Source: Neocallimastix sp. 'constans' (taxonomy: Eukaryota). Taken from it: a DNA stretch of 64,000 nucleotides. Position 1 is the first letter of the stretch; the number at the start of each line of letters is the position of its first letter. Made by a program: the position numbers and the translations under genes. Location of the stretch: positions 124,001 to 188,000 of the forward strand of contig JBODTK010000150.1 in the NCBI GenBank assembly GCA_050613775.1. Reading direction: 5' to 3'. Below, in pieces: positions 1 through 64,000 of this stretch. Under the pieces are notes generated by a model. That model did no database searches. It was not told the DNA's origin and worked only from the letters and a program-made list of their open reading frames with translations.

Positions 1-96
1 AGTATTAATAACAATTCTATCTGCTAATGATAATATTAATCCAACACACGTTAATAGTATTGCTTGTGCTTCAAATTCAAAAAAAAAGCACATATT

Positions 97-133
<37 letters not shown>

Positions 134-2145
134 CATGTTTATTTGTCAGTTAAGGATCAATTATTAAATAATTAAATTCCCAATTTAGCAAAAAGATACT
201 TGTAGTTGACATAAAATTTTGAAAAAAATGAGATTATATTATTATTCATATCTATATAATATATATTATAATATATTATATAATTTTTTTTTTAATTTAT
301 TATTAAGGATATATATTATTAATATATATTTAATATAGAAATAAATTTTAAAATTTTCTTTTTTTTTTTTCATTTGAAACCACGTTTTTTATTATTTTGA
401 TATTTATATTAATGTCAAATTTACATTAATTAATGCTAAATCAGTAAATTAATTTTAGATAATTAATATAATCTTTTAAAAACTTTATATTATTAATTTT
501 GTTCCAGTATAATAAGATTTATATTTATTTTATTCTTAATTTATTCTTTTATATTCTTTTATTGTAATGGTTTTATTATGGTTTACACATATGAAGTAAC
601 ATAAAAATATAATATTTAAATATACCATATTATATTTAATATATCATATTATATCATAAAGTTTTTCTGAAAATGGAATTTTTTTTAATTTTATTTTATT
701 TTATTTTATTTTTTTTTTTTTTCTTCACATATGAAGGAAAATACACCTTCTATTACTATAATTTATCAAATATTAAATAAATGATTTATTAGCATTTTTA
801 CTCATTTTAATTATATAATATAAACTTTATAAAAATTGTATTAAAAGCATAGCAACAAACATTAAAAGTAAAAAGTAAAAATTATATATATGTATCATAT
901 ATATTAAATATTAATATAACCTTAATAAGAAAAAAAAGTAATATCATTCTAGATTATGATTATTATAAGACGTCATTTCTCTTAATTTAATTATATATAA
1001 AAGCTATTAACAATCTACATTTCTTTATTCTTTTTTTAAACTGTCTTTTGCTTTCATTTATTAAATTATTAATAAGATCATTTACTCATTTATTTATATT
1101 TTCATTTATTTTTAAATAAATTCAACCATTCACCTGTTTATTTATTTAATACTAAGTTTTTTTTTTTTTTTAGACTAGGAAGAGAATACACTTCCAGTGC
1201 TTTAATAGTAAGATATCTATTTATCTCTTTTTTTTCTTTTTTTTTTTTTTTTATTTTCCAAAATTATAATATAAATATAGATATTTTAAATAGATATATA
1301 TATAGTTATAGATATAGATATAGATATTGGTTCCACCTATAAGTATAATCTATAAAGATAAAAAATGATGAATATAAATTTAATCAACGACTAACTACAA
1401 TAAATAACAAAAAAAATAAAAAAAAAGTTAAGAAATAATTTTATATGAAATTAAAATTTAAAAAAAAAAAAAATCAAAATAATTAATTGATAAAAATGTA
1501 AAGTCTTTTATTATATCTATAGATATTTTCATAACATTAAAAATACTTAAATATATATTGATAATACTTCTTAAAAGTACTTGAAATAATTAATTAAATT
1601 AACGAAAATATTTTAATTGTATTAATTGAAATAATAATATAATAATAATAATTATTATTATTACTATTATTTCTTTTAATTATTATTATTATTATTTTCA
1701 TGATTTTTTGTTAATAATGGTCATATCATGAATACTTTTATAAAATATTTTAATTTTTAAATATTTCTTATATTAATAAAGAGAAAATAAATAAAAAAAA
1801 ATTAAAAAAAAAAATAGATATACTTATTAATTAAAATGAAATAATAATAATATTATTAATATTAAAATAAATTCATATCGATTATAAAGATTGCGTAAGT
1901 TGGTTCAGTCTTAATAATATTAACAAAGTATAAAATTAAAATAAATATTATATAAATAAAATAAAATAAGGTAAAATAATATTAATAATAATTAAAATTT
2001 TATAATAAAATCAAATTAATAATAATAATGTAGAATAATCAATATATATATTATCAACTTACATTAATTAAATTTGCTTTTAATAAAATATTAAAAAAAG
2101 AATTTAATTTTTTTTTTTTTTATTTTTATTTTATTGTATTTTGTT

Positions 2146-3801
2146 TTAAATGAAAAGCAAAGTCAAAAGTAAGATAGCATTTAAAAGAAGTACTGATTTG
2201 AAATTAACGCTAAGATTAAAAGCGGCAGATTCTTGAGCTCTGAGATTTCTAGTAACTTGTTTAGATGTTAAAAATTCATGAATATCACTACCTAAAGCTT
2301 CTTGAACACGATAGGATGGGTGAAGATCATTATGCCAGAAGTGTGTTTCATCAGAAGTACCACAGTTACCATTACCAGAATTTTCACAACTATCAGTAAT
2401 ATTGTCAATACCAAATTTTTCCTTATTATCCATAATATATTGGAATTCCATGAAAGAATCATATATTAAAACATTAGTATCTGGATGAGCATTAAAGAAA
2501 TCTCTACCATTGTTCTTAACTTGAATATTAAAGTAAGTAGTATCAGAACTTGTGAAATTTAATGAGTTGTTTTTGTTTAATGGAGCATTTTCAATAGTTG
2601 GAACATAAATGAATAAGAAATGTCTAGCACCATGTTCATAAAGATCATTGACCTTTTGGAACATAGCCTTAATAATAGTATCAATAGTATCATTGCTTGA
2701 AGCACCTTGGGAACGATTTAAATAAATAATATCATTAATACCGAACCAGATAGCGAATAAAGCAGTTCTACTAGACCATCCTCTTTCTTTATTAACAGAA
2801 TATAAATTATCAATGAAATTATCATATTGAGTTACAAAAGAAGTGTCATCTTCAGCACGAGGAACACTATAATATTTTGAAAAAAAATTTTTTTTTATTT
2901 TTTTTTAAACAAAATCAATATATTTTGGAATAAAGATAATTTCGTTAGTACATAAATAATTTATTATTTAATAGATATATAAATTGATTAAAATCTTTAA
3001 TAAATTAATAAAAAAAAAAAAAAATGATAATTGCATAGCTTGGTCAACAACAGCACCATTGTGAGCATAATCCCATAACCAGTATTTATGGTCTGGAATA
3101 TCAATTAATTTTAAAGCCCAATTCTTGCCACCATTTATTTTCTTTATACATTTATAAATAAATAGATATATATTAAATATTAATAATAATTTTTGAATAC
3201 GTTTCACTATTACTTAAATTTTATAAATAAAAAGATAATAAATTTATTAAAATATTTAGGATAATATTTGAATTTCTTTTTTTTTTTTTTCTCTTTTTTT
3301 TTTAAGAATTAATAACAATGAAAAGAAACAAAATTTATAATTTTGTTAAAAATATTTACTTTATCATATTTCATATTCTTTAAATTGGTATGAACATCGG
3401 AATAAGCATCACTATATTTAATTTTCAATAATTAAAATTAAAATAAATATAAATTAATTAATTAATTAATTAATTAATTATTTTTTTTTATATTATTTCA
3501 CTTTCATTATTTACTATTTTTATTAAAGTCTTCTAATAATTATATTAATTAAAACTTTATATTTTTAAATATTATTTTATTTTATCAGCAATATCAATTC
3601 AAATTTATAAAGGAGATATATTATTTTTCCATTTTACCCAAAAACAATTAGGTCTTGCATATTAGCATAATCAAAAACAAATGTCGAATTTGTTAAATAA
3701 GCATGTGAAATATCTTGTCCTCTTAAGGCAAAACCATAAGATGGAAGAACAAACGATGTGGTCAATAATAAACTTAATGTGTTGATTAAAATGTTTTTCA
3801 T
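2146..3801 (-). CDS. Secreted SGNH/GDSL-family esterase-like protein (fungal CE16 acetylesterase-like), 4 exons, probable GPI/membrane tail; catalytic residues altered
   Basis: Spliced translation: signal-like MKNILINTLSLLLTTSFVLPSYG, block I LIVFGDAYSD, block II DYAHNGAVVD, block III WFGINDI, GARHFLFIYVP, block V FWHNDLHPS, hydrophobic C-terminus. Exons approx 3801-3638, 3411-3360, 3141-3035, 2866-2146. Confidence 0.85.
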
Positions 3802-5932
3802 TTTATTCTTTAAATTAATTTTATTAAATAAAAAAAAATATTGTGTATAATTGCTACGTAAATAACTTTGATTCGTAATTTAAAAAGAAAACAGACTTTG
3901 AAATAAATAAAATAAAAAAAAAAAAAAAAGAATTTTCAAATAATTTTTCCCTTAAAAAAAAAGATGAGTCAACAATAGTTAATATAATAATTAAAAATAG
4001 ATAAAATTTTTTTTTTGAAATAAATTTTTTTTTAATTTATTGAAATGAATCAATATTTTAATATATATAAATTATATTAATAACAAATAATATGTGTTAA
4101 TACTAATATATATGAAAGCATTTATTTTTCGATGAGATAAAATATTAAAAAAATTAAAATAAAAATAAAAATAAAAATTATTAAATAAAAATTTTTTTAT
4201 ATTTTCTTATAATATTTTACGTGCTTTACAAATTTAATTTTGAATATAACAAATGTAACTATAACTAATTATATATATAAATGTTATTTTTTTTTATTTG
4301 TATTATTGATATTTTCCATATTTAAAAATTCTTTCAATCATTATTATTTGATAATATTTAATTAAAATATTATCATTACTAATAATTATAATATCAATAT
4401 TATTATTTATTATTTATTATTAAAAAGTTATTCATGATTAATTATTTATATTTACTCAATGAGTATTTATTCATTTTTTCATTTATTTATTCATTTATTT
4501 ATTTATTTATATTATTACTTATATTATGGAAATAAAAAATAAAAATAAAAATAAAAAAAAACAGTGCCATGGAAACATAATAATATAAACAAATATGGAA
4601 TATTTTCAATACTATTGGACAATATATTAATATATATGAAATAAATTTAACAAATTTGTAGAAATATTGATAATACTGAATACTATATATTATGATTATA
4701 TTCAATATAATAAGTATTATTAGTTGCTAAGTCAACAAAATTATAATCAGTTTCTGTTGACAATATATTATTGTTACTATTATTATTATTGGAATATAAT
4801 TATATATATATTAACAAATATAGAAAATATCGAAAATGGATTTTACTTAAAAAGCAAAAAAATTATGGCATTGCCTTAATAAACTAATAAAATATTATTA
4901 AATATCAATAAATAAGTATTACGTATTATGTTATTATTAAATATTAATAAATAGGCATTATTAATATTTAATAATACATAATACATAATACATAATTTTA
5001 ATATTTAATAATACATAATACTTATTTATTATGTAATTATGTAGTAATAAACAGGATAAAATATTAAATATCAATAATTAATATACATTAATGTAGCTTT
5101 TTCTTCTACGTAAAAATGAATTAAATTATAAAAAATGATTAATCATTAAAACCAACTATTATTATATATATAATTAATTTTAAACAGAAATTAATAATTA
5201 GTAATAAATATATGACAAACTATAAATATAATTAAATAGTCATAAAAAAAAAAAAATAATAATGTGAATAGAAAAAAAACAAAACAAATTTATTTATTTA
5301 TTTGTTTATTCATTCATTCATTAATAAATAATTGTTAGATATTATATATATACATAAAAAGTAATGAAAAAAATAAGAAAAAATTATATGTATATTTAAA
5401 TTTAATTACATCAAAATAATAATAATAATAATAATAATATGATTTGTTTATATTCACCAAGTTAAAATAACATTCTAATCCATAACACCAAACAAATATA
5501 CAAAAATGAAAAATAAAAAAAAAAAATAAAATAAAATAAAATAATAAAAATCTATAAAAGCATAAATAATAAAGTACAATCCATAATAATTTCATATTTA
5601 ATAATACTATATGTCATTTGATAATTCTCATATAAATAAATATATTTCATAATAATTTATTATTAAGGGAAAAAATATATTTTTTGTTAATAAAAAAATA
5701 TTAAAAAGATAGACACATTAATTCAAATCTATTAAGTTAATTATTAGAAAAAAATATAATAGTTTTACTTGTTATATATTTATATTGATAATTAATTATT
5801 AATCAATTAAAAGAAATATAATAATAATGACCATATAATAATTAATTTTTTTAAGATTTAAATAATATTCTTATGTTTTAGTTTTATTTAATTTTTTGTC
5901 TAATTTAAATATATTTATATATTTAAATTATA

Positions 5933-5966
<34 letters not shown>

Positions 5967-6977
5967 TTTTGTTAAATGTTATTATTTTAAACTTAGATTA
6001 ATAAAAGATTTATATGATAATAAAATTTATATATTATTTATCAAAAATAAAATTTATTTTATGTATTAATTAGTATTGAAATATTCATTTAATACATATG
6101 AAAATGAAAAATAAAATTTATAGTCATTTCATAAATTATAAATTAATTGTTAATATTTAAATTTTAAAAAAGTCTTCGATTTTATATTTAAAATAGAATT
6201 TTTTTAACTTTTAAGAATTATAAACACCTTTTAAAATGGTTTTAATTACTATTTTAATTTGTTAACATTATAAACTTTATAATGTAAATATTATAATATT
6301 TATTAATCATTTTTTTTTAATATATAAAATAATTCTAAAAAAAATAAAATAAAAAAAGTAAAAATAAAAATTAAAAATAGAATTAGTGGAATTTTTTAGC
6401 ACAGTTTTTCTGAAAGTGAAAATGTGACGTGACATATTCATATAAATTATTTTATATATATATAAATAAAATTATACTTATTTCTATAATAAGCCACATA
6501 TAATATTAAATATTATTATAATTAATTATAAAATTATTTTTTAATATACCATAAAACCACATTTCTTCTTTGATTAATCATCCATTAAAATATGTAAATA
6601 ATAAAAAAAATTTATTTTTAATTAATCTAAATTAAATAAATTAATTTAAATATATTTAATACAATGTATAATATATATAATATATGAATTATTAATTTAA
6701 TTAATATTTTTTAAATATACTTTTGATAATTGAATAATTGATGTAAAATCAGTTTTATAATAATAAAAAAGCTCACTTTTTTTTAAAAATATTTTTTTAT
6801 TTTTTTTAAAAGTATTTTTAAATAGATTTAAGAACTATAAAAAGATATATATAAATTAATAAAGGTATATTGAATTTTTTAAAAAATTATCTATATTATA
6901 TTATATTTTATTGAAAAATTTCAATATTTTTTAACATTTAAATTAATATTTAATAAATAATTTCTAAAAAAATAAAG

Positions 6978-7422
6978 ATGGCTAGAAGACTTCCAGGAAA
7001 AGCTAAAAAAGAAACTAGAGAACAAAGTAAATTTATTATATATATATATATATATTATTTTAATATAATCTTTTTTATATGCTTTATTGTTTAATTAAAA
7101 TTTAAATAAGAAATAATTTTAATGAAATTTAATTATAATTATTATTATTTTATTTTAAATTACATATAATAAAAAGGATTAGCCCGTCAGAGAAATACTG
7201 AAGAAGCTCTTCAACTTAGTAAGGTAATGTTTATATTAATATCTTTTGATTTTAAAATTTTCATAAATTAATAAATTCATACAAGACAATTGTTAATAAT
7301 ATATTGTTATTAAATACATAAAATTAATAATATTATTAAACTAACAGAGATTTGTTGTTCCATCTGTTATTTTTGGATTTTGTGCTTTTGTTCTCTTTTT
7401 CATTATTAAGTTTGGATTTTAA
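6978..7422 (+). CDS. SMCO4: SMCO4-like single-pass membrane microprotein, 56 aa, 3 exons
   Basis: Exons 6978-7026, 7177-7223, 7348-7422 with GT-AG introns give MARRLPGKAKKETREQRLARQRNTEEALQLSKRFVVPSVIFGFCAFVLFFIIKFGF*. The N-terminus resembles the animal SMCO4 start (MRQLKGKPKKET, from memory) and is followed by one transmembrane helix. Confidence 0.8.
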
Positions 7423-7530
7423 ACATGATATAAAAATTTCATATTTAAACTAAAAATAAGATAAAAAAATAAAATAAATATAATATACCAGGAAATGGAA
7501 ATAAAATAAAAGAATTTTTTTATTTTTTTA

Positions 7531-7571
<41 letters not shown>

Positions 7572-7974
7572 CTCTTAAGTGTAAATACAATAAATAATAT
7601 TTAAAAAAAAAAAAATGTATATATATATAATTAATATTATTCTATCATAATTATTTTTATATATTATATATTTTCTTTTTTTTTCAATTTAATTTTTTTT
7701 TTTTTTTTTTTTTTTAGAAAAAATTGATAATAAATTGAAATTTAAAAATAAAATTACAATTTGTTACTATATAATTAATTATAATTATGTTTATTTGAAT
7801 ATTTTGTTATTAATTCAACAATTTTTATGATTTTCAAGATTTTTCAATTGTAATAAGATATATATTATTATTGGGTTATAATTTTCATATATTAATTTTT
7901 AATAATTTAAAATTTAATATTATTAATTATTATTATTATTTTATTGATTATTACTGTTATTTTTTTAAATATTC

Positions 7975-8500
7975 ACAATTATTATTTATTATTTATTATT
8001 TATTATCTATTATTTATTATTTATTATCTATTATTTATTATTTATTATCTATTATTTATTATTTATTATCTATTATTTATTATTTATTATTTATTATTTA
8101 TTATTTATTATTTATTATTTATTATTTAATATTTATTATTTATTATTTAATATTTATTATTTATTATTTATTATTCAATTATTTATTATTTATTATTTTA
8201 TTATTTTATTTATTATTTATTATTCAATTATTTATTATTTATTATTTATTATTTATTATTTATTATTTATTATTTATTATTCAATTATTTATTATCTATT
8301 ATTCAATTATTTATTATTTATTAATAAACACTCTTTTTATTCTTTTTTATTATTTATTATTTAATTATTTATTATTTATTTATTATTATTTACTATTTAT
8401 TTATTATTATTTAATTATTTATTATTTATTTATTATTATTTACTATTTATTTATTATTATTTATTATTTATTATTTATTATTTAATAATTAATATTATTT
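7975..8500. repeat. Low-complexity (TTA/TTTA)n minisatellite
   Basis: Degenerate tandem ttattatttattat units; source of the spurious IIYYLL ORFs. Confidence 0.85.
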
Positions 8501-8513
8501 AGTTGATTGTGTG

Positions 8514-8670
8514 CGAGGATCGCGTAGGGTGCTTCTATATGGAGTTTCTTTGCTTATGGGGAGTTGAGAGCGCCGACGCCGTACTGGTATGGCAGTTAAT
8601 CATACACCCATATTACTATATGGGGAAGACCAAAGTCGGTCTATAAAAAAAAAAAAAAAAAAAAAAAAAA
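8514..8670 (+). mobile_element. Short (probably 5'-truncated) non-LTR retroposon/SINE with poly(A) tail
   Basis: GC-rich ~130 nt body, poly(A) 8645-8670, flanked by 14-bp direct repeat tagttgattgtgtg (8500-8513 and 8671-8684). Confidence 0.85.
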
Positions 8671-9738
8671 TAGTTGATTGTGTGACAATAATCAAAACAT
8701 GATAATAATAATAATTTATTATGTATTTTTTATTAACTAAAATATATAAATGATTTGAAATTATATAATATTGAGATAAAGTTTAAAATTTATTATGATG
8801 ATATTAACTTTTAAAAAATCATTTAAAACCAATAAATTAAATTTTACGTATTAACATTTTTTTTAATATAAAAATTAATACATAAGTAATATATTAATAG
8901 TATATTCTTATTTTATTCTTATTTGTATAAAAATTATTTTTTATAAAGTAATAAATTATTATTGAAATGTCATAACCCTTGATAGATCGTAGATAAAATC
9001 TGTATTTGGAATAATCACCATTTATGTCTATATTAAAAAAAATATTAATAAAAATTTTAAATATATATATAATTTTTCTTTTTTTATTTTATTTTTTTTT
9101 ATATTTATATATTAATTTTTAATTAAATTATTTTTTATTTTTATTTATAAATTTTTTTTTCTTTTTTCTTTTTTCTTTTTTATATTGGGGTATTATTAAT
9201 TTATTTAATATTTATTAATTAATATTTCATTTTTATTTCAATTTTTTTATTTTTATTTTTAATTTTAATTTTACTTTTTATTTATTTATTTATTTATTTT
9301 TTCTTTTAATTTTAATTGAGTATTTGAATACATCATATTGTTATTTATATTTTAATAACAAATATTAATTTTATTTAAGTATATTTATTGCCTTAAATTT
9401 ATTTATATATGTATATTTCAAAAAAAAAAAATCTAATAATAAAATTATTAATAAATTGTTTGTAAATAAATAATAAAGTTAACATATAATAAAATAAATT
9501 TTAAGGACTATTAAATATATGTTAAATTTTTGTTATTTATAAAGTACAATAGAAATTCTATATTATATAAATTAGAATATTATAATATATGTTTACTTAA
9601 AATAAATTCGCAAGCGATATTGAAAAAGTAACACAAATCATTAGACATTAAAGAAAAACATATTATCAAAAGGTAATAAATATACAAATATAGAAATAAC
9701 CTTCATAAAATAATTACAAACAAATAAACATAAAAAAA

Positions 9739-9773
<35 letters not shown>

Positions 9774-10562
9774 GAAACTACTAAACTTTATTTATTTCTG
9801 TTATGTTATGTTTAATTATACAAGAAATAAAAAAAATAAAATATAATACTTAATTATTCATTTCTTTTTCTTTCAAAAATTATTTATAAATACAATGAAA
9901 TATTAATATTTATTTTAACATTACAGTATATCTAATATAAACTTTTTTAAATTGTACAATTAAATTGATACATTGAATATAAAATTATTATTGTAGAATT
10001 CTAAGAATAATATTTTATTTTTGATAAAATATATAAATAAAAATAAAAAACTACAATAAAAGTAGATAAATAAGTGAATATTTATCTTTTTAGCCAATTA
10101 CTATCACCATTTATTACATGAAATTATATGTTTAATTGAATTTATACTGTATTTAAAAAAAAAAAAAATTATTTATATTCTTTATGTAATTTTGAACCTA
10201 TAAATAAATATTTTGAAGGCAATTTATTATACATTTTTTTAAAAAAAAAATAATAAAAGAAAAAAAGAAAATCAATTAATTACATTATATATTACAATAA
10301 TAAATTAAAAAATAACTTTAAAATTTTAAATTCTTAAATTAAGAATTAGTATTTAGAAACTAACAAACGCTATTATGAAAGATATTATAAGCTAATTCTT
10401 TCAAAGACATAAAACTATTTATTATTTAATCCATTCATTAATATATTTTTAAAAAAAATAATAAGAAATATAAAGTATATTGAATTATTAGATAATAATA
10501 ATAAATAAACAGAAAAATTAAAAAAAAATTATAAAAGATATACTTTAAAAGATATATTGAAG

Positions 10563-13500
10563 ATGTTCAGTAGATTTTTCAGTTTTAACCAGTCAACAAC
10601 TGGCAAAAATAATAATAATAATAAATCCAGGTAACATGAATAACAAATAAATATTATTTATAATAATTTATTATTCAATACATATTAATAATATCAATAT
10701 AATATTTATAATAGTTCGCATTCTTTTTCTGTTGATAAAATTCGTGTAATTGTTTTTCAAGATACAGGTGATAAATTAAAATTACCTTTATTTGATACCA
10801 AATCACCATATAAATCTTCTCATCACAAAACCTATTCATCCTCATCTTCATTATCTTCTTCAGAAAAACATTCATATTCAAAAACTGGATCATTTTCATT
10901 AATATATAAAACACCTAGGCGTTATTCGCATTATAGTACTGATAAACATTCACAAAGTTGGACTTCTAATGAAGAGAATTCACCAATATATAAAAAGAGG
11001 GTAATTATTAACAATGAATAAATTAAGTCTTTTTTTATATAAAGAATATATTTTGAGATGTATATTTTAAATAAAAATGGCTTATTATTTATTTCAATTG
11101 TTATTATAATTATCATAGATTTTACTTCTATTATTACTATCATTACTATTATTATTATTATTATTAATATCTTTATTAATTTTACTACTATTAAAATTAT
11201 AATTATTATTATTATTATTATAATTATTAATTTTACTATTGTTATTTCTATTTTTTACAATTATTATGACTATTATTATAACTATTACAATTATTACAAT
11301 TAATATAACAATAATTAAAATTAAAAATTTATTTATAAAATTTTCTATTAAATATTTATTTATTAAACAATTTATTAGAGCAATCATAATTTTGAACTAT
11401 TAGGTGAGATAATGTTTGGAACGGCACCAATAGCATATAAAGGTGTAATAACAAAAGTTCATTTACTAAAAATACCGCAACCCCAAATAGTTTGGACTAA
11501 ACTCTTTAGTATAAGCGCTTTCGATGAAGAAGTTTCTTTAATAAAAAATGATTCTATATTAAATAAATCCTCATCAGAATATTCAATGTCTTATGGATCT
11601 TTGAGATATTTTCAACAAAAAGATTTTGAATTTAATCAACAACCTCTGATAGCGAAAAATTTATATAATATGAATACACAAAATCAACAACATGGTTTAT
11701 TTGCTTCAAATAACAATTTATCTTCTCAAGCATCGTCTCCTTCAAATTCATTCAATTCAGGAAAATCATCCAGTACTATAAATTTATCTTCTCAACGTCG
11801 TTCTAAAAGATTTACAACAAGCTTAACAATGGAAAATCTGAAATCAGCAACCTCATCCAATACAGATAAATCAGTTGAATCAATATCATCTGAAGCTGAC
11901 TTACAGAATAATACACAAGCATTAAGAAGATCAAGAAGAAGAAGAATTTTATATGCTATTGGTGTAATCATAGATACTGAGGTAGAACCAGTATTTCGTG
12001 AATTTTTCTTTACTCATTTTATTTTATTAGAAAATCATATTCAAATTTTATATGAAACATTAGTTGATACTATTTGTTCAATATATCGTAAAAACCAAAC
12101 AAAATCAACTGATTCCGTAAGTTGATATATAATCATTTAATTTAATTATAATAATAATAATAAAATAATAAAATAATAATAATAAAAAATAATAAAATAA
12201 TAATAATAAAAAATAATAAAATAATAATAATAATAATAAATAATAAAATAATAATAAAAAATAATAGAATAATAATAATATAAATCAGTTATATTTAATA
12301 TTAAAAAAAATAAGCAAATAAAAAAATAAAAATTTGAAAAAATATAAAAAAAAATAATAATAATAATATCAATTAAATTAAAATGATAATAGTATTTAAA
12401 TTCAATATTTAATAAATAATAATAAAAATTAAATTTATTACATATATATGTTATTATATTAGAATTATTTATATCTGTTAATCTTTATATATATCAATAA
12501 TTAGAATTAATTTTTTTTTTTTTTTTTGAATATTTTAATTTATTTTCTATATTATATAGTATAAATTTGGTCAAGAAGATTATGAAGAATCTCAAATGCA
12601 AATGCTACCTCCATATGCGATTCAAAAAAATCCTGAATTTTTAGCAGCAGTTGAAAAGTTCCAAAATTCATTATGTGAATTATATTGTTCACCTAGAATT
12701 CAAAAACCATTATGGTTAACAATGATGACTTTTCCAGGGGAGAAAAAATCATGTTGTAATATTTTGATTTCAGAATTTTGCAAATTAATTAATAAGATGG
12801 ATATTAAAAAGACTGGTTTCTTTTTATCAAAAGTTTTAACATCCGTTTTAGCTTATCACATCTCATGGGTAACAACAGTAGCATCTTCAATGTATATAGA
12901 ATTTAAAGATAAAAATAAAAGTTCAAAGCAATTGAATCCATATTTAGAACAATTAAGTAGTTTATATGGAAATTTAGGAACCAAAAAGATTTCAAGAACA
13001 ATTATTACAGGAAATCAGGATAAAGCTCAAATTCAAAAATTGTTATATATATTAACCTATTTTATTCGTTGTAGTGAACTTCATGAACATATAGAATATA
13101 TTCAAAATTTAAATAGACAAGAGAGTTATTGTAGTTCAATTCGAAGTGACAGTTTACTATCAACATTTTCAAATTCAGCTACCTCGTTAAACCAACAAGA
13201 TCAGTTAGATTCAAAATTTAAGATGTATGGAGAACCAGATACAAGTGGTTATAAGAATAATAGAATTAGTACTCTTAGTATGAATGTTAATATTAATGGT
13301 AGTAGCGTACCATTAGAAGATACAACATTGACTAATAATGATAATAATGATAACAATAGTAAAGATAATATAGATAAATCGATAAATAATATAGATCAGG
13401 ATGGATCAGATACAACTCCACAAAATAATATAGGAATTTCAGCGACTATGGATTATCAGAATAATACAAATACGGTAAAACATTCTATGCTTACAGAGAA

Positions 13501-15808
13501 AATAATTTTATCTTCAGATGTTAATTTATCGAAGTTAGCAGAAAATGAAGCAAAAAAGAATTTAACAAAAGAACTTGTTTCAGTTCCTCTTCCAAAAACA
13601 TTAATTACTCGTACAGTACCTGATTGTTTTGCAGATGAATATCTTCGGTATAATCCTGTAACTTTGAATTCTATCCCACAACAAGGTTCAGAATCAGTAA
13701 ATATACCAATTAATTCAAATCAAAATAAATCGGCTCATGGCATATCCTCTCTAAATGATAATTCAAATTCTTTTTCACAAAATTTTGATTCATCTTATAC
13801 CAATAAAATGAAACATTTATCTTCAAATGATATTCATTTATCTTCATCCATTACTCAAGAATTTCAAACTAATAATAATTCACAGCAATATATACCAAAA
13901 CTTACTCCAAAGAATAGTCAAATAAATCCATCACCTATGTCATCTTCAATTAATTCCTTTTCACCTTCATTTTCACAAGTCTCTTCCTCTCCATCACTCT
14001 CTATATCACCAATGAGCATATATGATAATAAAAGTCATAATTCAATATTATCATCTTCCCCGTCTATTAGCCAACTTACATCAAAATCTTCCAATTATAT
14101 ACCACCAAATGACCAATTACAATATAGATCTTTTGGTCGATCTTTATTGGCAGATTATTGTAGTAATGGCTATCAATCAGATTTTGCATTGATGGGTTGT
14201 TCACGGTTTAATATTGAAAGAATAAAAAGAGATTTGGAAGCCTCTATAAGATATTCTTACTTTAGTAAGCCAATTAATCATTCAACTTGTATTATTGCTG
14301 ATGTTGATAATTATCAATGTCATATCATAGAATGTATTGTAGATGATTCAGTTGAAGTTGATAATGAAACTGGTATAGATAATTTAGAGAATGAAGAATT
14401 AAGAAAATATCATTTAGATAATAGTAATAACGATAATAGTAATAATAAAACAAGTTCCATAAAAAGTTCAAATCAGAAACATAGTAGTTTACAGAATAAT
14501 ATTCCTAGTATAGAAATCAATAGTAAGAGTATGAAAAATAATGGAAGTAGAAGTTGTAATCATCGAATTAATGGTACTAATAATAATGGTCGTTATTTTG
14601 GTGCATTCAGAAATAATTATAATAATAGTAATGGAAATAGTTTTGATGATAGTAAAGGATCACATGAAAATAGTTCTTCAACAATTAATTTAAATAATTC
14701 GAATACCTCCGGTATACCCATTAATATTAAAAATAATCAATCATCATTAAATATCAGAAGAAATCATGATTATCATAGTCCTTATTCACCTTATGGATCT
14801 AATTCATTATCTTTTTCATATAATAGACATCGTCAAGCACAGGTATTTATACCAACCATTACTTCTTCATCCAATTCCTCAACCGATCTTTCTCCATTAA
14901 AATTTAGAATTGATCATCCACAAGCTTCAAATTTTATTATAAAAATGTTGACAGAATTAAAAGGTAATATTTAATCATTTATTTATTTATTTTTTATTTA
15001 TGTAACTTATATATATATATATATTAATTCTATAATAAAATCTCTATTTAATTTTATACATATACATTATTCAACATACTAATTTTAATAAATTGAAAAA
15101 AAAAAAAAAAAAAAAAAAAAAAACATTCAAATATTAATATAGATTTATATAATAATGGTTTACCACCTGAAACTGTAAGAAAATTTTATTTTATTTCATA
15201 TATATATGTATATAAATAATTTTAAAATAAGTATTTTAAATTTATTTCTTTTTAATACTAATAAATTATTTTTATTTTTTTTTTTTTTTTAAATGTATAT
15301 TTATATATATATTATTAAATAGTGTACTATGTATATTGAAGATCAATTAAAGGATTTGTGTTATGAAAGTATATTAGTTGCATCATTTTTAAAAGATAAA
15401 AAAGAAATATTGTATTCAGATTTAATTAAGACATGTACAGAAGTAGGGTAAGAATTATTATTATCATTAATTATTATTATTAATTATTATTATTATTATT
15501 TTATATTATATATTATTTTTATTTATTAAATTTTTTTATTTAATATTTATTATATAATTAAATTAAATAGATTGGATCCTTCTGATATTTCTCTAATTAC
15601 TGCTATATTAAGTATAAATGATGAACGTTACTTACGAATTAAAAATACCAATATATCACCAGATAGTTCGTTTAGTAATAGTTCAAAAAGAAGTGGAAAT
15701 TCTAATTCTTATAAGGATTATTCCTCTTCTTTTGCATCATCAATATCATCCTCTTTACTAAATCAACGCTTTTCAACACGTTTAAAGCAAAGATTTTCAC
15801 AACATTAG
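10563..15808 (+). CDS. FNIP1: Folliculin-interacting protein (FNIP1/2, yeast Lst4) homolog, about 7 exons
   Basis: Motifs KIRVIVFQD..LPLFD, ELLGEIMFGTAPIAYKG..TKVH, FFFTHF.LLENH, SPRIQKPLWLTMM, VLAYHISWVTTV, KLLYILTYFIRCSEL, FGRSLLADYC, DPSDISLITAI match FNIP N/M/C domains. Exons approx 10563-10630, 10715-11000, 11379-12116, 12561-14963, 15143-15174, 15322-15447, 15571-15808. Confidence 0.88.
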
Positions 15809-16137
15809 ATTCATTTTATTTATTTATTTATTTATTTATTTCAATACATATATATAAATTTGACATATTAAAAAAAAAAAAATAATAAAAAAATAACAAT
15901 TAATTTTTAATTAAATTCAAAAAACAATTCATTTAGTCCTATTTTTTATTTTTTATTTTTTATTTTTTTTTATTTTTTAAATCATAAAAATTTATATCTT
16001 TTATTTTAACCTTTTTTTTTTAATAATTAATTATCATTAATTTCTTATATATTTATTAAAGATATAAATTTTAAAAATATAAATAATAATTAAAATAAAA
16101 AATTTTTTTTTTATTTATTAAACCTACAAATGAAATT

Positions 16138-16202
<65 letters not shown>

Positions 16203-16623
16203 ATTTTATTTTATTTAATATTTTTTTTTTTTTTTTATTTTGTATATTTTTATTTTTTTTATTTCTAATATCGTTATATTTTTTAACATATTAAAAAATA
16301 TTGTTTTTTAATTTACTATATCATAAAATAATAAATAATATATAATTAATAAAACTAACCAAAAAAAAATATATATATATATAAAAATATAAAAATATAA
16401 AAATATAAAAATATAGAAATATAAAAATAAAAATAAAAATAAAAATAAAAATATATAAAAATGTAAAATAAAAATAAATATTATTAAATACCTTTTTATT
16501 ATAGTTATATATTAAATACCCCCTTCTCTTTTAATTTATTTATTTATAAACTCACTACTTTATTTCTATTTTATCTTTCAGTTTTAATATAATATATATA
16601 TATATATTATTAAAGTGTAATAA

Positions 16624-16663
<40 letters not shown>

Positions 16664-16771
16664 AAATAAAATAAAATAAAATAAAAAAAGTGAATATTAC
16701 TAGAATAAAAAAATATGAATGAATAACATAAAATATATGAAATATATATTTAATAAAACAATTAATAATAA

Positions 16772-16808
<37 letters not shown>

Positions 16809-16945
16809 TACTATTTAATATTAAAATGAATAAAAATAACATATAGAATTCATATATATATAAAGATATACATTATGAAAGAGTATATCAATTAAACTAA
16901 ACTAAGAAAGAAAGGAAAAAATAAAAAAATAATGATAAAAAAAAA

Positions 16946-16983
<38 letters not shown>

Positions 16984-17494
16984 TAACAATAACAATAATA
17001 ATAATAATAAATAAATAAATAAAACAAAATAAAACAAAATAAAATAAAAAATTAAAATAAAAATTAAAATAAATATAAAAATAAAAAAAAATAATAAAAT
17101 AATAAAATAATAAAAATAATAAAATAGTAAAATAATAAAGAAATAAAAAAATAACAAAAATAATAAAAAAAATAAAATAATAAAAAAATAAAAAATTAAA
17201 AGTAATAAAAAAATAAAAATAATAAAAAAATAAAAATAATAAAAAAATAAAAATAATAAAAAAATAAAAATAATAAAAAAATAAAAAAATAATTAAATCA
17301 TTAAATAATTAAATAGATAATAAAATAATAAAAAAAGCTTTAAATAGACGGTTGGAATTATTTTTTTTTTAGAAAAAAAAAAAAAAAAAAAAATAAATAA
17401 AATAAAAAAAATATATATATATATAAAATAATTTTTTTTTTTTAACTTTTTTAAATTTATCATTATTTTAATCCACCCCTAATAAAAAAACTGG

Positions 17495-17501
17495 AAAAAA
17501 A
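17495..17501 (-). terminator. Pol III oligo(dT) terminator of tRNA-Ala
   Basis: T7 run 10 nt downstream of the tRNA 3' end on the minus strand. Confidence 0.7.
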
Positions 17502-17511
17502 CTTAACTCAC

Positions 17512-17583
17512 TGGAGATATCGGGGATCGAACCCGAGGCTTCTTGCATGCAAAGCAAGCACTCTACCACTGAGTTATATCCCC
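17512..17583 (-). tRNA. trnA: tRNA-Ala (anticodon TGC)
   Basis: Reverse complement GGGGATATAACTCAGTGGTAGAGTGCTTGCTTTGCATGCAAGAAGCCTCGGGTTCGATCCCCGATATCTCCA folds as a cloverleaf with a G3:U70 pair, TGC anticodon and GGTTCGATCC T-loop. Confidence 0.96.
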
Positions 17584-17597
17584 AGTTGTTATTTTTG

Positions 17598-18606
17598 TGG
17601 TAAAGAATGAATTAATAATCTTTATTTTATTATTAATAATTCTTTACTAAATTGTACTTTCCTATATTCTTCATAACCTAAACCTCATTGTAAATTTAAT
17701 TTATTTTGATATAAATTAATTTTAACTTGTAAATAATGTAAATAAATTTTAATTAATTACTTTATTGTTATATTATTAAATATATGTATATATTAAAATA
17801 CAATTGTAAATATTAAAATTATACTTTTAAGATACTAAATTATTAAAAATATTAATTAAATATTATTATAAAAATTATTATAAAATTATTAAAATTATTA
17901 ATTAAATATTATTCTAAAAATTATTATAAATTATTAATATTATAAAATTATTAAAATTATTAAATATTATTATAAAAATTTATATATTATAACTATTAAA
18001 TATTATTATAAAATTATTAAGATTATTAATTAAATTTATTATTAAAAATTATTATTAAAAATTTTTACTTATTATAAAAATTATTATTTAAATATTATCA
18101 AATTTATTAATTAAATATTATAAAAATTTTATTTTATTTTGAAAATAATTACAAGTATTATTTAAAATAATTAAAGATTATTAAATTTATTATATTAATC
18201 TTTAAAAACAATTTATTTAACTTAAAAATATCAAAGAAAATAGTAAAAACTATTTTCTATATATTTATTTTATAATTATTTTTAATTAAATTATATTTGA
18301 ATATTATATTATTATATTTATAAAAATTAAAACAAAAATGAATTATTGATATAAAATTAATTCAATAATTCTATAAAATTACTTAAATTATAAACAATTA
18401 ATTATACTTTAAATTTATAAAAATATTGTAACAATTTCTTAAAAATTAAATGGGTGTACTTTAAATAAAAAAACTTTTATATTAATAAAAAAATAAAATA
18501 ATTCTTTATTAAAAATTATTTATTTTTTATTTAAAATCAAAGCAGGGTAATACCCGTCCCCCCCTGCTTGATTTTAAATATCTAAGTGTCAACCCCGAGT
18601 CTACCA
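17598..18606 (+). mobile_element. Solo LTR, family alpha (tRNA-proximal, unit 1)
   Basis: TGGTAAAG...TCTACCA, near-identical to the LTRs of 19906-25087; TSD tttg on both sides; starts 14 bp upstream of the tRNA. Confidence 0.93.
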
Positions 18607-18610
18607 TTTG

Positions 18611-19901
18611 TGATGCAGTATTTAAATAAAAAGAGAATATTATCAAGAAATAAAATTAAATTGTTAAAATTAAGATATAAAATAGTTTTATGATCAATAA
18701 CGTTACTAGGTTAATATGTTGAATTATATATTAATAATCCAACAATAATTAATTAATAATAATATAAAAATAATATAAGATAAATAGTTAAGTTATTTAA
18801 ACACTTAATATCTAAGAATATTTTAAATAATAATTTCTTTGAAGGATTTATGAAAATATTTATTTATTGAATTATTAGTATATAATTATTGTAAGTACAA
18901 TAACCTTACAAAGAACATAAAAGATAGATTTTTACATCTTTCTTTTATACTTTGTAAGTTACATAATAATAATATTTAATTATAAGATATTAATAATATA
19001 GTAATATGAATATTAATAAAATATTAAGATAATAACAATATCGATATGTTTAAAATATTTAATATAACTAAATAAATTTAATTTATAATTATATAATTAA
19101 TTTGAATAATTAAAAATAGTAGTTAATATATATGATGTAAACATATATATAAACATAATATAAATAAATACATGTGACGTCATATGTAGATAATTGAAAT
19201 TATTAATATAAATCTTATTTACTAATATTCTCAGAATTATTAGGCCTAAGATAATTCCTTAAATATTAAATAAGAATTTATATTAATTATTAATTATTTA
19301 AATATATATATTATTTATAATTAAATAAATAATATTTGTTAACTATTGAAATGTAAATAACTGAAATTGAGATTTCAATTCAGTTATAATTTCAACATAA
19401 ATATAATAAATAATTAGTTAAATTATATATGTATATTATAATAATAAATAGTAATATAAAAATTATTAAATTTATTTAATTAGTTAATAGCCAATAGGAT
19501 TTAATTTATAGTAAATTAGAAATTAGAAATATAAAAGAAAAATTATTATAATTCTTTAAAAAAAAAGGAGGTTTTTTAATTTAAAAAAAAAAAAATAGAG
19601 ATAAAATTGGTTAAAATAAATATATTTGGGGAATATATTTATTTATCAAAAATTTTAATAGTAATAAGTTAGTTAGAAATAAATAATTAATAAGATCTTT
19701 AATAACATTTTATTATAAAATTTGTATTACGACATAAATAATTTAAATAAATAAATAAAACGACAAAACTATAATTTTTTTTATATTTTGTTTTAATATT
19801 AACGTGTATTGTAATTATATATTTTTATATTAGAATATATTTTTATTTAATACAATCTTGCTAACCACAAAAACATTGATACTTATAAAAATAACGTATC
19901 A
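18611..19901. mobile_element. Solo LTR (unit 2) hosting a nested LTR
   Basis: TGATGCAG...CGTATCA termini, TSD tttg on both sides. Confidence 0.8.
18662..19397. mobile_element. Nested solo LTR, 5-bp-TSD class (inverted copy of the 42061 family)
   Basis: TGTTAAAA...TTTCAACA, TSD taaat (18657-61, 19398-402); reverse complement of 42061-42749. Confidence 0.88.
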
Positions 19902-20933
19902 TTTGTGGTAAAGAATGAATTAATAATCTTTATTTTATTATTAATAATTCTTTACTAAATTGTACTTTCCTATATTCTTCATAACCTAAACCTCATTGTA
20001 AATTTAATTTATTTTGATATAAATTAATTTTAATTTGTAAATAATGTAAATAAATTTTAATTAATCACTTTATTGTTATATTATTAAATATATGTATATA
20101 TTAAAATACAATTGTAAATATTAAAATTATACTTTTAAGATACTAAATTATTAAAAATATTAATTAAATATTATTATAAAAATTATTATAAAATTATTAA
20201 AATTATTAATTAAATATTATTCTAAAAATTATTATAAATTATTAATATTATAAAATTATTAAAATTATTAAATATTATTATAAAAATTTATTTATTATAA
20301 CTATTAAATATTATTATAAAATTATTAAGATTATTAATTAAATTTATTATTAAAAATTATTATTAAAAATTATTACTTATTATAAAAATTATTATTTAAA
20401 TATTATCAAATTTATTAATTAAATATTATAAAAATTTTATTTTATTTTGAAAATAATTACAAGTATTATTTAAAATAATTAAAGATTATTAAATTTATTA
20501 TATTAATCTTTAAAAACAATTTATTTAACTTAAAAATATTAAAGAAAATAGTAAAAACTATTTTCTATATATTTATTTTATAATTATTTTTAATTAAATT
20601 ATATTTGAATATTATATTATTATATTTATAAAAATTAAAACAAAAATGAATTATTGATAAAAAATTAATTCAATAATTCTATAAAATTATTTAAATTATA
20701 AACAATTAATTATACTTTAAATTTATAAAAAAATATAAATATTGTAACAATTTCTTAAAAAAAATTAAATATGTGTACTTTAAATAAAAAAAATTTTTAT
20801 ATTAATAAAAAAAAAATAAATAACTTTTAATAAAGAATTATTTTTTTTTTTATTTAAAATCAAAGCAGGGTAATACCCGTCCCCCCCTGCTTGATTTTAA
20901 ATATCTAAGTGTCAACCCCGAGTCTACCAAAAT

Positions 20934-20951
20934 TGGTGGAGATATCGGGGA
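20934..20951 (+). promoter_or_regulatory. Primer-binding site for tRNA-Ala(TGC)
   Basis: tggtggagatatcgggga is the exact complement of the last 15 nt of the 17512-17583 tRNA plus CCA. Confidence 0.93.
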
Positions 20952-23900
20952 AGGCTTTAATTGATTCATGTAGTAATTTAAGTATAATTACTCAACAATT
21001 TTTAGATAAGCTTCCGTCCGAATATGAACCTATTGATATTAGTCGTGGCAGAATTAGGTTGGCAACTAAGAATGATGATTACTCGGAAGGTTATATCATT
21101 CGGGTGCCAGTAAAGATTAATAATCTTGTATTAATGGTTAATTGTAGAATAGTAGAAAAGGAGGATCCTTTTTACGATATTCTAATTAACTTAAAAACCC
21201 AAATTGATTATAATTTGTTTATCCACCCCATTTTATATAGTTTGTGTCAAATTACTCCTGAGGGAGTAATTGACGTTATTGCACCTATTAATAATGATTA
21301 TGAAGATGAAGAAAAGTTGTTGTGTATGATTAAGGCTTTGGATGAGGATTCCAAAAAGAATGATTTAAAGAAAATTGAAGGATTATCTCCAAAGCAATAT
21401 ATTCATCATGAAATTTTCCTAAATACTTTAAATGAAAAATATAAAGATGAAATAATTAAAATTCTGGAGGAGAACTTAGAAATAGTTGCTACTTCTTCAG
21501 AAGAATTAACACCTTCTGATCTTCCTCCACATAAGATTAATTTAATTCCTGGTGCGAAACCAGTTAAGCAAAGGTGCTATAGATTAGTTAAATTTAAGTC
21601 GGATATACTTAAGGAGGAATTAATTAAATTAATTAATAAGAAATTAATTGAACCTTCTTGTTCCGAATGGTCATCGCCAATAGTGTTAGTACCGAAGAAG
21701 AACGGTAAATGGCGATTATGTATTGATTATCGTAAGGTTAATGATTTAACAGTTAAAGATTCTTATTCATTACCTTACATTGATGAGATATTTGATAGTT
21801 TAGATGGGGCACAGATTTTTACAACAATGGATCTTTACTCTGGTTATCATCAAGTTTTGATGGATGAGGAAAGTGTAGAAATTACCACCTTCACCACAAA
21901 ATTTGGTAACTACCAATTCAAGGTTATGCCTTTTGGTTTAACCGGAGCCCCAGCTACATTTCAAAGGGAAATGAATAGGATTCTTTTCCCATTTATAGGA
22001 AAGTTTGTTTTTAACTTTATAGATGATATTTTAATATACTCTAAGAGTATAAAAGAACACATAAGCCACATTAGGCAAGTGTTGGAAGTATTTCGCCAAC
22101 ACAAATTGAAAATTAACATTGAAAAATGTGCCTTTATGCAGACTGAAGTAGAAGTCTTAGGTCATAAGGCATCAGTGAAAGGTTTAAGTCCCCAGGATAG
22201 CAAAATTAAGGCTATCAAGGAGTGGGTAGCACCTGTTGATGTTCATGAATTACGATCTTTTCTTGGAGCAGTAGGATATTATAGAAACTTTATTGATAAA
22301 TATGCTCAAATCTCTGCTCCTTTATGTAAATTATTAAGAAAGAATGTTAAATATAAATGGAATAATGAACATCAACAAAGTTTTGATCTGTTAAAAGAAA
22401 AGTTAATAAATGCTCCAATTTTAAAATATCCAAGTTTTAATCAAAGGTTTATAATTAGAACGGATGCTTCCTATGAAGGTATTGGAGGAGTATTACTCCA
22501 AGAAGATTTAGAAACCAAAAAGGAACATCCAGTTCATTATATAAGTAGAAGTTTAAGTAAAGCCGAGAAAAATTATGGCATTACTGACTTGGAAGGAGCT
22601 GCATTAATTTATTGTATTACTAAGTTGAAATCTTATATATTAGGAAATCCTAATAAAACAGTAGTAATAACAGACCATAAACCTTTAATCAGTTTCTTTA
22701 AAAATAAGGAACCTAATAATGCTAGGCAAGCAAGATGGTGCTTAACTGTTAGTACCCTTGGTGTTGAAATTCAATATCAAATGGGTAAGAAAAATGTGTT
22801 AGCCGATGCATTATCTAGAATGAAGAAAAGAGCTGATTCTGTGGTATTGGCAACTAAGTTAACTTCAAAGGAAGAAGAAGAGTTGCTTTCAAAAACTATT
22901 AAAGACTTTATAAATGAAAAATTTGTTACGATAGATGGTGAAGATTACTTTGTTGATGGTAATGACTATCGTAAATTAATTACTGATCAAACGGAAAGAG
23001 TAAAACTTATTTTAGAAGCCCATAAGATAGGTCATGAGGGATATTATAAGACTTATCAAAGGCTTCGTAAAAGTTTTTATTGGAATAATATGGTGATGGA
23101 TATTAAAAGAGTGGTGCAAAGTTGTGACAAGTGTCAGTTGAATAGGTCACAACCATATCCAGAACCTACAGAAAATATTCCAACTAAAGTAGAAGGTCCT
23201 TTTATACATTTGGGTTTAGATATTATTGGACCTTTGATTAAAACGAAGAATAATAATCAATATATTATGGTTGTGGTGGATTACTTCACCAAATGGGTTG
23301 AAGCAGAACCCACGGAAAATATAACATCACAGGATGTGATTAAGTTCTTAATTAATGTGTTTGCTCGTCATGGTGTTCCACAGGTAATAACAACTGACAA
23401 TGGTGTTCAGTTCACCTCGGACATGACGAAAATATTTTTAGATCTCTATGATGTATATGTGAAGTTTATTTCCACATATCATCCTGAAAGTAATGGACTT
23501 ACGGAAAACCGTAATAAAGAGATCGGCAAGTTATTGAGGTTGTTGGGTTCTAAGAATAAGGATTGGGATGAAGTTTTACCATCCGCCTTATGGGCTCTTA
23601 GAACTACCAAAAATAAGGTAACAAAACATTCAAGTTTTGAGTTGGTTTATGGTAGGGAGGATCAGCAGCCTTTTGATATTGCTGCTAGACCTACCAAGGA
23701 TATTAATAAGTCATCGGATGAAGTGTTGTTAGAAAAATTTATAAATCATTACCGATGGACTTTAGAAGCAGCCGAAAATGTTAAAAATGCAAATAAGTAT
23801 TGGGCTGCTAGAAGAGAGGAAAAGAATAGTTTGAATGAAGGAAAAAGAATTAGGGAAGGTGATTTAGTTCTAGTTAGAAATTTTTCAAGAACTAAACTAG

Positions 23901-24040
23901 AACCTTATTTTGTTGGTCCTCTTAAAGTTATAAAAAAACAATTTAATACGGTTACCTTGGCTGATCCAAATTCTGGAATTCAAATGAATAGGAATGTTCA
24001 TTTGAAGAATATAGTCAAGTATAACTCAGCTTCGATGTAG
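20948..24040 (+). CDS. pol: Pol (partial protease, RT, RNase H, integrase), 5'-truncated
   Basis: LIDSCSN protease, WSSPIVLV/RLCIDYR/MPFGL/FIDD RT, TDAS RNase H, HHCC and D,D35E integrase, GPY/F-like KLEPYFVGP; PR-RT-RH-IN order is Ty3/Gypsy. Confidence 0.92.
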   Translation, partial: GKALIDSCSNLSIITQQFLDKLPSEYEPIDISRGRIRLATKNDDYSEGYIIRVPVKINNLVLMVNCRIVEKEDPFYDILINLKTQIDYNLFIHPILYSLCQITPEGVIDVIAPINNDYEDEEKLLCMIKALDEDSKKNDLKKIEGLSPKQYIHHEIFLNTLNEKYKDEIIKILEENLEIVATSSEELTPSDLPPHKINLIPGAKPVKQRCYRLVKFKSDILKEELIKLINKKLIEPSCSEWSSPIVLVPKKNGKWRLCIDYRKVNDLTVKDSYSLPYIDEIFDSLDGAQIFTTMDLYSGYHQVLMDEESVEITTFTTKFGNYQFKVMPFGLTGAPATFQREMNRILFPFIGKFVFNFIDDILIYSKSIKEHISHIRQVLEVFRQHKLKINIEKCAFMQTEVEVLGHKASVKGLSPQDSKIKAIKEWVAPVDVHELRSFLGAVGYYRNFIDKYAQISAPLCKLLRKNVKYKWNNEHQQSFDLLKEKLINAPILKYPSFNQRFIIRTDASYEGIGGVLLQEDLETKKEHPVHYISRSLSKAEKNYGITDLEGAALIYCITKLKSYILGNPNKTVVITDHKPLISFFKNKEPNNARQARWCLTVSTLGVEIQYQMGKKNVLADALSRMKKRADSVVLATKLTSKEEEELLSKTIKDFINEKFVTIDGEDYFVDGNDYRKLITDQTERVKLILEAHKIGHEGYYKTYQRLRKSFYWNNMVMDIKRVVQSCDKCQLNRSQPYPEPTENIPTKVEGPFIHLGLDIIGPLIKTKNNNQYIMVVVDYFTKWVEAEPTENITSQDVIKFLINVFARHGVPQVITTDNGVQFTSDMTKIFLDLYDVYVKFISTYHPESNGLTENRNKEIGKLLRLLGSKNKDWDEVLPSALWALRTTKNKVTKHSSFELVYGREDQQPFDIAARPTKDINKSSDEVLLEKFINHYRWTLEAAENVKNANKYWAARREEKNSLNEGKRIREGDLVLVRNFSRTKLEPYFVGPLKVIKKQFNTVTLADPNSGIQMNRNVHLKNIVKYNSASM

Positions 24041-25091
24041 CTTGAGTTTTAGAGGGGGCATCATGGTAAAGAATGAATTAATAATCTTTATTTTATTATT
24101 AATAATTCTTTACTAAATTGTACTTTCCTATATTCTTCATAACCTAAACCTCATTGTAAATTTAATTTATTTTGATATAAATTAATTTTAATTTGTAAAT
24201 AATGTAAATAAATTTTAATTAATCACTTTATTGTTATATTATTAAATATATGTATATATTAAAATACAATTGTAAATATTAAAATTATACTTTTAAGATA
24301 CTAAATTATTAAAAATATTAATTAAATATTATTATAAAAATTATTATAAAATTATTAAAATTATTAATTAAATATTATTCTAAAAATTATTATAAATTAT
24401 TAATATTATAAAATTATTAAAATTATTAAATATTATTATAAAAATTTATTTATTATAACTATTAAATATTATTATAAAATTATTAAGATTATTAATTAAA
24501 TTTATTATTAAAAATTATTATTAAAAATTATTACTTATTATAAAAATTATTATTTAAATATTATCAAATTTATTAATTAAATATTATAAAAATTTTATTT
24601 TATTTTGAAAATAATTACAAGTATTATTTAAAATAATTAAAGATTATTAAATTTATTATATTAATCTTTAAAAACAATTTATTTAACTTAAAAATATCAA
24701 AGAAAATAGTAAAAACTATTTTCTATATATTTATTTTATAATTATTTTTAATTAAATTATATTTGAATATTATATTATTATATTTATAAAAATTAAAACA
24801 AAAATGAATTATTGATATAAAATTAATTCAATAATTCTATAAAATTACTTAAATTATAAACAATTAATTATACTTTAAATTTATAAAAAAATATAAATAT
24901 TGTAACAATTTCTTAAAAAAAATTAAATATGTGTACTTTAAATAAAAAAAATTTTTATATTAATAAAAAAAAAATAAATAACTTTTAATAAAGAATTATT
25001 TTTTTTTTTATTTAAAATCAAAGCAGGGTAATACCCGTCCCCCCCTGCTTGATTTTAAATATCTAAGTGTCAACCCCGAGTCTACCATTTG

Positions 25092-26055
25092 TGGTAAAGA
25101 ATGAATTAATAACCTTTATTTTATTATTAATAATTCTTTACTAAATTGTACTTTCCTATATTCTTGATAACCTAAACTTAATAATAAAATTTAATTTATT
25201 TTGATATAAATTAATTTTAACTTGTAAATAATGTAAATAAATTTTAATTAATTATTTTATTGTTATATTATTAAATATATGTATATTAAAATACAATTGT
25301 AAATATTAAAATTATACTTTTAAGATACTAAATTATTAAAACTATTAATTAAATATTATTATAAAAATTATTATAAAATTATTAAAATTATAAAATTATT
25401 AAAATTATTAAATATTATTATAAAAATTTATATATTATTACTATTAAATATTATTATAAAATTATTAAGATTATTAATTAAATTTATTATTAAAAATTAT
25501 TATTAAAAATTTTTACTTATTATAAAAATTATTATTATCAAATTTATTAATTAAATATTATAAAAATTTTATTTTATTTTGAAAATAATTACAAGTATTA
25601 TTTAAAATAATTAAAGATTATTAAATTTATTATATTAATCTTTAAAAACAATTTATTTAACTTAAAAATATCACGGAAAATAGTAAAAACTATTTTCTAT
25701 ATATTTATTTTATAATTATTTTTAATTAAATTATATTTGAATATTATATTATTATATTTATAAAAATTAAAACAAAAATGAATTATTGATATAAAATTAA
25801 TTCAATAATTCTATAAAATTACTTAAATTATAAACAATTAATTATACTTTAAATTTATAAAAAAATATAAATATTGTAACAATTTCTTAAAAATTAAATG
25901 TGTGTACTTTAAATAATAAAATTTTATATTAATAAAAAAAAAATAAATAACTTTTAATAAAGAATTATTTTTTTTTTATTTAAAATCAAAGCAGGGTAAT
26001 ACCCGTCCCCCCCTGCTTGATTTTAAATATCTAAGTGTCAACCCCGAGTCTACCA
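25092..26055 (+). mobile_element. Solo LTR, family alpha (unit 4)
   Basis: Same sequence family and termini; TSD tttg. Confidence 0.92.
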
Positions 26056-26059
26056 TTTG

Positions 26060-26656
26060 TGGTACGGGACGCCCTGATAACTATGAAATAAGCAATAAAT
26101 TTGAGAATAAAGTTATAAGATTAAATATTTAAATTTTTAAAAAAATAAACAATTATAACCTTAAATTAGATAAAAAGGAATATAAAAAGATGTAAATAAG
26201 AAAGAAAATAATTATGGGAGGAGAGAGAGATCAGAAAGAAAAGAAAGAAAAAAAATATAAATAGGACAAAAATATAAAAAATTTAGTGTAGAATGGAGAT
26301 ATAATAAGAAATAAAAATATATAGTTAGTTAGATTATAATAAAAATGTAGTAATTAAAATAATGTATAATTAAGTAATATAATAAATAAAAAAAAATATT
26401 AATAAAATAATAATAAAAAAATATTTTAATAATAAATAAATAAAAGTTATTAATTTATGTGTTTATTCAATTTAGAATAATTTATCTTAACTAGAGTAGT
26501 GTCAAAAAAGCCCAAGATACAATAACACGTACCAAAAATGGTGGAGAATCCGGGCGTTGACACGTTAGGATAAATTGAAAATAAATTGAATAAAAAAAAA
26601 ATAAAAAAAAAAAAATTATAATAAAAAAAAAATATATAGATAGATATAATTATCAT

Positions 26657-26710
<54 letters not shown>

Positions 26711-27017
26711 ATAATAAAAAAATATATAGATAGATATAAATATCATAATTAAAAAAAAAAAAAAAAATTAATTGTTGGTATTCATTAATACTTAAAAAAA
26801 TATATAAATAATAATAATAATTAGTTATATAGATTTAATAGTAAAGATATATTATAGAGTAAATAAAATTTTAAGAGAATATAAATTTTAGGTATAATTA
26901 TTATATTATAGGCTTATAGGGAGTATAAGCTATAATAAATATTAGATTATAATAAAATTGTATATTGATTAAAAAGAAATTATTCAAATAATATTTTAGT
27001 ATTAAATTTATATAGGA

Positions 27018-27074
<57 letters not shown>

Positions 27075-28904
27075 TAATTATATATATTTAATAGGAAAGG
27101 TATAAAATAAAATAAATAAAATTTTAAGAGAATATAAATTATAGGTATAATTACTATATTATAGGCTTATAGAGATGAGATAAGCTAATAATAATTAATA
27201 GATTATAATAAAATTATATATTGATTAGAAAGGAATTTTTCAAATTATATTCAAATATAAAATTATATACAAATATTATATAAAATAAAATACTATAATT
27301 CGATGGATATGTATATATATATAAAAATAACAAAAAAAAAAAAAATTAGTAATTAAAAAAAAAAATAAAACTAAATAATAATATTTAATCAATTATAATA
27401 GGAATTAAATTATATTAATAATAGAATTACTTGATTAGTATTTATATATATTTATTATATTAAATTTATAATAATTAAATAATTACAAGACATTATAAAA
27501 TTATATAACATTATTAAAAATTACTAACTAAAAATATAACTAATTACAAGTGAATAAAAATTTGAATGAATAATCAAAATGGAATTATCTGAGAATTTAA
27601 ATAAGAAATTAAATCAACTGTGCAAAAAGTGTAACGACTTCAATAAAACCATTATAAAAGAATTTGAAAATTTATCTAATGATATTATAACTATTAATTT
27701 GTATAAAAATTATATATCAGAAATAAAACCTCCTAAATATTCGAAATCTGTAATACGAAATAATAATAAAATTTTTAAAATTTATTATGTTGAGAATTGT
27801 AGAGATTTTGGAAGATTAGAAAAATACTTAAAATTCAATAAGATACAAACCAAAAATAAAATCTCTATACAAGAGGAACAAATTATAATTAATAGAAATA
27901 ATAGTAATTTTAACCTACTTAAAAGATTCAGAAGTTATTATAATTCGGATATAATATTAATAATAATAAAAGAAAGGAAAATATTATTTGTGTGAAAGAA
28001 GTCGAGAATAAACCAAGTGTAGTTGATAAAAGAACATCTTATATACAGGGCGATAACGAAATTAAGGAGCAAGAACCAAGTCATAGAAATGAGAGTCTAC
28101 AAAGAGTTTGTGGAGAAGAAGAAAAGAAAGGCGATAATGTTAAGAAAGAAAAATTAATAGTGATGAAGATTAAACCTGTTAATAAAGAAATAAAAGAAGA
28201 AAATACTAATTCAACTTTGATTAAGTCAAGAATAAAAAAAATAAAAATTAATTCTAAGAAACATAATAATATAATTATTAATAAAAATAAAGCAAAGAGT
28301 ATTAAAATTATTGTTCTAAAGGAAAATTTGAGTAAAACTTGTAATAATAGAAAGGATACTAAAACTTTAGAACGTAACTATAAAATTAGAAAGAAGAAAA
28401 AGACCCATATTTAAGTAAATTGAGACTTCAAAGGATGAAGTCTAAATTTAGGGGGGAAGTCATGGTACGGGACGCCCTGATAACTATGAAATAAGCAATA
28501 AATTTGAGAATAAAGTTATAAGATTAAATATTTAAATTTTTAAGAAATAAACAATTATAACCTTAAATTAGATAAAAAAGAATATAAAAAGATGTAAATA
28601 AGAAAATAATTATAAAGGGAGAGAGAGATCAGAATGAAAAGAATATAAATAGAACAAAAATATAAAAAAATGTAGTGTAGAATGGAGATATAATAAGAAA
28701 TAAAAATATATAGTTAGTTAGATTATAATAAAAATGTAGTAATTAAAATAATGTATAATTAAGTAATATAATAAATAAAAAAAAATTAATAAAATAATAA
28801 TAAATAAATAAAAGTTATTAATTTATGTGTTTATTCAATTTAGAATAATTTATCTTAACTAGAGTAGTGTCAAAAAAAAGCCCAAGGTACAATAACACGT
28901 ACCA
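26060..28904 (+). mobile_element. Non-autonomous LTR retrotransposon (TRIM/LARD-like) (unit 5)
   Basis: LTRs 26060-26534 and 28463-28904 (TGGTACG...CGTACCA), PBS tggtggagaatccgggcg at 26539, PPT aggggggaag 28450-28459, TSD tttg; no pol. Confidence 0.9.
27579..28414 (+). pseudogene. Two overlapping ORFs inside the non-autonomous element; possible degenerate gag-like remnant
   Basis: 138-aa and 140-aa K/N/E-rich ORFs in different frames; no motif I can recognise. Confidence 0.3.
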
Positions 28905-28908
28905 TTTG

Positions 28909-29400
28909 TGATACGGTACCACCATAAATACCATAATTTAGTAAAATTTAGGTTACTGAAATCTTATTGGTTAATAATAATTTAGTAATAATATATATAG
29001 TTAGTAAATAATAATAGTTTAAGGAAGGGTTCTTTTATTAATATTAATTTAGTTTATTAATTTAACCTATAAACATGTTTATTAGTATAGTTTAGTGTAG
29101 TTTTATATTTAGTTTACATTAATAATATGAGAGATTTTAGTAATTAATTATATTTTATTGAATGATTTAATTATATTTTAACTAATTAACAACTATTTAT
29201 ATTGATGATGTATTTTTACTGATGAATGATAATAAATAAATAAACTAAATAAACTAAATATTAAAGTGTGAATATTATTATTGTGTGTATTATTCTATAT
29301 AATATTAGAATATATTATTTTGTCAATTATTCCCTACTGTTATCGTCCAAATAAAATAAAATAAATATTGATATTGATGTTTAATAAAAATATCGTATCA
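28909..29400. mobile_element. Solo LTR (unit 6), related to 45150-45617
   Basis: TGATACG...CGTATCA inverted termini; TSD tttg. Confidence 0.85.
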
Positions 29401-29408
29401 TTTGTGTG

Positions 29409-30241
29409 TGTAAAGAATTATAATTATTTTTCAAAATAATTATTATTCTTTATTAAAAAATTAATATTTAAAGTTTATTATTTTATAAAATTTTATGAAT
29501 AATTTTATTAATTATGTCACATAGTAATTATTAATTAATGTTATTGTTTTAAAATTAAATTAAATTATCAATAATTAATATATTAAATTATAATAATGTA
29601 TTATTGTATTAAAATAATGTTAAATTCTATTTAATTAAGAAAATTAAATTTTATTAAAATGATAATTTCATTTAATCAAGAAATAATTAAATTATATTAT
29701 TTCTTGGACTTTTAATTAAGAAAATTAAAAGAATTAATTATTTAATTATACTTGTGATTAAATATTAATAAAATTAATATATAATTAGTTAATAAGTTTT
29801 CTCCCTTATTCGGGTTTTCTTATTAACTAAAGATTGATGTAATTAAACACCAATCGAGATCTATCTAGTTTTTTCTTCTAATCTTTTTCTAGATAGAGAT
29901 AATTTTTCAAGATTAGAAATCAAATTAATATAAATAGGGCTCTTGATTCTTCTAAAAATAATCAAGAGTTATTATTATAAGAAATTATAATAATTAACAC
30001 AAATATTTTAAAATTACTTCTAATAAAAAATTTTTATAATAAAATAATTTCTAAAATTCTCTTAACCTACTTTTAGTGTTGTTTATTATAATCTTATAAT
30101 AAACTCTAAGTTTTTAAATTTTCGTTTTCAATTTTTATATTATACTTTTTAATTTTATCTCAATTAATAATATTTTTTATTATTAATTGTAGAAAGAATT
30201 AATTATTAATATAATTAAATATTTTTAATTAATTCTTTACA
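29409..30241. mobile_element. Solo LTR (unit 7), TGTAA..TTACA family with 5-bp TSD
   Basis: TGTAAAGAATT...AATTCTTTACA; TSD gtgtg (29404-08, 30242-46); internal similarity to 40489 and 49346. Confidence 0.85.
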
Positions 30242-30244
30242 GTG

Positions 30245-31091
30245 TGTTACGATACAATTAAATAAAGAAAAATTAAACTATTTAAAGAAAATATTAAAGT
30301 AAAAAATATCATTAACAATTATAAATAAATAATAAAAAATTGAATATTAAAATATTAGTTATAGAATATTATAAAGTTAAATAAAAATAATTAGATGTAT
30401 TAAAAAATCATGTATTAATTATATTATTTAATATTGTAAAATTTTTATATAATATTTTAATAATTTAGAAAATTTAAGCTTATTATATTTTTATTACTAT
30501 ATTTTTATTATTAAATTTTTATTATTAAATTTTTATTATTAATTTTTTTTATTTTTATTTTTAATCCAATCAAATAAATATTTTATTAGTATAAAAAAGA
30601 ACAAAGTAACACAATACTTTTGTTCTCTCCCTTTTTTTCTTATGACTTTATTATTATATTATTTTTTTAATATTTTCTAAAAGTTAAATAATAAATTAAA
30701 TAGTTTAAAATAAATTAAAATTTATTAAATAGTTTTTTCTAAATTTAATGTTTTAAAAGTGTTTAATTAATAGTTTTTTGTGTTTAGTGTATAATATTAA
30801 GATAAGTATAGTATAAAATTAGTTTAGTAATAGATTAGTTGTATTAAACATTTTATAGAAATAGTAATAGATTTAGAGAAATTGTTTAGTTTAGATTAGA
30901 ATAGTTTAGATTAAGATATTAGTTTAAGTTATTTTAACTTAGTTTAGATTCTTTTAGATTAGGATAGTTTAGACTAAAATTAGAGTAGTTTATTAATTAA
31001 TTTAGGTTTAGAATTAGAGAATAATATTTTAAATTTTTCCTTATTATTAGAATATATTATTTTATTAATAAAATCTTCAGATCTTGTACCA
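30245..31091. mobile_element. Solo LTR (unit 8)
   Basis: TGTTAC...GTACCA termini between TSD-sized spacers. Confidence 0.7.
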
Positions 31092-31832
31092 TGTGTGGTA
31101 AAGAACGAACATATAATGGATTATTAATTAGAATTTCAACTTACTTTAGAATCCATTATATTATTCTTTACTTAATATTACTTTACTATATTTTCTATAC
31201 TAAAATATTTTCTAAATATATTTTTTTTTATATTTTTATTAAAAGTTTCTAAAATATTATCAATAATTTTATATTTTTATTATTAATATCAATATCTATA
31301 ATTTAACCTTAAATTTTATTATTTTATTAAAGTGTTTATTATCAATATTAATATTTTATTTTTATTTTCAAATATATTATTATATTATTATTATATTGTA
31401 TCAATATTAAACTTGTATTCTTTTTAGTATTTTATTTTATTTTTGAATTGATTATTTTATATTTTTATTCCCCACAAATAAAATCAAATCTTAATTGATT
31501 AATAATAAATATTAAATATATTATAGTTTTAAAATTTATTTTATATAAAATATAAGAATATTATATTAACATTCTTGATTAAAATAACTTTATTTTTCTG
31601 TAAAATCTTTTTAAATTTTGTTTGTTACTTTTCGTATATATTAAATAATTTAGTTTTAGTATATGAAAAATAATATAAAATTATGTAAACAAAATTTATT
31701 AAAATAAAAATACTTATGAATTAGTTAATTTAAATTAATATAAAATTTTAAGTAATTAGTAATAGTAAATATTTTTTTTTAAATATGATAATAAAATGTA
31801 GAAAGGCTTTACATATTTATTTTTTTTCAAAA

Positions 31833-32280
31833 CATAAACATAGACTTGCACATATGGGTACCCATCTCCCATATGGCCATACAGTTATTAATTAACTGTA
31901 AGGTGATGAGTTATTGGCATACTGTATCAGCTTCGCCGCTCTCAATCGTCGTTACACACTGCCCGGAGATGCATTCCTAACGTTCCTACATATATCTCTA
32001 ATGACCACGAGCATCAGAACGGAACCATTAACTCCTCCCTAGTGGGTGTAATCATTGGCGATTGGAAATTTTACAATCATCAAGGTCTATGCTTCAATTC
32101 AAAGCGTAGTATCAGGGTTGGGTGAAATAATCATCTGAGGGAAAGCCTTATGGACATCACGTGTGGTCTCATGATATCCCAGGATAGAAACCTCATCCGA
32201 TTATTTGGTGCCATGCCGAGGATTCGAACCCCGCCCTCTACAGTGACCTGTATCGTCCTAACCGACTGGACCAACATGGC
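31833..32280 (-). mobile_element. tRNA-derived SINE (448 bp) inserted in the 5' LTR of element A
   Basis: Absent from the 3' LTR; 16-bp TSD ttattttttttcaaaa (31817-32, 32281-96); tRNA-like head 32206-32280 with A box TGGTCCAGTCGG and B box GGTTCGAATCC; short TATGTT-type tail. Confidence 0.9.
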
Positions 32281-33308
32281 TTATTTTTTTTCAAAAAGTA
32301 TAAATAAGTGAAGTTTTTCAATAATTAAAATGTAGACAGAAAAATATTGAAAATAAATAATTAAATAAAAAATCTAATAAAACCCAAACCATAACATAAT
32401 TTATGGTGGAGATATCGGGGAATATTAGAAAAATAAAATTTAATATTATTTATTAATTAAATTATTTAACAAAGCCTTGGATATAGATTTCCGGGCTAAG
32501 TTTAACCTACATAGTAATTGGGCTAGTAGGCTCTGGACTGCTGTATTTTATATTGAATACAGTAGCCGTGGTACCCGCGTGGCATGACGCCGTGAAGAGG
32601 CAAGCTGCACGTCAGACAGGGTATACTATCAGATTATCCATAAGTTTTGTTAAATAATAATAATTAATAATTTAATATTAATATTAATAATAATAAAAGT
32701 TATCATAAAAAAAAAAAAAAAAAAAAAAAAAAACTTTGGAAAACTTTAGTTTTTGTAGTAACTTTATTTAATTATAGATTATAGATAAAAAATAATAATA
32801 AAAAAAAATAATAAAAAGTTAACAAATTTACGAAGTTAATATTCGAGTAAGACAGTGTTAGCTTGCAGGATATTAATTTCATAAACTCTTATTTACAATT
32901 TTGCAAGGTTTTGTAGATTGTAAACGCGAGTATCTCAAGGAACAAATCCTTGACAATTAGGCAAATACGCCCTAGAACTATAAAACCTTCACGCTGAAGG
33001 CAACTACACACTTCAACAGGTGATAGTTTGTTCACTCGCGCAGAAAATAAGAGGTGAGTCAGGTTCGATCCCTGATAAAACCCTGGTCATTCTTGCGAAG
33101 TGACGTTAAAATATATAGTTTTTTTTTTATTTTTATTTTAGGCTTTTATAAATTTGTTCGCCTATTATTATTATTATTATTTTTTTTTTTTGCAATAAAA
33201 TAAAAATATATATATTTTTTTTTCCTTTTATTAAAATAATAAATATTTCATTAATAAATTTTTTTTTTAATAAATAATAAATTAAATTTTTCTTTAGTGT
33301 AGAACAAA

Positions 33309-33362
<54 letters not shown>

Positions 33363-34627
33363 TTTTAATTAATGATAAATATTAAAATAATAAGCAAATT
33401 TTTTTTTTTGTAGTACAAATTTTTAATTTTTTTTAAATAAGAATAAATTTTATAAATAAAATTTTTTTTATTAATAATTCTAAATAATAAATTGTAATTT
33501 TTTTTATGTTTATCCGTTTATTTTTTTTTTTAATATATACATGTACAATATATATATATATAGAATATATAAAATTAGATTATTATTATTATTTTTCAAA
33601 TAAGTGTATTATTTTTATGATTTTATATAATTAAATTTTTTTTTTTTATTGAAATTTTCATAATTGAAATTTTTTTTTTTTTTTGTGTGTGTTAAATTTT
33701 CTATTATTCGTTATATAATTAATTAAATTTTAATTAAAAAGAAAAATATAAATAAGCTGTCTTACAACTCTCTACGCGGGATAGTTGAACACCCACACAT
33801 AATACTTTATTGTTTTGATCTTGTTGATACTGGGAAGGATACGTTATTATCTTCTTTATTACTAACAATAAGTTAGCCAAATTAAAAAGAATTTAATATT
33901 GCTACCTTCTTTTTATTAAGTTTCTTAATAATTAACAATCGACATTATCAACTTATCAATAAAGAGCTAAGGGGACTTATTGTAAGAAGGGTTAACAAGC
34001 TATATATTTGATGGTTCAACACTATATAGTTTGGCTTGTATTTTAACTTTTTATTTAATATTTCATTAAATGTTATAACAAAGAATTAATAGAATAATAA
34101 ATATATACAAAAAAGAAATAAAAATAAAAATAAATATATATTATTATTATTATTTAAGTATTTATACAATTTGTTTTATGTTATATTAATTATTTTAATA
34201 AAGGAAATAAATATATTAAATAAAATTAAATAAAGAAGTTATTACTACAAATAAATAAAAAAAAAATTAAGATATACATATTCTGTGTATTAATGCTTAA
34301 GAGAATATAATAAATATTAAAATTCATAATAAAAAGCTTCAGATTTTCAAATTGCGTTTTTGAGTCTGAATTAATTTTTTTTTTTGTTTCAGATTTTCGG
34401 AGGGTGTTTTCGAGTCTGAATTAATTCATTAGATTTTCAGAGAGAGATTCTGAGTCTGAATTATTATTGGAATAAAGAATTGGATTGTCAGAGGGTTTTC
34501 TGAGTCCATAATTATATTATTATAAAACAAAGATAAATTTATTTTTTTTGTTATTAAATATATTTTTAAAGTAAACATAATTTTTAAATTGGATATCATA
34601 GCATTAATACCATTTTTAAATTTTCAA

Positions 34628-35521
34628 ATGGCTGAAAATAAAATCAATTTTAAAGAATTAAAAAAGGAATTAAAAGATATCGAGAAAATTTCAAAGGAAA
34701 ATCTCGATATCAAATCTTGGGAATCAGAAATCCGATTATGGATAAAACTTGAGGAAGTTACTGATCCCAAAAAGATTTTTACCGCCTGCTTACTCACGTC
34801 TACTGGAGAGCCTCGCGAAGTTATCCAGGATTTAATTGAAAGTTACAGTACCGATTCTGAATCAGAAAGTGAGGACGAAGAAGAAGAAGAATCTGATTCA
34901 GAAGAAAAGAAAAAAGATGAATATCCTTCCTTAAAGGAAATTGTAGAAGCACTAGAAACTTTTTATGGTCTTAAAGAAGACCAGAATATGTTACTTCGTG
35001 AGCTCCGTGCCTTAAGAATTAAAAGAAATGAGCGAGTAAAAGACTTTAATACTCGTTTCCGATCCATATATTTGAAATTAGATAAGAAAAGAAAGAAGCG
35101 AGTCAGTGTTCTCGATTATATTGATGCTCTTAGGAACAATGAAGAAGCTTGGAAAAGGGTCTCCCTTAAGGATGACATTTCTTTAAATCGGGCGTTTGAC
35201 ATTGCCGAAAAAGTTGATAGAGTAATGAATTTGAGACCCTCAAAAGAGTACTCAACTGAAATTGTCAACCCAAGAATAAATATCAGGAATAATTATCAAA
35301 ACAACAGAAAAGTAGTAAGGGAGAATTATGAAGTTAGAACCCCAAAAAGAAATAAAGATTACGATTTGGAGGACTTAACAAAAAAAATGAAAAATCTTAC
35401 CATTAAAGCCTGTTTTTATTGTAGCGATCCAGGACATTTGCAGTATAATTGTCCTAAGTTAAATGCAATTATTCAAGAAAATAAGAAACGGTTATATAGT
35501 GGAAAATCTTTAAACCACTAA
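34628..35521 (+). CDS. gag: Gag of element A
   Basis: CCHC zinc knuckle CFYCSDPGHLQYNC; homologous to 57001-57939; ATG at 34628 preferred over the upstream TTG. Confidence 0.9.
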   Translation: MAENKINFKELKKELKDIEKISKENLDIKSWESEIRLWIKLEEVTDPKKIFTACLLTSTGEPREVIQDLIESYSTDSESESEDEEEEESDSEEKKKDEYPSLKEIVEALETFYGLKEDQNMLLRELRALRIKRNERVKDFNTRFRSIYLKLDKKRKKRVSVLDYIDALRNNEEAWKRVSLKDDISLNRAFDIAEKVDRVMNLRPSKEYSTEIVNPRINIRNNYQNNRKVVRENYEVRTPKRNKDYDLEDLTKKMKNLTIKACFYCSDPGHLQYNCPKLNAIIQENKKRLYSGKSLNH

Positions 35522-35561
35522 AAGGGAGAGGAAGCACTCCCTATAAAAATAAAATAGCTTC
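35509..35561 (+). promoter_or_regulatory. -1 programmed ribosomal frameshift signal (U UUA AAC plus H-type pseudoknot)
   Basis: Slippery heptamer in the gag frame, stem AGGGAG/CTCCCT, loop GAAGC pairing with downstream GCTTC; the -1 frame is open. Confidence 0.85.
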
Positions 35562-36050
35562 ATTACAATACAAATCCATTCCTATTAGTACAAATGATTA
35601 TAATAAGGAAGAAAAAGAAGATGCTTCCTATACTAATGAAACTCACAAAGAATCCGATAATGAGAATGATGTAGAATTTATAGTTAGTGCGACAAAAAGG
35701 AAGTTGACGACTAACGATGAAACTAGTGAAAATAATGAAAAGAGACAACGTAAAAGTCTCAAAGATAATCCTACCCCTATAACAACTCCTGCAATAAGAA
35801 AGATAAAAGAGAAAGAAATAGAAAATAGAATAATTGTTAAAAATAAAAATCAACTACATCCTTCGATAATGGCGCAGCCTAATATAAATATTGAGAAAGC
35901 CAAAGAAAAACAAATTCGAAATAAAGAAAGAGCTAACTTTGGAAATAACAAGGGAAAAGGGAAGGAAAGGGAGGATAATATTACTATAAGAGAAAAGCAA
36001 AGTCCGGATTCTTCAAAACAAAGAAATAGCATCAGTACACTAGTGATAAA

Positions 36051-39000
36051 ATGCATCAACGATTAAATAAATTAATTGATAATGAAAAAGATAAAATTAT
36101 TAAAACAAAACAAATCAATGAAATGGAAGTTATTGAAGTTCCTGAAAAGCTTAATGACGAAGGTCATGAGAATATTACATTACAGAAGCTCATAGATTTT
36201 CAAGAGCCTAAAGAAAAAGCAACAATTAGTAGAACGCTTAGGAACATCAAGATGTGTAAGGATCAGGAAGAATATGATGTTTTACAAGATTTGAATGAAA
36301 CCAAGTGTAATATTAGTTTCGGTCAGCTCCTCAATGTTTCTCCAAAAGTCAGAAGTCAAGTAAGTCAAGGATTAAAATTAGAAAAGCCTGAAAAGAAAAT
36401 AATAGGTGCATTAAACAATACTATTGCTGCTGCTACTTTGGTAAATAATATTGATCACTCTTATATTAGCAAAAGTAAGGAAACCTCAGAAGAAGATATT
36501 GCCATGGTTGATGTAACAGTAGATGAAATTCCTGGTAAAGCACTAATTGATTCTTGTAGCAATCTCAATGTTATCACAAAAAAATTTTATGAGAAATTAC
36601 CTGGAAATTATGAAGAAGTAGGTATTAGTCGTGGAAGGATACGTTTAGCGACTAAGAATGATGAGTATTCGGAAGGAATCATTGTACGAATACCTGTTAA
36701 GATTAATGATTATAAAATGATAGTAGATTTTCGTATAATTGATGATGATAACCCATTTTATGATTTGTTGATTAATTTTCAAACTCAAGTAGAACACAAT
36801 CTTTTTATCCATCCTATAAGATATAGTTTATGTCAATTTAATTCTCAAGGACTAATCGACGTTATAGCTCCTATTAATAATAATTCCCAAGAAGAAGAAA
36901 AATTAGTATGTATAGTAAGGAAAATACTTGAAGATGAAGACACAACTAATGAATTAAAGAAACTTGAAGGTCTATCTCCGCAAGAGTATATCCATGATGA
37001 AAAATTTTTAGCAAGTCTTTGTAAAGATTATAAAGATGTAATAGTAAAATTACTTGAAGAAAACTTGGACATTATAGCGACATCTTCTGAAGAATTAACA
37101 CCGTCAGACTTGGCCCGTCATAAAATTAACTTGAAAGCGAACGCAAAACCTGTTAAACAAAGATGTTACAGAGTAACCAAATTTAAATCGGATATTATTA
37201 AAGAAGAACTAATTAAACTTATTAAGAAAAAGCTAGTTGTACCATCTTATTCAGAATGGTCTTCACCTGTTGTTGTGGTCCCAAAGGCTAATGGAAAATG
37301 GAGATTGTGTGTGGACTACCGCAAGGTGAATGATCTAACCGAAAAAGACTCTTATGCCCTTCAATATATTGACGAGATATTTGACAGTCTAGATGGTGCC
37401 AAAATCTTTACTACTATGGATCTATACTCAGGTTACCATCAAATCCTAATGGACGAAGAAAGTGTTGAAATAACCAGTTTTACAACCAAATTTGGCAACT
37501 ACCAATTCAAAGTTATGCCTTTCGGATTAACTGGAGCTCCGGCTACCTTCCAACGGGAAATGAATAGAATTTTATTTCCTTTAATCGGAAAATGTGTTTT
37601 CAACTTTATTGATGATATACTTATATATTCAAAAACTGTCGAAGAACATATCCAACACATAAAGCAGGTATTAGCAATCTTCAAGGAACATAAATTAAAA
37701 ATTAATATTGAAAAATGTCACTTTATGCAAACGGAAGTTGAAGTTCTTGGTCACAAGATTTCTACTAAGGGTCTTAGTCCTCAAAATAGTAAAATTGAAG
37801 CAATTAAAGCCTGGAAAGAACCCACGAATATACATGAGTTAAGATCATTCTTAGGTGCTGTAGGATATTATAGGAACTTTATAAATGAATATGCTCAAAC
37901 CTCAGCTCCTCTTTGTAAGCTATTAAGAAAAGGCGTAAAATATAAATGGAATAATGAACAAAAACAAAGTTTTACCAAATTAAAAGAAAAATTAATTAAT
38001 GCTCCTATTTTAAAATATCCTGATTTTTCCAAAGAATTCATTATTCGAACAGATGCATCATATGAAGGTATTGGTGGAGTTTTATTGCAGAAAGACGAAT
38101 CGGAAATAGAACACCCGATTCATTTCATTAGCCGTAGCTTAACCAAAGCAGAAAAGAATTATGGAATAACCGATTTGGAAGGAACGGCTTTATATTATTG
38201 TATTACTAAATTAAAACCTTATATTATGGGAAGCCCCTTTAGAACCATAGTTTTTACAGATCACAAACCTCTACTAGGTTTATTTAATAATAAGGAACCG
38301 AATAATGCACGACAAACAAGATGGTGTTTGACTGCAAGTATGCTAAAAGTGGATATTCGCTATGAGCAAGGTAAAAAGAATGTAGTAGCCGACGCTTTAT
38401 CTAGAATGAAGAACGATAAAGAACAAAAGGTATTAGCTATAAAAACGAATAAAGATGATGAAAATGATTCACTTTCTAAAGTAATTAAAGAATTTATTGA
38501 AGAAAAATTTACAAAGATTGATGGTATAGATTATTTTATAGATGGAAATAATTATAGAAAACTTGTTACCGAAACAAATGAAAAACTAAAATTAATTCTC
38601 GAAGCACATCATGTTGGCCATGAAGGTTATTATAAAACATATCAAAGACTTAGAAAAAGTTACTACTGGAATGATATGGTCAACGATATAAAACGGATAA
38701 TTTCAAAATGCGAAAAATGTCAGTTAAATCGCCCTCAGCCATATCCAGAACCAACCGAAAACATTCCAACAGAAGTTGAAGGCCCTTTTACTCATCTTGG
38801 ACTTGATATTATTGGTCCCTTAATAAAGACTGGTAATAAAAACCAATATATCATTGTTGCGGTGGATTATTTCACAAAGTGGGTGGAGGCTGAACCTACT
38901 GAGAATATTATATCTAAGGACATCATTAAGTTTTTAATAAATGTTTTCGCTAGACATGGAGTTCCTCAAGTCATTACAACGGATAATGGCGTTCAATTCA

Positions 39001-39626
39001 CATCGGATATGACTAAAATATTCCTGGACTTATATGATGTTTACGTAAAATTTACCACTACCTATCACCCAGAAAGTAATGGATTGGTTGAAAATAGGAA
39101 TAAAGAAATTAGTAAATTATTGAGATTACTTGGTGAAGAAAATAAAGACTGGGATGAAGTATTACCTTCAGCCTTGTGGGCCCTTAGAACTACAAAGAAT
39201 TCTGTAACCAAACATTCTAGCTTCGAATTAGTTTATGGTCGTGAGGATCAACAGCCTTTCGACATTGCTGCTAGACCTACACAAGGAGTGAATAAATCTT
39301 CAGATGAAATTCTTTTAGAAAAATTTATCTCACATTATAGGTGGACCATGGAAGCAGCTGAAAATGTAAAGAACGCAAGTAAATATTGGGCCAATCGAAG
39401 GGAAGAAAAAAATAGCATGAAAAATTCCAAAAACATAAGAATCGGTGATTTAGTTCTTGTTCGAAATTTTAGTCGTTCTAAATTAGAACCTTATTTTGTC
39501 GGTCTTTTAAAAGTAATAAAAAAACAATATAATACCGTAACACTTGCGGACCCAAATACTATGATTCAAATGAATCGTAATGTTCATTTGAAAAATATAG
39601 TAAAGTATAACTCAGCTATAGATTAG
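36051..39626 (+). CDS. pol: Pol of element A (PR-RT-RH-IN); N-terminal part 35509-36066 is in another frame
   Basis: Complete Ty3/Gypsy motifs; one frame break near 36030-36066. Confidence 0.92.
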   Translation: MHQRLNKLIDNEKDKIIKTKQINEMEVIEVPEKLNDEGHENITLQKLIDFQEPKEKATISRTLRNIKMCKDQEEYDVLQDLNETKCNISFGQLLNVSPKVRSQVSQGLKLEKPEKKIIGALNNTIAAATLVNNIDHSYISKSKETSEEDIAMVDVTVDEIPGKALIDSCSNLNVITKKFYEKLPGNYEEVGISRGRIRLATKNDEYSEGIIVRIPVKINDYKMIVDFRIIDDDNPFYDLLINFQTQVEHNLFIHPIRYSLCQFNSQGLIDVIAPINNNSQEEEKLVCIVRKILEDEDTTNELKKLEGLSPQEYIHDEKFLASLCKDYKDVIVKLLEENLDIIATSSEELTPSDLARHKINLKANAKPVKQRCYRVTKFKSDIIKEELIKLIKKKLVVPSYSEWSSPVVVVPKANGKWRLCVDYRKVNDLTEKDSYALQYIDEIFDSLDGAKIFTTMDLYSGYHQILMDEESVEITSFTTKFGNYQFKVMPFGLTGAPATFQREMNRILFPLIGKCVFNFIDDILIYSKTVEEHIQHIKQVLAIFKEHKLKINIEKCHFMQTEVEVLGHKISTKGLSPQNSKIEAIKAWKEPTNIHELRSFLGAVGYYRNFINEYAQTSAPLCKLLRKGVKYKWNNEQKQSFTKLKEKLINAPILKYPDFSKEFIIRTDASYEGIGGVLLQKDESEIEHPIHFISRSLTKAEKNYGITDLEGTALYYCITKLKPYIMGSPFRTIVFTDHKPLLGLFNNKEPNNARQTRWCLTASMLKVDIRYEQGKKNVVADALSRMKNDKEQKVLAIKTNKDDENDSLSKVIKEFIEEKFTKIDGIDYFIDGNNYRKLVTETNEKLKLILEAHHVGHEGYYKTYQRLRKSYYWNDMVNDIKRIISKCEKCQLNRPQPYPEPTENIPTEVEGPFTHLGLDIIGPLIKTGNKNQYIIVAVDYFTKWVEAEPTENIISKDIIKFLINVFARHGVPQVITTDNGVQFTSDMTKIFLDLYDVYVKFTTTYHPESNGLVENRNKEISKLLRLLGEENKDWDEVLPSALWALRTTKNSVTKHSSFELVYGREDQQPFDIAARPTQGVNKSSDEILLEKFISHYRWTMEAAENVKNASKYWANRREEKNSMKNSKNIRIGDLVLVRNFSRSKLEPYFVGLLKVIKKQYNTVTLADPNTMIQMNRNVHLKNIVKYNSAID

Positions 39627-40488
39627 CTTGAGTCTTAGTGGGGGCATCTTGGTAAAGAACGAACATATAATGGATTATTAATTAGAATTTCAACTTACTT
39701 TAGAATCCATTATATTATTCTTTACTTAATATTACTTTACTATATTTTCTATACTAAAATATTTTCTAAATATATTTTTTTTTATATTTTTATTAAAAGT
39801 TTCTAAAATATTATCAATAATTTTATATTTTTATTATTAATATCAATATCTATAATTTAACCTTAAATTTTATTATTTTATTAAAGTGTTTATTATCAAT
39901 ATTAATATTTTATTTTTATTTTCAAATATATTATTATATTATTATTATATTGTATCAATATTAAACTTGTATTCTTTTTAGTATTTTATTTTATTTTTGA
40001 ATTGATTATTTTATATTTTTATTCCCCACAAATAAAATCAAATCTTAATTGATTAATAATAAATATTAAATATATTATAGTTTTAAAATTTATTTTATAT
40101 AAAATATAAGAATATTATATTAACATTCTTGATTAAAATAACTTTATTTTTCTGTAAAATCTTTTTAAATTTTGTTTGTTACTTTTCGTATATATTAAAT
40201 AATTTAGTTTTAGTATATGAAAAATAATATAAAATTATGTAAACAAAATTTATTAAAATAAAAATACTTATGAATTAGTTAATTTAAATTAATATAAAAT
40301 TTTAAGTAATTAGTAATAGTAAATATTTTTTTTTAAATATGATAATAAAATGTAGAAAGGCTTTACATATTTATTTTTTTTCAAAAAGTATAAATAAGTG
40401 AAGTTTTTCAATAATTAAAATGTAGACAGAAAAATATTGAAAATAAATAATTAAATAAAAAATTTAATAAAACCCGAACCATAACATG

Positions 40489-42005
40489 TGTAAGAATCTA
40501 TAATTATTTGTTAGCAAATAATTATATTTTCTTAGTTTGTTAAGATAATAACTGAATTTCAATTCAATTTCAATTTCAATAATTCAGTTATTTAAATTTC
40601 AATATTAATGAATAATAATATATAATAATTATTATTAAATTAACTTTATTAAAATATTTAGGAATTAGTCTAGGCCAACTAATTGACTAAATATTATTTA
40701 CATATTGAAATTAACATATATTAAATAATGTAAACACGTGATTGTCATATTAAATTAATTTCTACATATTATATTTTAATTATAAAATATAATATTTAGC
40801 TATATTAGATTCTTTTATTTATATTAAATATTTATATAATTATCTTATTTTATATTATCAATATCAAACTTATATTAATACTATTACATATTCATATTAA
40901 TAATTAATATTTTAATAATTAATTATTTTATATAAATACATGTTTAAATCTTTTGATTAATCCTTTGTAGGATTATTGTAATTTAAATTATAGTAATAAT
41001 TATATAAAATAATAATGTAATAAAATATTATTAAGATTAAATAAAAATTATATTTTAATTAAAAATTTATTTATAAAATTTACTAATAACAATATGTTTT
41101 AAATAAGAGTAAAATTAAATTATTAATTAATTACTATAATTTGGCATCTTGACCTAATCGTTAAGACCAAATTATCTAAAAACTTTAACATAGTTAAGTT
41201 ATTATAACTATAACTTTATTTAATTACATATAATATTTATTAAATTTATTTAATTTAATTTTAAATATTCATTAATTTAACAAAATTTATTTAATTAATT
41301 TTAAATAATATATTTACAATATGTTAAATTCTCTACTGTAACTAATGTATTTTGTATTGTATTTTATTCTGTATTTTATAATGTATTCTGTATTTTATTA
41401 ACTATTTAATTTTATATTTTTAATATAAGGATAAATTATATGATCGAAATATCTTTTATTATTTTATTCTTTTATTTTCGATCATTAAATTGGAAAATCG
41501 GTTAATTAAGATTTTTTCCAATTACTTTTTAGAAGTAATCGGTTTTACTTAATTAATGCGATGATCGATATGGATAGAATATCGATCGAAAACTTATCTA
41601 GGTTTTTCTATTTAATCTTTTCCTAGATAAGAGATTTGTTAAGATTAGAAAACCCTTTCTTATTTAACCTTATTTTCATAAAAAAAATATAAATAAGGCT
41701 CTTGAGTTCTCTTTGAGAAATCAAGAGTTATTATTATAAAAAACATAGTTATAATAGTAACAATTTTATATTTTTAACTTTAATAAATTAATAAAAATAT
41801 TTTATTCAAAAACATATTTTTAAAATCAATTTATACAAACAATTCTTCTCTTACTTTTGTGTTATTATTATAATTAATTTTATAATAAACTCTACTCTAA
41901 AGGTAAAAAAATTTTATTTTATTTTATTTTCTCAACTTAATGAATTAGTCGTTAAGTTGTAGTTAATAATTCTATTTTGAGTTAGTTCTTAATAGAATTA
42001 TTACA
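40489..42005. mobile_element. Solo LTR (unit 10), TGTAA..TTACA family, hosting a nested LTR
   Basis: Strong similarity to 49346-50303; right TSD ttttg. Confidence 0.85.
40538..41190. mobile_element. Nested solo LTR, 5-bp-TSD class
   Basis: TGTTAAGA...TTTAACA; TSD tagtt; near-copy of 43497-44156. Confidence 0.88.
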
Positions 42006-42060
42006 TTTTGATAGATAACAAAATTATTAAATTAAAATAAATAATAAAGAACAAATTCTT

Positions 42061-42749
42061 TGTTGAAATTATAACTGAATTGAAATCTCAATTTCAGTTA
42101 TTCACATTTCAATATACATTTAATTAATAATTAATATAAATTCTTATTTAATATTTAAAGAATTATCTTAGGCCTAATAATTCTGAGAATATTAGTAAAT
42201 AAGATTTATATTAATAATTTCAATTATCTACATATGACGTCACATGTATTTATTTATATTATGTTTATATATATGTTTATATCATATATATTAATTACTA
42301 TTTTTAATTATTCAAATTAATTATACAAATTAAATTTATTTAATTATATTAAATATTTTAAATATATCGATATTGTTATTATTTTAATATTTTATTAATA
42401 TTCATTTTACTATATTATTATTATCTTATAATTAAATACTATTATTATGTAACTTACAAAGTATAAAAGAAAGATGTAAAAATCTATCTTTTATGTTCTT
42501 TGTAAGGTTATTGTATTTACAATAATTATATACTAATAAATCAATAAATAAATATTTTCATAAATCCTTCAAAGAAATTATTATTTAAAATATTCTTAGA
42601 TATTAAGTGTTTAAATAACTTAACTATTTATCTTATATTATTTTTATATTATTATTAATTAATTATTGTTGGATTATTAATATATAATTCAACATATTAA
42701 CCTAGTAACGCTATTAATCATAAAACTATTTCATATCTTAATTTTAACA
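42061..42749. mobile_element. Nested solo LTR, 5-bp-TSD class
   Basis: TGTTGAAA...TTTTAACA; TSD ttctt. Confidence 0.88.
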
Positions 42750-42756
42750 TTCTTGT

Positions 42757-43491
42757 TGTTGAAATTACAACTGAATTAAATTTCAATTTCAATTAATTTC
42801 AATTAAAATTATTAAAAACAAAATAATTAATAAAAATTTATAATTCATTAATTATTCTTTAAATTTTATTTATTTTATAATATTATAAGTTATTTGATCA
42901 TCTTAGGACCAGCTTAGGCCTACTGATTCTAATGATATCATATTAAACTTAAATATTATTAATAAATAAAATATTTATTAACATGAATCATTTGGTCATG
43001 TCATCCTTGATTCATAAATTAATGTTTATGTATTAATTTATGTTATATTGATTTAATTAATTATTAATTATTAATTACTATATTAAATATTTAAATTTAA
43101 TATTATATTATATATATTAGCTAATATATTAGATTAAAAAATATAATTTATTTATATTAAACATATTCTTATACTAAATATTATTATTATCAACTTTATA
43201 TTATTATTATCAATATTCTCAAACCTACAAAGTATAAAAAGAAAATTCAAATTTATCTTTTTGTTCTTTGTAAGGTTATAGTTAACCTATTATAATATAA
43301 CTATATATTTTTATTAATAAATAAAAATTTTTATCATATCAAACCAATTATTAGTTTTAATTAAGTGTTAAATTAACAAATTTAACTTTATAACTCTTTT
43401 ATTTTAGTAATTTACTTATATCTATATAGTTATATTATATAGATATATCAACCTGATTCCTCGTTAAATTCAATCTGTTTATTTTTTAACA
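42757..43491. mobile_element. Nested solo LTR, 5-bp-TSD class (diverged relative of 42061)
   Basis: TGTTGAAA...TTTTAACA; TSD cttgt. Confidence 0.85.
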
Positions 43492-43496
43492 CTTGT

Positions 43497-44156
43497 TGTT
43501 AAGATAATAACTGAATTTCAATTCAATTTCAATTTCGATAATTCAGTTATTTGAATTTCAATATTAATAAATAATAATAATATAATAATTATTATTAAAT
43601 TAACTTTATTAAAATATTTAGGAATTAGTCTAGGCCAACTAATTACTAAATATTATTAATATATTGAATTTAATATATATTAAATAATGTAAACACGTGA
43701 TTGTCATATTAAATTAATTTCTACATATTATATTTTAATCATAAAATATAATATTTAGCAATATTTGATTCTTATATTTTATTTATATTAAATATTTATA
43801 TTATTATCTAACTTTATATTATCAATATCAAACTTATATTAATATTATTTACATATTCATATTAATGATTAATATTTTAATAATTAATTATTTTATATAA
43901 ATACATGTTTAAATTCTTTTGATTAATCCTTTGTAGGATTATTGTAATTTAAATTATAGTAATAATTATATAAAATAATAATGTAATAAAATATTATTAA
44001 AATTAAATAAAATTTATATTTTAAAGAAAAACTTAATTATAAAATTTACTAATAACAATATGTATTAAATAAGAATAAAATTAAATTATTAATTAATTAC
44101 TATAATTTGGCATCTTGACCTAATCGTTAAGACCAAATTATCTAAAAACTTTGACA
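43497..44156. mobile_element. Nested solo LTR, 5-bp-TSD class
   Basis: Near-copy of 40538-41190; TSD cttgt. Confidence 0.88.
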
Positions 44157-45149
44157 CTTGTCTAACTTAACCCAAAAATTAATTCATTCTAAAAAAAAAA
44201 AATTAAATCCATATTAAAGAAAATTTAATTAAATAAAAATAATTAAAATAAAATAATAATAATTAATTAATCATTAATAATTTTAATTAAAAACTAAAAT
44301 AAATTAATAAATAATATTTTTCTAAGACTACAAATAAACAAAATAATAAACAAATTTAATAAATTATAAATAACAAATAAACAAACTTATAAACATCTCA
44401 AAATTAAAATTAAATAGTTAAATAATTTTTAAGTTACTTTTATTTAAAATAATGATTATTTTATTCATTTTATAACTCAACTTTTATAAACAAATTGTAA
44501 TTAAATAACATTTTAAAACTCATCTTTATTAATATTTTAATTGTAAATATTGTTTAATTTAATAATAAATTATTCTTTATTTCTCTTTTATTAATTTTAT
44601 TATTTTTAATGTAAATAGTTTAAAATCAAAGAAAAATATAAAAACATGTAAATATTTCTTATAAATTATTCTTTATTATTAATTATTTAATAAATTATTA
44701 TAGATATTTTATTAGTTTTAATAATCAAAAAAATATGATTATTAATTATTTAATAAATTATTATAGATATTTTATTAGTTTTTAATAATCAATTTTTATG
44801 ATTATTAATTATTTTGATAAATTATTATATATTTTATTAGTTATTAATAATCAATTTTATTATTAAAATTTAAAATAAATTAGTATAAATAATAAATATT
44901 TCATTTTATTATTTTATTAGTTTTAATAATTATTTTATTAATTTAAACAAAATTAATTATTAAATAAATAAAGATTAATAGTAAAATAAAAATAAATTTT
45001 TTTAATAAAACATTTTTGTGTTTAATAATAAAACATATTTATTTTTTTTTTAAATTTCTTAAATCAATTTTATTCAGTATTTATCCTTTTATTCACTTCT
45101 ACAAAATTTAATTTTTGTAGATTAAGAATATTAGGTATAAATCATTTTT

Positions 45150-45617
45150 TGATACGTGACCACTATAAAAATGGTATTTAGGTAGATTCTTTAGGTTAAA
45201 GAAATACTTAAATATTATTGGTCAATAATAATTTTATAATAATATATATAATTTTAGAATAATAATTATTAAACGGAGAATTCTTTTATTTATAAGTTTA
45301 TACTAATGATGATAAATTAATTCACATAAATAGCTATTTTTATATTTTATTTTAGTATAGTTAAAAGAGATATTATATATATTTGAGATAATTAATTATA
45401 ATATTTATATAAAAGAGTAATAATAATAATTGATGTAATAATTAATAATTAATAATAAATAAAGAGAACATTAAAAAGATATAATTATTACTTTATTTTG
45501 TATTATTGTATGTGTTATTTCTAATTAATATTAGAATATATTATTTTGTCATAATTCCTTATTGTCATTGCCCATAAATAAATATTAATTTAGATACATA
45601 AATAAAATATCGTATCA
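45150..45617. mobile_element. Solo LTR (unit 12)
   Basis: TGATACG...CGTATCA; related to 28909-29400; TSD tttt. Confidence 0.85.
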
Positions 45618-45621
45618 TTTT

Positions 45622-45992
45622 TGGTACAAGACCAATTGAAAAATGAAAATTAAATATGACTAAATTTACAAAAAAAATAGAAAATCAAATTAATCCATAA
45701 AAGGATAAATTAAATTGAAATTTATATATAAAGTGTAAAATTAGAAATTATTAAGACTCTCTCTTTTCCACATATAACTTTATTAAATGTAAAAAATTAG
45801 ATTGAATGACAATTGATCTAAATTGAGATTTCAATTGATCAAAAATAAAAATTTAATAAAAATTAAATAAACAATTTATAAAGTAGAATTTAAGTATTTA
45901 GTTATAATTTACAACTTTAGTGTGAATTACTTATTATTGTGAATATTAATATAAAAAGATTTAAATTTTAAAAATTCATTTACATTGCACCA
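45622..45992. mobile_element. Solo LTR (unit 13)
   Basis: TGGTACAA...TTGCACCA inverted termini; TSD tttt. Confidence 0.78.
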
Positions 45993-45996
45993 TTTT

Positions 45997-46731
45997 TGAT
46001 ACTGATTGGAATTCTTAAGCATAAAATTATTAGAAAGCTTGAATAACATCTAACCTATTCAACAACAAATTAATAAATTAAAATTTGAAATTAAAATCAT
46101 AATAAAAAAATTTATTTTAATTAAATTCTAAAACCCGAAATTATACTTTAATTCTATTTTAATATTTAAAATAATGAAATACTAATGTTAATTAATTTCT
46201 CTTTTTAATTAAAAGTAAATAGTTTGTAAACAATTTTCTCTTTTTTTTATTATTTTGAATTCTTTGTTTATAATAATTCTTGTATTAATTGTTTATTTGT
46301 TTATTTTATTGTTTATTTTTATAAATATAATTATTCTTAATTGTTTTATTATTAAAAATTGTAAATACTTTAAATTATTGCAAAAATATAAATACTTGTA
46401 AATATTTTATAAAATTAATTTCTCGTTGTTATTAGAAATGTAATAAAAAAAATAATAACCAAATATTATTAATAAATAATAATAAAAATTAATAAATAAT
46501 AATAAAAAATTAATAAATATAATAGTAAAAATTAATACTAAACACAAAAGAAATGTATAATTTTGAAAAATTAATAACAATTCAGTGTTAAGCTAGAATA
46601 ATAATAACTTAATTATTAATAATAATAAAACAAATTCATTTATATTAAATTTTATATTAAATCAAACTTGATACATCTATTATCACTTTTGAAGTAATAA
46701 CTTCAAATTAAGATAATAGAATCGTTTGTCA
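45997..46731. mobile_element. Solo LTR (unit 14), mismatched flanks
   Basis: TGATAC...TTTGTCA; left tttt, right tgtg. Confidence 0.72.
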
Positions 46732-46735
46732 TGTG

Positions 46736-47749
46736 TGGTAAAGAATGAATTAATAACCTTTATTTTATTATTAATAATTCTTTACTTAATTGTACTTTCC
46801 TATATTCTTGATAACCTAAACTTAATAATAAAATTTAATTTATTTTGATATAAATTAATTTTAACTTGTAAATAATGTAAATCAATTTTAATTAATTACT
46901 TTATTGTTATATTATTAAATATATGTATATATTAAAATACAATTGTAAATATTAAAATTATACTTTTAAGATACTAAATTATTAAAACTATTAATTAAAT
47001 ATTATTATAAAAATTATTATAAAATTATTAAAATTATTAATTAAATATTATTATACAAATTATTATAAACTATTAATATTATAAAATTATTAAAATTATT
47101 AAATATTATTATAAAAATTTATTTATTATAACTATTAAATATTATTATAAAATTATTAAGATTATTAATTAAATTTATTATTAAAAATTATTATTAAAAA
47201 TTATTACTTATTATAAAAATTATTATTTAAATATTATCAAATTTATTAATTAAATATTATAAAAATTTTATTTTATTTTTGAAAATAATTACAAGTATTA
47301 TTTAAAATAATTAAAGATTATTAAATTTATTATATTAATCTTTAAAAACAATTTATTTAACTTAAAAATATCAAAGAAAATAGTAAAAACTATTTTCTAT
47401 ATATTTATTTTATAATTATTTTTAATTAAATTATATTTGAATATTATATTATTATATTTATAAAAATTAAAACAAAAATGAATTATTGATATAAAATTAA
47501 TTCAATAATTCTATAAAATTACTTAAATTATAAACAACTAATTATACTTTAAATTCATAAAAAAATATAAATATTGTAAATATTTCTTAAAAATTAAATA
47601 TGTGTACTTCAAAAATAAAATTTTATATTAATAAATAATAAATACTTTTAATAAAAAGAATTTTTTTTTTTTGTTAAAATCAAAGCAGGGTAATACCCGT
47701 CCCCCCCTGCTTGATTTTAAATCAATAAGAATCAACCCCGAGTCTACCA
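46736..47749 (+). mobile_element. Solo LTR, family alpha (unit 15)
   Basis: Family alpha sequence; TSD tgtg. Confidence 0.92.
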
Positions 47750-47751
47750 TG

Positions 47752-48778
47752 TGATAAAAAATGCCCAAATACTGTTCTTTTGGTTATTCATCTTAAATGA
47801 TTTATTTAACCCTTAAACAAATTATTTGATTCTTTATTCTTTTGGAACTTTCTATATTCTAATAAATTAATCTATATTCCTAATTAGTACAAATTAAATT
47901 ATACTAATTAAAAAAGTATATTTAATATTAATTCCTTATCTATGCTACCTTTATTATTCTTATCTATATTTTATTATTATTAAAATCCTTATCAATATTA
48001 TATAGTTTATTTTATCAATTTTCTTTATAGTTTATCAAAATCTTATCAATATTTCTTTTATTAATATTAAACTTATCAATATTAAATATTTCTTTGGAAA
48101 ATTCCAAATTAAAAATTGTATTAATGATTACTAATGAAAAATTAAACATAAAAGAAAATAGTTATATTATTATTATATGTTTTATTATAAATATTATATT
48201 ATAAATTTGATGAAATGATTATAAATTTTATATTAACAATTTAAATAATATTATTTTTCTAAACTAAGTAAAATTAAACTTTAGGATTAAATAAATATTA
48301 CTAAACCACAGAATTAACTTCTGTAAAATAAAAAAATTTGTCTTTTAAAATATATAATTAAGTAGATTAGTAATAAATAATTAGTAATAGATTAATATAT
48401 AAGTATTATTTATTATAAGTTAAATAATAATTATATTAATAATAAAAAAAATAATATAAAATATTTAATAATTAATTTTTATTATACAAAGAAATGGCTT
48501 TACCATTTCTATTATTTTAAGAAAAAAAAATATAAATAACAGTAAAAAAAAAAAAAAAATTATTTTTTTTATATGTTGAAATTTTAACATTGTAATTTTT
48601 AAATAAAAAAAAAAATTAATAAAAGGATTATAAAAAAATAAAATTTTAAAAAGTTATCTTGTTTATTTATTTATTTATTTTTTTTTGTTTATATTAATCT
48701 TATATTTTTATTTTTATTATTGTTTTAATTTTATTTATAATTTTTGAATAATTTTTATAAAAACCCCGAACCAAACCA
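47752..48778 (+). mobile_element. Solo LTR of the element-B family (unit 16)
   Basis: Reverse-complement similarity to 52007-52985 and 59290-60267. Confidence 0.88.
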
Positions 48779-48780
48779 AA

Positions 48781-49335
48781 TGTAAAAGGTACGTTTATTA
48801 TTAACTAAAATAACGAATAATAATTAAATCTAAAGGCTAAGATAACTTAACACCTCTCTATCCGAGTTGTTAATAATAAACACTAAATTAATTAATTTAT
48901 AACTATTATTTCCTATTACACTAGAATATAGCGCAGCACTTTATAACACTATTTGTTATCAGTTGCTGGGCTTACACTGAGTAATATATTTTATTTAATA
49001 ATTATATTTTATTTATTAATATTAATATTTTTATCAACAATTTACGTTAATAGTAACGCTAGTGCGTTACAGTTACAAGTTCAATTGTTATTTATACATG
49101 TCAATAATATTATGATTGGTAAATAATTTAATTTAACTTAGTTTACTAATCACTAAATAAAATGTATTTATCTAAATATTTAACTATATAATTAATTATA
49201 AAATAATAAAATTTAATGTACGAAATTAACAAAAGATTTTATTTGATTAGCCAAAATTGCTAGCTGTTTAGAGATACGTTATGTAACCAAAGAACTATCA
49301 TTGGATAGGCTTGGAGTTACCATGTATCTATTACA
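48781..49335. mobile_element. Solo LTR-like unit (unit 17)
   Basis: Imperfect inverted termini TGTAAAAGGTAC...GTATCTATTACA; flanks compatible with TSD tgaa. Confidence 0.65.
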
Positions 49336-49345
49336 TGAAATTTTG

Positions 49346-50303
49346 TGTAAGAAATAATAATTATTTACTAATAAATAATTATTATTTCTTAGTCTTTATA
49401 ATTATTGATAATAATTATAAATTTATTTAAATTATAATTAATTCATACATTGAGATATTATTATCAAATTTATTATAATTGTAATTATTCATACACTTAA
49501 ATAATATTAGAAAATTTATTTAAATAATTATTATGTGTACACTTATTAATATTATTAATTTTATTTAGTTATTCATTTAATTATCAAGTTAATGTAAACA
49601 TTAGTTTTATTTATTTTTTACATTGTACATTTAAAAGAACAATTAATAAGTTTCTGTATTTTTTATAATTCTGTATTCTAGTTTAAAGATAGGTTTAGAT
49701 TAGATTTTAAAAATAATATTTAGAAAAATAGAATAATTTAGATCATTCCGGTTATTATTGATTTTTCCTTTTATTTGATGATCTAAATTAAAATTTAGGA
49801 AATCGATATATTAAGGTTTTATCCAAATATAAAATAATATATTTGGTTTTACTTAATATATACGATGATCGATATGAATAGAATATCGATCAAAAAACTT
49901 ATCTAGTTTTTTCTTCTAATCTTTTTCTAGATAAGATATTTTTTAAGATTAGAAAACCCTTTTTATTTAACCTTATTTCCATAAAAAAATATAAATAAGG
50001 CTCTTGATTTCCCTTTAAGAAATCAAGAGTTATTATTATAAAAATATAGTTATAATAATAGCAATTTTATATCTTAAACTTTAATAAATTAATAAAACAT
50101 TTTATTCAAAAACATATTTTTTAAACCAAATCTATCCAAATATTCCTTCTTTTACTTTTTGTGTTGTTATTATAATTAATTTTATAATAAACTCTTTTTT
50201 AGGTAAAATTTTTATTTTTATTTTATTTCTCAACTTCATGAATTAGTCATTAAGTTGAAGTTAATAATCATATTTAGTAATAGAACTTAGTATGATTATT
50301 ACA
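49346..50303. mobile_element. Solo LTR (unit 18), TGTAA..TTACA family
   Basis: 5-bp TSD ttttg (49341-45, 50304-08). Confidence 0.85.
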
Positions 50304-50306
50304 TTT

Positions 50307-51226
50307 TGTTAAGGAATGAACAAATAATGTTAATTTTATTATTTTTCATAAAAATAACTTAACCACTAAAATTAAATTATTTATTTCCTTACTTGGGGAA
50401 CTTTCTTATGTTCTATTACTGCCAAATTATTACTAATATTAAATTTATTATTATTAATATAAATTCTTTATTAATATCAATACTTTATTATTAAAATTAA
50501 TATGATATTATTAATATCAATATTATTATCAATATCTAGTTTTATTAATATGATTTATTCTATCAATATTTTATTATTAAAGAAAATTTTATTTTACAAA
50601 TATTACCAATACAGATTATTTATTATTAATAAAAATTAATATAATTAATAATGATTTAAAAATATTTTACTTAAATCCATGATCCTTGTCATTAAAATTA
50701 GTAATACTTCCTTCCAAAATACACCCTATTTATAATAAGATTAATAATAGATAATAATCTAAAATACTTTTATTTAAAAATAGTATAAAATTAAATAATA
50801 CTCTATTACTAATAGTTCTGTAAAAGTAATAAAATTATTTTTAAAATATATTATCACTACAATTAATAATAAATAGTTTAGAATTTAATAATATGTAATA
50901 ATTATTTATTATAATAAAATAGATTATGAATTTATAATTTAAATACAATTCAAACATGTAACTCTAAGATATTCTAAAGAAATGGCTTGACCATTTCTAA
51001 CGATAAAAAAAAATATAAATAGATGAGAAAATTGTATTTTAGAAAAATAATCTGAAAAAAATATAATCTTATTAAAGAAATTAATTTATTTTTAGTTTTT
51101 AATTGAATAATTTTTATTAAATAAATAAATAAAATATTTTAAAAAAAGATATATTTTAATTTTTAATTTTTTTTTATTTTAGTGTTTATTTCTATATTTA
51201 TTATTATTCTGTCCCGAACCTCAACA
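50307..51226 (+). mobile_element. Solo LTR (unit 19, most distal of the left stack)
   Basis: TGTTAAGG...CGAACCTCAACA; 3' end and aaagaaatggctt.accatttcta motif shared with the B-family LTR. Confidence 0.82.
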
Positions 51227-51244
51227 ATTTTAGGATTCGTTACA

Positions 51245-51988
51245 TTGGCACTTTAAAGTAACTGGATCATTAATGAAATTCTTTAAAATGTTTTTATTAT
51301 TAGTTATATGTTCTCCGGCTCCAGAATCATATAACCATTGTGTTTTTTCATCTTCGTTTATATGAAGAATATTATTTAATGAATTTAAATATTCTGTAAC
51401 TCTAGGAACCTTAATTTCTGATTGTTTTGAATTAATACAACTATTATTGTTTACTTTTTCTTCATTATTATTACTTAATTCATAATTTTTGTCACAGAAG
51501 TTTATTAAACAAGTTGATTTCATATTTTCACTAGTATTTTGATCATTAGATGTGGATGGTTTATCAAGATATGGTCTAATTTGGTCAAAGTTTACTTCAT
51601 AATTATATTCATTATTTAAATTAGCATCACTTACGTAACCAATATATCTCTTGCTGTTATATTTTTTATTTCTATTGTAATTTTCATTATTACCCTTCTT
51701 ATTTTCATTATAGTATTTATTAAATTTGCTATTCGGGTTTTTCGGGTTAAAATAGCATTCTTTTGTATCATGATTATTCATGTCACAAATATAGCAATAT
51801 TTATCTTTTTCTTCTTTTCCCTTTTTGGTATTTCTCTCATGTTCTTTGTTATTGCTATCATATTTTTGTGTTTTATTAATTCTTCTATTTTGTTTTCCTT
51901 TACCGTTAAATTTTCCAGTGTAGTCGATATCCATTGGGTCATCATGAGTTTCTTCTTTAGTAGTGTTCCCCAATTATTAAAGTAATTC
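51245..51988 (-). pseudogene. Ty1/Copia gag-protease fragment
   Basis: DPMDID, zinc knuckle CYICDMNNHDTKEC, copia protease motif WLYDSGAGEHIT; truncated at both ends by 17-bp inverted repeats. Confidence 0.85.
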
Positions 51989-53008
51989 TGTAACGAATCT
52001 TAAAAATGTTAAGGTTCGGAGAGAGGGAAAAATAAAAATAAGTATTAATATAAACAACAAAAAAAATAAACAAACAAGAAAATTAATAAACAAAATAAAT
52101 TTTTGTTTTTATAAATCCTTTATTAAATTTTTTTTTATTTAAAAAAAATTACAATATTAAATTACAATATAAAAAATACAATTTTTTTTACTGTTATTTA
52201 TATTTTTTTTTTTTCTTAAAATAATAGAAATGGTAAAGCCATTTCTTTGTATAATAAAAATTAATTATTAAATATTTTATATTAATTTTTTATTATTAAT
52301 ATAATTATTATTTAACTTATAATAAATAATACTTATATATTAATCTATTACTAATTATTTATTACTAATCTACTTAATTATATATTTTAAAAGACAAATT
52401 TTTTTATTTTACAGAAGTTAATTCTGTGGTTTAGTAATATTTATTTAATCCTAAAGTTTAATTTTACTAAGTTTAGAAAAATAATATTATTTAAATTATT
52501 AATATAAAAATTATAATCATTTCATCAAATTTATAATATAATATTTATAATAAAACATATAATAATAATATAATTATTTCCTTTTATGTTTAATCTTTTA
52601 TTAGTAATCATTAATACAATTTTTTTAATTTGGAATTTTCCAAAGAAATAATTGATATTGATAAGTTTAATATTAATAAAAGAAATATTGATAAGATTTT
52701 GATAAACTATAAAGAAAATTGATAAAATAAACTATATAATATTGATAAGGATTTTAATAATAATAAAATATAGATAAGAATAATAAAGGTAGTATAGATA
52801 AGGAATTAATTTTAAATATACTTTTTTAAATAGTATAATTTAATTTGTACTAATTAGGAATATAGATTAATTTATTAGAATATAGAAAGTTCCAAAAGAA
52901 TAAAGAATCAAATAATTTGTTTAAGGGTTAAATGAATCATTTAAGATGCATAACCAAAAGAACATTATTTGGGCATTCTTTATCAAGATGCCCCCACTAA
53001 GACTCAAG

Positions 53009-56000
53009 CTATACAGAAGCTGAGTTAAACTTTACTATATTCTTTAAATGGACATTGCGGTTCATTTGGATTCCAGATTTAGGGTCCACAAGAGTTACCG
53101 TATTGAATTGTTTCTTTAATACTTGAAGGGGTCCAACAAAATATGGTTCAAGTTTGGTTCTAGAAAAATTTCGGACTAAGACTAAGTCTCCAGGCCTAAT
53201 ATTTTTAGCTTGATTCATGCTGTTCTTGCTTTCTCTTCTATTGGCCCAATATTTATTCGCATTTTTCACATTTGCAGCGGCTTCTGTTGTCCATAAGTAG
53301 TGGTTAACAAACTTTTCGAGTAAGATCTCATCAGATGACTTGTTTATTCCTATAGTAGGTCTTGCAGCGATATCGAAAGGTTGCTGGTCTTCTCTTCCAT
53401 ATACCAGCTCGAAACTTGAATGATTAGTGACAGAATTCTTGGTAGTACGAAGGGCCCATAAAGCAGAAGGTAGTACTTCATCCCATTCCTTGTGCTTTTC
53501 ACTTAGAAGTCGAAGTAATTTTCCTATCTCTTTGTTTCTATTCTCTGTGAGTCCATTAGTTTCAGGGTGATAAGTGGTACTAAATTTCACGTATACATCA
53601 TAGAGATCGAGGAATATCTTGGTCATATCGGAAGTAAATTGGACACCATTGTCCGTAGTAATCACTTGAGGTACTCCATGGCGTGCAAAAACATTGATAA
53701 GGAATTTTATAACTTCTTTAGAGGTTACATTTTCTGTAGGTTCGGCTTCAACCCACTTGGTGAAATAATCGACTACCACCATAATATATTGATTGTTGTT
53801 GGAAGTTTTCTCTAAAGGTCCAATTATATCAAGACCAAGGTGAGTAAAGGGTCCTTCCACTTCAGTTGGAATATCTTCTGTTGGTTTTGGATATGGTTGA
53901 GGTTTATTCAATTGGCACTTTTCACATTTAGCTATAATCCTCTTAATGTCGTTTACCATACCATTCCAGTAATAGCTTTTCCTAAGTCGTTGATAAGTTT
54001 TGTGATAACCTTCATGACCGATTTGGTGGGCTTCTAGAATTAGCTTTAATTTTTCGTTAAGATCAGTAACTAATTTTCGGTAGATATTTCCATCTATGAA
54101 ATATTCAACACCATCGATTATAGTAAACTTTTCTTCAATAAATTCTTTTACTACTTTAGATAAAAGAGATTCGTCGACTTCTTTTGTAATTTTGGTAACT
54201 AATACCTTCTTGTCAGTGTCATTCTTCATTCTTGATAGGGCATCTGCAATAACATTCTTTTTACCTGATTCATAGCAGATTTCAACCCCCAAAAGGTTAG
54301 CAGCCATGCACCATCTAGTTTGTCTAGCATTTGTTGGTTCTTTCTTGTTGAACAGTCCGACTAAGGGTTTATGGTCTGTATATATAATAGTTTTATGAGG
54401 ATTTCCCATTATATATGATTTGAATTTAGTTAAGCAGTAGAATAAGGCTGTTCCTTCTAAATCAGTTATTCCGTAATTTTTCTCACTTTTGGTTAGTGTT
54501 CGACTCGTATAATGAATTGGGTGTTCTTTGTTAGTTTCTTCATTCTTTTGTAGTAGTACACCACCTACTCCATCATAGGACGCATCAGTTCTTATAATAA
54601 ACTCTTTATTGAAAGAAGGGAATTTTAGAATTGGGGCATTCATTAATTTTTCCTTAAGCATTTTAAAGCTTTTCTCTTGTTCATCTTTCCATTGGTACTT
54701 AACACCTTTTCGCAATAACTTACAAAGAGGAGCTGTGATCTGTGCATATTTATCGATAAAAGTTCTGTAGTATCCAATTGCTCCTAAGAAGGATCGTAAT
54801 TCATGGAGATCAGTAGGTGCTATCCATTTTTTAATAGCTTCTATTTTGCTATCCAGAGGACTTAAGCCTTTGTCAGATACCTTGTGACCTAGAACTTCTA
54901 CTTCAGATTGCATGAAAGAACATTTTTCAATGTTGATCTTGAGTTTATGTTCCTTGAATACGTCTAATACTTTCTTAATGTGATCGAGATGTTCTTCAAC
55001 TGTTTTTGAATAGATCAAAATATCGTCAATGAAGTTAAAAACAAATTCACCAATGTAAGGAAAGAGAATCTTATTCATTTCTCTTTGGAAGGTAGCAGGA
55101 GCTCCAGTTAATCCGAAAGGCATTACCTTGAATTGGTAATTACCAAACTTAGTAGTAAAACTGGTTACTTCAACGCTTTCTTCATCCATTAGTATTTGAT
55201 GGTAACCAGAATAGAGATCCATTGTAGTAAAAATTTTGGCTCCATCTAAGCTATCGAAAATTTCATCAATATTTGGCAAAGAGTAGGAGTCTTTAATGGT
55301 AACATCATTTACTTTTCGGTAGTCGATACACATTCTCCACTTTCCATTATGTTTAGGAACTAAAACTACTGGTGAGGACCACTCTGAATACGACGGTTCA
55401 ATTAGTTTCTTATTGATCAATTTGGTAAGTTCTTCTTTTAGAATATCAGATTTATATTTGGTTACTCTATAATATTTCTGTTTAATTGGTTTTACACCAG
55501 GTTTTAATCTAATTTTATGTGGGGATAAGTCAGAAGGAGTTAATTCTTCAGATGAGGTGGCTATAATTACTAAATAATCCTCAAGCAGTTGTATAATTTG
55601 TTCTCTGAACATTTTATTAAGGGTGTCAGTGAACTTTTCGTTATGAATATATTCTTTAGGAGGTAAACCTTCTATTTTCTTAAGATCGTTGTTGTTTTCA
55701 TCAGGTATTGCTTTTAATACACACATTAATTTTTCTTCTTCATCATAAGTGTTGTTAATTGGAGCTATCACATCAATAAGTCCATTATCATTCATATAAC
55801 AGAGACTATACAATGTTGGATGGATAAATAATTTATAATCTACTAAAGTTTTTAAATTAATAAGAATATCATAGAACGGGTCTTCTTTATCAACTACTCT
55901 GCATTTAGCTATCATTTCAAAGTTATTAATTTTTAAGGGAATTTGGACAATGTAATCTTCTGAGTATTCTTCATTTTGGGTAGCTAATCGAATTCTACCG

Positions 56001-56899
56001 CAACTAACATCGATAGGTTCATAAGTTGTAGGAAGTTTATCCAAAAATTGCTGTGTTACGATATTAAGGTTACTACAGGAGTCCATTAAAGCTTTTCCTT
56101 TTACTCCATCTACCTCAACGTCTACCATTGCGATATCATCTTCATTAGGTTCTATATTCTTACTCTTATATGTATGATCAATATTATTTACTAAGATAGT
56201 CGTAGCACAAACATTGTTTACAGCACCAGAAATTTTTGTTTGGTCTTTTTCAAATTTTAAGCCTTGTATGACTTTGGTCTTTACTTTTGGAGACACATCT
56301 AGTAGTTGGGCTAAGGTAATATTACATTTGATGTTATTCAGATCTTCAATAACATCATAAGGTTTTTGATTCGCAATCATTTGAAGAATTCTTGGTACTC
56401 TTGCAGTTTTGGTTATAGAAGATTTATTCTTAATTTTATCATTCACCAATTTTGTTAAAGTTTGTTCTGTTGTATTATCAGGAGTATTATTTGAAGTAAT
56501 ATCAATAATATTATTAGTTTCTGATTTGTCAATTTCAATAGTTTTAACTTGTCTTTTTGAAGTATTAGCTCGTTCTTTATCACGTAGCTCTTTTTCTTTT
56601 TCTTTTTCCTTATTAATTAAAGGTTGCGTAAGTATTGATGGGTGAATCTGACTCCGAGTTGATTTTTGCTTTGGGTTTTCCATTAGTTCATTTTCTTTTT
56701 TCTTTCTTAATGCAGGTGTTGCAATTGGTCTAGGATTATCTTTAAGACTTCGATGTATTTTCTTTCCTGGACTAGATTCTAGTTTGTCATCTTTTTTTCG
56801 TTTAATTGCAGCGCATAAATAACTTTCATTTTCTTCTAAGTCAGATTTACTTACTTTTTCAGTATGAAATTCTTCTTCATTTTCTGATTCTGATTCCAT
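53009..56899 (-). CDS. pol: Pol of element B (expressed as Gag-Pol by -1 frameshift from 57013)
   Basis: Uninterrupted PR-RT-RH-IN; frame is open upstream to the slippery site. Confidence 0.94.
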   Translation of the reverse strand: MESESENEEEFHTEKVSKSDLEENESYLCAAIKRKKDDKLESSPGKKIHRSLKDNPRPIATPALRKKKENELMENPKQKSTRSQIHPSILTQPLINKEKEKEKELRDKERANTSKRQVKTIEIDKSETNNIIDITSNNTPDNTTEQTLTKLVNDKIKNKSSITKTARVPRILQMIANQKPYDVIEDLNNIKCNITLAQLLDVSPKVKTKVIQGLKFEKDQTKISGAVNNVCATTILVNNIDHTYKSKNIEPNEDDIAMVDVEVDGVKGKALMDSCSNLNIVTQQFLDKLPTTYEPIDVSCGRIRLATQNEEYSEDYIVQIPLKINNFEMIAKCRVVDKEDPFYDILINLKTLVDYKLFIHPTLYSLCYMNDNGLIDVIAPINNTYDEEEKLMCVLKAIPDENNNDLKKIEGLPPKEYIHNEKFTDTLNKMFREQIIQLLEDYLVIIATSSEELTPSDLSPHKIRLKPGVKPIKQKYYRVTKYKSDILKEELTKLINKKLIEPSYSEWSSPVVLVPKHNGKWRMCIDYRKVNDVTIKDSYSLPNIDEIFDSLDGAKIFTTMDLYSGYHQILMDEESVEVTSFTTKFGNYQFKVMPFGLTGAPATFQREMNKILFPYIGEFVFNFIDDILIYSKTVEEHLDHIKKVLDVFKEHKLKINIEKCSFMQSEVEVLGHKVSDKGLSPLDSKIEAIKKWIAPTDLHELRSFLGAIGYYRTFIDKYAQITAPLCKLLRKGVKYQWKDEQEKSFKMLKEKLMNAPILKFPSFNKEFIIRTDASYDGVGGVLLQKNEETNKEHPIHYTSRTLTKSEKNYGITDLEGTALFYCLTKFKSYIMGNPHKTIIYTDHKPLVGLFNKKEPTNARQTRWCMAANLLGVEICYESGKKNVIADALSRMKNDTDKKVLVTKITKEVDESLLSKVVKEFIEEKFTIIDGVEYFIDGNIYRKLVTDLNEKLKLILEAHQIGHEGYHKTYQRLRKSYYWNGMVNDIKRIIAKCEKCQLNKPQPYPKPTEDIPTEVEGPFTHLGLDIIGPLEKTSNNNQYIMVVVDYFTKWVEAEPTENVTSKEVIKFLINVFARHGVPQVITTDNGVQFTSDMTKIFLDLYDVYVKFSTTYHPETNGLTENRNKEIGKLLRLLSEKHKEWDEVLPSALWALRTTKNSVTNHSSFELVYGREDQQPFDIAARPTIGINKSSDEILLEKFVNHYLWTTEAAANVKNANKYWANRRESKNSMNQAKNIRPGDLVLVRNFSRTKLEPYFVGPLQVLKKQFNTVTLVDPKSGIQMNRNVHLKNIVKFNSASV

Positions 56900-56960
56900 A
56901 CTTATTACTTCTTGAAGGTGATTTTGTTGTGGTTCTTCTAAGGTTGATTGAAATTTGACT

Positions 56961-57013
56961 GAAGCAATTTTATTGACGATGGGAGTGCTTCTTCTCCCTT
57001 TTAGTGATTTAAA
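56961..57013 (-). promoter_or_regulatory. -1 frameshift signal (U UUA AAU plus pseudoknot)
   Basis: Stem GGGAG/CTCCC, loop GAAGCA pairs with TGCTTC; the -1 frame runs into pol. Confidence 0.87.
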
Positions 57014-57939
57014 TTTTTATTTTCGAAATATTCTTGGCGATTTTTATCAACAATCGCTTTAAGCTTAGGACAGTTATTCTGATAATGACCTTTTTCCGTA
57101 CAGAAGAAACATGTACTAATAGTTAAGTTTTTCATTCGTTTTGTTAGATCTTCAACATCTGAATCTTTTACTGGCTTTCTTGGTTCTGAGAAAGATTTCT
57201 GTTTAAATTTCTTTTTATTAAAATTGGAGGGCTTATTATAGTGAGGATAAGTATTTTCGTCTGAATCATAAGCAATTTTAGGAATAAGTCTATCTACTTT
57301 CTCCGCTATTTCAAAGGCTTTATTGAGAGAAATATTATCCTTAAGGGAAACTCTTTTCCATGCCTCTTTATTATTTTGTAATGAGTCGGCATAGTCTAAT
57401 ACACTAATTCGTTTTCTTCTTTTAATATCCAACTTGTGGTAAAGAGTTCGGTAGCGTATATTAAAATCTTTCACTTTTTCGTTCCTTTTAATTTTAAGTG
57501 CACGAAGTTCTCTGAGTAGAACATTTTGATCTTCTTTTAGGCCATAGAATTTTTCTAATTCGTCCACAATTTTGTCTAAACTTGGGAAATTATGAATATT
57601 GTCATCACCGATGTTATTATCTTCGTCATTATCATCATCACTAAAGATATTATCATTTTCCATATCTTGGATGATTTCTCTTATTTCACCGGTAGTAGTC
57701 AAAATACAAGCTATAAATATTGTTTCTGGATCAACCACTTGCTGATATCTGATCCATAATTTTAGTTCAGAGGCCCAGGATTTTATATCTAAGTTGTCTT
57801 TACTAAGTTTTTCTATTCCCTTAAGTTCCTTCTTTAAGTCTTTAAAATTAATTCGACTATTATTTATAGCTACTGGACTGGGAATAGAGGGTGATGCACT
57901 AGACGAGCCACCACTATCAGAAGAAGAGTTTTCCGACAT
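57001..57939 (-). CDS. gag: Gag of element B
   Basis: Zinc knuckle CFFCTEKGHYQNNC; homologous to gag of element A. Confidence 0.9.
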   Translation of the reverse strand: MSENSSSDSGGSSSASPSIPSPVAINNSRINFKDLKKELKGIEKLSKDNLDIKSWASELKLWIRYQQVVDPETIFIACILTTTGEIREIIQDMENDNIFSDDDNDEDNNIGDDNIHNFPSLDKIVDELEKFYGLKEDQNVLLRELRALKIKRNEKVKDFNIRYRTLYHKLDIKRRKRISVLDYADSLQNNKEAWKRVSLKDNISLNKAFEIAEKVDRLIPKIAYDSDENTYPHYNKPSNFNKKKFKQKSFSEPRKPVKDSDVEDLTKRMKNLTISTCFFCTEKGHYQNNCPKLKAIVDKNRQEYFENKNLNH

Positions 57940-60271
57940 GTTTGAATTTATTGAAAGAAGTAGTAATGAATCAAGTAGAGTATACAAGGTTAATAGTTAT
58001 ATTAAAAAAAATATTTTTGTGTTACCAGGTAATAAAGATTTGATTAATAACCTCAATGTATTTTTCTTGAGTAGTAGAGTTTTATTTTTTTATAATAAAT
58101 TAGCCAAAAGTTATCAATTTAATTATTTTGAATAAGTAGTAAACAATGGATTCAACAACCAAATAAATTTAAGATATAAACTAGCGTCAACTTGACCACC
58201 AAATATATCAATTCGTAGAATAGTTAAGCTCGAATTCCCCTTCGACCCACTTAACGATGAAAATATATTAATAATTTACTAGTTGAGCTCGAATTCCTCT
58301 TCGACCCACTCAACAGAATTTTTTTTTTTTATTTGAATTTACTTAAATTTATTTTTTTTTATTTAGAAGCTTATTTTTATAAAAAAAAAAATTAATTTAA
58401 TATTGTTATTATCAAGTTGAATTACCGACCAAGTTATATTATAAACTACTAGCTTATGGGTCTTTCGTCCGATAATATTCATTCCGTCACCTTATTCACG
58501 TGATCTATGTTCCGTCACACGCTTCAGGATCTTAATATTACCCCTACTATCCCCCTCTTGACAGCTAGTAAGGCTTGTTTATGCTGAATATAACTTGTTT
58601 AATTCAATCTTGATAAGAAAAGAATATTTCAATTATCAATATTAAATTAAACAAAGTAGCTTCCTCAAATGTTCTTTTTCAATTCTATTTAAAATTTTTG
58701 GATATTTATTAGAATAAAAATATTATTAATATTATTATTTGTATTATAAAAAAAAATTTTTTTTTTTATTTATTACTCTAAAAAAAAAGTTAAAATTTAA
58801 ATTATAAAATACTTAAAAAAAAAAATTAAATTTTATCATTAATTAATTATTTCTTGAACAACGGCATTTCCGGAAATTTTCCGTACTTAAAACAGAACGT
58901 AGAGTGGTAGTATGTAAGTCAACCCAGCTCGCCTATTACGGCTTCATGTGGTGCTTACACCAGGCGCTTCTGCTTACTATTAAACAGAACGACCAGAGCT
59001 TAAGAATAATTGTCACTACAATTAATTCTTAAGAGTAATTAACCCGAAAACCCTCTACTTCTTGAGTTCTGAGATAAGTACGCTTCTAAATCGTACTAAC
59101 TCCAATGCCCAAGAAAAATAAAAAAGATAAAATTTAAAATTTATTCGAAGCTTCACGGATAATATAAATTATCTAACACTTCGAAATATAAAAAAAAATT
59201 GTTTTTTTAAGAAAAATATATTTATTTTAATATTATTTATATTATCTTATTTTTAATTTTATTCTCCCCGATATCTCCACCAAATTTTATGTTAAGGTTC
59301 GGAGAGAGGGAAAAATAAAAATAAGTATTAATATAAACAACAAAAAAAATAAACAAACAAGAAAATTAATAAACAAAATAAATTTTTGTTTTTATAAATC
59401 CTTTATTAAATTTTTTTTTATTTAAAAAAAATTACAATATTAAATTACAATATAAAAAATACAATTTTTTTTACTGTTATTTATATTTTTTTTTTTCTTA
59501 AAATAATAGAAATGGTAAAGCCATTTCTTTGTATAATAAAAATTAATTATTAAATATTTTATATTAATTTTTTATTATTAATATAATTATTATTTAACTT
59601 ATAATAAATAATACTTATATATTAATCTATTACTAATTATTTATTACTAATCTACTTAATTATATATTTTAAAAGACAAATTTTTTTATTTTACAGAAGT
59701 TAATTCTGTGGTTTAGTAATATTTATTTAATCCTAAAGTTTAATTTTACTAAGTTTAGAAAAATAATATTATTTAAATTATTAATATAAAAATTATAATC
59801 ATTTCATCAAATTTATAATATAATATTTATAATAAAACATATAATAATAATATAATTATTTCCTTTTATGTTTAATCTTTTATTAGTAATCATTAATACA
59901 ATTTTTTTAATTTGGAATTTTCCAAAGAAATAATTGATATTGATAAGTTTAATATTAATAAAAGAAATATTGATAAGATTTTGATAAACTATAAAGAAAA
60001 TTGATAAAATAAACTATATAATATTGATAAGGATTTTAATAATAATAAAATATAGATAAGAATAATAAAGGTAGTATAGATAAGGAATTAATTTTAAATA
60101 TACTTTTTTAAATAGTATAATTTAATTTGTACTAATTAGGAATATAGATTAATTTATTAGAATATAGAAAGTTCCAAAAGAATAAAGAATCAAATAATTT
60201 GTTTAAGGGTTAAATGAATCATTTAAGATGCATAACCAAAAGAACATTATTTGGGCATTCTTTATCAAAAA

Positions 60272-60575
60272 TGTTAAGGTTTTAGAGAATTAAATAAAAA
60301 TAAAGTAAGGAAACACAAATTTTATTTATTTATTTATTATTTTTATTTATAAATTTATTTGATTTTATTTGATGATATTTAAAAATTAGTAGCAAAATTT
60401 ACAACTATTTATACTTTTTTTTCAAGGCATAAAAGTTGTTCTTGCCACTAAATTACATTTTATTATTATTTTTCTTTTTATATATAAAAACTATTAAATT
60501 TAAATTGATTTTTATAATCAATTATATAAAATTTAATTATAACAATATAAATAAAATACATTTATAATATTAATA

Positions 60576-60626
<51 letters not shown>

Positions 60627-63600
60627 CTAATCTATCTAAAATATTACTAATAAGAATTTATTTAATTGGCTAAAATTTTTATTACAATCTGTTAAAATAT
60701 TCAAATAAAAATAAAAATACTATTCTAATATAAAGGTTTTTAATAAAATAAAATATTTTTCAATATAAAATAAAACATTTCGATATAAAATTTTATAATA
60801 AAAGTTAAAATATAATATATAAATTTTTAATTATCAATATATAAAAATATTATTAATACAAATTTTCATTATTAATATAAAAATAAAAAAATAAGATTTA
60901 TTATTAATATTGTTAATATAAGTTTTAAATATATAAAAATATTACTATTAATATAAGATTTAATATAAAAATTATAAAGTTTAATATAATTTTTGATCTA
61001 ATTTTTAATCTTTGAATTTAAAAATTTATTAAAGTACAAAAATAATAATGTACACATAATGTATTAGAAATAAATCGTAGATTTAATTAAGAATGCATTA
61101 TTTAGTACATTCTTATCAAGATGCCCCGACGAAGACTCAAGCTTCTCTGTAAGCGGAGTTAAACTTTACTAAATTTTTAAAATGAACATTCCTATCGAGT
61201 TGTTTCCCAGTTTTCTGATCGATTAAGGTTGCCGTGTTGAATTGAATTTTTAAAATTTTAAATGGTCCATTGTAATATGGTTCTAGCTTAGTGCGGCTAA
61301 AGTTTCTAACAAGAACAAGATCACCAGCTTTTAATTCTTTTCCTTTTTTCATACTTATTTGTTCTTCTCGTCTTGTTGCCCAATACTTGTTAGCATTCTT
61401 CACATTTTCGCATGCTTCTCTAGTCCATTGATAATGACGAACAAATTTTTCCATTAAAATTTCATCATACGATTTACCTGCATTTTCAATTGTTCTTATG
61501 GCTATATCATAAGGCTGTTGGTCTTCTCTTCCATATACTAATTCAAAACTAGAATGTCCGGTAGCTGTGTTTTTGGTAGTTCGAAGTGCCCATAAAGCAG
61601 AAGGTAAAACTTCATCCCAATCTTGATTTTTCCTTCCTAATAAACGAAGTAATTTTCCAATTTCTTTATTTCGGTTTTCAGTGAGACCATTGGATTCAGG
61701 GTGATAGGTAGCTATGAATTTTACATAAACATCATAAAGATCAAGAAAGATTTTAGTCATATCAGAAGTGAATTGGACTCCATTATCTGTAGTAATAACT
61801 TGAGGCACACCATGTCTTGCAAAAACGTTTATTAAAAATTTAATTATATCAGAGGAAGTTATGTTTTCAGTGGGTTCGGCTTCAACCCATTTGGTAAAGT
61901 AATCAACAGTTACTATAATATATTGATTATTATTTCTTGTTTTTGGTAACGGTCCTATAATATCTAATCCTAAATGCACAAAGGGACCCTCCACTTTAGT
62001 TGGATGGATTTCGGTTGGTTCTGGATATGGTTGAGGACGATTTAACTGGCATTTTTCACAATTACTAACAATTCTTTTGATATCTTTAATCATATGATTC
62101 CAATAAAAGTTTTTCTTAAGTCTTTGATATGTTTTGTAATATCCTTCGTGGCCAATATTATGAGCTTCTAAAATTAATTTAAACCTTTCATTTTCGTCCG
62201 TTATTAATTTTCTATAATTTCCATTGTCGATAAAATAATCTTCACCATCAATAACAGTAAACTTTTCATTAATAAATTCCTTTATAACTTTAGATAATAA
62301 TTCTTCATTATTTCCATTAGTAATTTTTGTTAATAATATCTTTCTCTCTTCCTTACTTTTCATTCTTGAAAGAGCATCAGCTAACACATTCTTTTTGCCT
62401 GATTCATATTTTATATTAATTCCGAGCATACTAGCGGTTAGACACCATCTTGTTTGCCTTGCATTCAAAGGTTCTTTATTCTTAAATAAACCAACTAATG
62501 GTTTATGATCTGTGTAAATAGTTGTAGGTAATGGATTTCCTTCAATATAAGATTTAAATTTAGTCATACAGTAAAACAAAGCGGTTCCTTCTAAATCGGT
62601 AATACCATAATTCTTTTCAGCTTTCTTTAAACTTCTACTTATAAAGTGTATTGGATGCTCCTTACCGGTTTCTTCTTCTTTTTGTAAAAGAACTCCACCA
62701 ATTCCATTATACGAAGCATCAGTTCTAATGATAAAAGGTTTGTCAAATGACGGAAATTTTAGAATAGGTGCATTGATTAATTTTTCTTTTAGGAGTTCAA
62801 AGCTTTCTTGTTGTTCTTTATTCCATTCATATTTGGTATTCTTTTTCAATAATTTACATAAAGGTGAGGTAATTTGAGCATATTTAGGAATAAAATCACG
62901 ATAATATCCCACTGCTCCTAAAAATGATCTTAATTCATGAAGTGATGAAGGGGCTTCCCACTTCTTAATAGCTGTTATCTTACTTTCCATGGGACTTAAT
63001 CCTTTAGTAGTAAGTTTGTGACCTAATACATCAACTTCAGTTTGAAGAAAATGGCACTTTTCAATATTAATTTTTAACTTGTTTTCTTTAAATACTTCTA
63101 ATACTTGTTTAATATGAATTAAATGTTCTTCGATACTTTTTGAATAGATCAAAACATCATCAATAAATACATAAACAAATTCACCAATAAAAGGGAATAA
63201 AATTTTATTCATTTCTCTTTGGAAGGTTGAGGGAGCTCCAGTAAGTCCAAAAGGCATAACCTTAAATTGATAATTTCCAAACTTAGTAGTGAAAGTGGTT
63301 ACTTCAACGCTTTCTTCATCCATTAAGATTTGGTGAAAACCAGAAAATAAATCAAGAGTTGTAAATATTTTAGATCCTCCGAGACTATCAAAAATTTCAT
63401 CTATATATGGAACTGAATAAGAATCTTTTTCTGTCATATCATTGACTTTTCGGTAGTCAATACACAAGCGCCACTTTCCATTGTGTTTTAGAATGAGTAC
63501 TACTGGAGATGACCATTCTGAACAGGATGGTTCTATCAATCCTTTCTTAATAAGCTTTGTAAGTTCTTCTTTTAAGATATCTGATTTTAATTTAGTTAAC

Positions 63601-64000
63601 CTATAACTTCTTAATTTTACTGGCTTTGCATTTGCTTTCAAACGGATCTTATGTGGTGAAAGTTTAGAAGGAGTTAGTTCTTCTGTTGAAGTGGCAACTA
63701 TGTCAATCATTTCTTTGAGAATTTTAATAATTTGTTCTTTATAATCTTTATTTAAGGTACTTAAAAATTCATCACTCTCAATAAATTCCATTGGAGTTAA
63801 TTCCTTTATAATTTCCTTTTCATTATTCGTTTCTTTAACTTTTCTAATAGTGCAAATTATACTTTCTTCATCATAATATTGATTATTTATTTTAGCTATT
63901 TCTTCGTATTCACTTTCTGACAAAAGTTTACATAAACTGTTTAAGGTCGGATGAATAAATAAACAATGATCGATTTGAGTTTTAAAGTTTATTAACATAT
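60272..64000 (-). mobile_element. Ty3/Gypsy element C, 3' LTR (60272-61118) and pol, truncated by the window edge
   Basis: LTR termini TGTTAAGG...CTTATCA, PPT-like ggggcatct on the minus strand, spacer aaaa to element B. Confidence 0.92.
61137..63998 (-). CDS. pol: Pol of element C (RT-RH-IN), partial
   Basis: FIDD RT, TDAS RNase H, integrase with KLEPYYNGPF. Confidence 0.93.
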   Translation of the reverse strand: MLINFKTQIDHCLFIHPTLNSLCKLLSESEYEEIAKINNQYYDEESIICTIRKVKETNNEKEIIKELTPMEFIESDEFLSTLNKDYKEQIIKILKEMIDIVATSTEELTPSKLSPHKIRLKANAKPVKLRSYRLTKLKSDILKEELTKLIKKGLIEPSCSEWSSPVVLILKHNGKWRLCIDYRKVNDMTEKDSYSVPYIDEIFDSLGGSKIFTTLDLFSGFHQILMDEESVEVTTFTTKFGNYQFKVMPFGLTGAPSTFQREMNKILFPFIGEFVYVFIDDVLIYSKSIEEHLIHIKQVLEVFKENKLKINIEKCHFLQTEVDVLGHKLTTKGLSPMESKITAIKKWEAPSSLHELRSFLGAVGYYRDFIPKYAQITSPLCKLLKKNTKYEWNKEQQESFELLKEKLINAPILKFPSFDKPFIIRTDASYNGIGGVLLQKEEETGKEHPIHFISRSLKKAEKNYGITDLEGTALFYCMTKFKSYIEGNPLPTTIYTDHKPLVGLFKNKEPLNARQTRWCLTASMLGINIKYESGKKNVLADALSRMKSKEERKILLTKITNGNNEELLSKVIKEFINEKFTVIDGEDYFIDNGNYRKLITDENERFKLILEAHNIGHEGYYKTYQRLKKNFYWNHMIKDIKRIVSNCEKCQLNRPQPYPEPTEIHPTKVEGPFVHLGLDIIGPLPKTRNNNQYIIVTVDYFTKWVEAEPTENITSSDIIKFLINVFARHGVPQVITTDNGVQFTSDMTKIFLDLYDVYVKFIATYHPESNGLTENRNKEIGKLLRLLGRKNQDWDEVLPSALWALRTTKNTATGHSSFELVYGREDQQPYDIAIRTIENAGKSYDEILMEKFVRHYQWTREACENVKNANKYWATRREEQISMKKGKELKAGDLVLVRNFSRTKLEPYYNGPFKILKIQFNTATLIDQKTGKQLDRNVHFKNLVKFNSAYREA

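What the first reader, a model, noticed from the sequence alone, without database searches (positions are those of the whole stretch)
17512..51226. tRNA-anchored retrotransposon 'ticker tape': 19 LTR elements stacked in chronological order upstream of one tRNA gene
Seen: from 14 bp upstream of tRNA-Ala, 19 units of roughly a dozen distinct LTR families abut with no host DNA between them, only TSD remnants: tttg x5, tttgtgtg, gtg, tgtg, tg, ttt, ttttt, tttt, tttt, tgtg, tg, aa, tgaaattttg, ttt. All orientable units point away from the tRNA. Inference: replaying units 14 to 1 as successive tRNA-proximal insertions reproduces every junction. Flank atttt becomes atttttg (unit 10, TSD ttttg absorbs the previous LTR's TG), then atttttgtg (unit 9), then atttttgtgtg (unit 7), then resets to atttttg (unit 6, leaving tttgtgtg at 29401). 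That is exactly the flank now at 17591-17597. Insertion sites stay 12-18 bp from the tRNA. Established: yeast Ty3 and Dictyostelium DGLT-A integrate just upstream of tRNA genes. A 34-kb polarised multi-family stack that grows at one end, like a CRISPR array or integron, is not something I know to be described.
Basis: partly seen in the sequence, partly recalled or inferred. Interest (0 to 1): 0.92.

Follow-up and report, generated by a model that had tools for sequence, protein, structure and literature searches.

The report
Retrotransposon stack growing at a tRNA
Nineteen retrotransposon copies from about a dozen families sit head-to-tail over 34 kb, starting 14 bases in front of a tRNA gene in a likely gut fungus, and wherever their junction letters fix an order the nearer copy is the later one, likely because new copies keep landing at the tRNA gene's start as yeast Ty3 does.

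Summary
The replay fits J1-J13; 1 of 200,000 shuffles does. It breaks at J14: unit 14 has unmatched target duplications, a likely recombination seam. The junctions fix only a partial order: 20 of 78 proximal pairs, all nearer-is-younger, none reversed. LTR divergence shows no gradient (0.29, 2.3, 0.24%). The coding units are chromodomain-less Ty3/gypsy elements. tRNA-upstream targeting (Ty3, DGLT-A), oriented tandems (TRE5-A) and push-down clusters (WHO) are published; the scale, the multi-family log, the two windows and this host were not found in nine searches. Genome-wide targeting, strain polymorphism and long-read support are untested. The scan noted a two-element case earlier in another probable gut fungus (e1-8067551).

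The parts
17512..17583 (-). tRNA-Ala(TGC) gene, the anchor; T7 terminator 10 bp downstream
17584..17597 (.). 14-bp flank; its last four bases are the present target duplication; the last TG came from an LTR end by the replay (inferred)
17598..18606 (+). U1, solo LTR, family A
18611..19901 (+). U2, solo LTR of a Ty3/gypsy family with another PBS type; oriented through L013 (71% over 554 bp)
18662..19397 (.). nested 'H' solo LTR in U2, 5-bp duplication, 65 bp from the tRNA when U2 was first; inverted relative to the other four
19906..25087 (+). U3, family A, two LTRs (3 differences in 1024), PBS to tRNA-Ala, gag missing, pol frame open (1043 aa)
25092..26055 (+). U4, solo LTR, family A
26060..28904 (+). 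U5, family C, two LTRs differing at 10 of 439 sites plus 7 gaps; PBS and PPT, no pol
28909..29400 (.). U6, solo LTR, family D (81% to U12); high copy in other runs
29409..30241 (.). U7, solo LTR, family E, 5-bp duplication; high copy in other runs
30245..31091 (.). U8, solo LTR; termini like the Ty3/gypsy LTR of L012
31096..40486 (+). U9, full-length Ty3/gypsy element: gag (CCHC), -1 frame to pol, RT-RH-IN, no chromodomain; LTRs differ at 2 of 837
31833..32280 (-). SINE with tRNA-like head and 16-bp duplication in the 5' LTR of U9 only
40489..42005 (.). U10, solo LTR, family E, 5-bp duplication
40538..41190 (.). nested 'H' solo LTR in U10, 5-bp duplication, 63 bp from the tRNA when U10 was first
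42009..45144 (.). U11, solo LTR holding three nested LTRs
42061..44156 (.). three stacked 'H' solo LTRs (42061-42749, 42757-43491, 43497-44156), each with a 5-bp duplication, at 64, 66 and 66 bp
45150..45617 (.). U12, solo LTR, family D
45622..45992 (.). U13, solo LTR
45997..46731 (.). U14, LTR with unmatched duplications (TTTT left, TGTG right): likely recombinant, the seam of the log
46736..47749 (+). U15, solo LTR, family A, the most diverged copy (2.3-3.6% from the others)
47752..48778 (+). U16, solo LTR, 93% to the LTR of the full element at 52007-60267
48781..49335 (.). U17, solo LTR; a relative is stacked twice in L012
49346..50303 (.). U18, solo LTR, family E, 5-bp duplication
50307..51226 (+). 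U19, solo LTR, 65% to the LTR at 52007
51227..52006 (.). spacer between the two stacks: copia-like gag-protease fragment (minus strand) with near-identical inverted 17-bp ends
52007..64000 (-). second stack facing the first: full element with identical LTRs (52007-60267) and a second element from 60272, same 4-bp junction on both sides of the first

Best explanation
This is a head-to-tail stack of LTR retrotransposons in front of a tRNA-Ala gene, likely built by Ty3/gypsy integrases that are steered to the gene's start region and add each new copy between the gene and the previous copy. Shown: the layout, the 4- or 5-bp duplications, left ends 12-18 bp from the mature tRNA for U1-U14, one orientation in 9 of 9 orientable units, and a nearer-is-younger order wherever the junctions force one. 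Inferred: (1) the integrase docks on the Pol III initiation factors (TFIIIB/TFIIIC), as Ty3 and DGLT-A do, in a fixed orientation; (2) the tRNA promoter is internal, so the gene stays a target after each insertion; (3) most copies then collapse to solo LTRs by LTR-LTR recombination, which keeps the duplications; (4) a second LTR group ('H', 5-bp duplication, either orientation, possibly copia) lands 63-66 bp upstream, inside whichever LTR is first at the time, perhaps on the first nucleosome as Ty1 does; (5) recombination between copies in the stack deletes stretches, giving the seam in U14 and perhaps the unlike LTR pair of U5.
For: Replay of 13 junctions, 1 of 200,000 shuffles. Forced orders 20:0 and 4:0; six absorptions of the right-hand TG, none of the left-hand CA. 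Distance 12-18 bp against 13-18 bp for 18 of 20 DGLT-A copies (PMC6101501). RT-RH-IN order without chromodomain; best solved-structure sequence match Ty3 Gag-Pol, E 1e-98. Nested LTRs at host offsets 51, 49 and 52 in three unrelated LTRs with four different target sequences; three random offsets fall this close in 1e-4 of trials. Families with different PBS types share the site. The opposite stack has the same junction logic. L012, from another sample, shows three abutting LTR units with U8-like and U17-like ends. TRE5-A is shown to insert between a tRNA gene and an older copy, 5' end towards the gene (PMC5391098).
Against: One anchored locus only; no genome is held. 0 of 7 related contigs L011-L017 hold a tRNA gene (they are 3-6.5 kb and mostly end in or near LTRs). 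No age gradient: U5's LTR pair is about ten times more diverged than U9's. 58 of 78 proximal pairs are not ordered by the junctions. The log breaks at J14, so the distal five units may have grown at another anchor. The fold search places the integrase with foamy-virus and Ty3 integrases in general and shows no targeting feature. No long read or contig spans the stack.
Confidence: 0.8

Rival explanations
1. Self-targeting: the elements insert at the 5' end of an existing LTR, and the tRNA gene is only where the first copy happened to land.
For: All insertion points lie within a few bases of the previous LTR's start, which this model also gives. The 'H' offsets (49-54) could be measured from the LTR start rather than from the tRNA. 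L012 shows a stack with no tRNA gene on the contig.
Against: If any LTR start were a target, inner junctions would be hit too, yet every forced order runs one way (20:0, 4:0). The targets are ends of a dozen unrelated LTRs. After drifting to 18 bp the site returns to 14 bp. The distance equals that of DGLT-A. The 'H' spread is 3 bp measured from the tRNA and 5 bp from the LTR start, a small difference.
Confidence: 0.11
2. The stack is an assembly artefact or a product of tandem recombination among repeats, not of successive integration.
For: AT-rich, high-copy LTRs (depths in the thousands against 30-60 for single variants); no listed contig spans the stretch laid; U14 and U5 do look recombinant.
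Against: A mis-join would not leave 13 plus 6 matching 4-5 bp duplications that replay in order, nor five nested LTRs each with its own duplication. The family A copies differ from each other by 0.3-3.6%, so they are not one collapsed repeat.
Confidence: 0.04
3. Untargeted insertion into a gene-free island, with survivors kept because they do no harm.
For: The SINE in U9 and the copia-like spacer show that other elements land in the region.
Against: Random insertion would nest elements at scattered points inside 34 kb. Instead 18 of 18 junctions are LTR end to LTR start within 10 bp, and a scan for H-type nested LTRs found them only in U2, U10 and U11, at offset 49-54 or stacked on that site (three further low-complexity candidates in that scan had no homology support).
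Confidence: 0.02

Closest known systems
DGLT-A of Dictyostelium discoideum (Ty3/gypsy, no chromodomain)
   Same: 13-18 bp upstream of the mature tRNA for 18 of 20 copies (PMC6101501); solo LTRs upstream of tRNA genes; repeat use of one tRNA gene noted in a table footnote (PMC5006619)
   Different: Either orientation (PMC5911963), one family, 20 copies in the genome; here one orientation and about a dozen families at one gene, in a fungus
Ty3 of Saccharomyces cerevisiae; Tj1 of Schizosaccharomyces japonicus
   Same: Ty3/gypsy elements at the Pol III start site; Tj1 and tRNA genes cluster together in centromeres (PMC4600332); Tfc1 contact affects Ty3 orientation (PMC6101501)
   Different: Ty3 inserts in both orientations and uses a +1 frameshift; Tj1 self-primes. 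Here gag and pol stand in a -1 relation, the primer is mostly tRNA-Ala, and the passages read describe no multi-family end-to-end stack
TRE5-A of D. discoideum (L1-like, non-LTR)
   Same: Strict orientation, 5' end facing the tRNA 5' end; new copies insert between the gene and the older copy and form tandems (PMC5391098)
   Different: Non-LTR, about 47 bp upstream, tandems of few copies; no solo-LTR log
WHO element clusters at FBA1 in Torulaspora and Lachancea
   Same: Multi-family cluster grown at one anchor, newest nearest, older ones pushed away and decaying (PMC7282813)
   Different: Homing endonucleases and gene conversion at a protein gene, not integrase-driven retrotransposition at a tRNA gene
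Ty1 of S. cerevisiae (for the nested 'H' LTRs)
   Same: Second window further upstream of the tRNA gene, on positioned nucleosomes (PMC5911963); 5-bp duplication (recalled for Ty1)
   Different: Ty1 uses a window of about 1 kb; 'H' falls in 63-66 bp in 5 of 5 cases; its superfamily is not shown because only solo LTRs are present

Membership tests
Ty3/gypsy LTR retrotransposons (U3, U9, elements at 52-64 kb) | LTRs with TG...CA ends, PBS, PPT, short target duplication | tested here: met
Ty3/gypsy LTR retrotransposons (U3, U9, elements at 52-64 kb) | pol order RT - RNase H - integrase | tested here: met
   Pfam RVT_1 417-577, RT_RNaseH 640-768, Integrase_H2C2 and rve 851-1014 in U9
Chromoviruses (Skipper type) | chromodomain after the integrase | tested here: not met
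   no chromodomain family at E<=0.01 in 3 of 3 pol proteins scanned
Ty3/DGLT-A-type Pol III start-site targeting | insertion about 13-18 bp upstream of the mature tRNA | tested here: met
   12-18 bp for U1-U14 by replay; DGLT-A figure from PMC6101501
Ty3/DGLT-A-type Pol III start-site targeting | genome-wide association with Pol III genes | not testable with these tools
   no genome held; metagenome scan gave 1 true relative in 9 hits, a 3' LTR start; 0 of 7 related contigs hold a tRNA gene
Ty3/DGLT-A-type Pol III start-site targeting | integrase or RNase H binds TFIIIB/TFIIIC | not tested
   host factor sequences not at hand; the fold search shows only a general integrase fold
Ty3/DGLT-A-type Pol III start-site targeting | insertion in either orientation | tested here: not met
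   9 of 9 orientable units point away from the tRNA
TRE5-A-type tandems | fixed orientation and push-down tandems | tested here: met
   PMC5391098
TRE5-A-type tandems | non-LTR element, about 47 bp upstream | tested here: not met
   LTR elements at 12-18 and 63-66 bp
Ty1/copia (nested 'H' LTRs) | 5-bp target duplication, TG...CA ends | tested here: met
   5 of 5
Ty1/copia (nested 'H' LTRs) | integrase before RT in pol | not testable with these tools
   only solo LTRs in the window
CRISPR array or integron | dedicated capture enzyme and uniform repeat or att site beside the array | tested here: not met
   junctions are variable target duplications and each coding unit brings its own integrase

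The most novel reading that the evidence does not exclude
Anaerobic gut fungi carry their own radiation of tRNA-gene-targeted LTR retrotransposons with two fixed landing windows (12-18 bp, strictly oriented, shared by Ty3/gypsy lineages with different primers; 63-66 bp, a second LTR group). tRNA genes across the genome would then anchor polarised stacks of tens of kilobases whose junctions log the order in which element families were active, and these stacks would hold much of the repeat DNA of these genomes.
Probability: 0.5. Interest if true: 0.8.

Novelty: new variant of a known kind. Interest (0 to 1): 0.64.

Why it matters
It points to tRNA-gene targeting by LTR retrotransposons in an early-branching fungal lineage whose LTR elements a 2026 review still lists as largely uncharacterised (PMC13728883). 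It gives a natural, base-resolved record of insertion order across a dozen families, which makes family succession, orientation control, solo-LTR formation rates and the failure of LTR-pair dating directly testable. The nested 63-66 bp window suggests two targeting systems working on one gene. A site-specific, harmless landing pad would also be useful in fungi that lack good genetic tools (own judgement).

Tried and rejected
Whole-genome tRNA/LTR mapping: no genome held. Metagenome scan with the family A LTR start: 9 hits, 8 chance matches, 1 true (L006, 99.5% to U3's pol and 3' LTR), no tRNA context; its record is not held for more sequence. Viral collection: 1 distant integrase, 32%. Prokaryote genome collection: 8 loci, 7 of them AT-rich close relatives binned into MAGs, none of the 7 with a tRNA gene. 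Contigs of 4 runs laid on 28820-30190: families D and E are high copy; no listed piece spans the stretch; two contigs cross J6 with only 21 letters beyond it and 16-17 differences, below the tool's bridging rule, so not counted; one contig shows an E-type start preceded by an LTR-like end and 5 letters, a hint of another stack only. Presence or absence of the newest units in other strains was not obtained. Age gradient from LTR pairs: not seen; family A distances to U15 fall with position (3.6, 3.1-3.4, 2.3%), but the five-copy tree is unrooted and weak. Integrase model (pLDDT 82) and fold search: generic, not informative on targeting. 'The tRNA is a copied primer': rejected (no CCA, own terminator, wrong side of the LTR). 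'PBS homology guides insertion': rejected (sites lie outside the gene's 5' end with duplications, and the U2 family has another PBS). Eight further ARAGORN calls at a relaxed threshold were treated as noise (Rfam finds only the tRNA-Ala). The S. osmophilus preprint passages held nothing on stacks. Earlier findings by place, relatives, sequence and a second word search were empty.


Full report
Host and setting. The window is mostly 9-17% GC outside coding stretches. No genome is held. The closest named relatives of the U9 integrase are Orpinomyces sp. models (52-58% over the integrase), among about 100 close clusters from metagenomes, and runs holding the neighbouring host DNA are mostly animal faeces metagenomes (11 of 18 holders). 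An anaerobic gut fungus (Neocallimastigomycota) is therefore likely; this is inference.

The observation. A tRNA-Ala(TGC) gene lies at 17512-17583 on the minus strand with its own terminator and no CCA. Three have two LTRs (U3, U5, U9); 16 are solo LTRs. Self-comparison groups them as A (U1, U3, U4, U15), D (U6, U12), E (U7, U10, U18), U16/U19 with the element at 52007, and singles: about a dozen families. U3 and U9 encode RT, RNase H and integrase in Ty3/gypsy order with no chromodomain; Ty3 Gag-Pol is the best solved-structure sequence match. Gag and pol stand in a -1 relation with a TTTAAAC/T overlap (slippery-site form recalled). The four pol proteins in the window are 72-78% identical. 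Orientation: U3, U5 and U9 by PBS and PPT; U1, U4, U15, U16 and U19 by homology; U2 through L013, whose 71% identical LTR is followed by a PBS and an integrase 53% identical to U9's. All 9 point away from the tRNA; 9 units cannot be oriented and U8 only by its termini.

The log. Removing units from the tRNA side and asking that the last 4 or 5 flank bases equal the first bases after the unit works for U1-U13, with 5-bp duplications for the E units U7 and U10 and 4 bp for the rest; left ends stay 12-18 bp from the mature tRNA. One of 200,000 shuffles of these junctions replays. The replay fails at J14. U15-U19 replay from a flank ending ...tgaaattt, and only the observed order of 120 does. U14 thus has unmatched duplications, the usual mark of recombination between two insertions (established knowledge). 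The distal units may have grown at the same gene (the two flanks can be joined into a 20-bp original, giving 16-22 bp) with a stretch later deleted, or at another anchor; I cannot tell.

How much order is proven. Replay from one end assumes what it tests, so I allowed removal at any junction. About 28 million of 6.2 billion histories of U1-U13 fit. They force 20 of 78 pairs (U1-U9 after U10 and U11, U10 after U11, U7 after U8), all nearer-is-younger, none reversed; the result is the same with free duplication length. The distal block forces 4 of 10 pairs the same way, taking the inferred flank as its left context. Six junctions absorb the right neighbour's TG; none of 18 starts with the left neighbour's CA. 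Growth at the tRNA end is thus supported; the order within U1-U6 and U11-U14 is not fixed by sequence.

Five solo LTRs of another group ('H', 653-736 bp, TGTT...ACA ends, perfect 5-bp duplications) are nested in U2, U10 and U11 at host offsets 51, 49 and 52-54, three of them stacked on one site. Adding the replayed flank gives 65, 63, 64, 66 and 66 bp from the tRNA. The hosts are unrelated and the four target sequences differ; three random offsets fall within 5 bp in 1e-4 of trials. The simplest reading is that each host was once first in line and that 'H' aims at a fixed distance from the gene. Aiming at a fixed distance from an LTR start is not excluded. One of the five is inverted.

Against. 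LTR pairs differ by 3 of 1024 (U3), 10 of 439 plus 7 gaps (U5) and 2 of 837 (U9); U5 exceeds the more distal U9 (p=0.0007). A SINE entered one LTR of U9, so not every event is at the tRNA end. All readable pairs are young and the frames are open, so the stack likely grew fast.

Other loci. The right end of the window holds a second, opposite stack with the same junction on both sides of an intact element. L012, a contig from another sample, has a Ty3/gypsy 3' LTR with U8-like ends joined with no spacer to a U17-like LTR, followed by another U17-like start; none of L011-L017 holds a tRNA gene (0 of 7). Contigs of 4 runs show families D and E at high copy but do not bridge the junctions. An earlier AI note (e1-8067551) reports two LTR elements 16 bp upstream of a tRNA-Leu in another probable gut fungus; I did not check it and do not count it as evidence. 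Whether the newest units differ between strains remains untested.

What is known. Passages read: PMC5911963 (targeting windows, DGLT-A in either orientation, Ty1 on nucleosomes, Ty3 and TFIIIB); PMC6101501 (18 of 20 DGLT-A at 13-18 bp; Tfc1 and orientation); PMC5006619 (repeat use of one tRNA gene); PMC5391098 (oriented TRE5-A tandems; new insertions at 91 of 98 occupied genes); PMC7282813 (WHO push-down clusters); PMC7175516; the S. osmophilus preprint (nothing relevant); PMC13728883; abstract and background of PMC4600332. No supplements were read. Navaratna et al. 2024 on gut-fungal LTR elements was seen only as a reference line and is not held; it may bear on novelty. Nine searches found no report of tRNA targeting in these fungi or of a multi-family LTR stack of this kind; the library lacks most subscription journals.

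Verdict. The feature is real. It works like Ty3/DGLT-A targeting with TRE5-A-like polarity and WHO-like accretion; the coding units are Ty3/gypsy elements but not Ty3 or DGLT-A. New are the host lineage, the fixed orientation of LTR elements, a dozen families sharing a 7-bp window over 34 kb, the readable junction log and the 63-66 bp window. The targeting mechanism is inferred from one anchored locus. New variant of a known kind; interest 0.64.

Noticed in passing
window 51227-52006: The spacer between the two stacks is a copia-like gag-protease fragment whose two ends carry near-identical inverted 17-bp sequences starting with TG. Both stacks end on these. They may be termini of another mobile element or of a duplicated tRNA upstream region; unexplained.
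   Followed up: partly
window 52007-64000: Second stack in the opposite orientation: an intact element with identical LTRs and a further element behind it, same 4-bp junction on both sides; predicts a tRNA gene to the right of the window.
   Followed up: partly
window 31833-32280: tRNA-headed SINE with A and B boxes and a 16-bp duplication in one LTR of U9; it has no LTR inserted upstream of it, although it could be a Pol III target.
   Followed up: partly
window 35500-36066 and 36030-39626: U9's pol is split into two frames, unlike the element at 53009-57016. A 99% identical database protein of the same length as the second frame (P0001, 1191 aa, 45 members) hints that the split is a family trait, not an error.
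   Followed up: no
window 20934, 32404, 59282: Three families have an 18-nt PBS matching the very tRNA-Ala(TGC) that anchors the stack; U5 matches only 9 nt and the U2 family has another PBS.
   Followed up: yes
window 33062 (+ strand): A B-box-like motif lies in U9's long leader (32.4-34.6 kb), which also has GC-richer structured-looking stretches.
   Followed up: no
L011-L017: Seven AT-rich retrotransposon contigs of this clade are binned into bacterial and archaeal MAGs, likely contamination from gut fungi. L012 5245-6251 is a three-unit LTR stack.
   Followed up: partly
window 17584-17597: On the tRNA's own strand the repeated target reads CAAA and every LTR presents its terminal CA there; a CAA start motif for Pol III is recalled, not tested. 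An LTR end may thus supply the next start site and explain the 2-bp drift.
   Followed up: no
window 2146-2904 (-) and 11379-15810 (+): Host genes: a GDSL esterase and a folliculin-interacting protein (FNIP) gene that ends about 1.7 kb downstream of the tRNA.
   Followed up: no

Follow-up and report, generated by a model that had tools for sequence, protein, structure and literature searches.

What fixes the place at which a small group of related solo LTRs, here called N, lies within three unrelated host LTRs upstream of a single tRNA gene, and does this place amount to a second targeting site beside the one used by the hosts themselves? The window analysed here, 64 kb of DNA in all, is very AT-rich, with a GC content per 2 kb of 9-32% (about 12-14% in LTR regions), and its sequence is also contained in faecal metagenomes. 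It holds one true tRNA gene, which we regard as the anchor of a long stack of LTR units:

17512..17583, minus strand: tRNA-Ala(TGC) gene, the inferred anchor (ARAGORN; Rfam RF00005, 69.9 bits)
17584-17597: 14-bp upstream flank of tRNA-Ala(TGC) (from the stack replay)
17598..46731, plus strand: stack of 14 LTR units, A, B, C, D, E, F, G, I, H, host 2, host 3, F2, J and K (junction scan, TSD replay, self-BLAST)

On the 3′ side of the tRNA gene, toward a gene for a folliculin-interacting protein (FNIP, 11412-15810) that ends about 1.7 kb away, no LTRs were found. A second ARAGORN call at 32206-32280 was rejected as an anchor, because it is the head of a SINE-like insert of about 450 bp (31833-32280, minus strand) within the 5′ LTR of element H. 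This insert has a tRNA-derived head including CCA, a short repeat tail and a TSD of about 16 bp at a T-run, which accounts for the second "tRNA", and there is no LTR upstream of it.

The 14 units would each have inserted 12-18 bp from the tRNA's 5′ end, pushing the older ones outward. In a replay of this process, units were inserted from the far end onward, each at its own fitted distance, into one tRNA flank. With this single flank, 13 of the 14 right-hand TSDs are predicted and the window is reproduced across 17598-46731, at distances of 13, 13, 13, 12, 14, 16, 16 and 18 bp and then 14 bp six times; the right TSD of the deepest unit, K, is not predicted, and insertion at any CA-TTTG-TG junction would yield an identical TSD. 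Three of the units are hosts to N copies:

18611..19901, plus strand: host B, solo LTR of 550 bp when empty, 4-bp TSD TTTG, 14 bp from the tRNA
40489..42005, plus strand: host 2, solo LTR of 859 bp when empty, 5-bp TSD TTTTG, 14 bp from the tRNA, same family as G and O
42009..45144, plus strand: host 3, solo LTR of 1037 bp when empty, TSD TTTT, 12 bp from the tRNA, about 67% alike to family A

The final two letters of today's 14-bp flank are the first TG of host 3, which fixes the distance of this host at 12 bp. The flanks of 14, 14 and 12 bp that a first-pass annotation of this DNA had assigned to the hosts are reconstructions, but well constrained and, on the replay, sound; for the N copies they give inferred distances of 65, 63, 64, 66 and 66 bp. 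The same annotation took the position of the N copies as independent support for each host having once adjoined the tRNA; this is partly circular, and the adjacency itself rests on the TSD replay.

The stack is not a simple calendar. The LTRs of element E differ by 10 substitutions in 439 positions plus 7 gaps and those of H by 2 differences in 837, although E lies nearer to the tRNA than H, which requires either that the stack has undergone internal recombination or that its order departs from strict chronology. E itself (26060-28904) is non-autonomous and possibly a recombinant. Beyond K (46732-51230), the chain of TSDs no longer fits the tRNA-Ala flank: the units A', L, O and P join other flanks, and for the deeper units O and P no tRNA is seen in the window at 12-18 bp. 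This break hints at an exchange between stacks by recombination, or at the loss of a tRNA.

Within the three hosts lie the following copies:

18662..19397, minus strand (reversed): N1a solo LTR, TSD TAAAT, offset 51 in host B, inferred 65 bp from the tRNA
40538..41190, plus strand: N2a solo LTR, TSD TAGTT, offset 49 in host 2, inferred 63 bp from the tRNA
42061..42749, plus strand: N1b solo LTR, TSD TTCTT, offset 52 in host 3, inferred 64 bp from the tRNA
42757..43491, plus strand: N3 solo LTR, TSD CTTGT, offset 54 in host 3, inferred 66 bp from the tRNA
43497..44156, plus strand: N2b solo LTR, TSD CTTGT, offset 54 in host 3, inferred 66 bp from the tRNA

Starts, TSDs and offsets all agree on recheck with the first-pass annotation, as do the occurrence of both orientations (N1a being the reversed copy) and the presence of three copies (N1b, N3 and N2b) in one host. 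Every one of the five has a perfect 5-bp TSD and TGTT...AACA/GACA ends, that is, the TG...CA termini with short inverted repeat and the fixed-length TSD by which an LTR is recognized. They form one related group of three subfamilies, 62-97% alike: over aligned columns, N1a and N1b are 97% identical, N2a and N2b 96%, and the remaining pairs 62-66%. A profile built from the five matches exactly those five in the 64 kb and no sixth, and within G, K, O, E5, H5 and Q, segments of the form TG..CA were judged to be chance noise of AT-rich DNA. All five lie at offsets of 49-54 bp, and under uniform insertion the probability that three hosts share one 6-bp window by chance is about 1.1-1.6e-5.

Public sequence contigs were compared over 18540-19540, using contigs from 4 of the 22 runs listed. 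Among them are contigs of an empty host B, in which 18656 is joined to 19398 (depth 3530 in run X2 and 1713 in X3); N1a thus is a later insertion and does not belong to the host family. N1 sequence and the empty host are both present in independent public runs. Many contigs from these 4 of 22 runs carry N1 in this interval, yet none has a flank long enough for measuring a distance to a tRNA. One contig over the N1 core reaches a depth of 6151, where the lowest contigs listed for X2 have 32-50; depth here does not equal copy number, and this only hints that N1 is a high-copy family.

Is the position set by something in the hosts? Over their first 100 bp, they show no similarity above that of shuffled sequence (an equally high score is reached by 343-372 of 500 shuffles), with TG alone common to all three, which bears out the earlier description of the hosts as unrelated. 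The N target sites have no motif in common and their TSDs differ; a shared target sequence was rejected on these grounds. When the position is counted from the tRNA rather than from the start of the host, its spread narrows from 5 bp (49-54) to 3 bp (63-66). Against random stack flanks this narrowing is not significant (p about 0.16), and although the true assignment does better than the other permutations, there are only 3 in all. Three of the five inserts lie in one host, which has a p of 0.016-0.046 if all LTR starts are taken as equally available. The 3′ LTRs of elements C, E, H, Q and R contain no N copy (0 of 5, too few to count), the profile search detects none in K, J, F2, A', L, O or P, which lie deeper in the stack or beyond it, and native tRNA flank likewise yielded none. 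The lack of shared host sequence, the clumping and the absence from 3′ LTRs and deeper units together favour a ruler that starts at the tRNA, short of proof, and the Pol III complex is the likeliest such ruler, ahead of the host LTR end. The first-pass annotation had proposed a separate integrase that measures from the Pol III complex independently of target sequence. The sequence independence and the use of the site by a distinct LTR group hold up, and a separate integrase is likely; the Pol III ruler is not established by the narrowing found here.

Three other accounts have to be weighed. N may measure from the U3 end of the host LTR, by way of an end-bound protein or an LTR-phased nucleosome, in which case it would target retrotransposons and the tRNA would be irrelevant. 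That all five copies lie in LTRs agrees with this account, the offsets of 49-54 are nearly as tight as the distances of 63-66 and the data do not separate them, and the LTR ages of E and H that are out of stack order also speak for it. Against it stand the host starts, which share nothing beyond TG in 100 bp, the absence of N from the five 3′ LTRs and the seven deeper units, and the clumping of three copies in one host. We regard this account as unlikely.

Alternatively, N could be an ordinary Ty1-like Copia element with a broad, nucleosome-periodic upstream window, of which the five copies happen to occupy the first hotspot; this would retain tRNA targeting and drop only the sharp single site. 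The termini, the 5-bp TSD and the two orientations would fit Ty1-type elements, and Copia elements exist in this lineage. Furthermore, insertions of Ty1, Ty2 and Ty4 are most frequent on the first nucleosome upstream (PMC10347736). However, on each of three nucleosomes Ty1 has a pair of hotspots separated by about 70 bp (PMC3545840), whereas all five N copies share a single 4-bp window; copies at greater distances would have been detectable and there were none, though this is a sample of five from one locus. A broad window of this kind appears rather improbable to us.

Folding of 21 LTR ends revealed a terminal hairpin in host 2 (z -5.8) that ends at the N2a insertion, no significant one in hosts B and 3 (z +0.4 and -0.3), and strong hairpins without an insert at A, C5′, G, H5′, O and F2; with one hairpin among three hosts and six hairpin-bearing starts empty, targeting to hairpins was rejected. 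That a local DNA feature near LTR position 50 (a hairpin base, as the place of N2a at the base of the host 2 hairpin might suggest, or an A/T-rich bend), or else chance or an assembly artefact, explains the pattern is most improbable, since two of the hosts lack the hairpin, the TSDs differ and are perfect in all five copies, and N1 and the empty host recur in independent runs. A shared motif or hairpin had been named beforehand as the explanation that would dispense with the tRNA; the tests came out against both.

To which class N belongs has to be judged from solo LTRs, as a full-length N was not found; in a Ty1/copia element, pol would have its integrase upstream of the reverse transcriptase. 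A purine-rich, PPT-like loose end adjoins the TGTTG end in one run (X14; 15 contigs, mixed consensus, agreement 0.61), and no primer-binding site was seen among the 24 loose ends listed, with 1458 more beyond that listing. The fit of the ends, the 5-bp TSD and the purine-rich loose end is consistent with N being an LTR retrotransposon with the TGTTG end as its U3. A TRE5-like non-LTR element, with an APE-RT ORF2 and a variable TSD, was rejected in view of the LTR ends and the constant 5-bp TSD. The termini of N, TGTT...AACA/GACA, we take to be Ty1-type, and together with the Copia proteins of this lineage they make it somewhat probable that N is a Copia element. Copia elements are indeed present in this fungal lineage: the window has a Copia gag fragment (51209-51970), with no link to any N LTR, that shares 58% identity with a protein of Orpinomyces. 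In a search for relatives, a 21-nt pattern of the N U3 end was found in 1 viral, 46 metagenome and 30 prokaryote-genome stretches, of which 0 of 77 match the N profile at E<=1e-3; the first 47 were also compared by BLAST, and all 77 were rejected as chance. Protein-based searches for further loci returned only 8 distant Gypsy loci at 27-43% identity.

The site closer to the tRNA is used by elements of another kind, of which the following carry more than a solo LTR or bear on the TSD length:

19906..25087, plus strand: element C, a Gypsy-order pol fragment without gag, LTRs with 3 differences in 1024, primer-binding site matching tRNA-Ala, 14 bp from the tRNA
29409..30241, plus strand: solo LTR G, 5-bp TSD GTGTG, 18 bp from the tRNA
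31096..40486, plus strand: element H, full-length Gypsy, gag-like ORF 34628-35521, pol 36051-39626, 16 bp from the tRNA
20930-20955, 26535-26560, 32397-32423 and 59262-59289: primer sites of the set C, E, H and Q

The pol of H and of Q contains the Pfam domains RVT_1, RT_RNaseH, Integrase_H2C2 and rve in that order, as in Ty3/gypsy elements, and no match to a chromodomain was found in either by Pfam. Relatives close to the Gypsy pol of the window include Orpinomyces models; together with the Orpinomyces match of the Copia gag fragment and the occurrence in faecal metagenomes, this points to an anaerobic gut fungus as the source of the DNA. The primer sites of the Gypsy elements C, H and Q correspond to the 3′ end of the anchor tRNA-Ala(TGC) itself, with a variant in E, and in C the primer site leads directly into pol, gag being absent.

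A third LTR family, TGTAA...TTACA (29409-30241, 40489-42005 and 49346-50303), has 5-bp TSDs and occurs in the near window, 14 or 18 bp from the tRNA; the 64 kb contain none of its internal sequence, and LTR O, the relative of host 2 and G, has TTTTG on both sides. As host 2 (TTTTG, 14 bp) and G (GTGTG, 18 bp) lie close to the tRNA, a 5-bp TSD is no marker of the far class, and the earlier statement that LTRs with 5-bp TSDs always land 63-66 bp upstream does not hold. The same statement had two element classes partition one safe harbour; no fewer than three integrase types seem to act at this tRNA locus.

Two classes sharing the upstream region of one tRNA gene are already known from yeast and Dictyostelium (see also PMC7175516). 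According to PMC5911963, Ty1, Ty2 and Ty4 use a window of about 1 kb and Ty3 inserts 1-4 bp from the start site, DGLT-A is found at 13-33 bp, TRE5 at 40-54 bp and NLTR-B at 39-64 bp. N has in common with the yeast elements that it is an LTR element inserted in both orientations beyond a start-site class, with two LTR classes per locus (PMC5911963). It differs from Ty1, with its window periodicity of about 80 bp (PMC3545840), in occupying one 4-bp window at one locus, its Copia identity being putative, as is any contact with Pol III, which in Ty1-type targeting runs from the integrase to the subunit AC40/Rpc40; Ty2 and Ty4 share the nucleosome hotspot pattern of Ty1 (PMC10347736). As a precedent, TRE5-A inserts at 47+/-3 bp, just past TFIIIB, and builds tandem arrays where a tRNA gene is already occupied (PMC5391098). 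N resembles TRE5-A and the Polysphondylium NLTR-B in its narrow fixed distance, in stacking at occupied genes and in its coexistence with a start-site Gypsy element (there DGLT-A), whereas these are non-LTR elements, TRE5-A being orientation-specific; N is bounded by LTR ends and a TSD of constant 5-bp length, occurs in both orientations, and is located about 18 bp beyond the TRE5-A position. Ty3, DGLT-A (13-18 bp from the tRNA in 18 of 20 cases; PMC6101501), Tca8 and Tj1 resemble the host class rather than N, in the order reverse transcriptase-RNase H-integrase, the missing chromodomain match and a distance of 12-18 bp from the mature tRNA; here, in contrast, 14 units of many families are stacked at one gene with mostly 4-bp TSDs, and C, E and H all have their U3 toward the tRNA.

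The table of tRNA-targeting elements in PMC5911963 contains no LTR element whose window is both narrow and close to -65. In the literature searched, which included few subscription papers and no Repbase, neither a narrow LTR window at -65 nor tRNA-upstream targeting in anaerobic gut fungi was found; tRNA-upstream targeting has been described in ascomycete yeasts and social amoebae. A tRNA-targeted retroelement has been defined by several copies lying at comparable distances from tRNA genes (PMC5006619), against which stand here five N copies at one gene, with reconstructed distances.

Taken together, a second, non-random and sequence-independent site for a distinct LTR group is well supported. 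We further consider it likely that a separate N integrase targets a site about 65 bp (63-66) upstream of the tRNA, while the Gypsy elements take the start-site window at 12-18 bp. Like Ty3 and DGLT-A, Gypsy-type intasomes would dock at the transcription start, displacing older units outward; the N intasome (probably of Copia type) would be tethered to the same Pol III machinery and cut at about -65 in whichever LTR then fronts the gene, just past the zone covered by TFIIIB and at the border of the first nucleosome upstream. N elements would later collapse to solo LTRs, and later arrivals would move both them and their hosts outward, leaving a record of insertions, with which the three of five inserts in host 3 fit as the mark of that host's period beside the tRNA.

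The pattern is known from one tRNA locus and three hosts, and until other loci are examined it is a one-locus pattern. As a broader and tentative reading, an LTR lineage of gut fungi, likely Copia, may place every copy in a window of a few bases about 65 bp upstream of genes for tRNAs, by an LTR integrase of TRE5-like precision and beside at least two start-site classes with 4- and 5-bp TSDs, such that three integrase types would share one Pol III safe harbour with a readable chronological record. If true, this would point to another origin, or to deep conservation, of the tRNA-upstream strategy, as anaerobic gut fungi are an early-diverging lineage. If confirmed, N would serve as a natural ruler, graded in base pairs, with which to place the upstream edge of the Pol III complex or of the first nucleosome; it would also be a test of tethering versus chromatin in setting integration sites, and a candidate tool for site-specific integration in fungi without one.

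At the far end of the window, a Copia gag-protease fragment (51227-52006) lies between copies of an 18-bp inverted repeat, and the related Gypsy LTRs P and Q adjoin the repeat copies in mirror orientation. From there, a second stack faces the opposite way (52007-64000, minus strand), with the full-length element Q (TSD AAAA, LTRs 99.9% identical) and then R; it is presumably anchored on a tRNA past the end of the window. Finally, a strong hairpin of 45-75 nt (z -3 to -10) opens the LTRs of A, C, G, H, F2, O, R, N1b and host 2, which belong to many unrelated families, and these hairpins are possibly an RNA or plus-strand signal.

Follow-up and report, generated by a model that had tools for sequence, protein, structure and literature searches.

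Evidence for a selected RNA fold, a predicted four-way junction, between the primer-binding site and gag of two distantly related Ty3/Gypsy retrotransposons

What is the compact folded RNA that recurs behind the primer-binding site (PBS) of two retrotransposons, and what could it do for the elements that carry it? This question was raised by a stretch of 64,000 nucleotides from Neocallimastix sp. 'constans' (contig JBODTK010000150.1, positions 124,001 to 188,000), here called the window, which has a very high A/T content and contains several LTR elements. The original prediction, made from the sequence, was that the leaders of two of these elements share a covarying multi-way-junction RNA.

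The two elements, A on the plus strand and B on the minus strand, are full-length Ty3/Gypsy retrotransposons that are distantly related to each other. They are assigned to this class because their pol domains stand in the order reverse transcriptase (RT), RNase H and integrase (Pfam), with a protease-like LIDS motif upstream that was read from the translation; paired LTRs, PBS, polypurine tract and a short target-site duplication are present as further hallmarks. In A, the 5' LTR (31096..32397, +) is interrupted by a tRNA-headed insertion, and its comparison with the 3' LTR (39650..40487, +; TGTG target-site duplication) gives 836 identities, 2 mismatches and 16 gap positions. The PBS (32404..32421, +), 18 nt long, is the complement of the 3' end, CCA included, of the tRNA-Ala(UGC) encoded in the window (17512..17583, −), the likely primer species. 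The gag gene (34628..35521, +) gave no Pfam match on this copy and encodes a C-terminal CCHC-type zinc knuckle pattern, of which C296, H304 and C309 are invariant and C299 nearly so in 39 Gag sequences; pol (35500..39626, +), with RT, RNase H and integrase, is split into two frames, the break lying near 36030-36066. In B, the 5' LTR (59289..60268, −) is identical to the 3' LTR (52007..52986, −; TTTT target-site duplication) at 979 of 980 positions, and the PBS (59265..59282, −) has the same sequence as that of A. The gag of B (57001..57939, −) shares 55% identity with the gag of A, and its pol (53009..57016, −), a single open frame, shares 73% (858 of 1176 residues). A third, related element, C (19906..25087, +; LTRs differing at 3 of 1024 positions, TTTG target-site duplication), has lost leader, motif and gag altogether, its PBS at 20934 running straight into protease codons, with the join at a short look-alike stretch (20934-20960, +). 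The Gag relatives that carry a source name (10 of 78) come from Orpinomyces, Piromyces and Neocallimastix, and the public runs holding this stretch include metagenomes of animal faeces; the motif sits in the 5' leader of a Ty3/Gypsy family, likely one of anaerobic gut fungi.

Several other features were observed around these elements. The 448-nt insertion in the 5' LTR of A (31833-32280, −) has a tRNA-like head and a target-site duplication of about 16 nt, and is likely a tRNA-derived SINE. The upstream flank of the tRNA-Ala gene carries a solo LTR that starts about 10 nt away (window 17512-17596), a setting reminiscent of the targeting of Ty3 to Pol III genes. At 26539, a PBS-like site of a different type behind an LTR marks the remnant of another LTR element, and B itself is inserted into a frame (51230-51973, −) of an LTR-element remnant whose Pol_BBD match is weak and below the Pfam cut-off. 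At the gag-pol junction (35509-35537, +, in A; 57012-56983, −, in B), UUUAAAC in A and UUUAAAU in B are followed by a 5-6 bp hairpin, AGGGAG...CUCCC, together likely forming a -1 frameshift site.

In both A and B the motif is a predicted four-way RNA junction (P1-P4) of about 160 nt on a long basal helix, in line with the multi-way junction originally proposed. It lies after the tRNA-Ala primer site, at a distance of 40 nt in A and about 185 nt in B, which refines the proposed position just downstream of the PBS. Its description as a GC-rich island is refined as well, the GC content of the core being 46% and 41% in the two copies. In A (all +), the basal helix P0 closes the domain (32461-32475/32644-32658; pair probabilities 0.76-1.0) and the core covers 32478..32640. 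P1 is made of P1a (32478-83/32635-40) and P1b (GAU/AUC, 32486-88/32628-30), the latter resting on the comparison with B and being absent from A's own minimum-energy fold. J1/2 (32489-32505), which reads UUYCGGGYUAA and then 5-6 variable nucleotides, is followed by the P2 hairpin (32506-32530), J2/3 (CUCU, 32531-34), the P3 hairpin (32535-32567) and J3/4 (with UGG, 32568-71). The P4 arm comprises P4a (32572-76/32619-23), P4b-c (32577-84/32606-12), a bulge, a 4x4 internal loop (32585-88/32602-05) and a terminal stem of 3 bp (32589-91/32599-601), and J4/1 (UACU, 32624-27) completes the junction. Copy B occupies 58882..59082 (−), with P0 at 59082-75/58889-82 and 59071-66/58898-93, P1a at 59058-53/58904-899, P1b at 59052-50/58908-06, P2 at 59033-58999, P3 at 58994-58963, P4a at 58959-54/58918-13 and the terminal stem at 58942-40/58933-31. 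Among the unpaired segments, GGYU of J1/2 and AGCU of the internal loop are the sole 4-bp complement found at equal offset in A and B, a candidate pseudoknot (32494..32497 with 32603-32606, +; 59044-41 with 58929-26, −) in which the C/U change still pairs with G.

The words said to be shared by the two leaders were each found once per copy, in the expected order and on the transcribed strand of both elements: TTYCGGGYTAA (32489 in A, 59049 in B), CTCTGG (32531, 58998), TGGT (32569, 58962), CATGA-N-GCCGT (32583, 58948), AGGC-R-AGCTG (32598, 58934) and ATACTAYC (32623, 58913). The three stems singled out as covarying are paired in both copies. Global alignment places A and B 6.7 SD above 5000 dinucleotide shuffles of B, with 0/5000 reaching the score, and five control islands gave z values of -0.5 to 0.6 in the same test. 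A chain of shared words of at least 4 letters was reached by 1 of 1000 shuffles, and the chain of words of at least 5 letters was not significant (62 of 1000). Both copies fold more stably than their shuffles (z of -5.05 for A and -4.15 for B; 0/200 shuffles each).

Detection of one copy from the other is dependent on structure, because a paired model matches B and an unpaired one does not. A covariance model made of A's sequence and ten helices retrieved B with 50.2 bits and E 6.9e-11 over the 64 kb on both strands, a result to be read with P1b and the base of P3 having been chosen with B in view and with E-values of such A-derived models being rough; the score gap is wide, the runner-up reaching only 12.2 bits in the same search. 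The same sequence deprived of its pairs left B unreported at E<=1, and neither blastn nor nhmmer retrieved B from A. Model searches identified no third copy in the window (next best 13.8 bits) and had no match in element C. RNAalifold run on a MAFFT alignment of both copies misaligned the stems and was set aside.

Pairing has been preserved while the letters have changed. In the fitted alignment, 15 of 45 pairs are changed on both sides between A and B, including four of the five in P4a, and pairing is kept in 83 of 85 cells, as opposed to 33-42% in controls with the partners slid; these counts, drawn from two full sequences in an alignment fitted to them, are descriptive and carry no significance test. 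Positions identical between A and B amount to 45/84 among the paired and 34/46 among those of junctions or internal loop. The aligned hairpin-loop positions are also identical in 14 of 17 cases, so that with two sequences a conservation specific to the junctions is not cleanly separated. The background divergence is high: fourfold-degenerate sites of pol are identical at 102 of 265 (38%), close to the 34% expected at saturation. The surrounding leaders are unalignable, as had been noted by eye, since all 12 comparisons of other segments stayed at z<=1.2; the motif is thus the sole part of the leader found to be kept. The best local match between the leaders beyond the motif (score 77, shuffle maximum 70) was rejected as a mere stretch of A/T runs. 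Taken with the failure of the unpaired model, the covarying pairs and the 50.2 bits of the paired one support the view that the motif is a real and, as originally proposed, selected RNA fold, with conserved junction nucleotides.

An explanation without any RNA function is highly improbable. Enhancers and insulators do occur in the 5' UTRs of insect Gypsy elements, gypsy, ZAM and Idefix among them (PMC3383448), and the two strands of the motif fold about equally well (z of -3.6/-5.4 for A and -5.6/-5.5 for B), which means that folding energy does not give the choice of strand and that the sense strand is favoured only because of U-A to U-G and G-C to G-U changes. A DNA element, or a leftover of ancestral similarity, is nevertheless hard to reconcile with pairing preserved through changing letters, with the failure of the model that lacks pairs, with synonymous sites near saturation and with tandem protein-binding repeats not being found in the motif.

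Sibling copies of A provide a further view of the same positions. They were taken from public contigs placed on A (X2, X4, X5, X10, X14, X15), and among the changes listed 24 substitutions fall inside the motif, those outside it being excluded from the count: 10 at unpaired and 14 at paired positions. Six of these 14 form three reciprocal compensatory pairs, namely 32536/32566 (G-C to A-U), 32543/32560 (G-C to A-U) and 32545/32558 (A-U to U-A), whose depths are equal or near-equal within X4 and X14. Two more produce G-U wobbles, and the change at 32589 has its counterpart in a loose end with ACC/GGT in place of GCC/GGC, giving a fourth compensatory pair. The remaining five (32572, 32575, 32591, 32645 and 32646) have no listed partner change; the partners of 32572 and 32575 lie at the ends of the carrying contigs, where changes go unlisted. 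In other loose ends the P1a strands are replaced by CCGTAC and GTACG. No substitution is listed in J1/2, J2/3, J3/4 or J4/1, with the same proviso for contig edges, and there is one low-depth loss of a single letter at 32493. The letters proposed as conserved are therefore shared by A and B, but several of them vary in siblings: CATGA also appears as CAAGA or CATAA, GCC/GGC as ACC/GGT, CTCTGG as CTCTGA, TGGT as TGGC and AAGC once as ATGC. The earlier consensus was too strict, given the variation of the sibling loose ends (CAAGA, CATAA, ATGC). RNA runs account for 6 of 24 among the runs listed and contain 0.52-0.75 of the words of 32400-33100; X15, the single RNA run placed, has a 345-nt contig over 32821-33126 and none over the motif.

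The search in Rfam that the original prediction had proposed returned no credible match to any family. In the whole window, Rfam 15 at E<=1 matched only tRNA; with lax filters, the A region gave three matches at E 1.8-5.9 and 10-16 bits, against thresholds of 75-80, and the B region none. The original failure to recognise a hammerhead, HDV, twister or hairpin ribozyme was borne out, as none of these families in Rfam 15 matched. The hammerhead core is built from CUGANGA and GAAA around a three-way junction, and CUGANGA is absent from both strands of both copies. In HDV-like ribozymes two pseudoknots are nested, with characteristic words in L3 and J4/2; GCUAA is present in the sense strand of A only and absent from B, and the L3 word in the antisense strand of A only. 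No family model of the hairpin, twister, twister-sister, pistol or hatchet ribozymes matched, and the core words of the hairpin, pistol and twister-sister types do not occur together, on either strand, in both copies, a pistol-like word being located only in the A/U basal stem of A.

Searches beyond the window gave the following. The motif pattern had no match in viral contigs. In metagenome contigs, with a pattern that was too strict for siblings bearing ACC/GGT or CAAGA, it had 43, none of which showed any more of the motif than the words searched for; the best model score, 17.8 bits, was confined to that part. A looser pattern met at least 120 viral loci, and the two-copy model matched 0/120. 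Locus searches based on Gag confirmed the motif in 0/600, 0/600, 0/119 and 0/97 candidates. No description of it was found in the literature searched on RNAs of anaerobic-fungal and Gypsy retroelements; subscription papers and supplements (repeat libraries, RNA-motif tables) could contain one. The motif is best filed as an undescribed RNA motif working like a known kind of retroelement leader signal, and could readily be proposed as a new Rfam family.

Which kind of signal this might be is suggested mainly by position. The retroviral psi of HIV-1 and MLV lies between PBS and gag, consists of a cluster of helices with exposed purines and is read by a Gag with CCHC. Like psi, the motif occupies a structured 5' region behind the PBS and ahead of gag, forms a helix cluster with predicted exposed purines and belongs to an element whose Gag has a CCHC pattern; unlike psi, it has no shared self-complementary loop and no Rfam match, and its conservation resides in the junctions and the internal loop instead of terminal tetraloops. 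Because the motif sits right after the PBS, recognition by Gag for packaging is favoured, and the CCHC pattern kept by Gag counts for this reading as well. On these grounds the leading, if tentative, proposal is that the motif is a psi-like signal, bound by the zinc knuckle of Gag, through which the element would select its own genomic RNA for packaging. In HIV-1, Ty1 and Ty3, signals for tRNA annealing, dimerisation, cyclisation and packaging lie in a structured 5' end (PMC11381356). In Ty1, packaging drops to 15% when nt 237-380 are deleted, and Gag binds a 5' pseudoknot (PMC4974528). The 5' RNA ends of Ty1 and Ty3 resemble the motif in the class of element, in being PBS-adjacent and structured and in being G-richer than the A-rich genome; their packaging region, 5' pseudoknot and PAL6 dimer site extend into gag coding sequence (PMC4974528 and PMC11381356). 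In contrast, the motif is non-coding, 1-2 kb before gag, a discrete predicted four-way junction and without a shared palindrome.

Some observations limit this packaging reading. No palindrome of 6 or 8 nt is common to A and B at homologous positions; their 6-nt palindromes lie at different, paired places, and the only shared ones, CAUG and AGCU, both vary in siblings. This lack of a common palindrome of 6 nt makes a classical kissing-loop dimer site less likely, and no dimer-initiation loop of the type of Ty3 PAL6 (PMC11381356, in part) is present. Element C, which integrated with a matching target-site duplication yet lacks the motif, would speak against a need for it in packaging, although the deletion may date from reverse transcription or from a time after insertion and so may postdate packaging. 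Of the functions put forward together by the original prediction, packaging or dimerisation, IRES and ribozyme, position favours packaging, and a classical dimer site, a start-proximal IRES and a ribozyme are all weighed down.

The main rival, a role in translation, is doubtful: the domain would recruit ribosomes internally or let them jump the basal helix, after which they would reach gag by scanning an AUG-poor leader. In its favour are leaders that run 2206 nt (A) and 1325 nt (B) past the PBS and a domain of -65 to -70 kcal/mol, which would likely block plain scanning and would need to be entered or skipped. Sense AUGs are depleted in these leaders (9 against 26.5±3.9 expected in A, 4 against 16.2±3.3 in B; antisense 20 against 26 and 11 against 12.4), but this is equally compatible with cap-dependent scanning, and two of five background stretches likewise have too few on one of their strands (7 against 15.3, in a stretch itself behind another PBS-like site, and 18 against 29.6). 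In both A and B the first AUG after the PBS falls within the motif, where it starts a frame of 3 codons, M-x-P-stop; this candidate for a conserved upstream frame was rejected, since sibling loose ends (CAAGA, CATAA) no longer have it. Some errantiviruses contain IRES sequences, and the leaders resemble those of insect gypsy and Idefix in being long, structured Gypsy 5' UTRs (PMC3383448, partial text). In these two elements, by contrast, the motif is distant from the start codon of gag, and the 1.0-2.0 kb in between argue against a start-proximal IRES. Also to be considered is an element for the nuclear export or trafficking of unspliced genomic RNA, like the retroviral or MusD-type RNA transport elements, the latter of which feature a kissing loop. 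Since such elements lie mostly toward the 3' end, and since no sequence or Rfam match was found, this reading is unlikely; in its favour, a long A/U-rich leader may hold cryptic splice signals, and RNA transport elements are multi-helix folds of retroelements (PMC4588558, in part).

The architecture also invites comparison with catalytic RNAs. Its size, four-way junction, kept junction residues, freely changing stems and candidate pseudoknot resemble small ribozymes, and retroelements often carry ribozymes, likewise compact conserved folds in untranslated regions: R2 and L1Tc have HDV-like ones, and hammerheads occur in Penelope repeats and in the LTRs of retrozymes (PMC6765202, section 11). 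The cases described there sit at element ends or in terminal repeats, whereas the motif is inside the element, between primer site and coding region, which argues against a ribozyme. No Rfam ribozyme matched despite the lax filters, the core words were not jointly present, and a cut at the motif would sever the template from the 5' end that carries the primer. A self-cleaving or self-processing ribozyme of an undescribed kind, cutting genomic RNA to yield a subgenomic message or for regulation, is accordingly rather improbable, and the same low probability attaches to its specific form, in which the junction and the GGYU:AGCU pseudoknot would form the catalytic centre of a new class of ribozyme, processing gut-fungal Gypsy genomic RNA from inside the leader to give a separate Gag message. 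A switch in reverse transcription, with J1/2 mimicking the tRNA T-arm and competing for the U5 that pairs with the T-arm of the primer, is very improbable. B's J1/2 and tRNA-Ala have UCGGGUU in common, and in A (3' LTR), B and C the end of U5 pairs over 6-7 bp with the T-arm, as counted without a shuffle control and in the manner of a primer-activation signal (40470-40480, +, in A; 59295-59305, −, in B; 20912-20925, +, in C), the 5' LTR copy of A having a mismatch in this site. A 5' pseudoknot is needed for reverse transcription in Ty1 (PMC4974528, in part). Against this, J1/2-U5 duplexes do not exceed their shuffles, of which 89, 311 and 256 out of 500 did as well, and the pairing is outside the six best sites in either element. 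Pairing of J1/2 with U5 was not supported, nor was pairing with a common site in another part of the element.

If the packaging reading is followed, the A/U-rich basal helix would raise the domain out of the low-complexity leader, and P2 and P3 would serve as spacers in which pairing matters and sequence does not. The junction strands (UUYCGGGYUAA, CUCU, UGG and UACU) and the P4 internal loop might then come together in a compact tertiary core, possibly closed by the candidate GGYU:AGCU pseudoknot, and Gag would find unpaired purines exposed on this core. Ribosomes would either go through the domain or bypass it, and would then scan the AUG-poor leader as far as gag. The cis-acting RNA folds of LTR retrotransposons have been mapped by probing single elements, for example Ty1 and Ty3. 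A covarying non-coding motif shared across nearly saturated elements constitutes a small, bounded target for asking by what means a Gypsy Gag selects its RNA, or ribosomes translate a 2-kb leader, and its two natural versions permit cheap parallel assays of cleavage, ribosome entry and Gag binding. Were cleavage to prove true, the motif would define a new class of ribozyme.

Other parts of the two elements also show structure or repetition. The leader of A has two more folded islands, at 32820-33115 and 33750-34040 (+; z of -5.88 and -4.19), without counterpart in the leader of B. The first of them is covered by the contig of the RNA run X15, and sibling changes in it agree only in part with the predicted fold. 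Short imperfect repeats stand just before gag, two copies of about 30 nt in B (58230-58310, −) and several GAGTCTGAATTA-type units in A (34330-34515, +), the two sets being unrelated in sequence. Directly before the polypurine tract, and overlapping the end of pol, a hairpin AACTCAGCT...AGCTTGAGT is kept in all three elements (39610-39649, +, in A; 53028-52987, −, in B; 24023-24063, +, in C).
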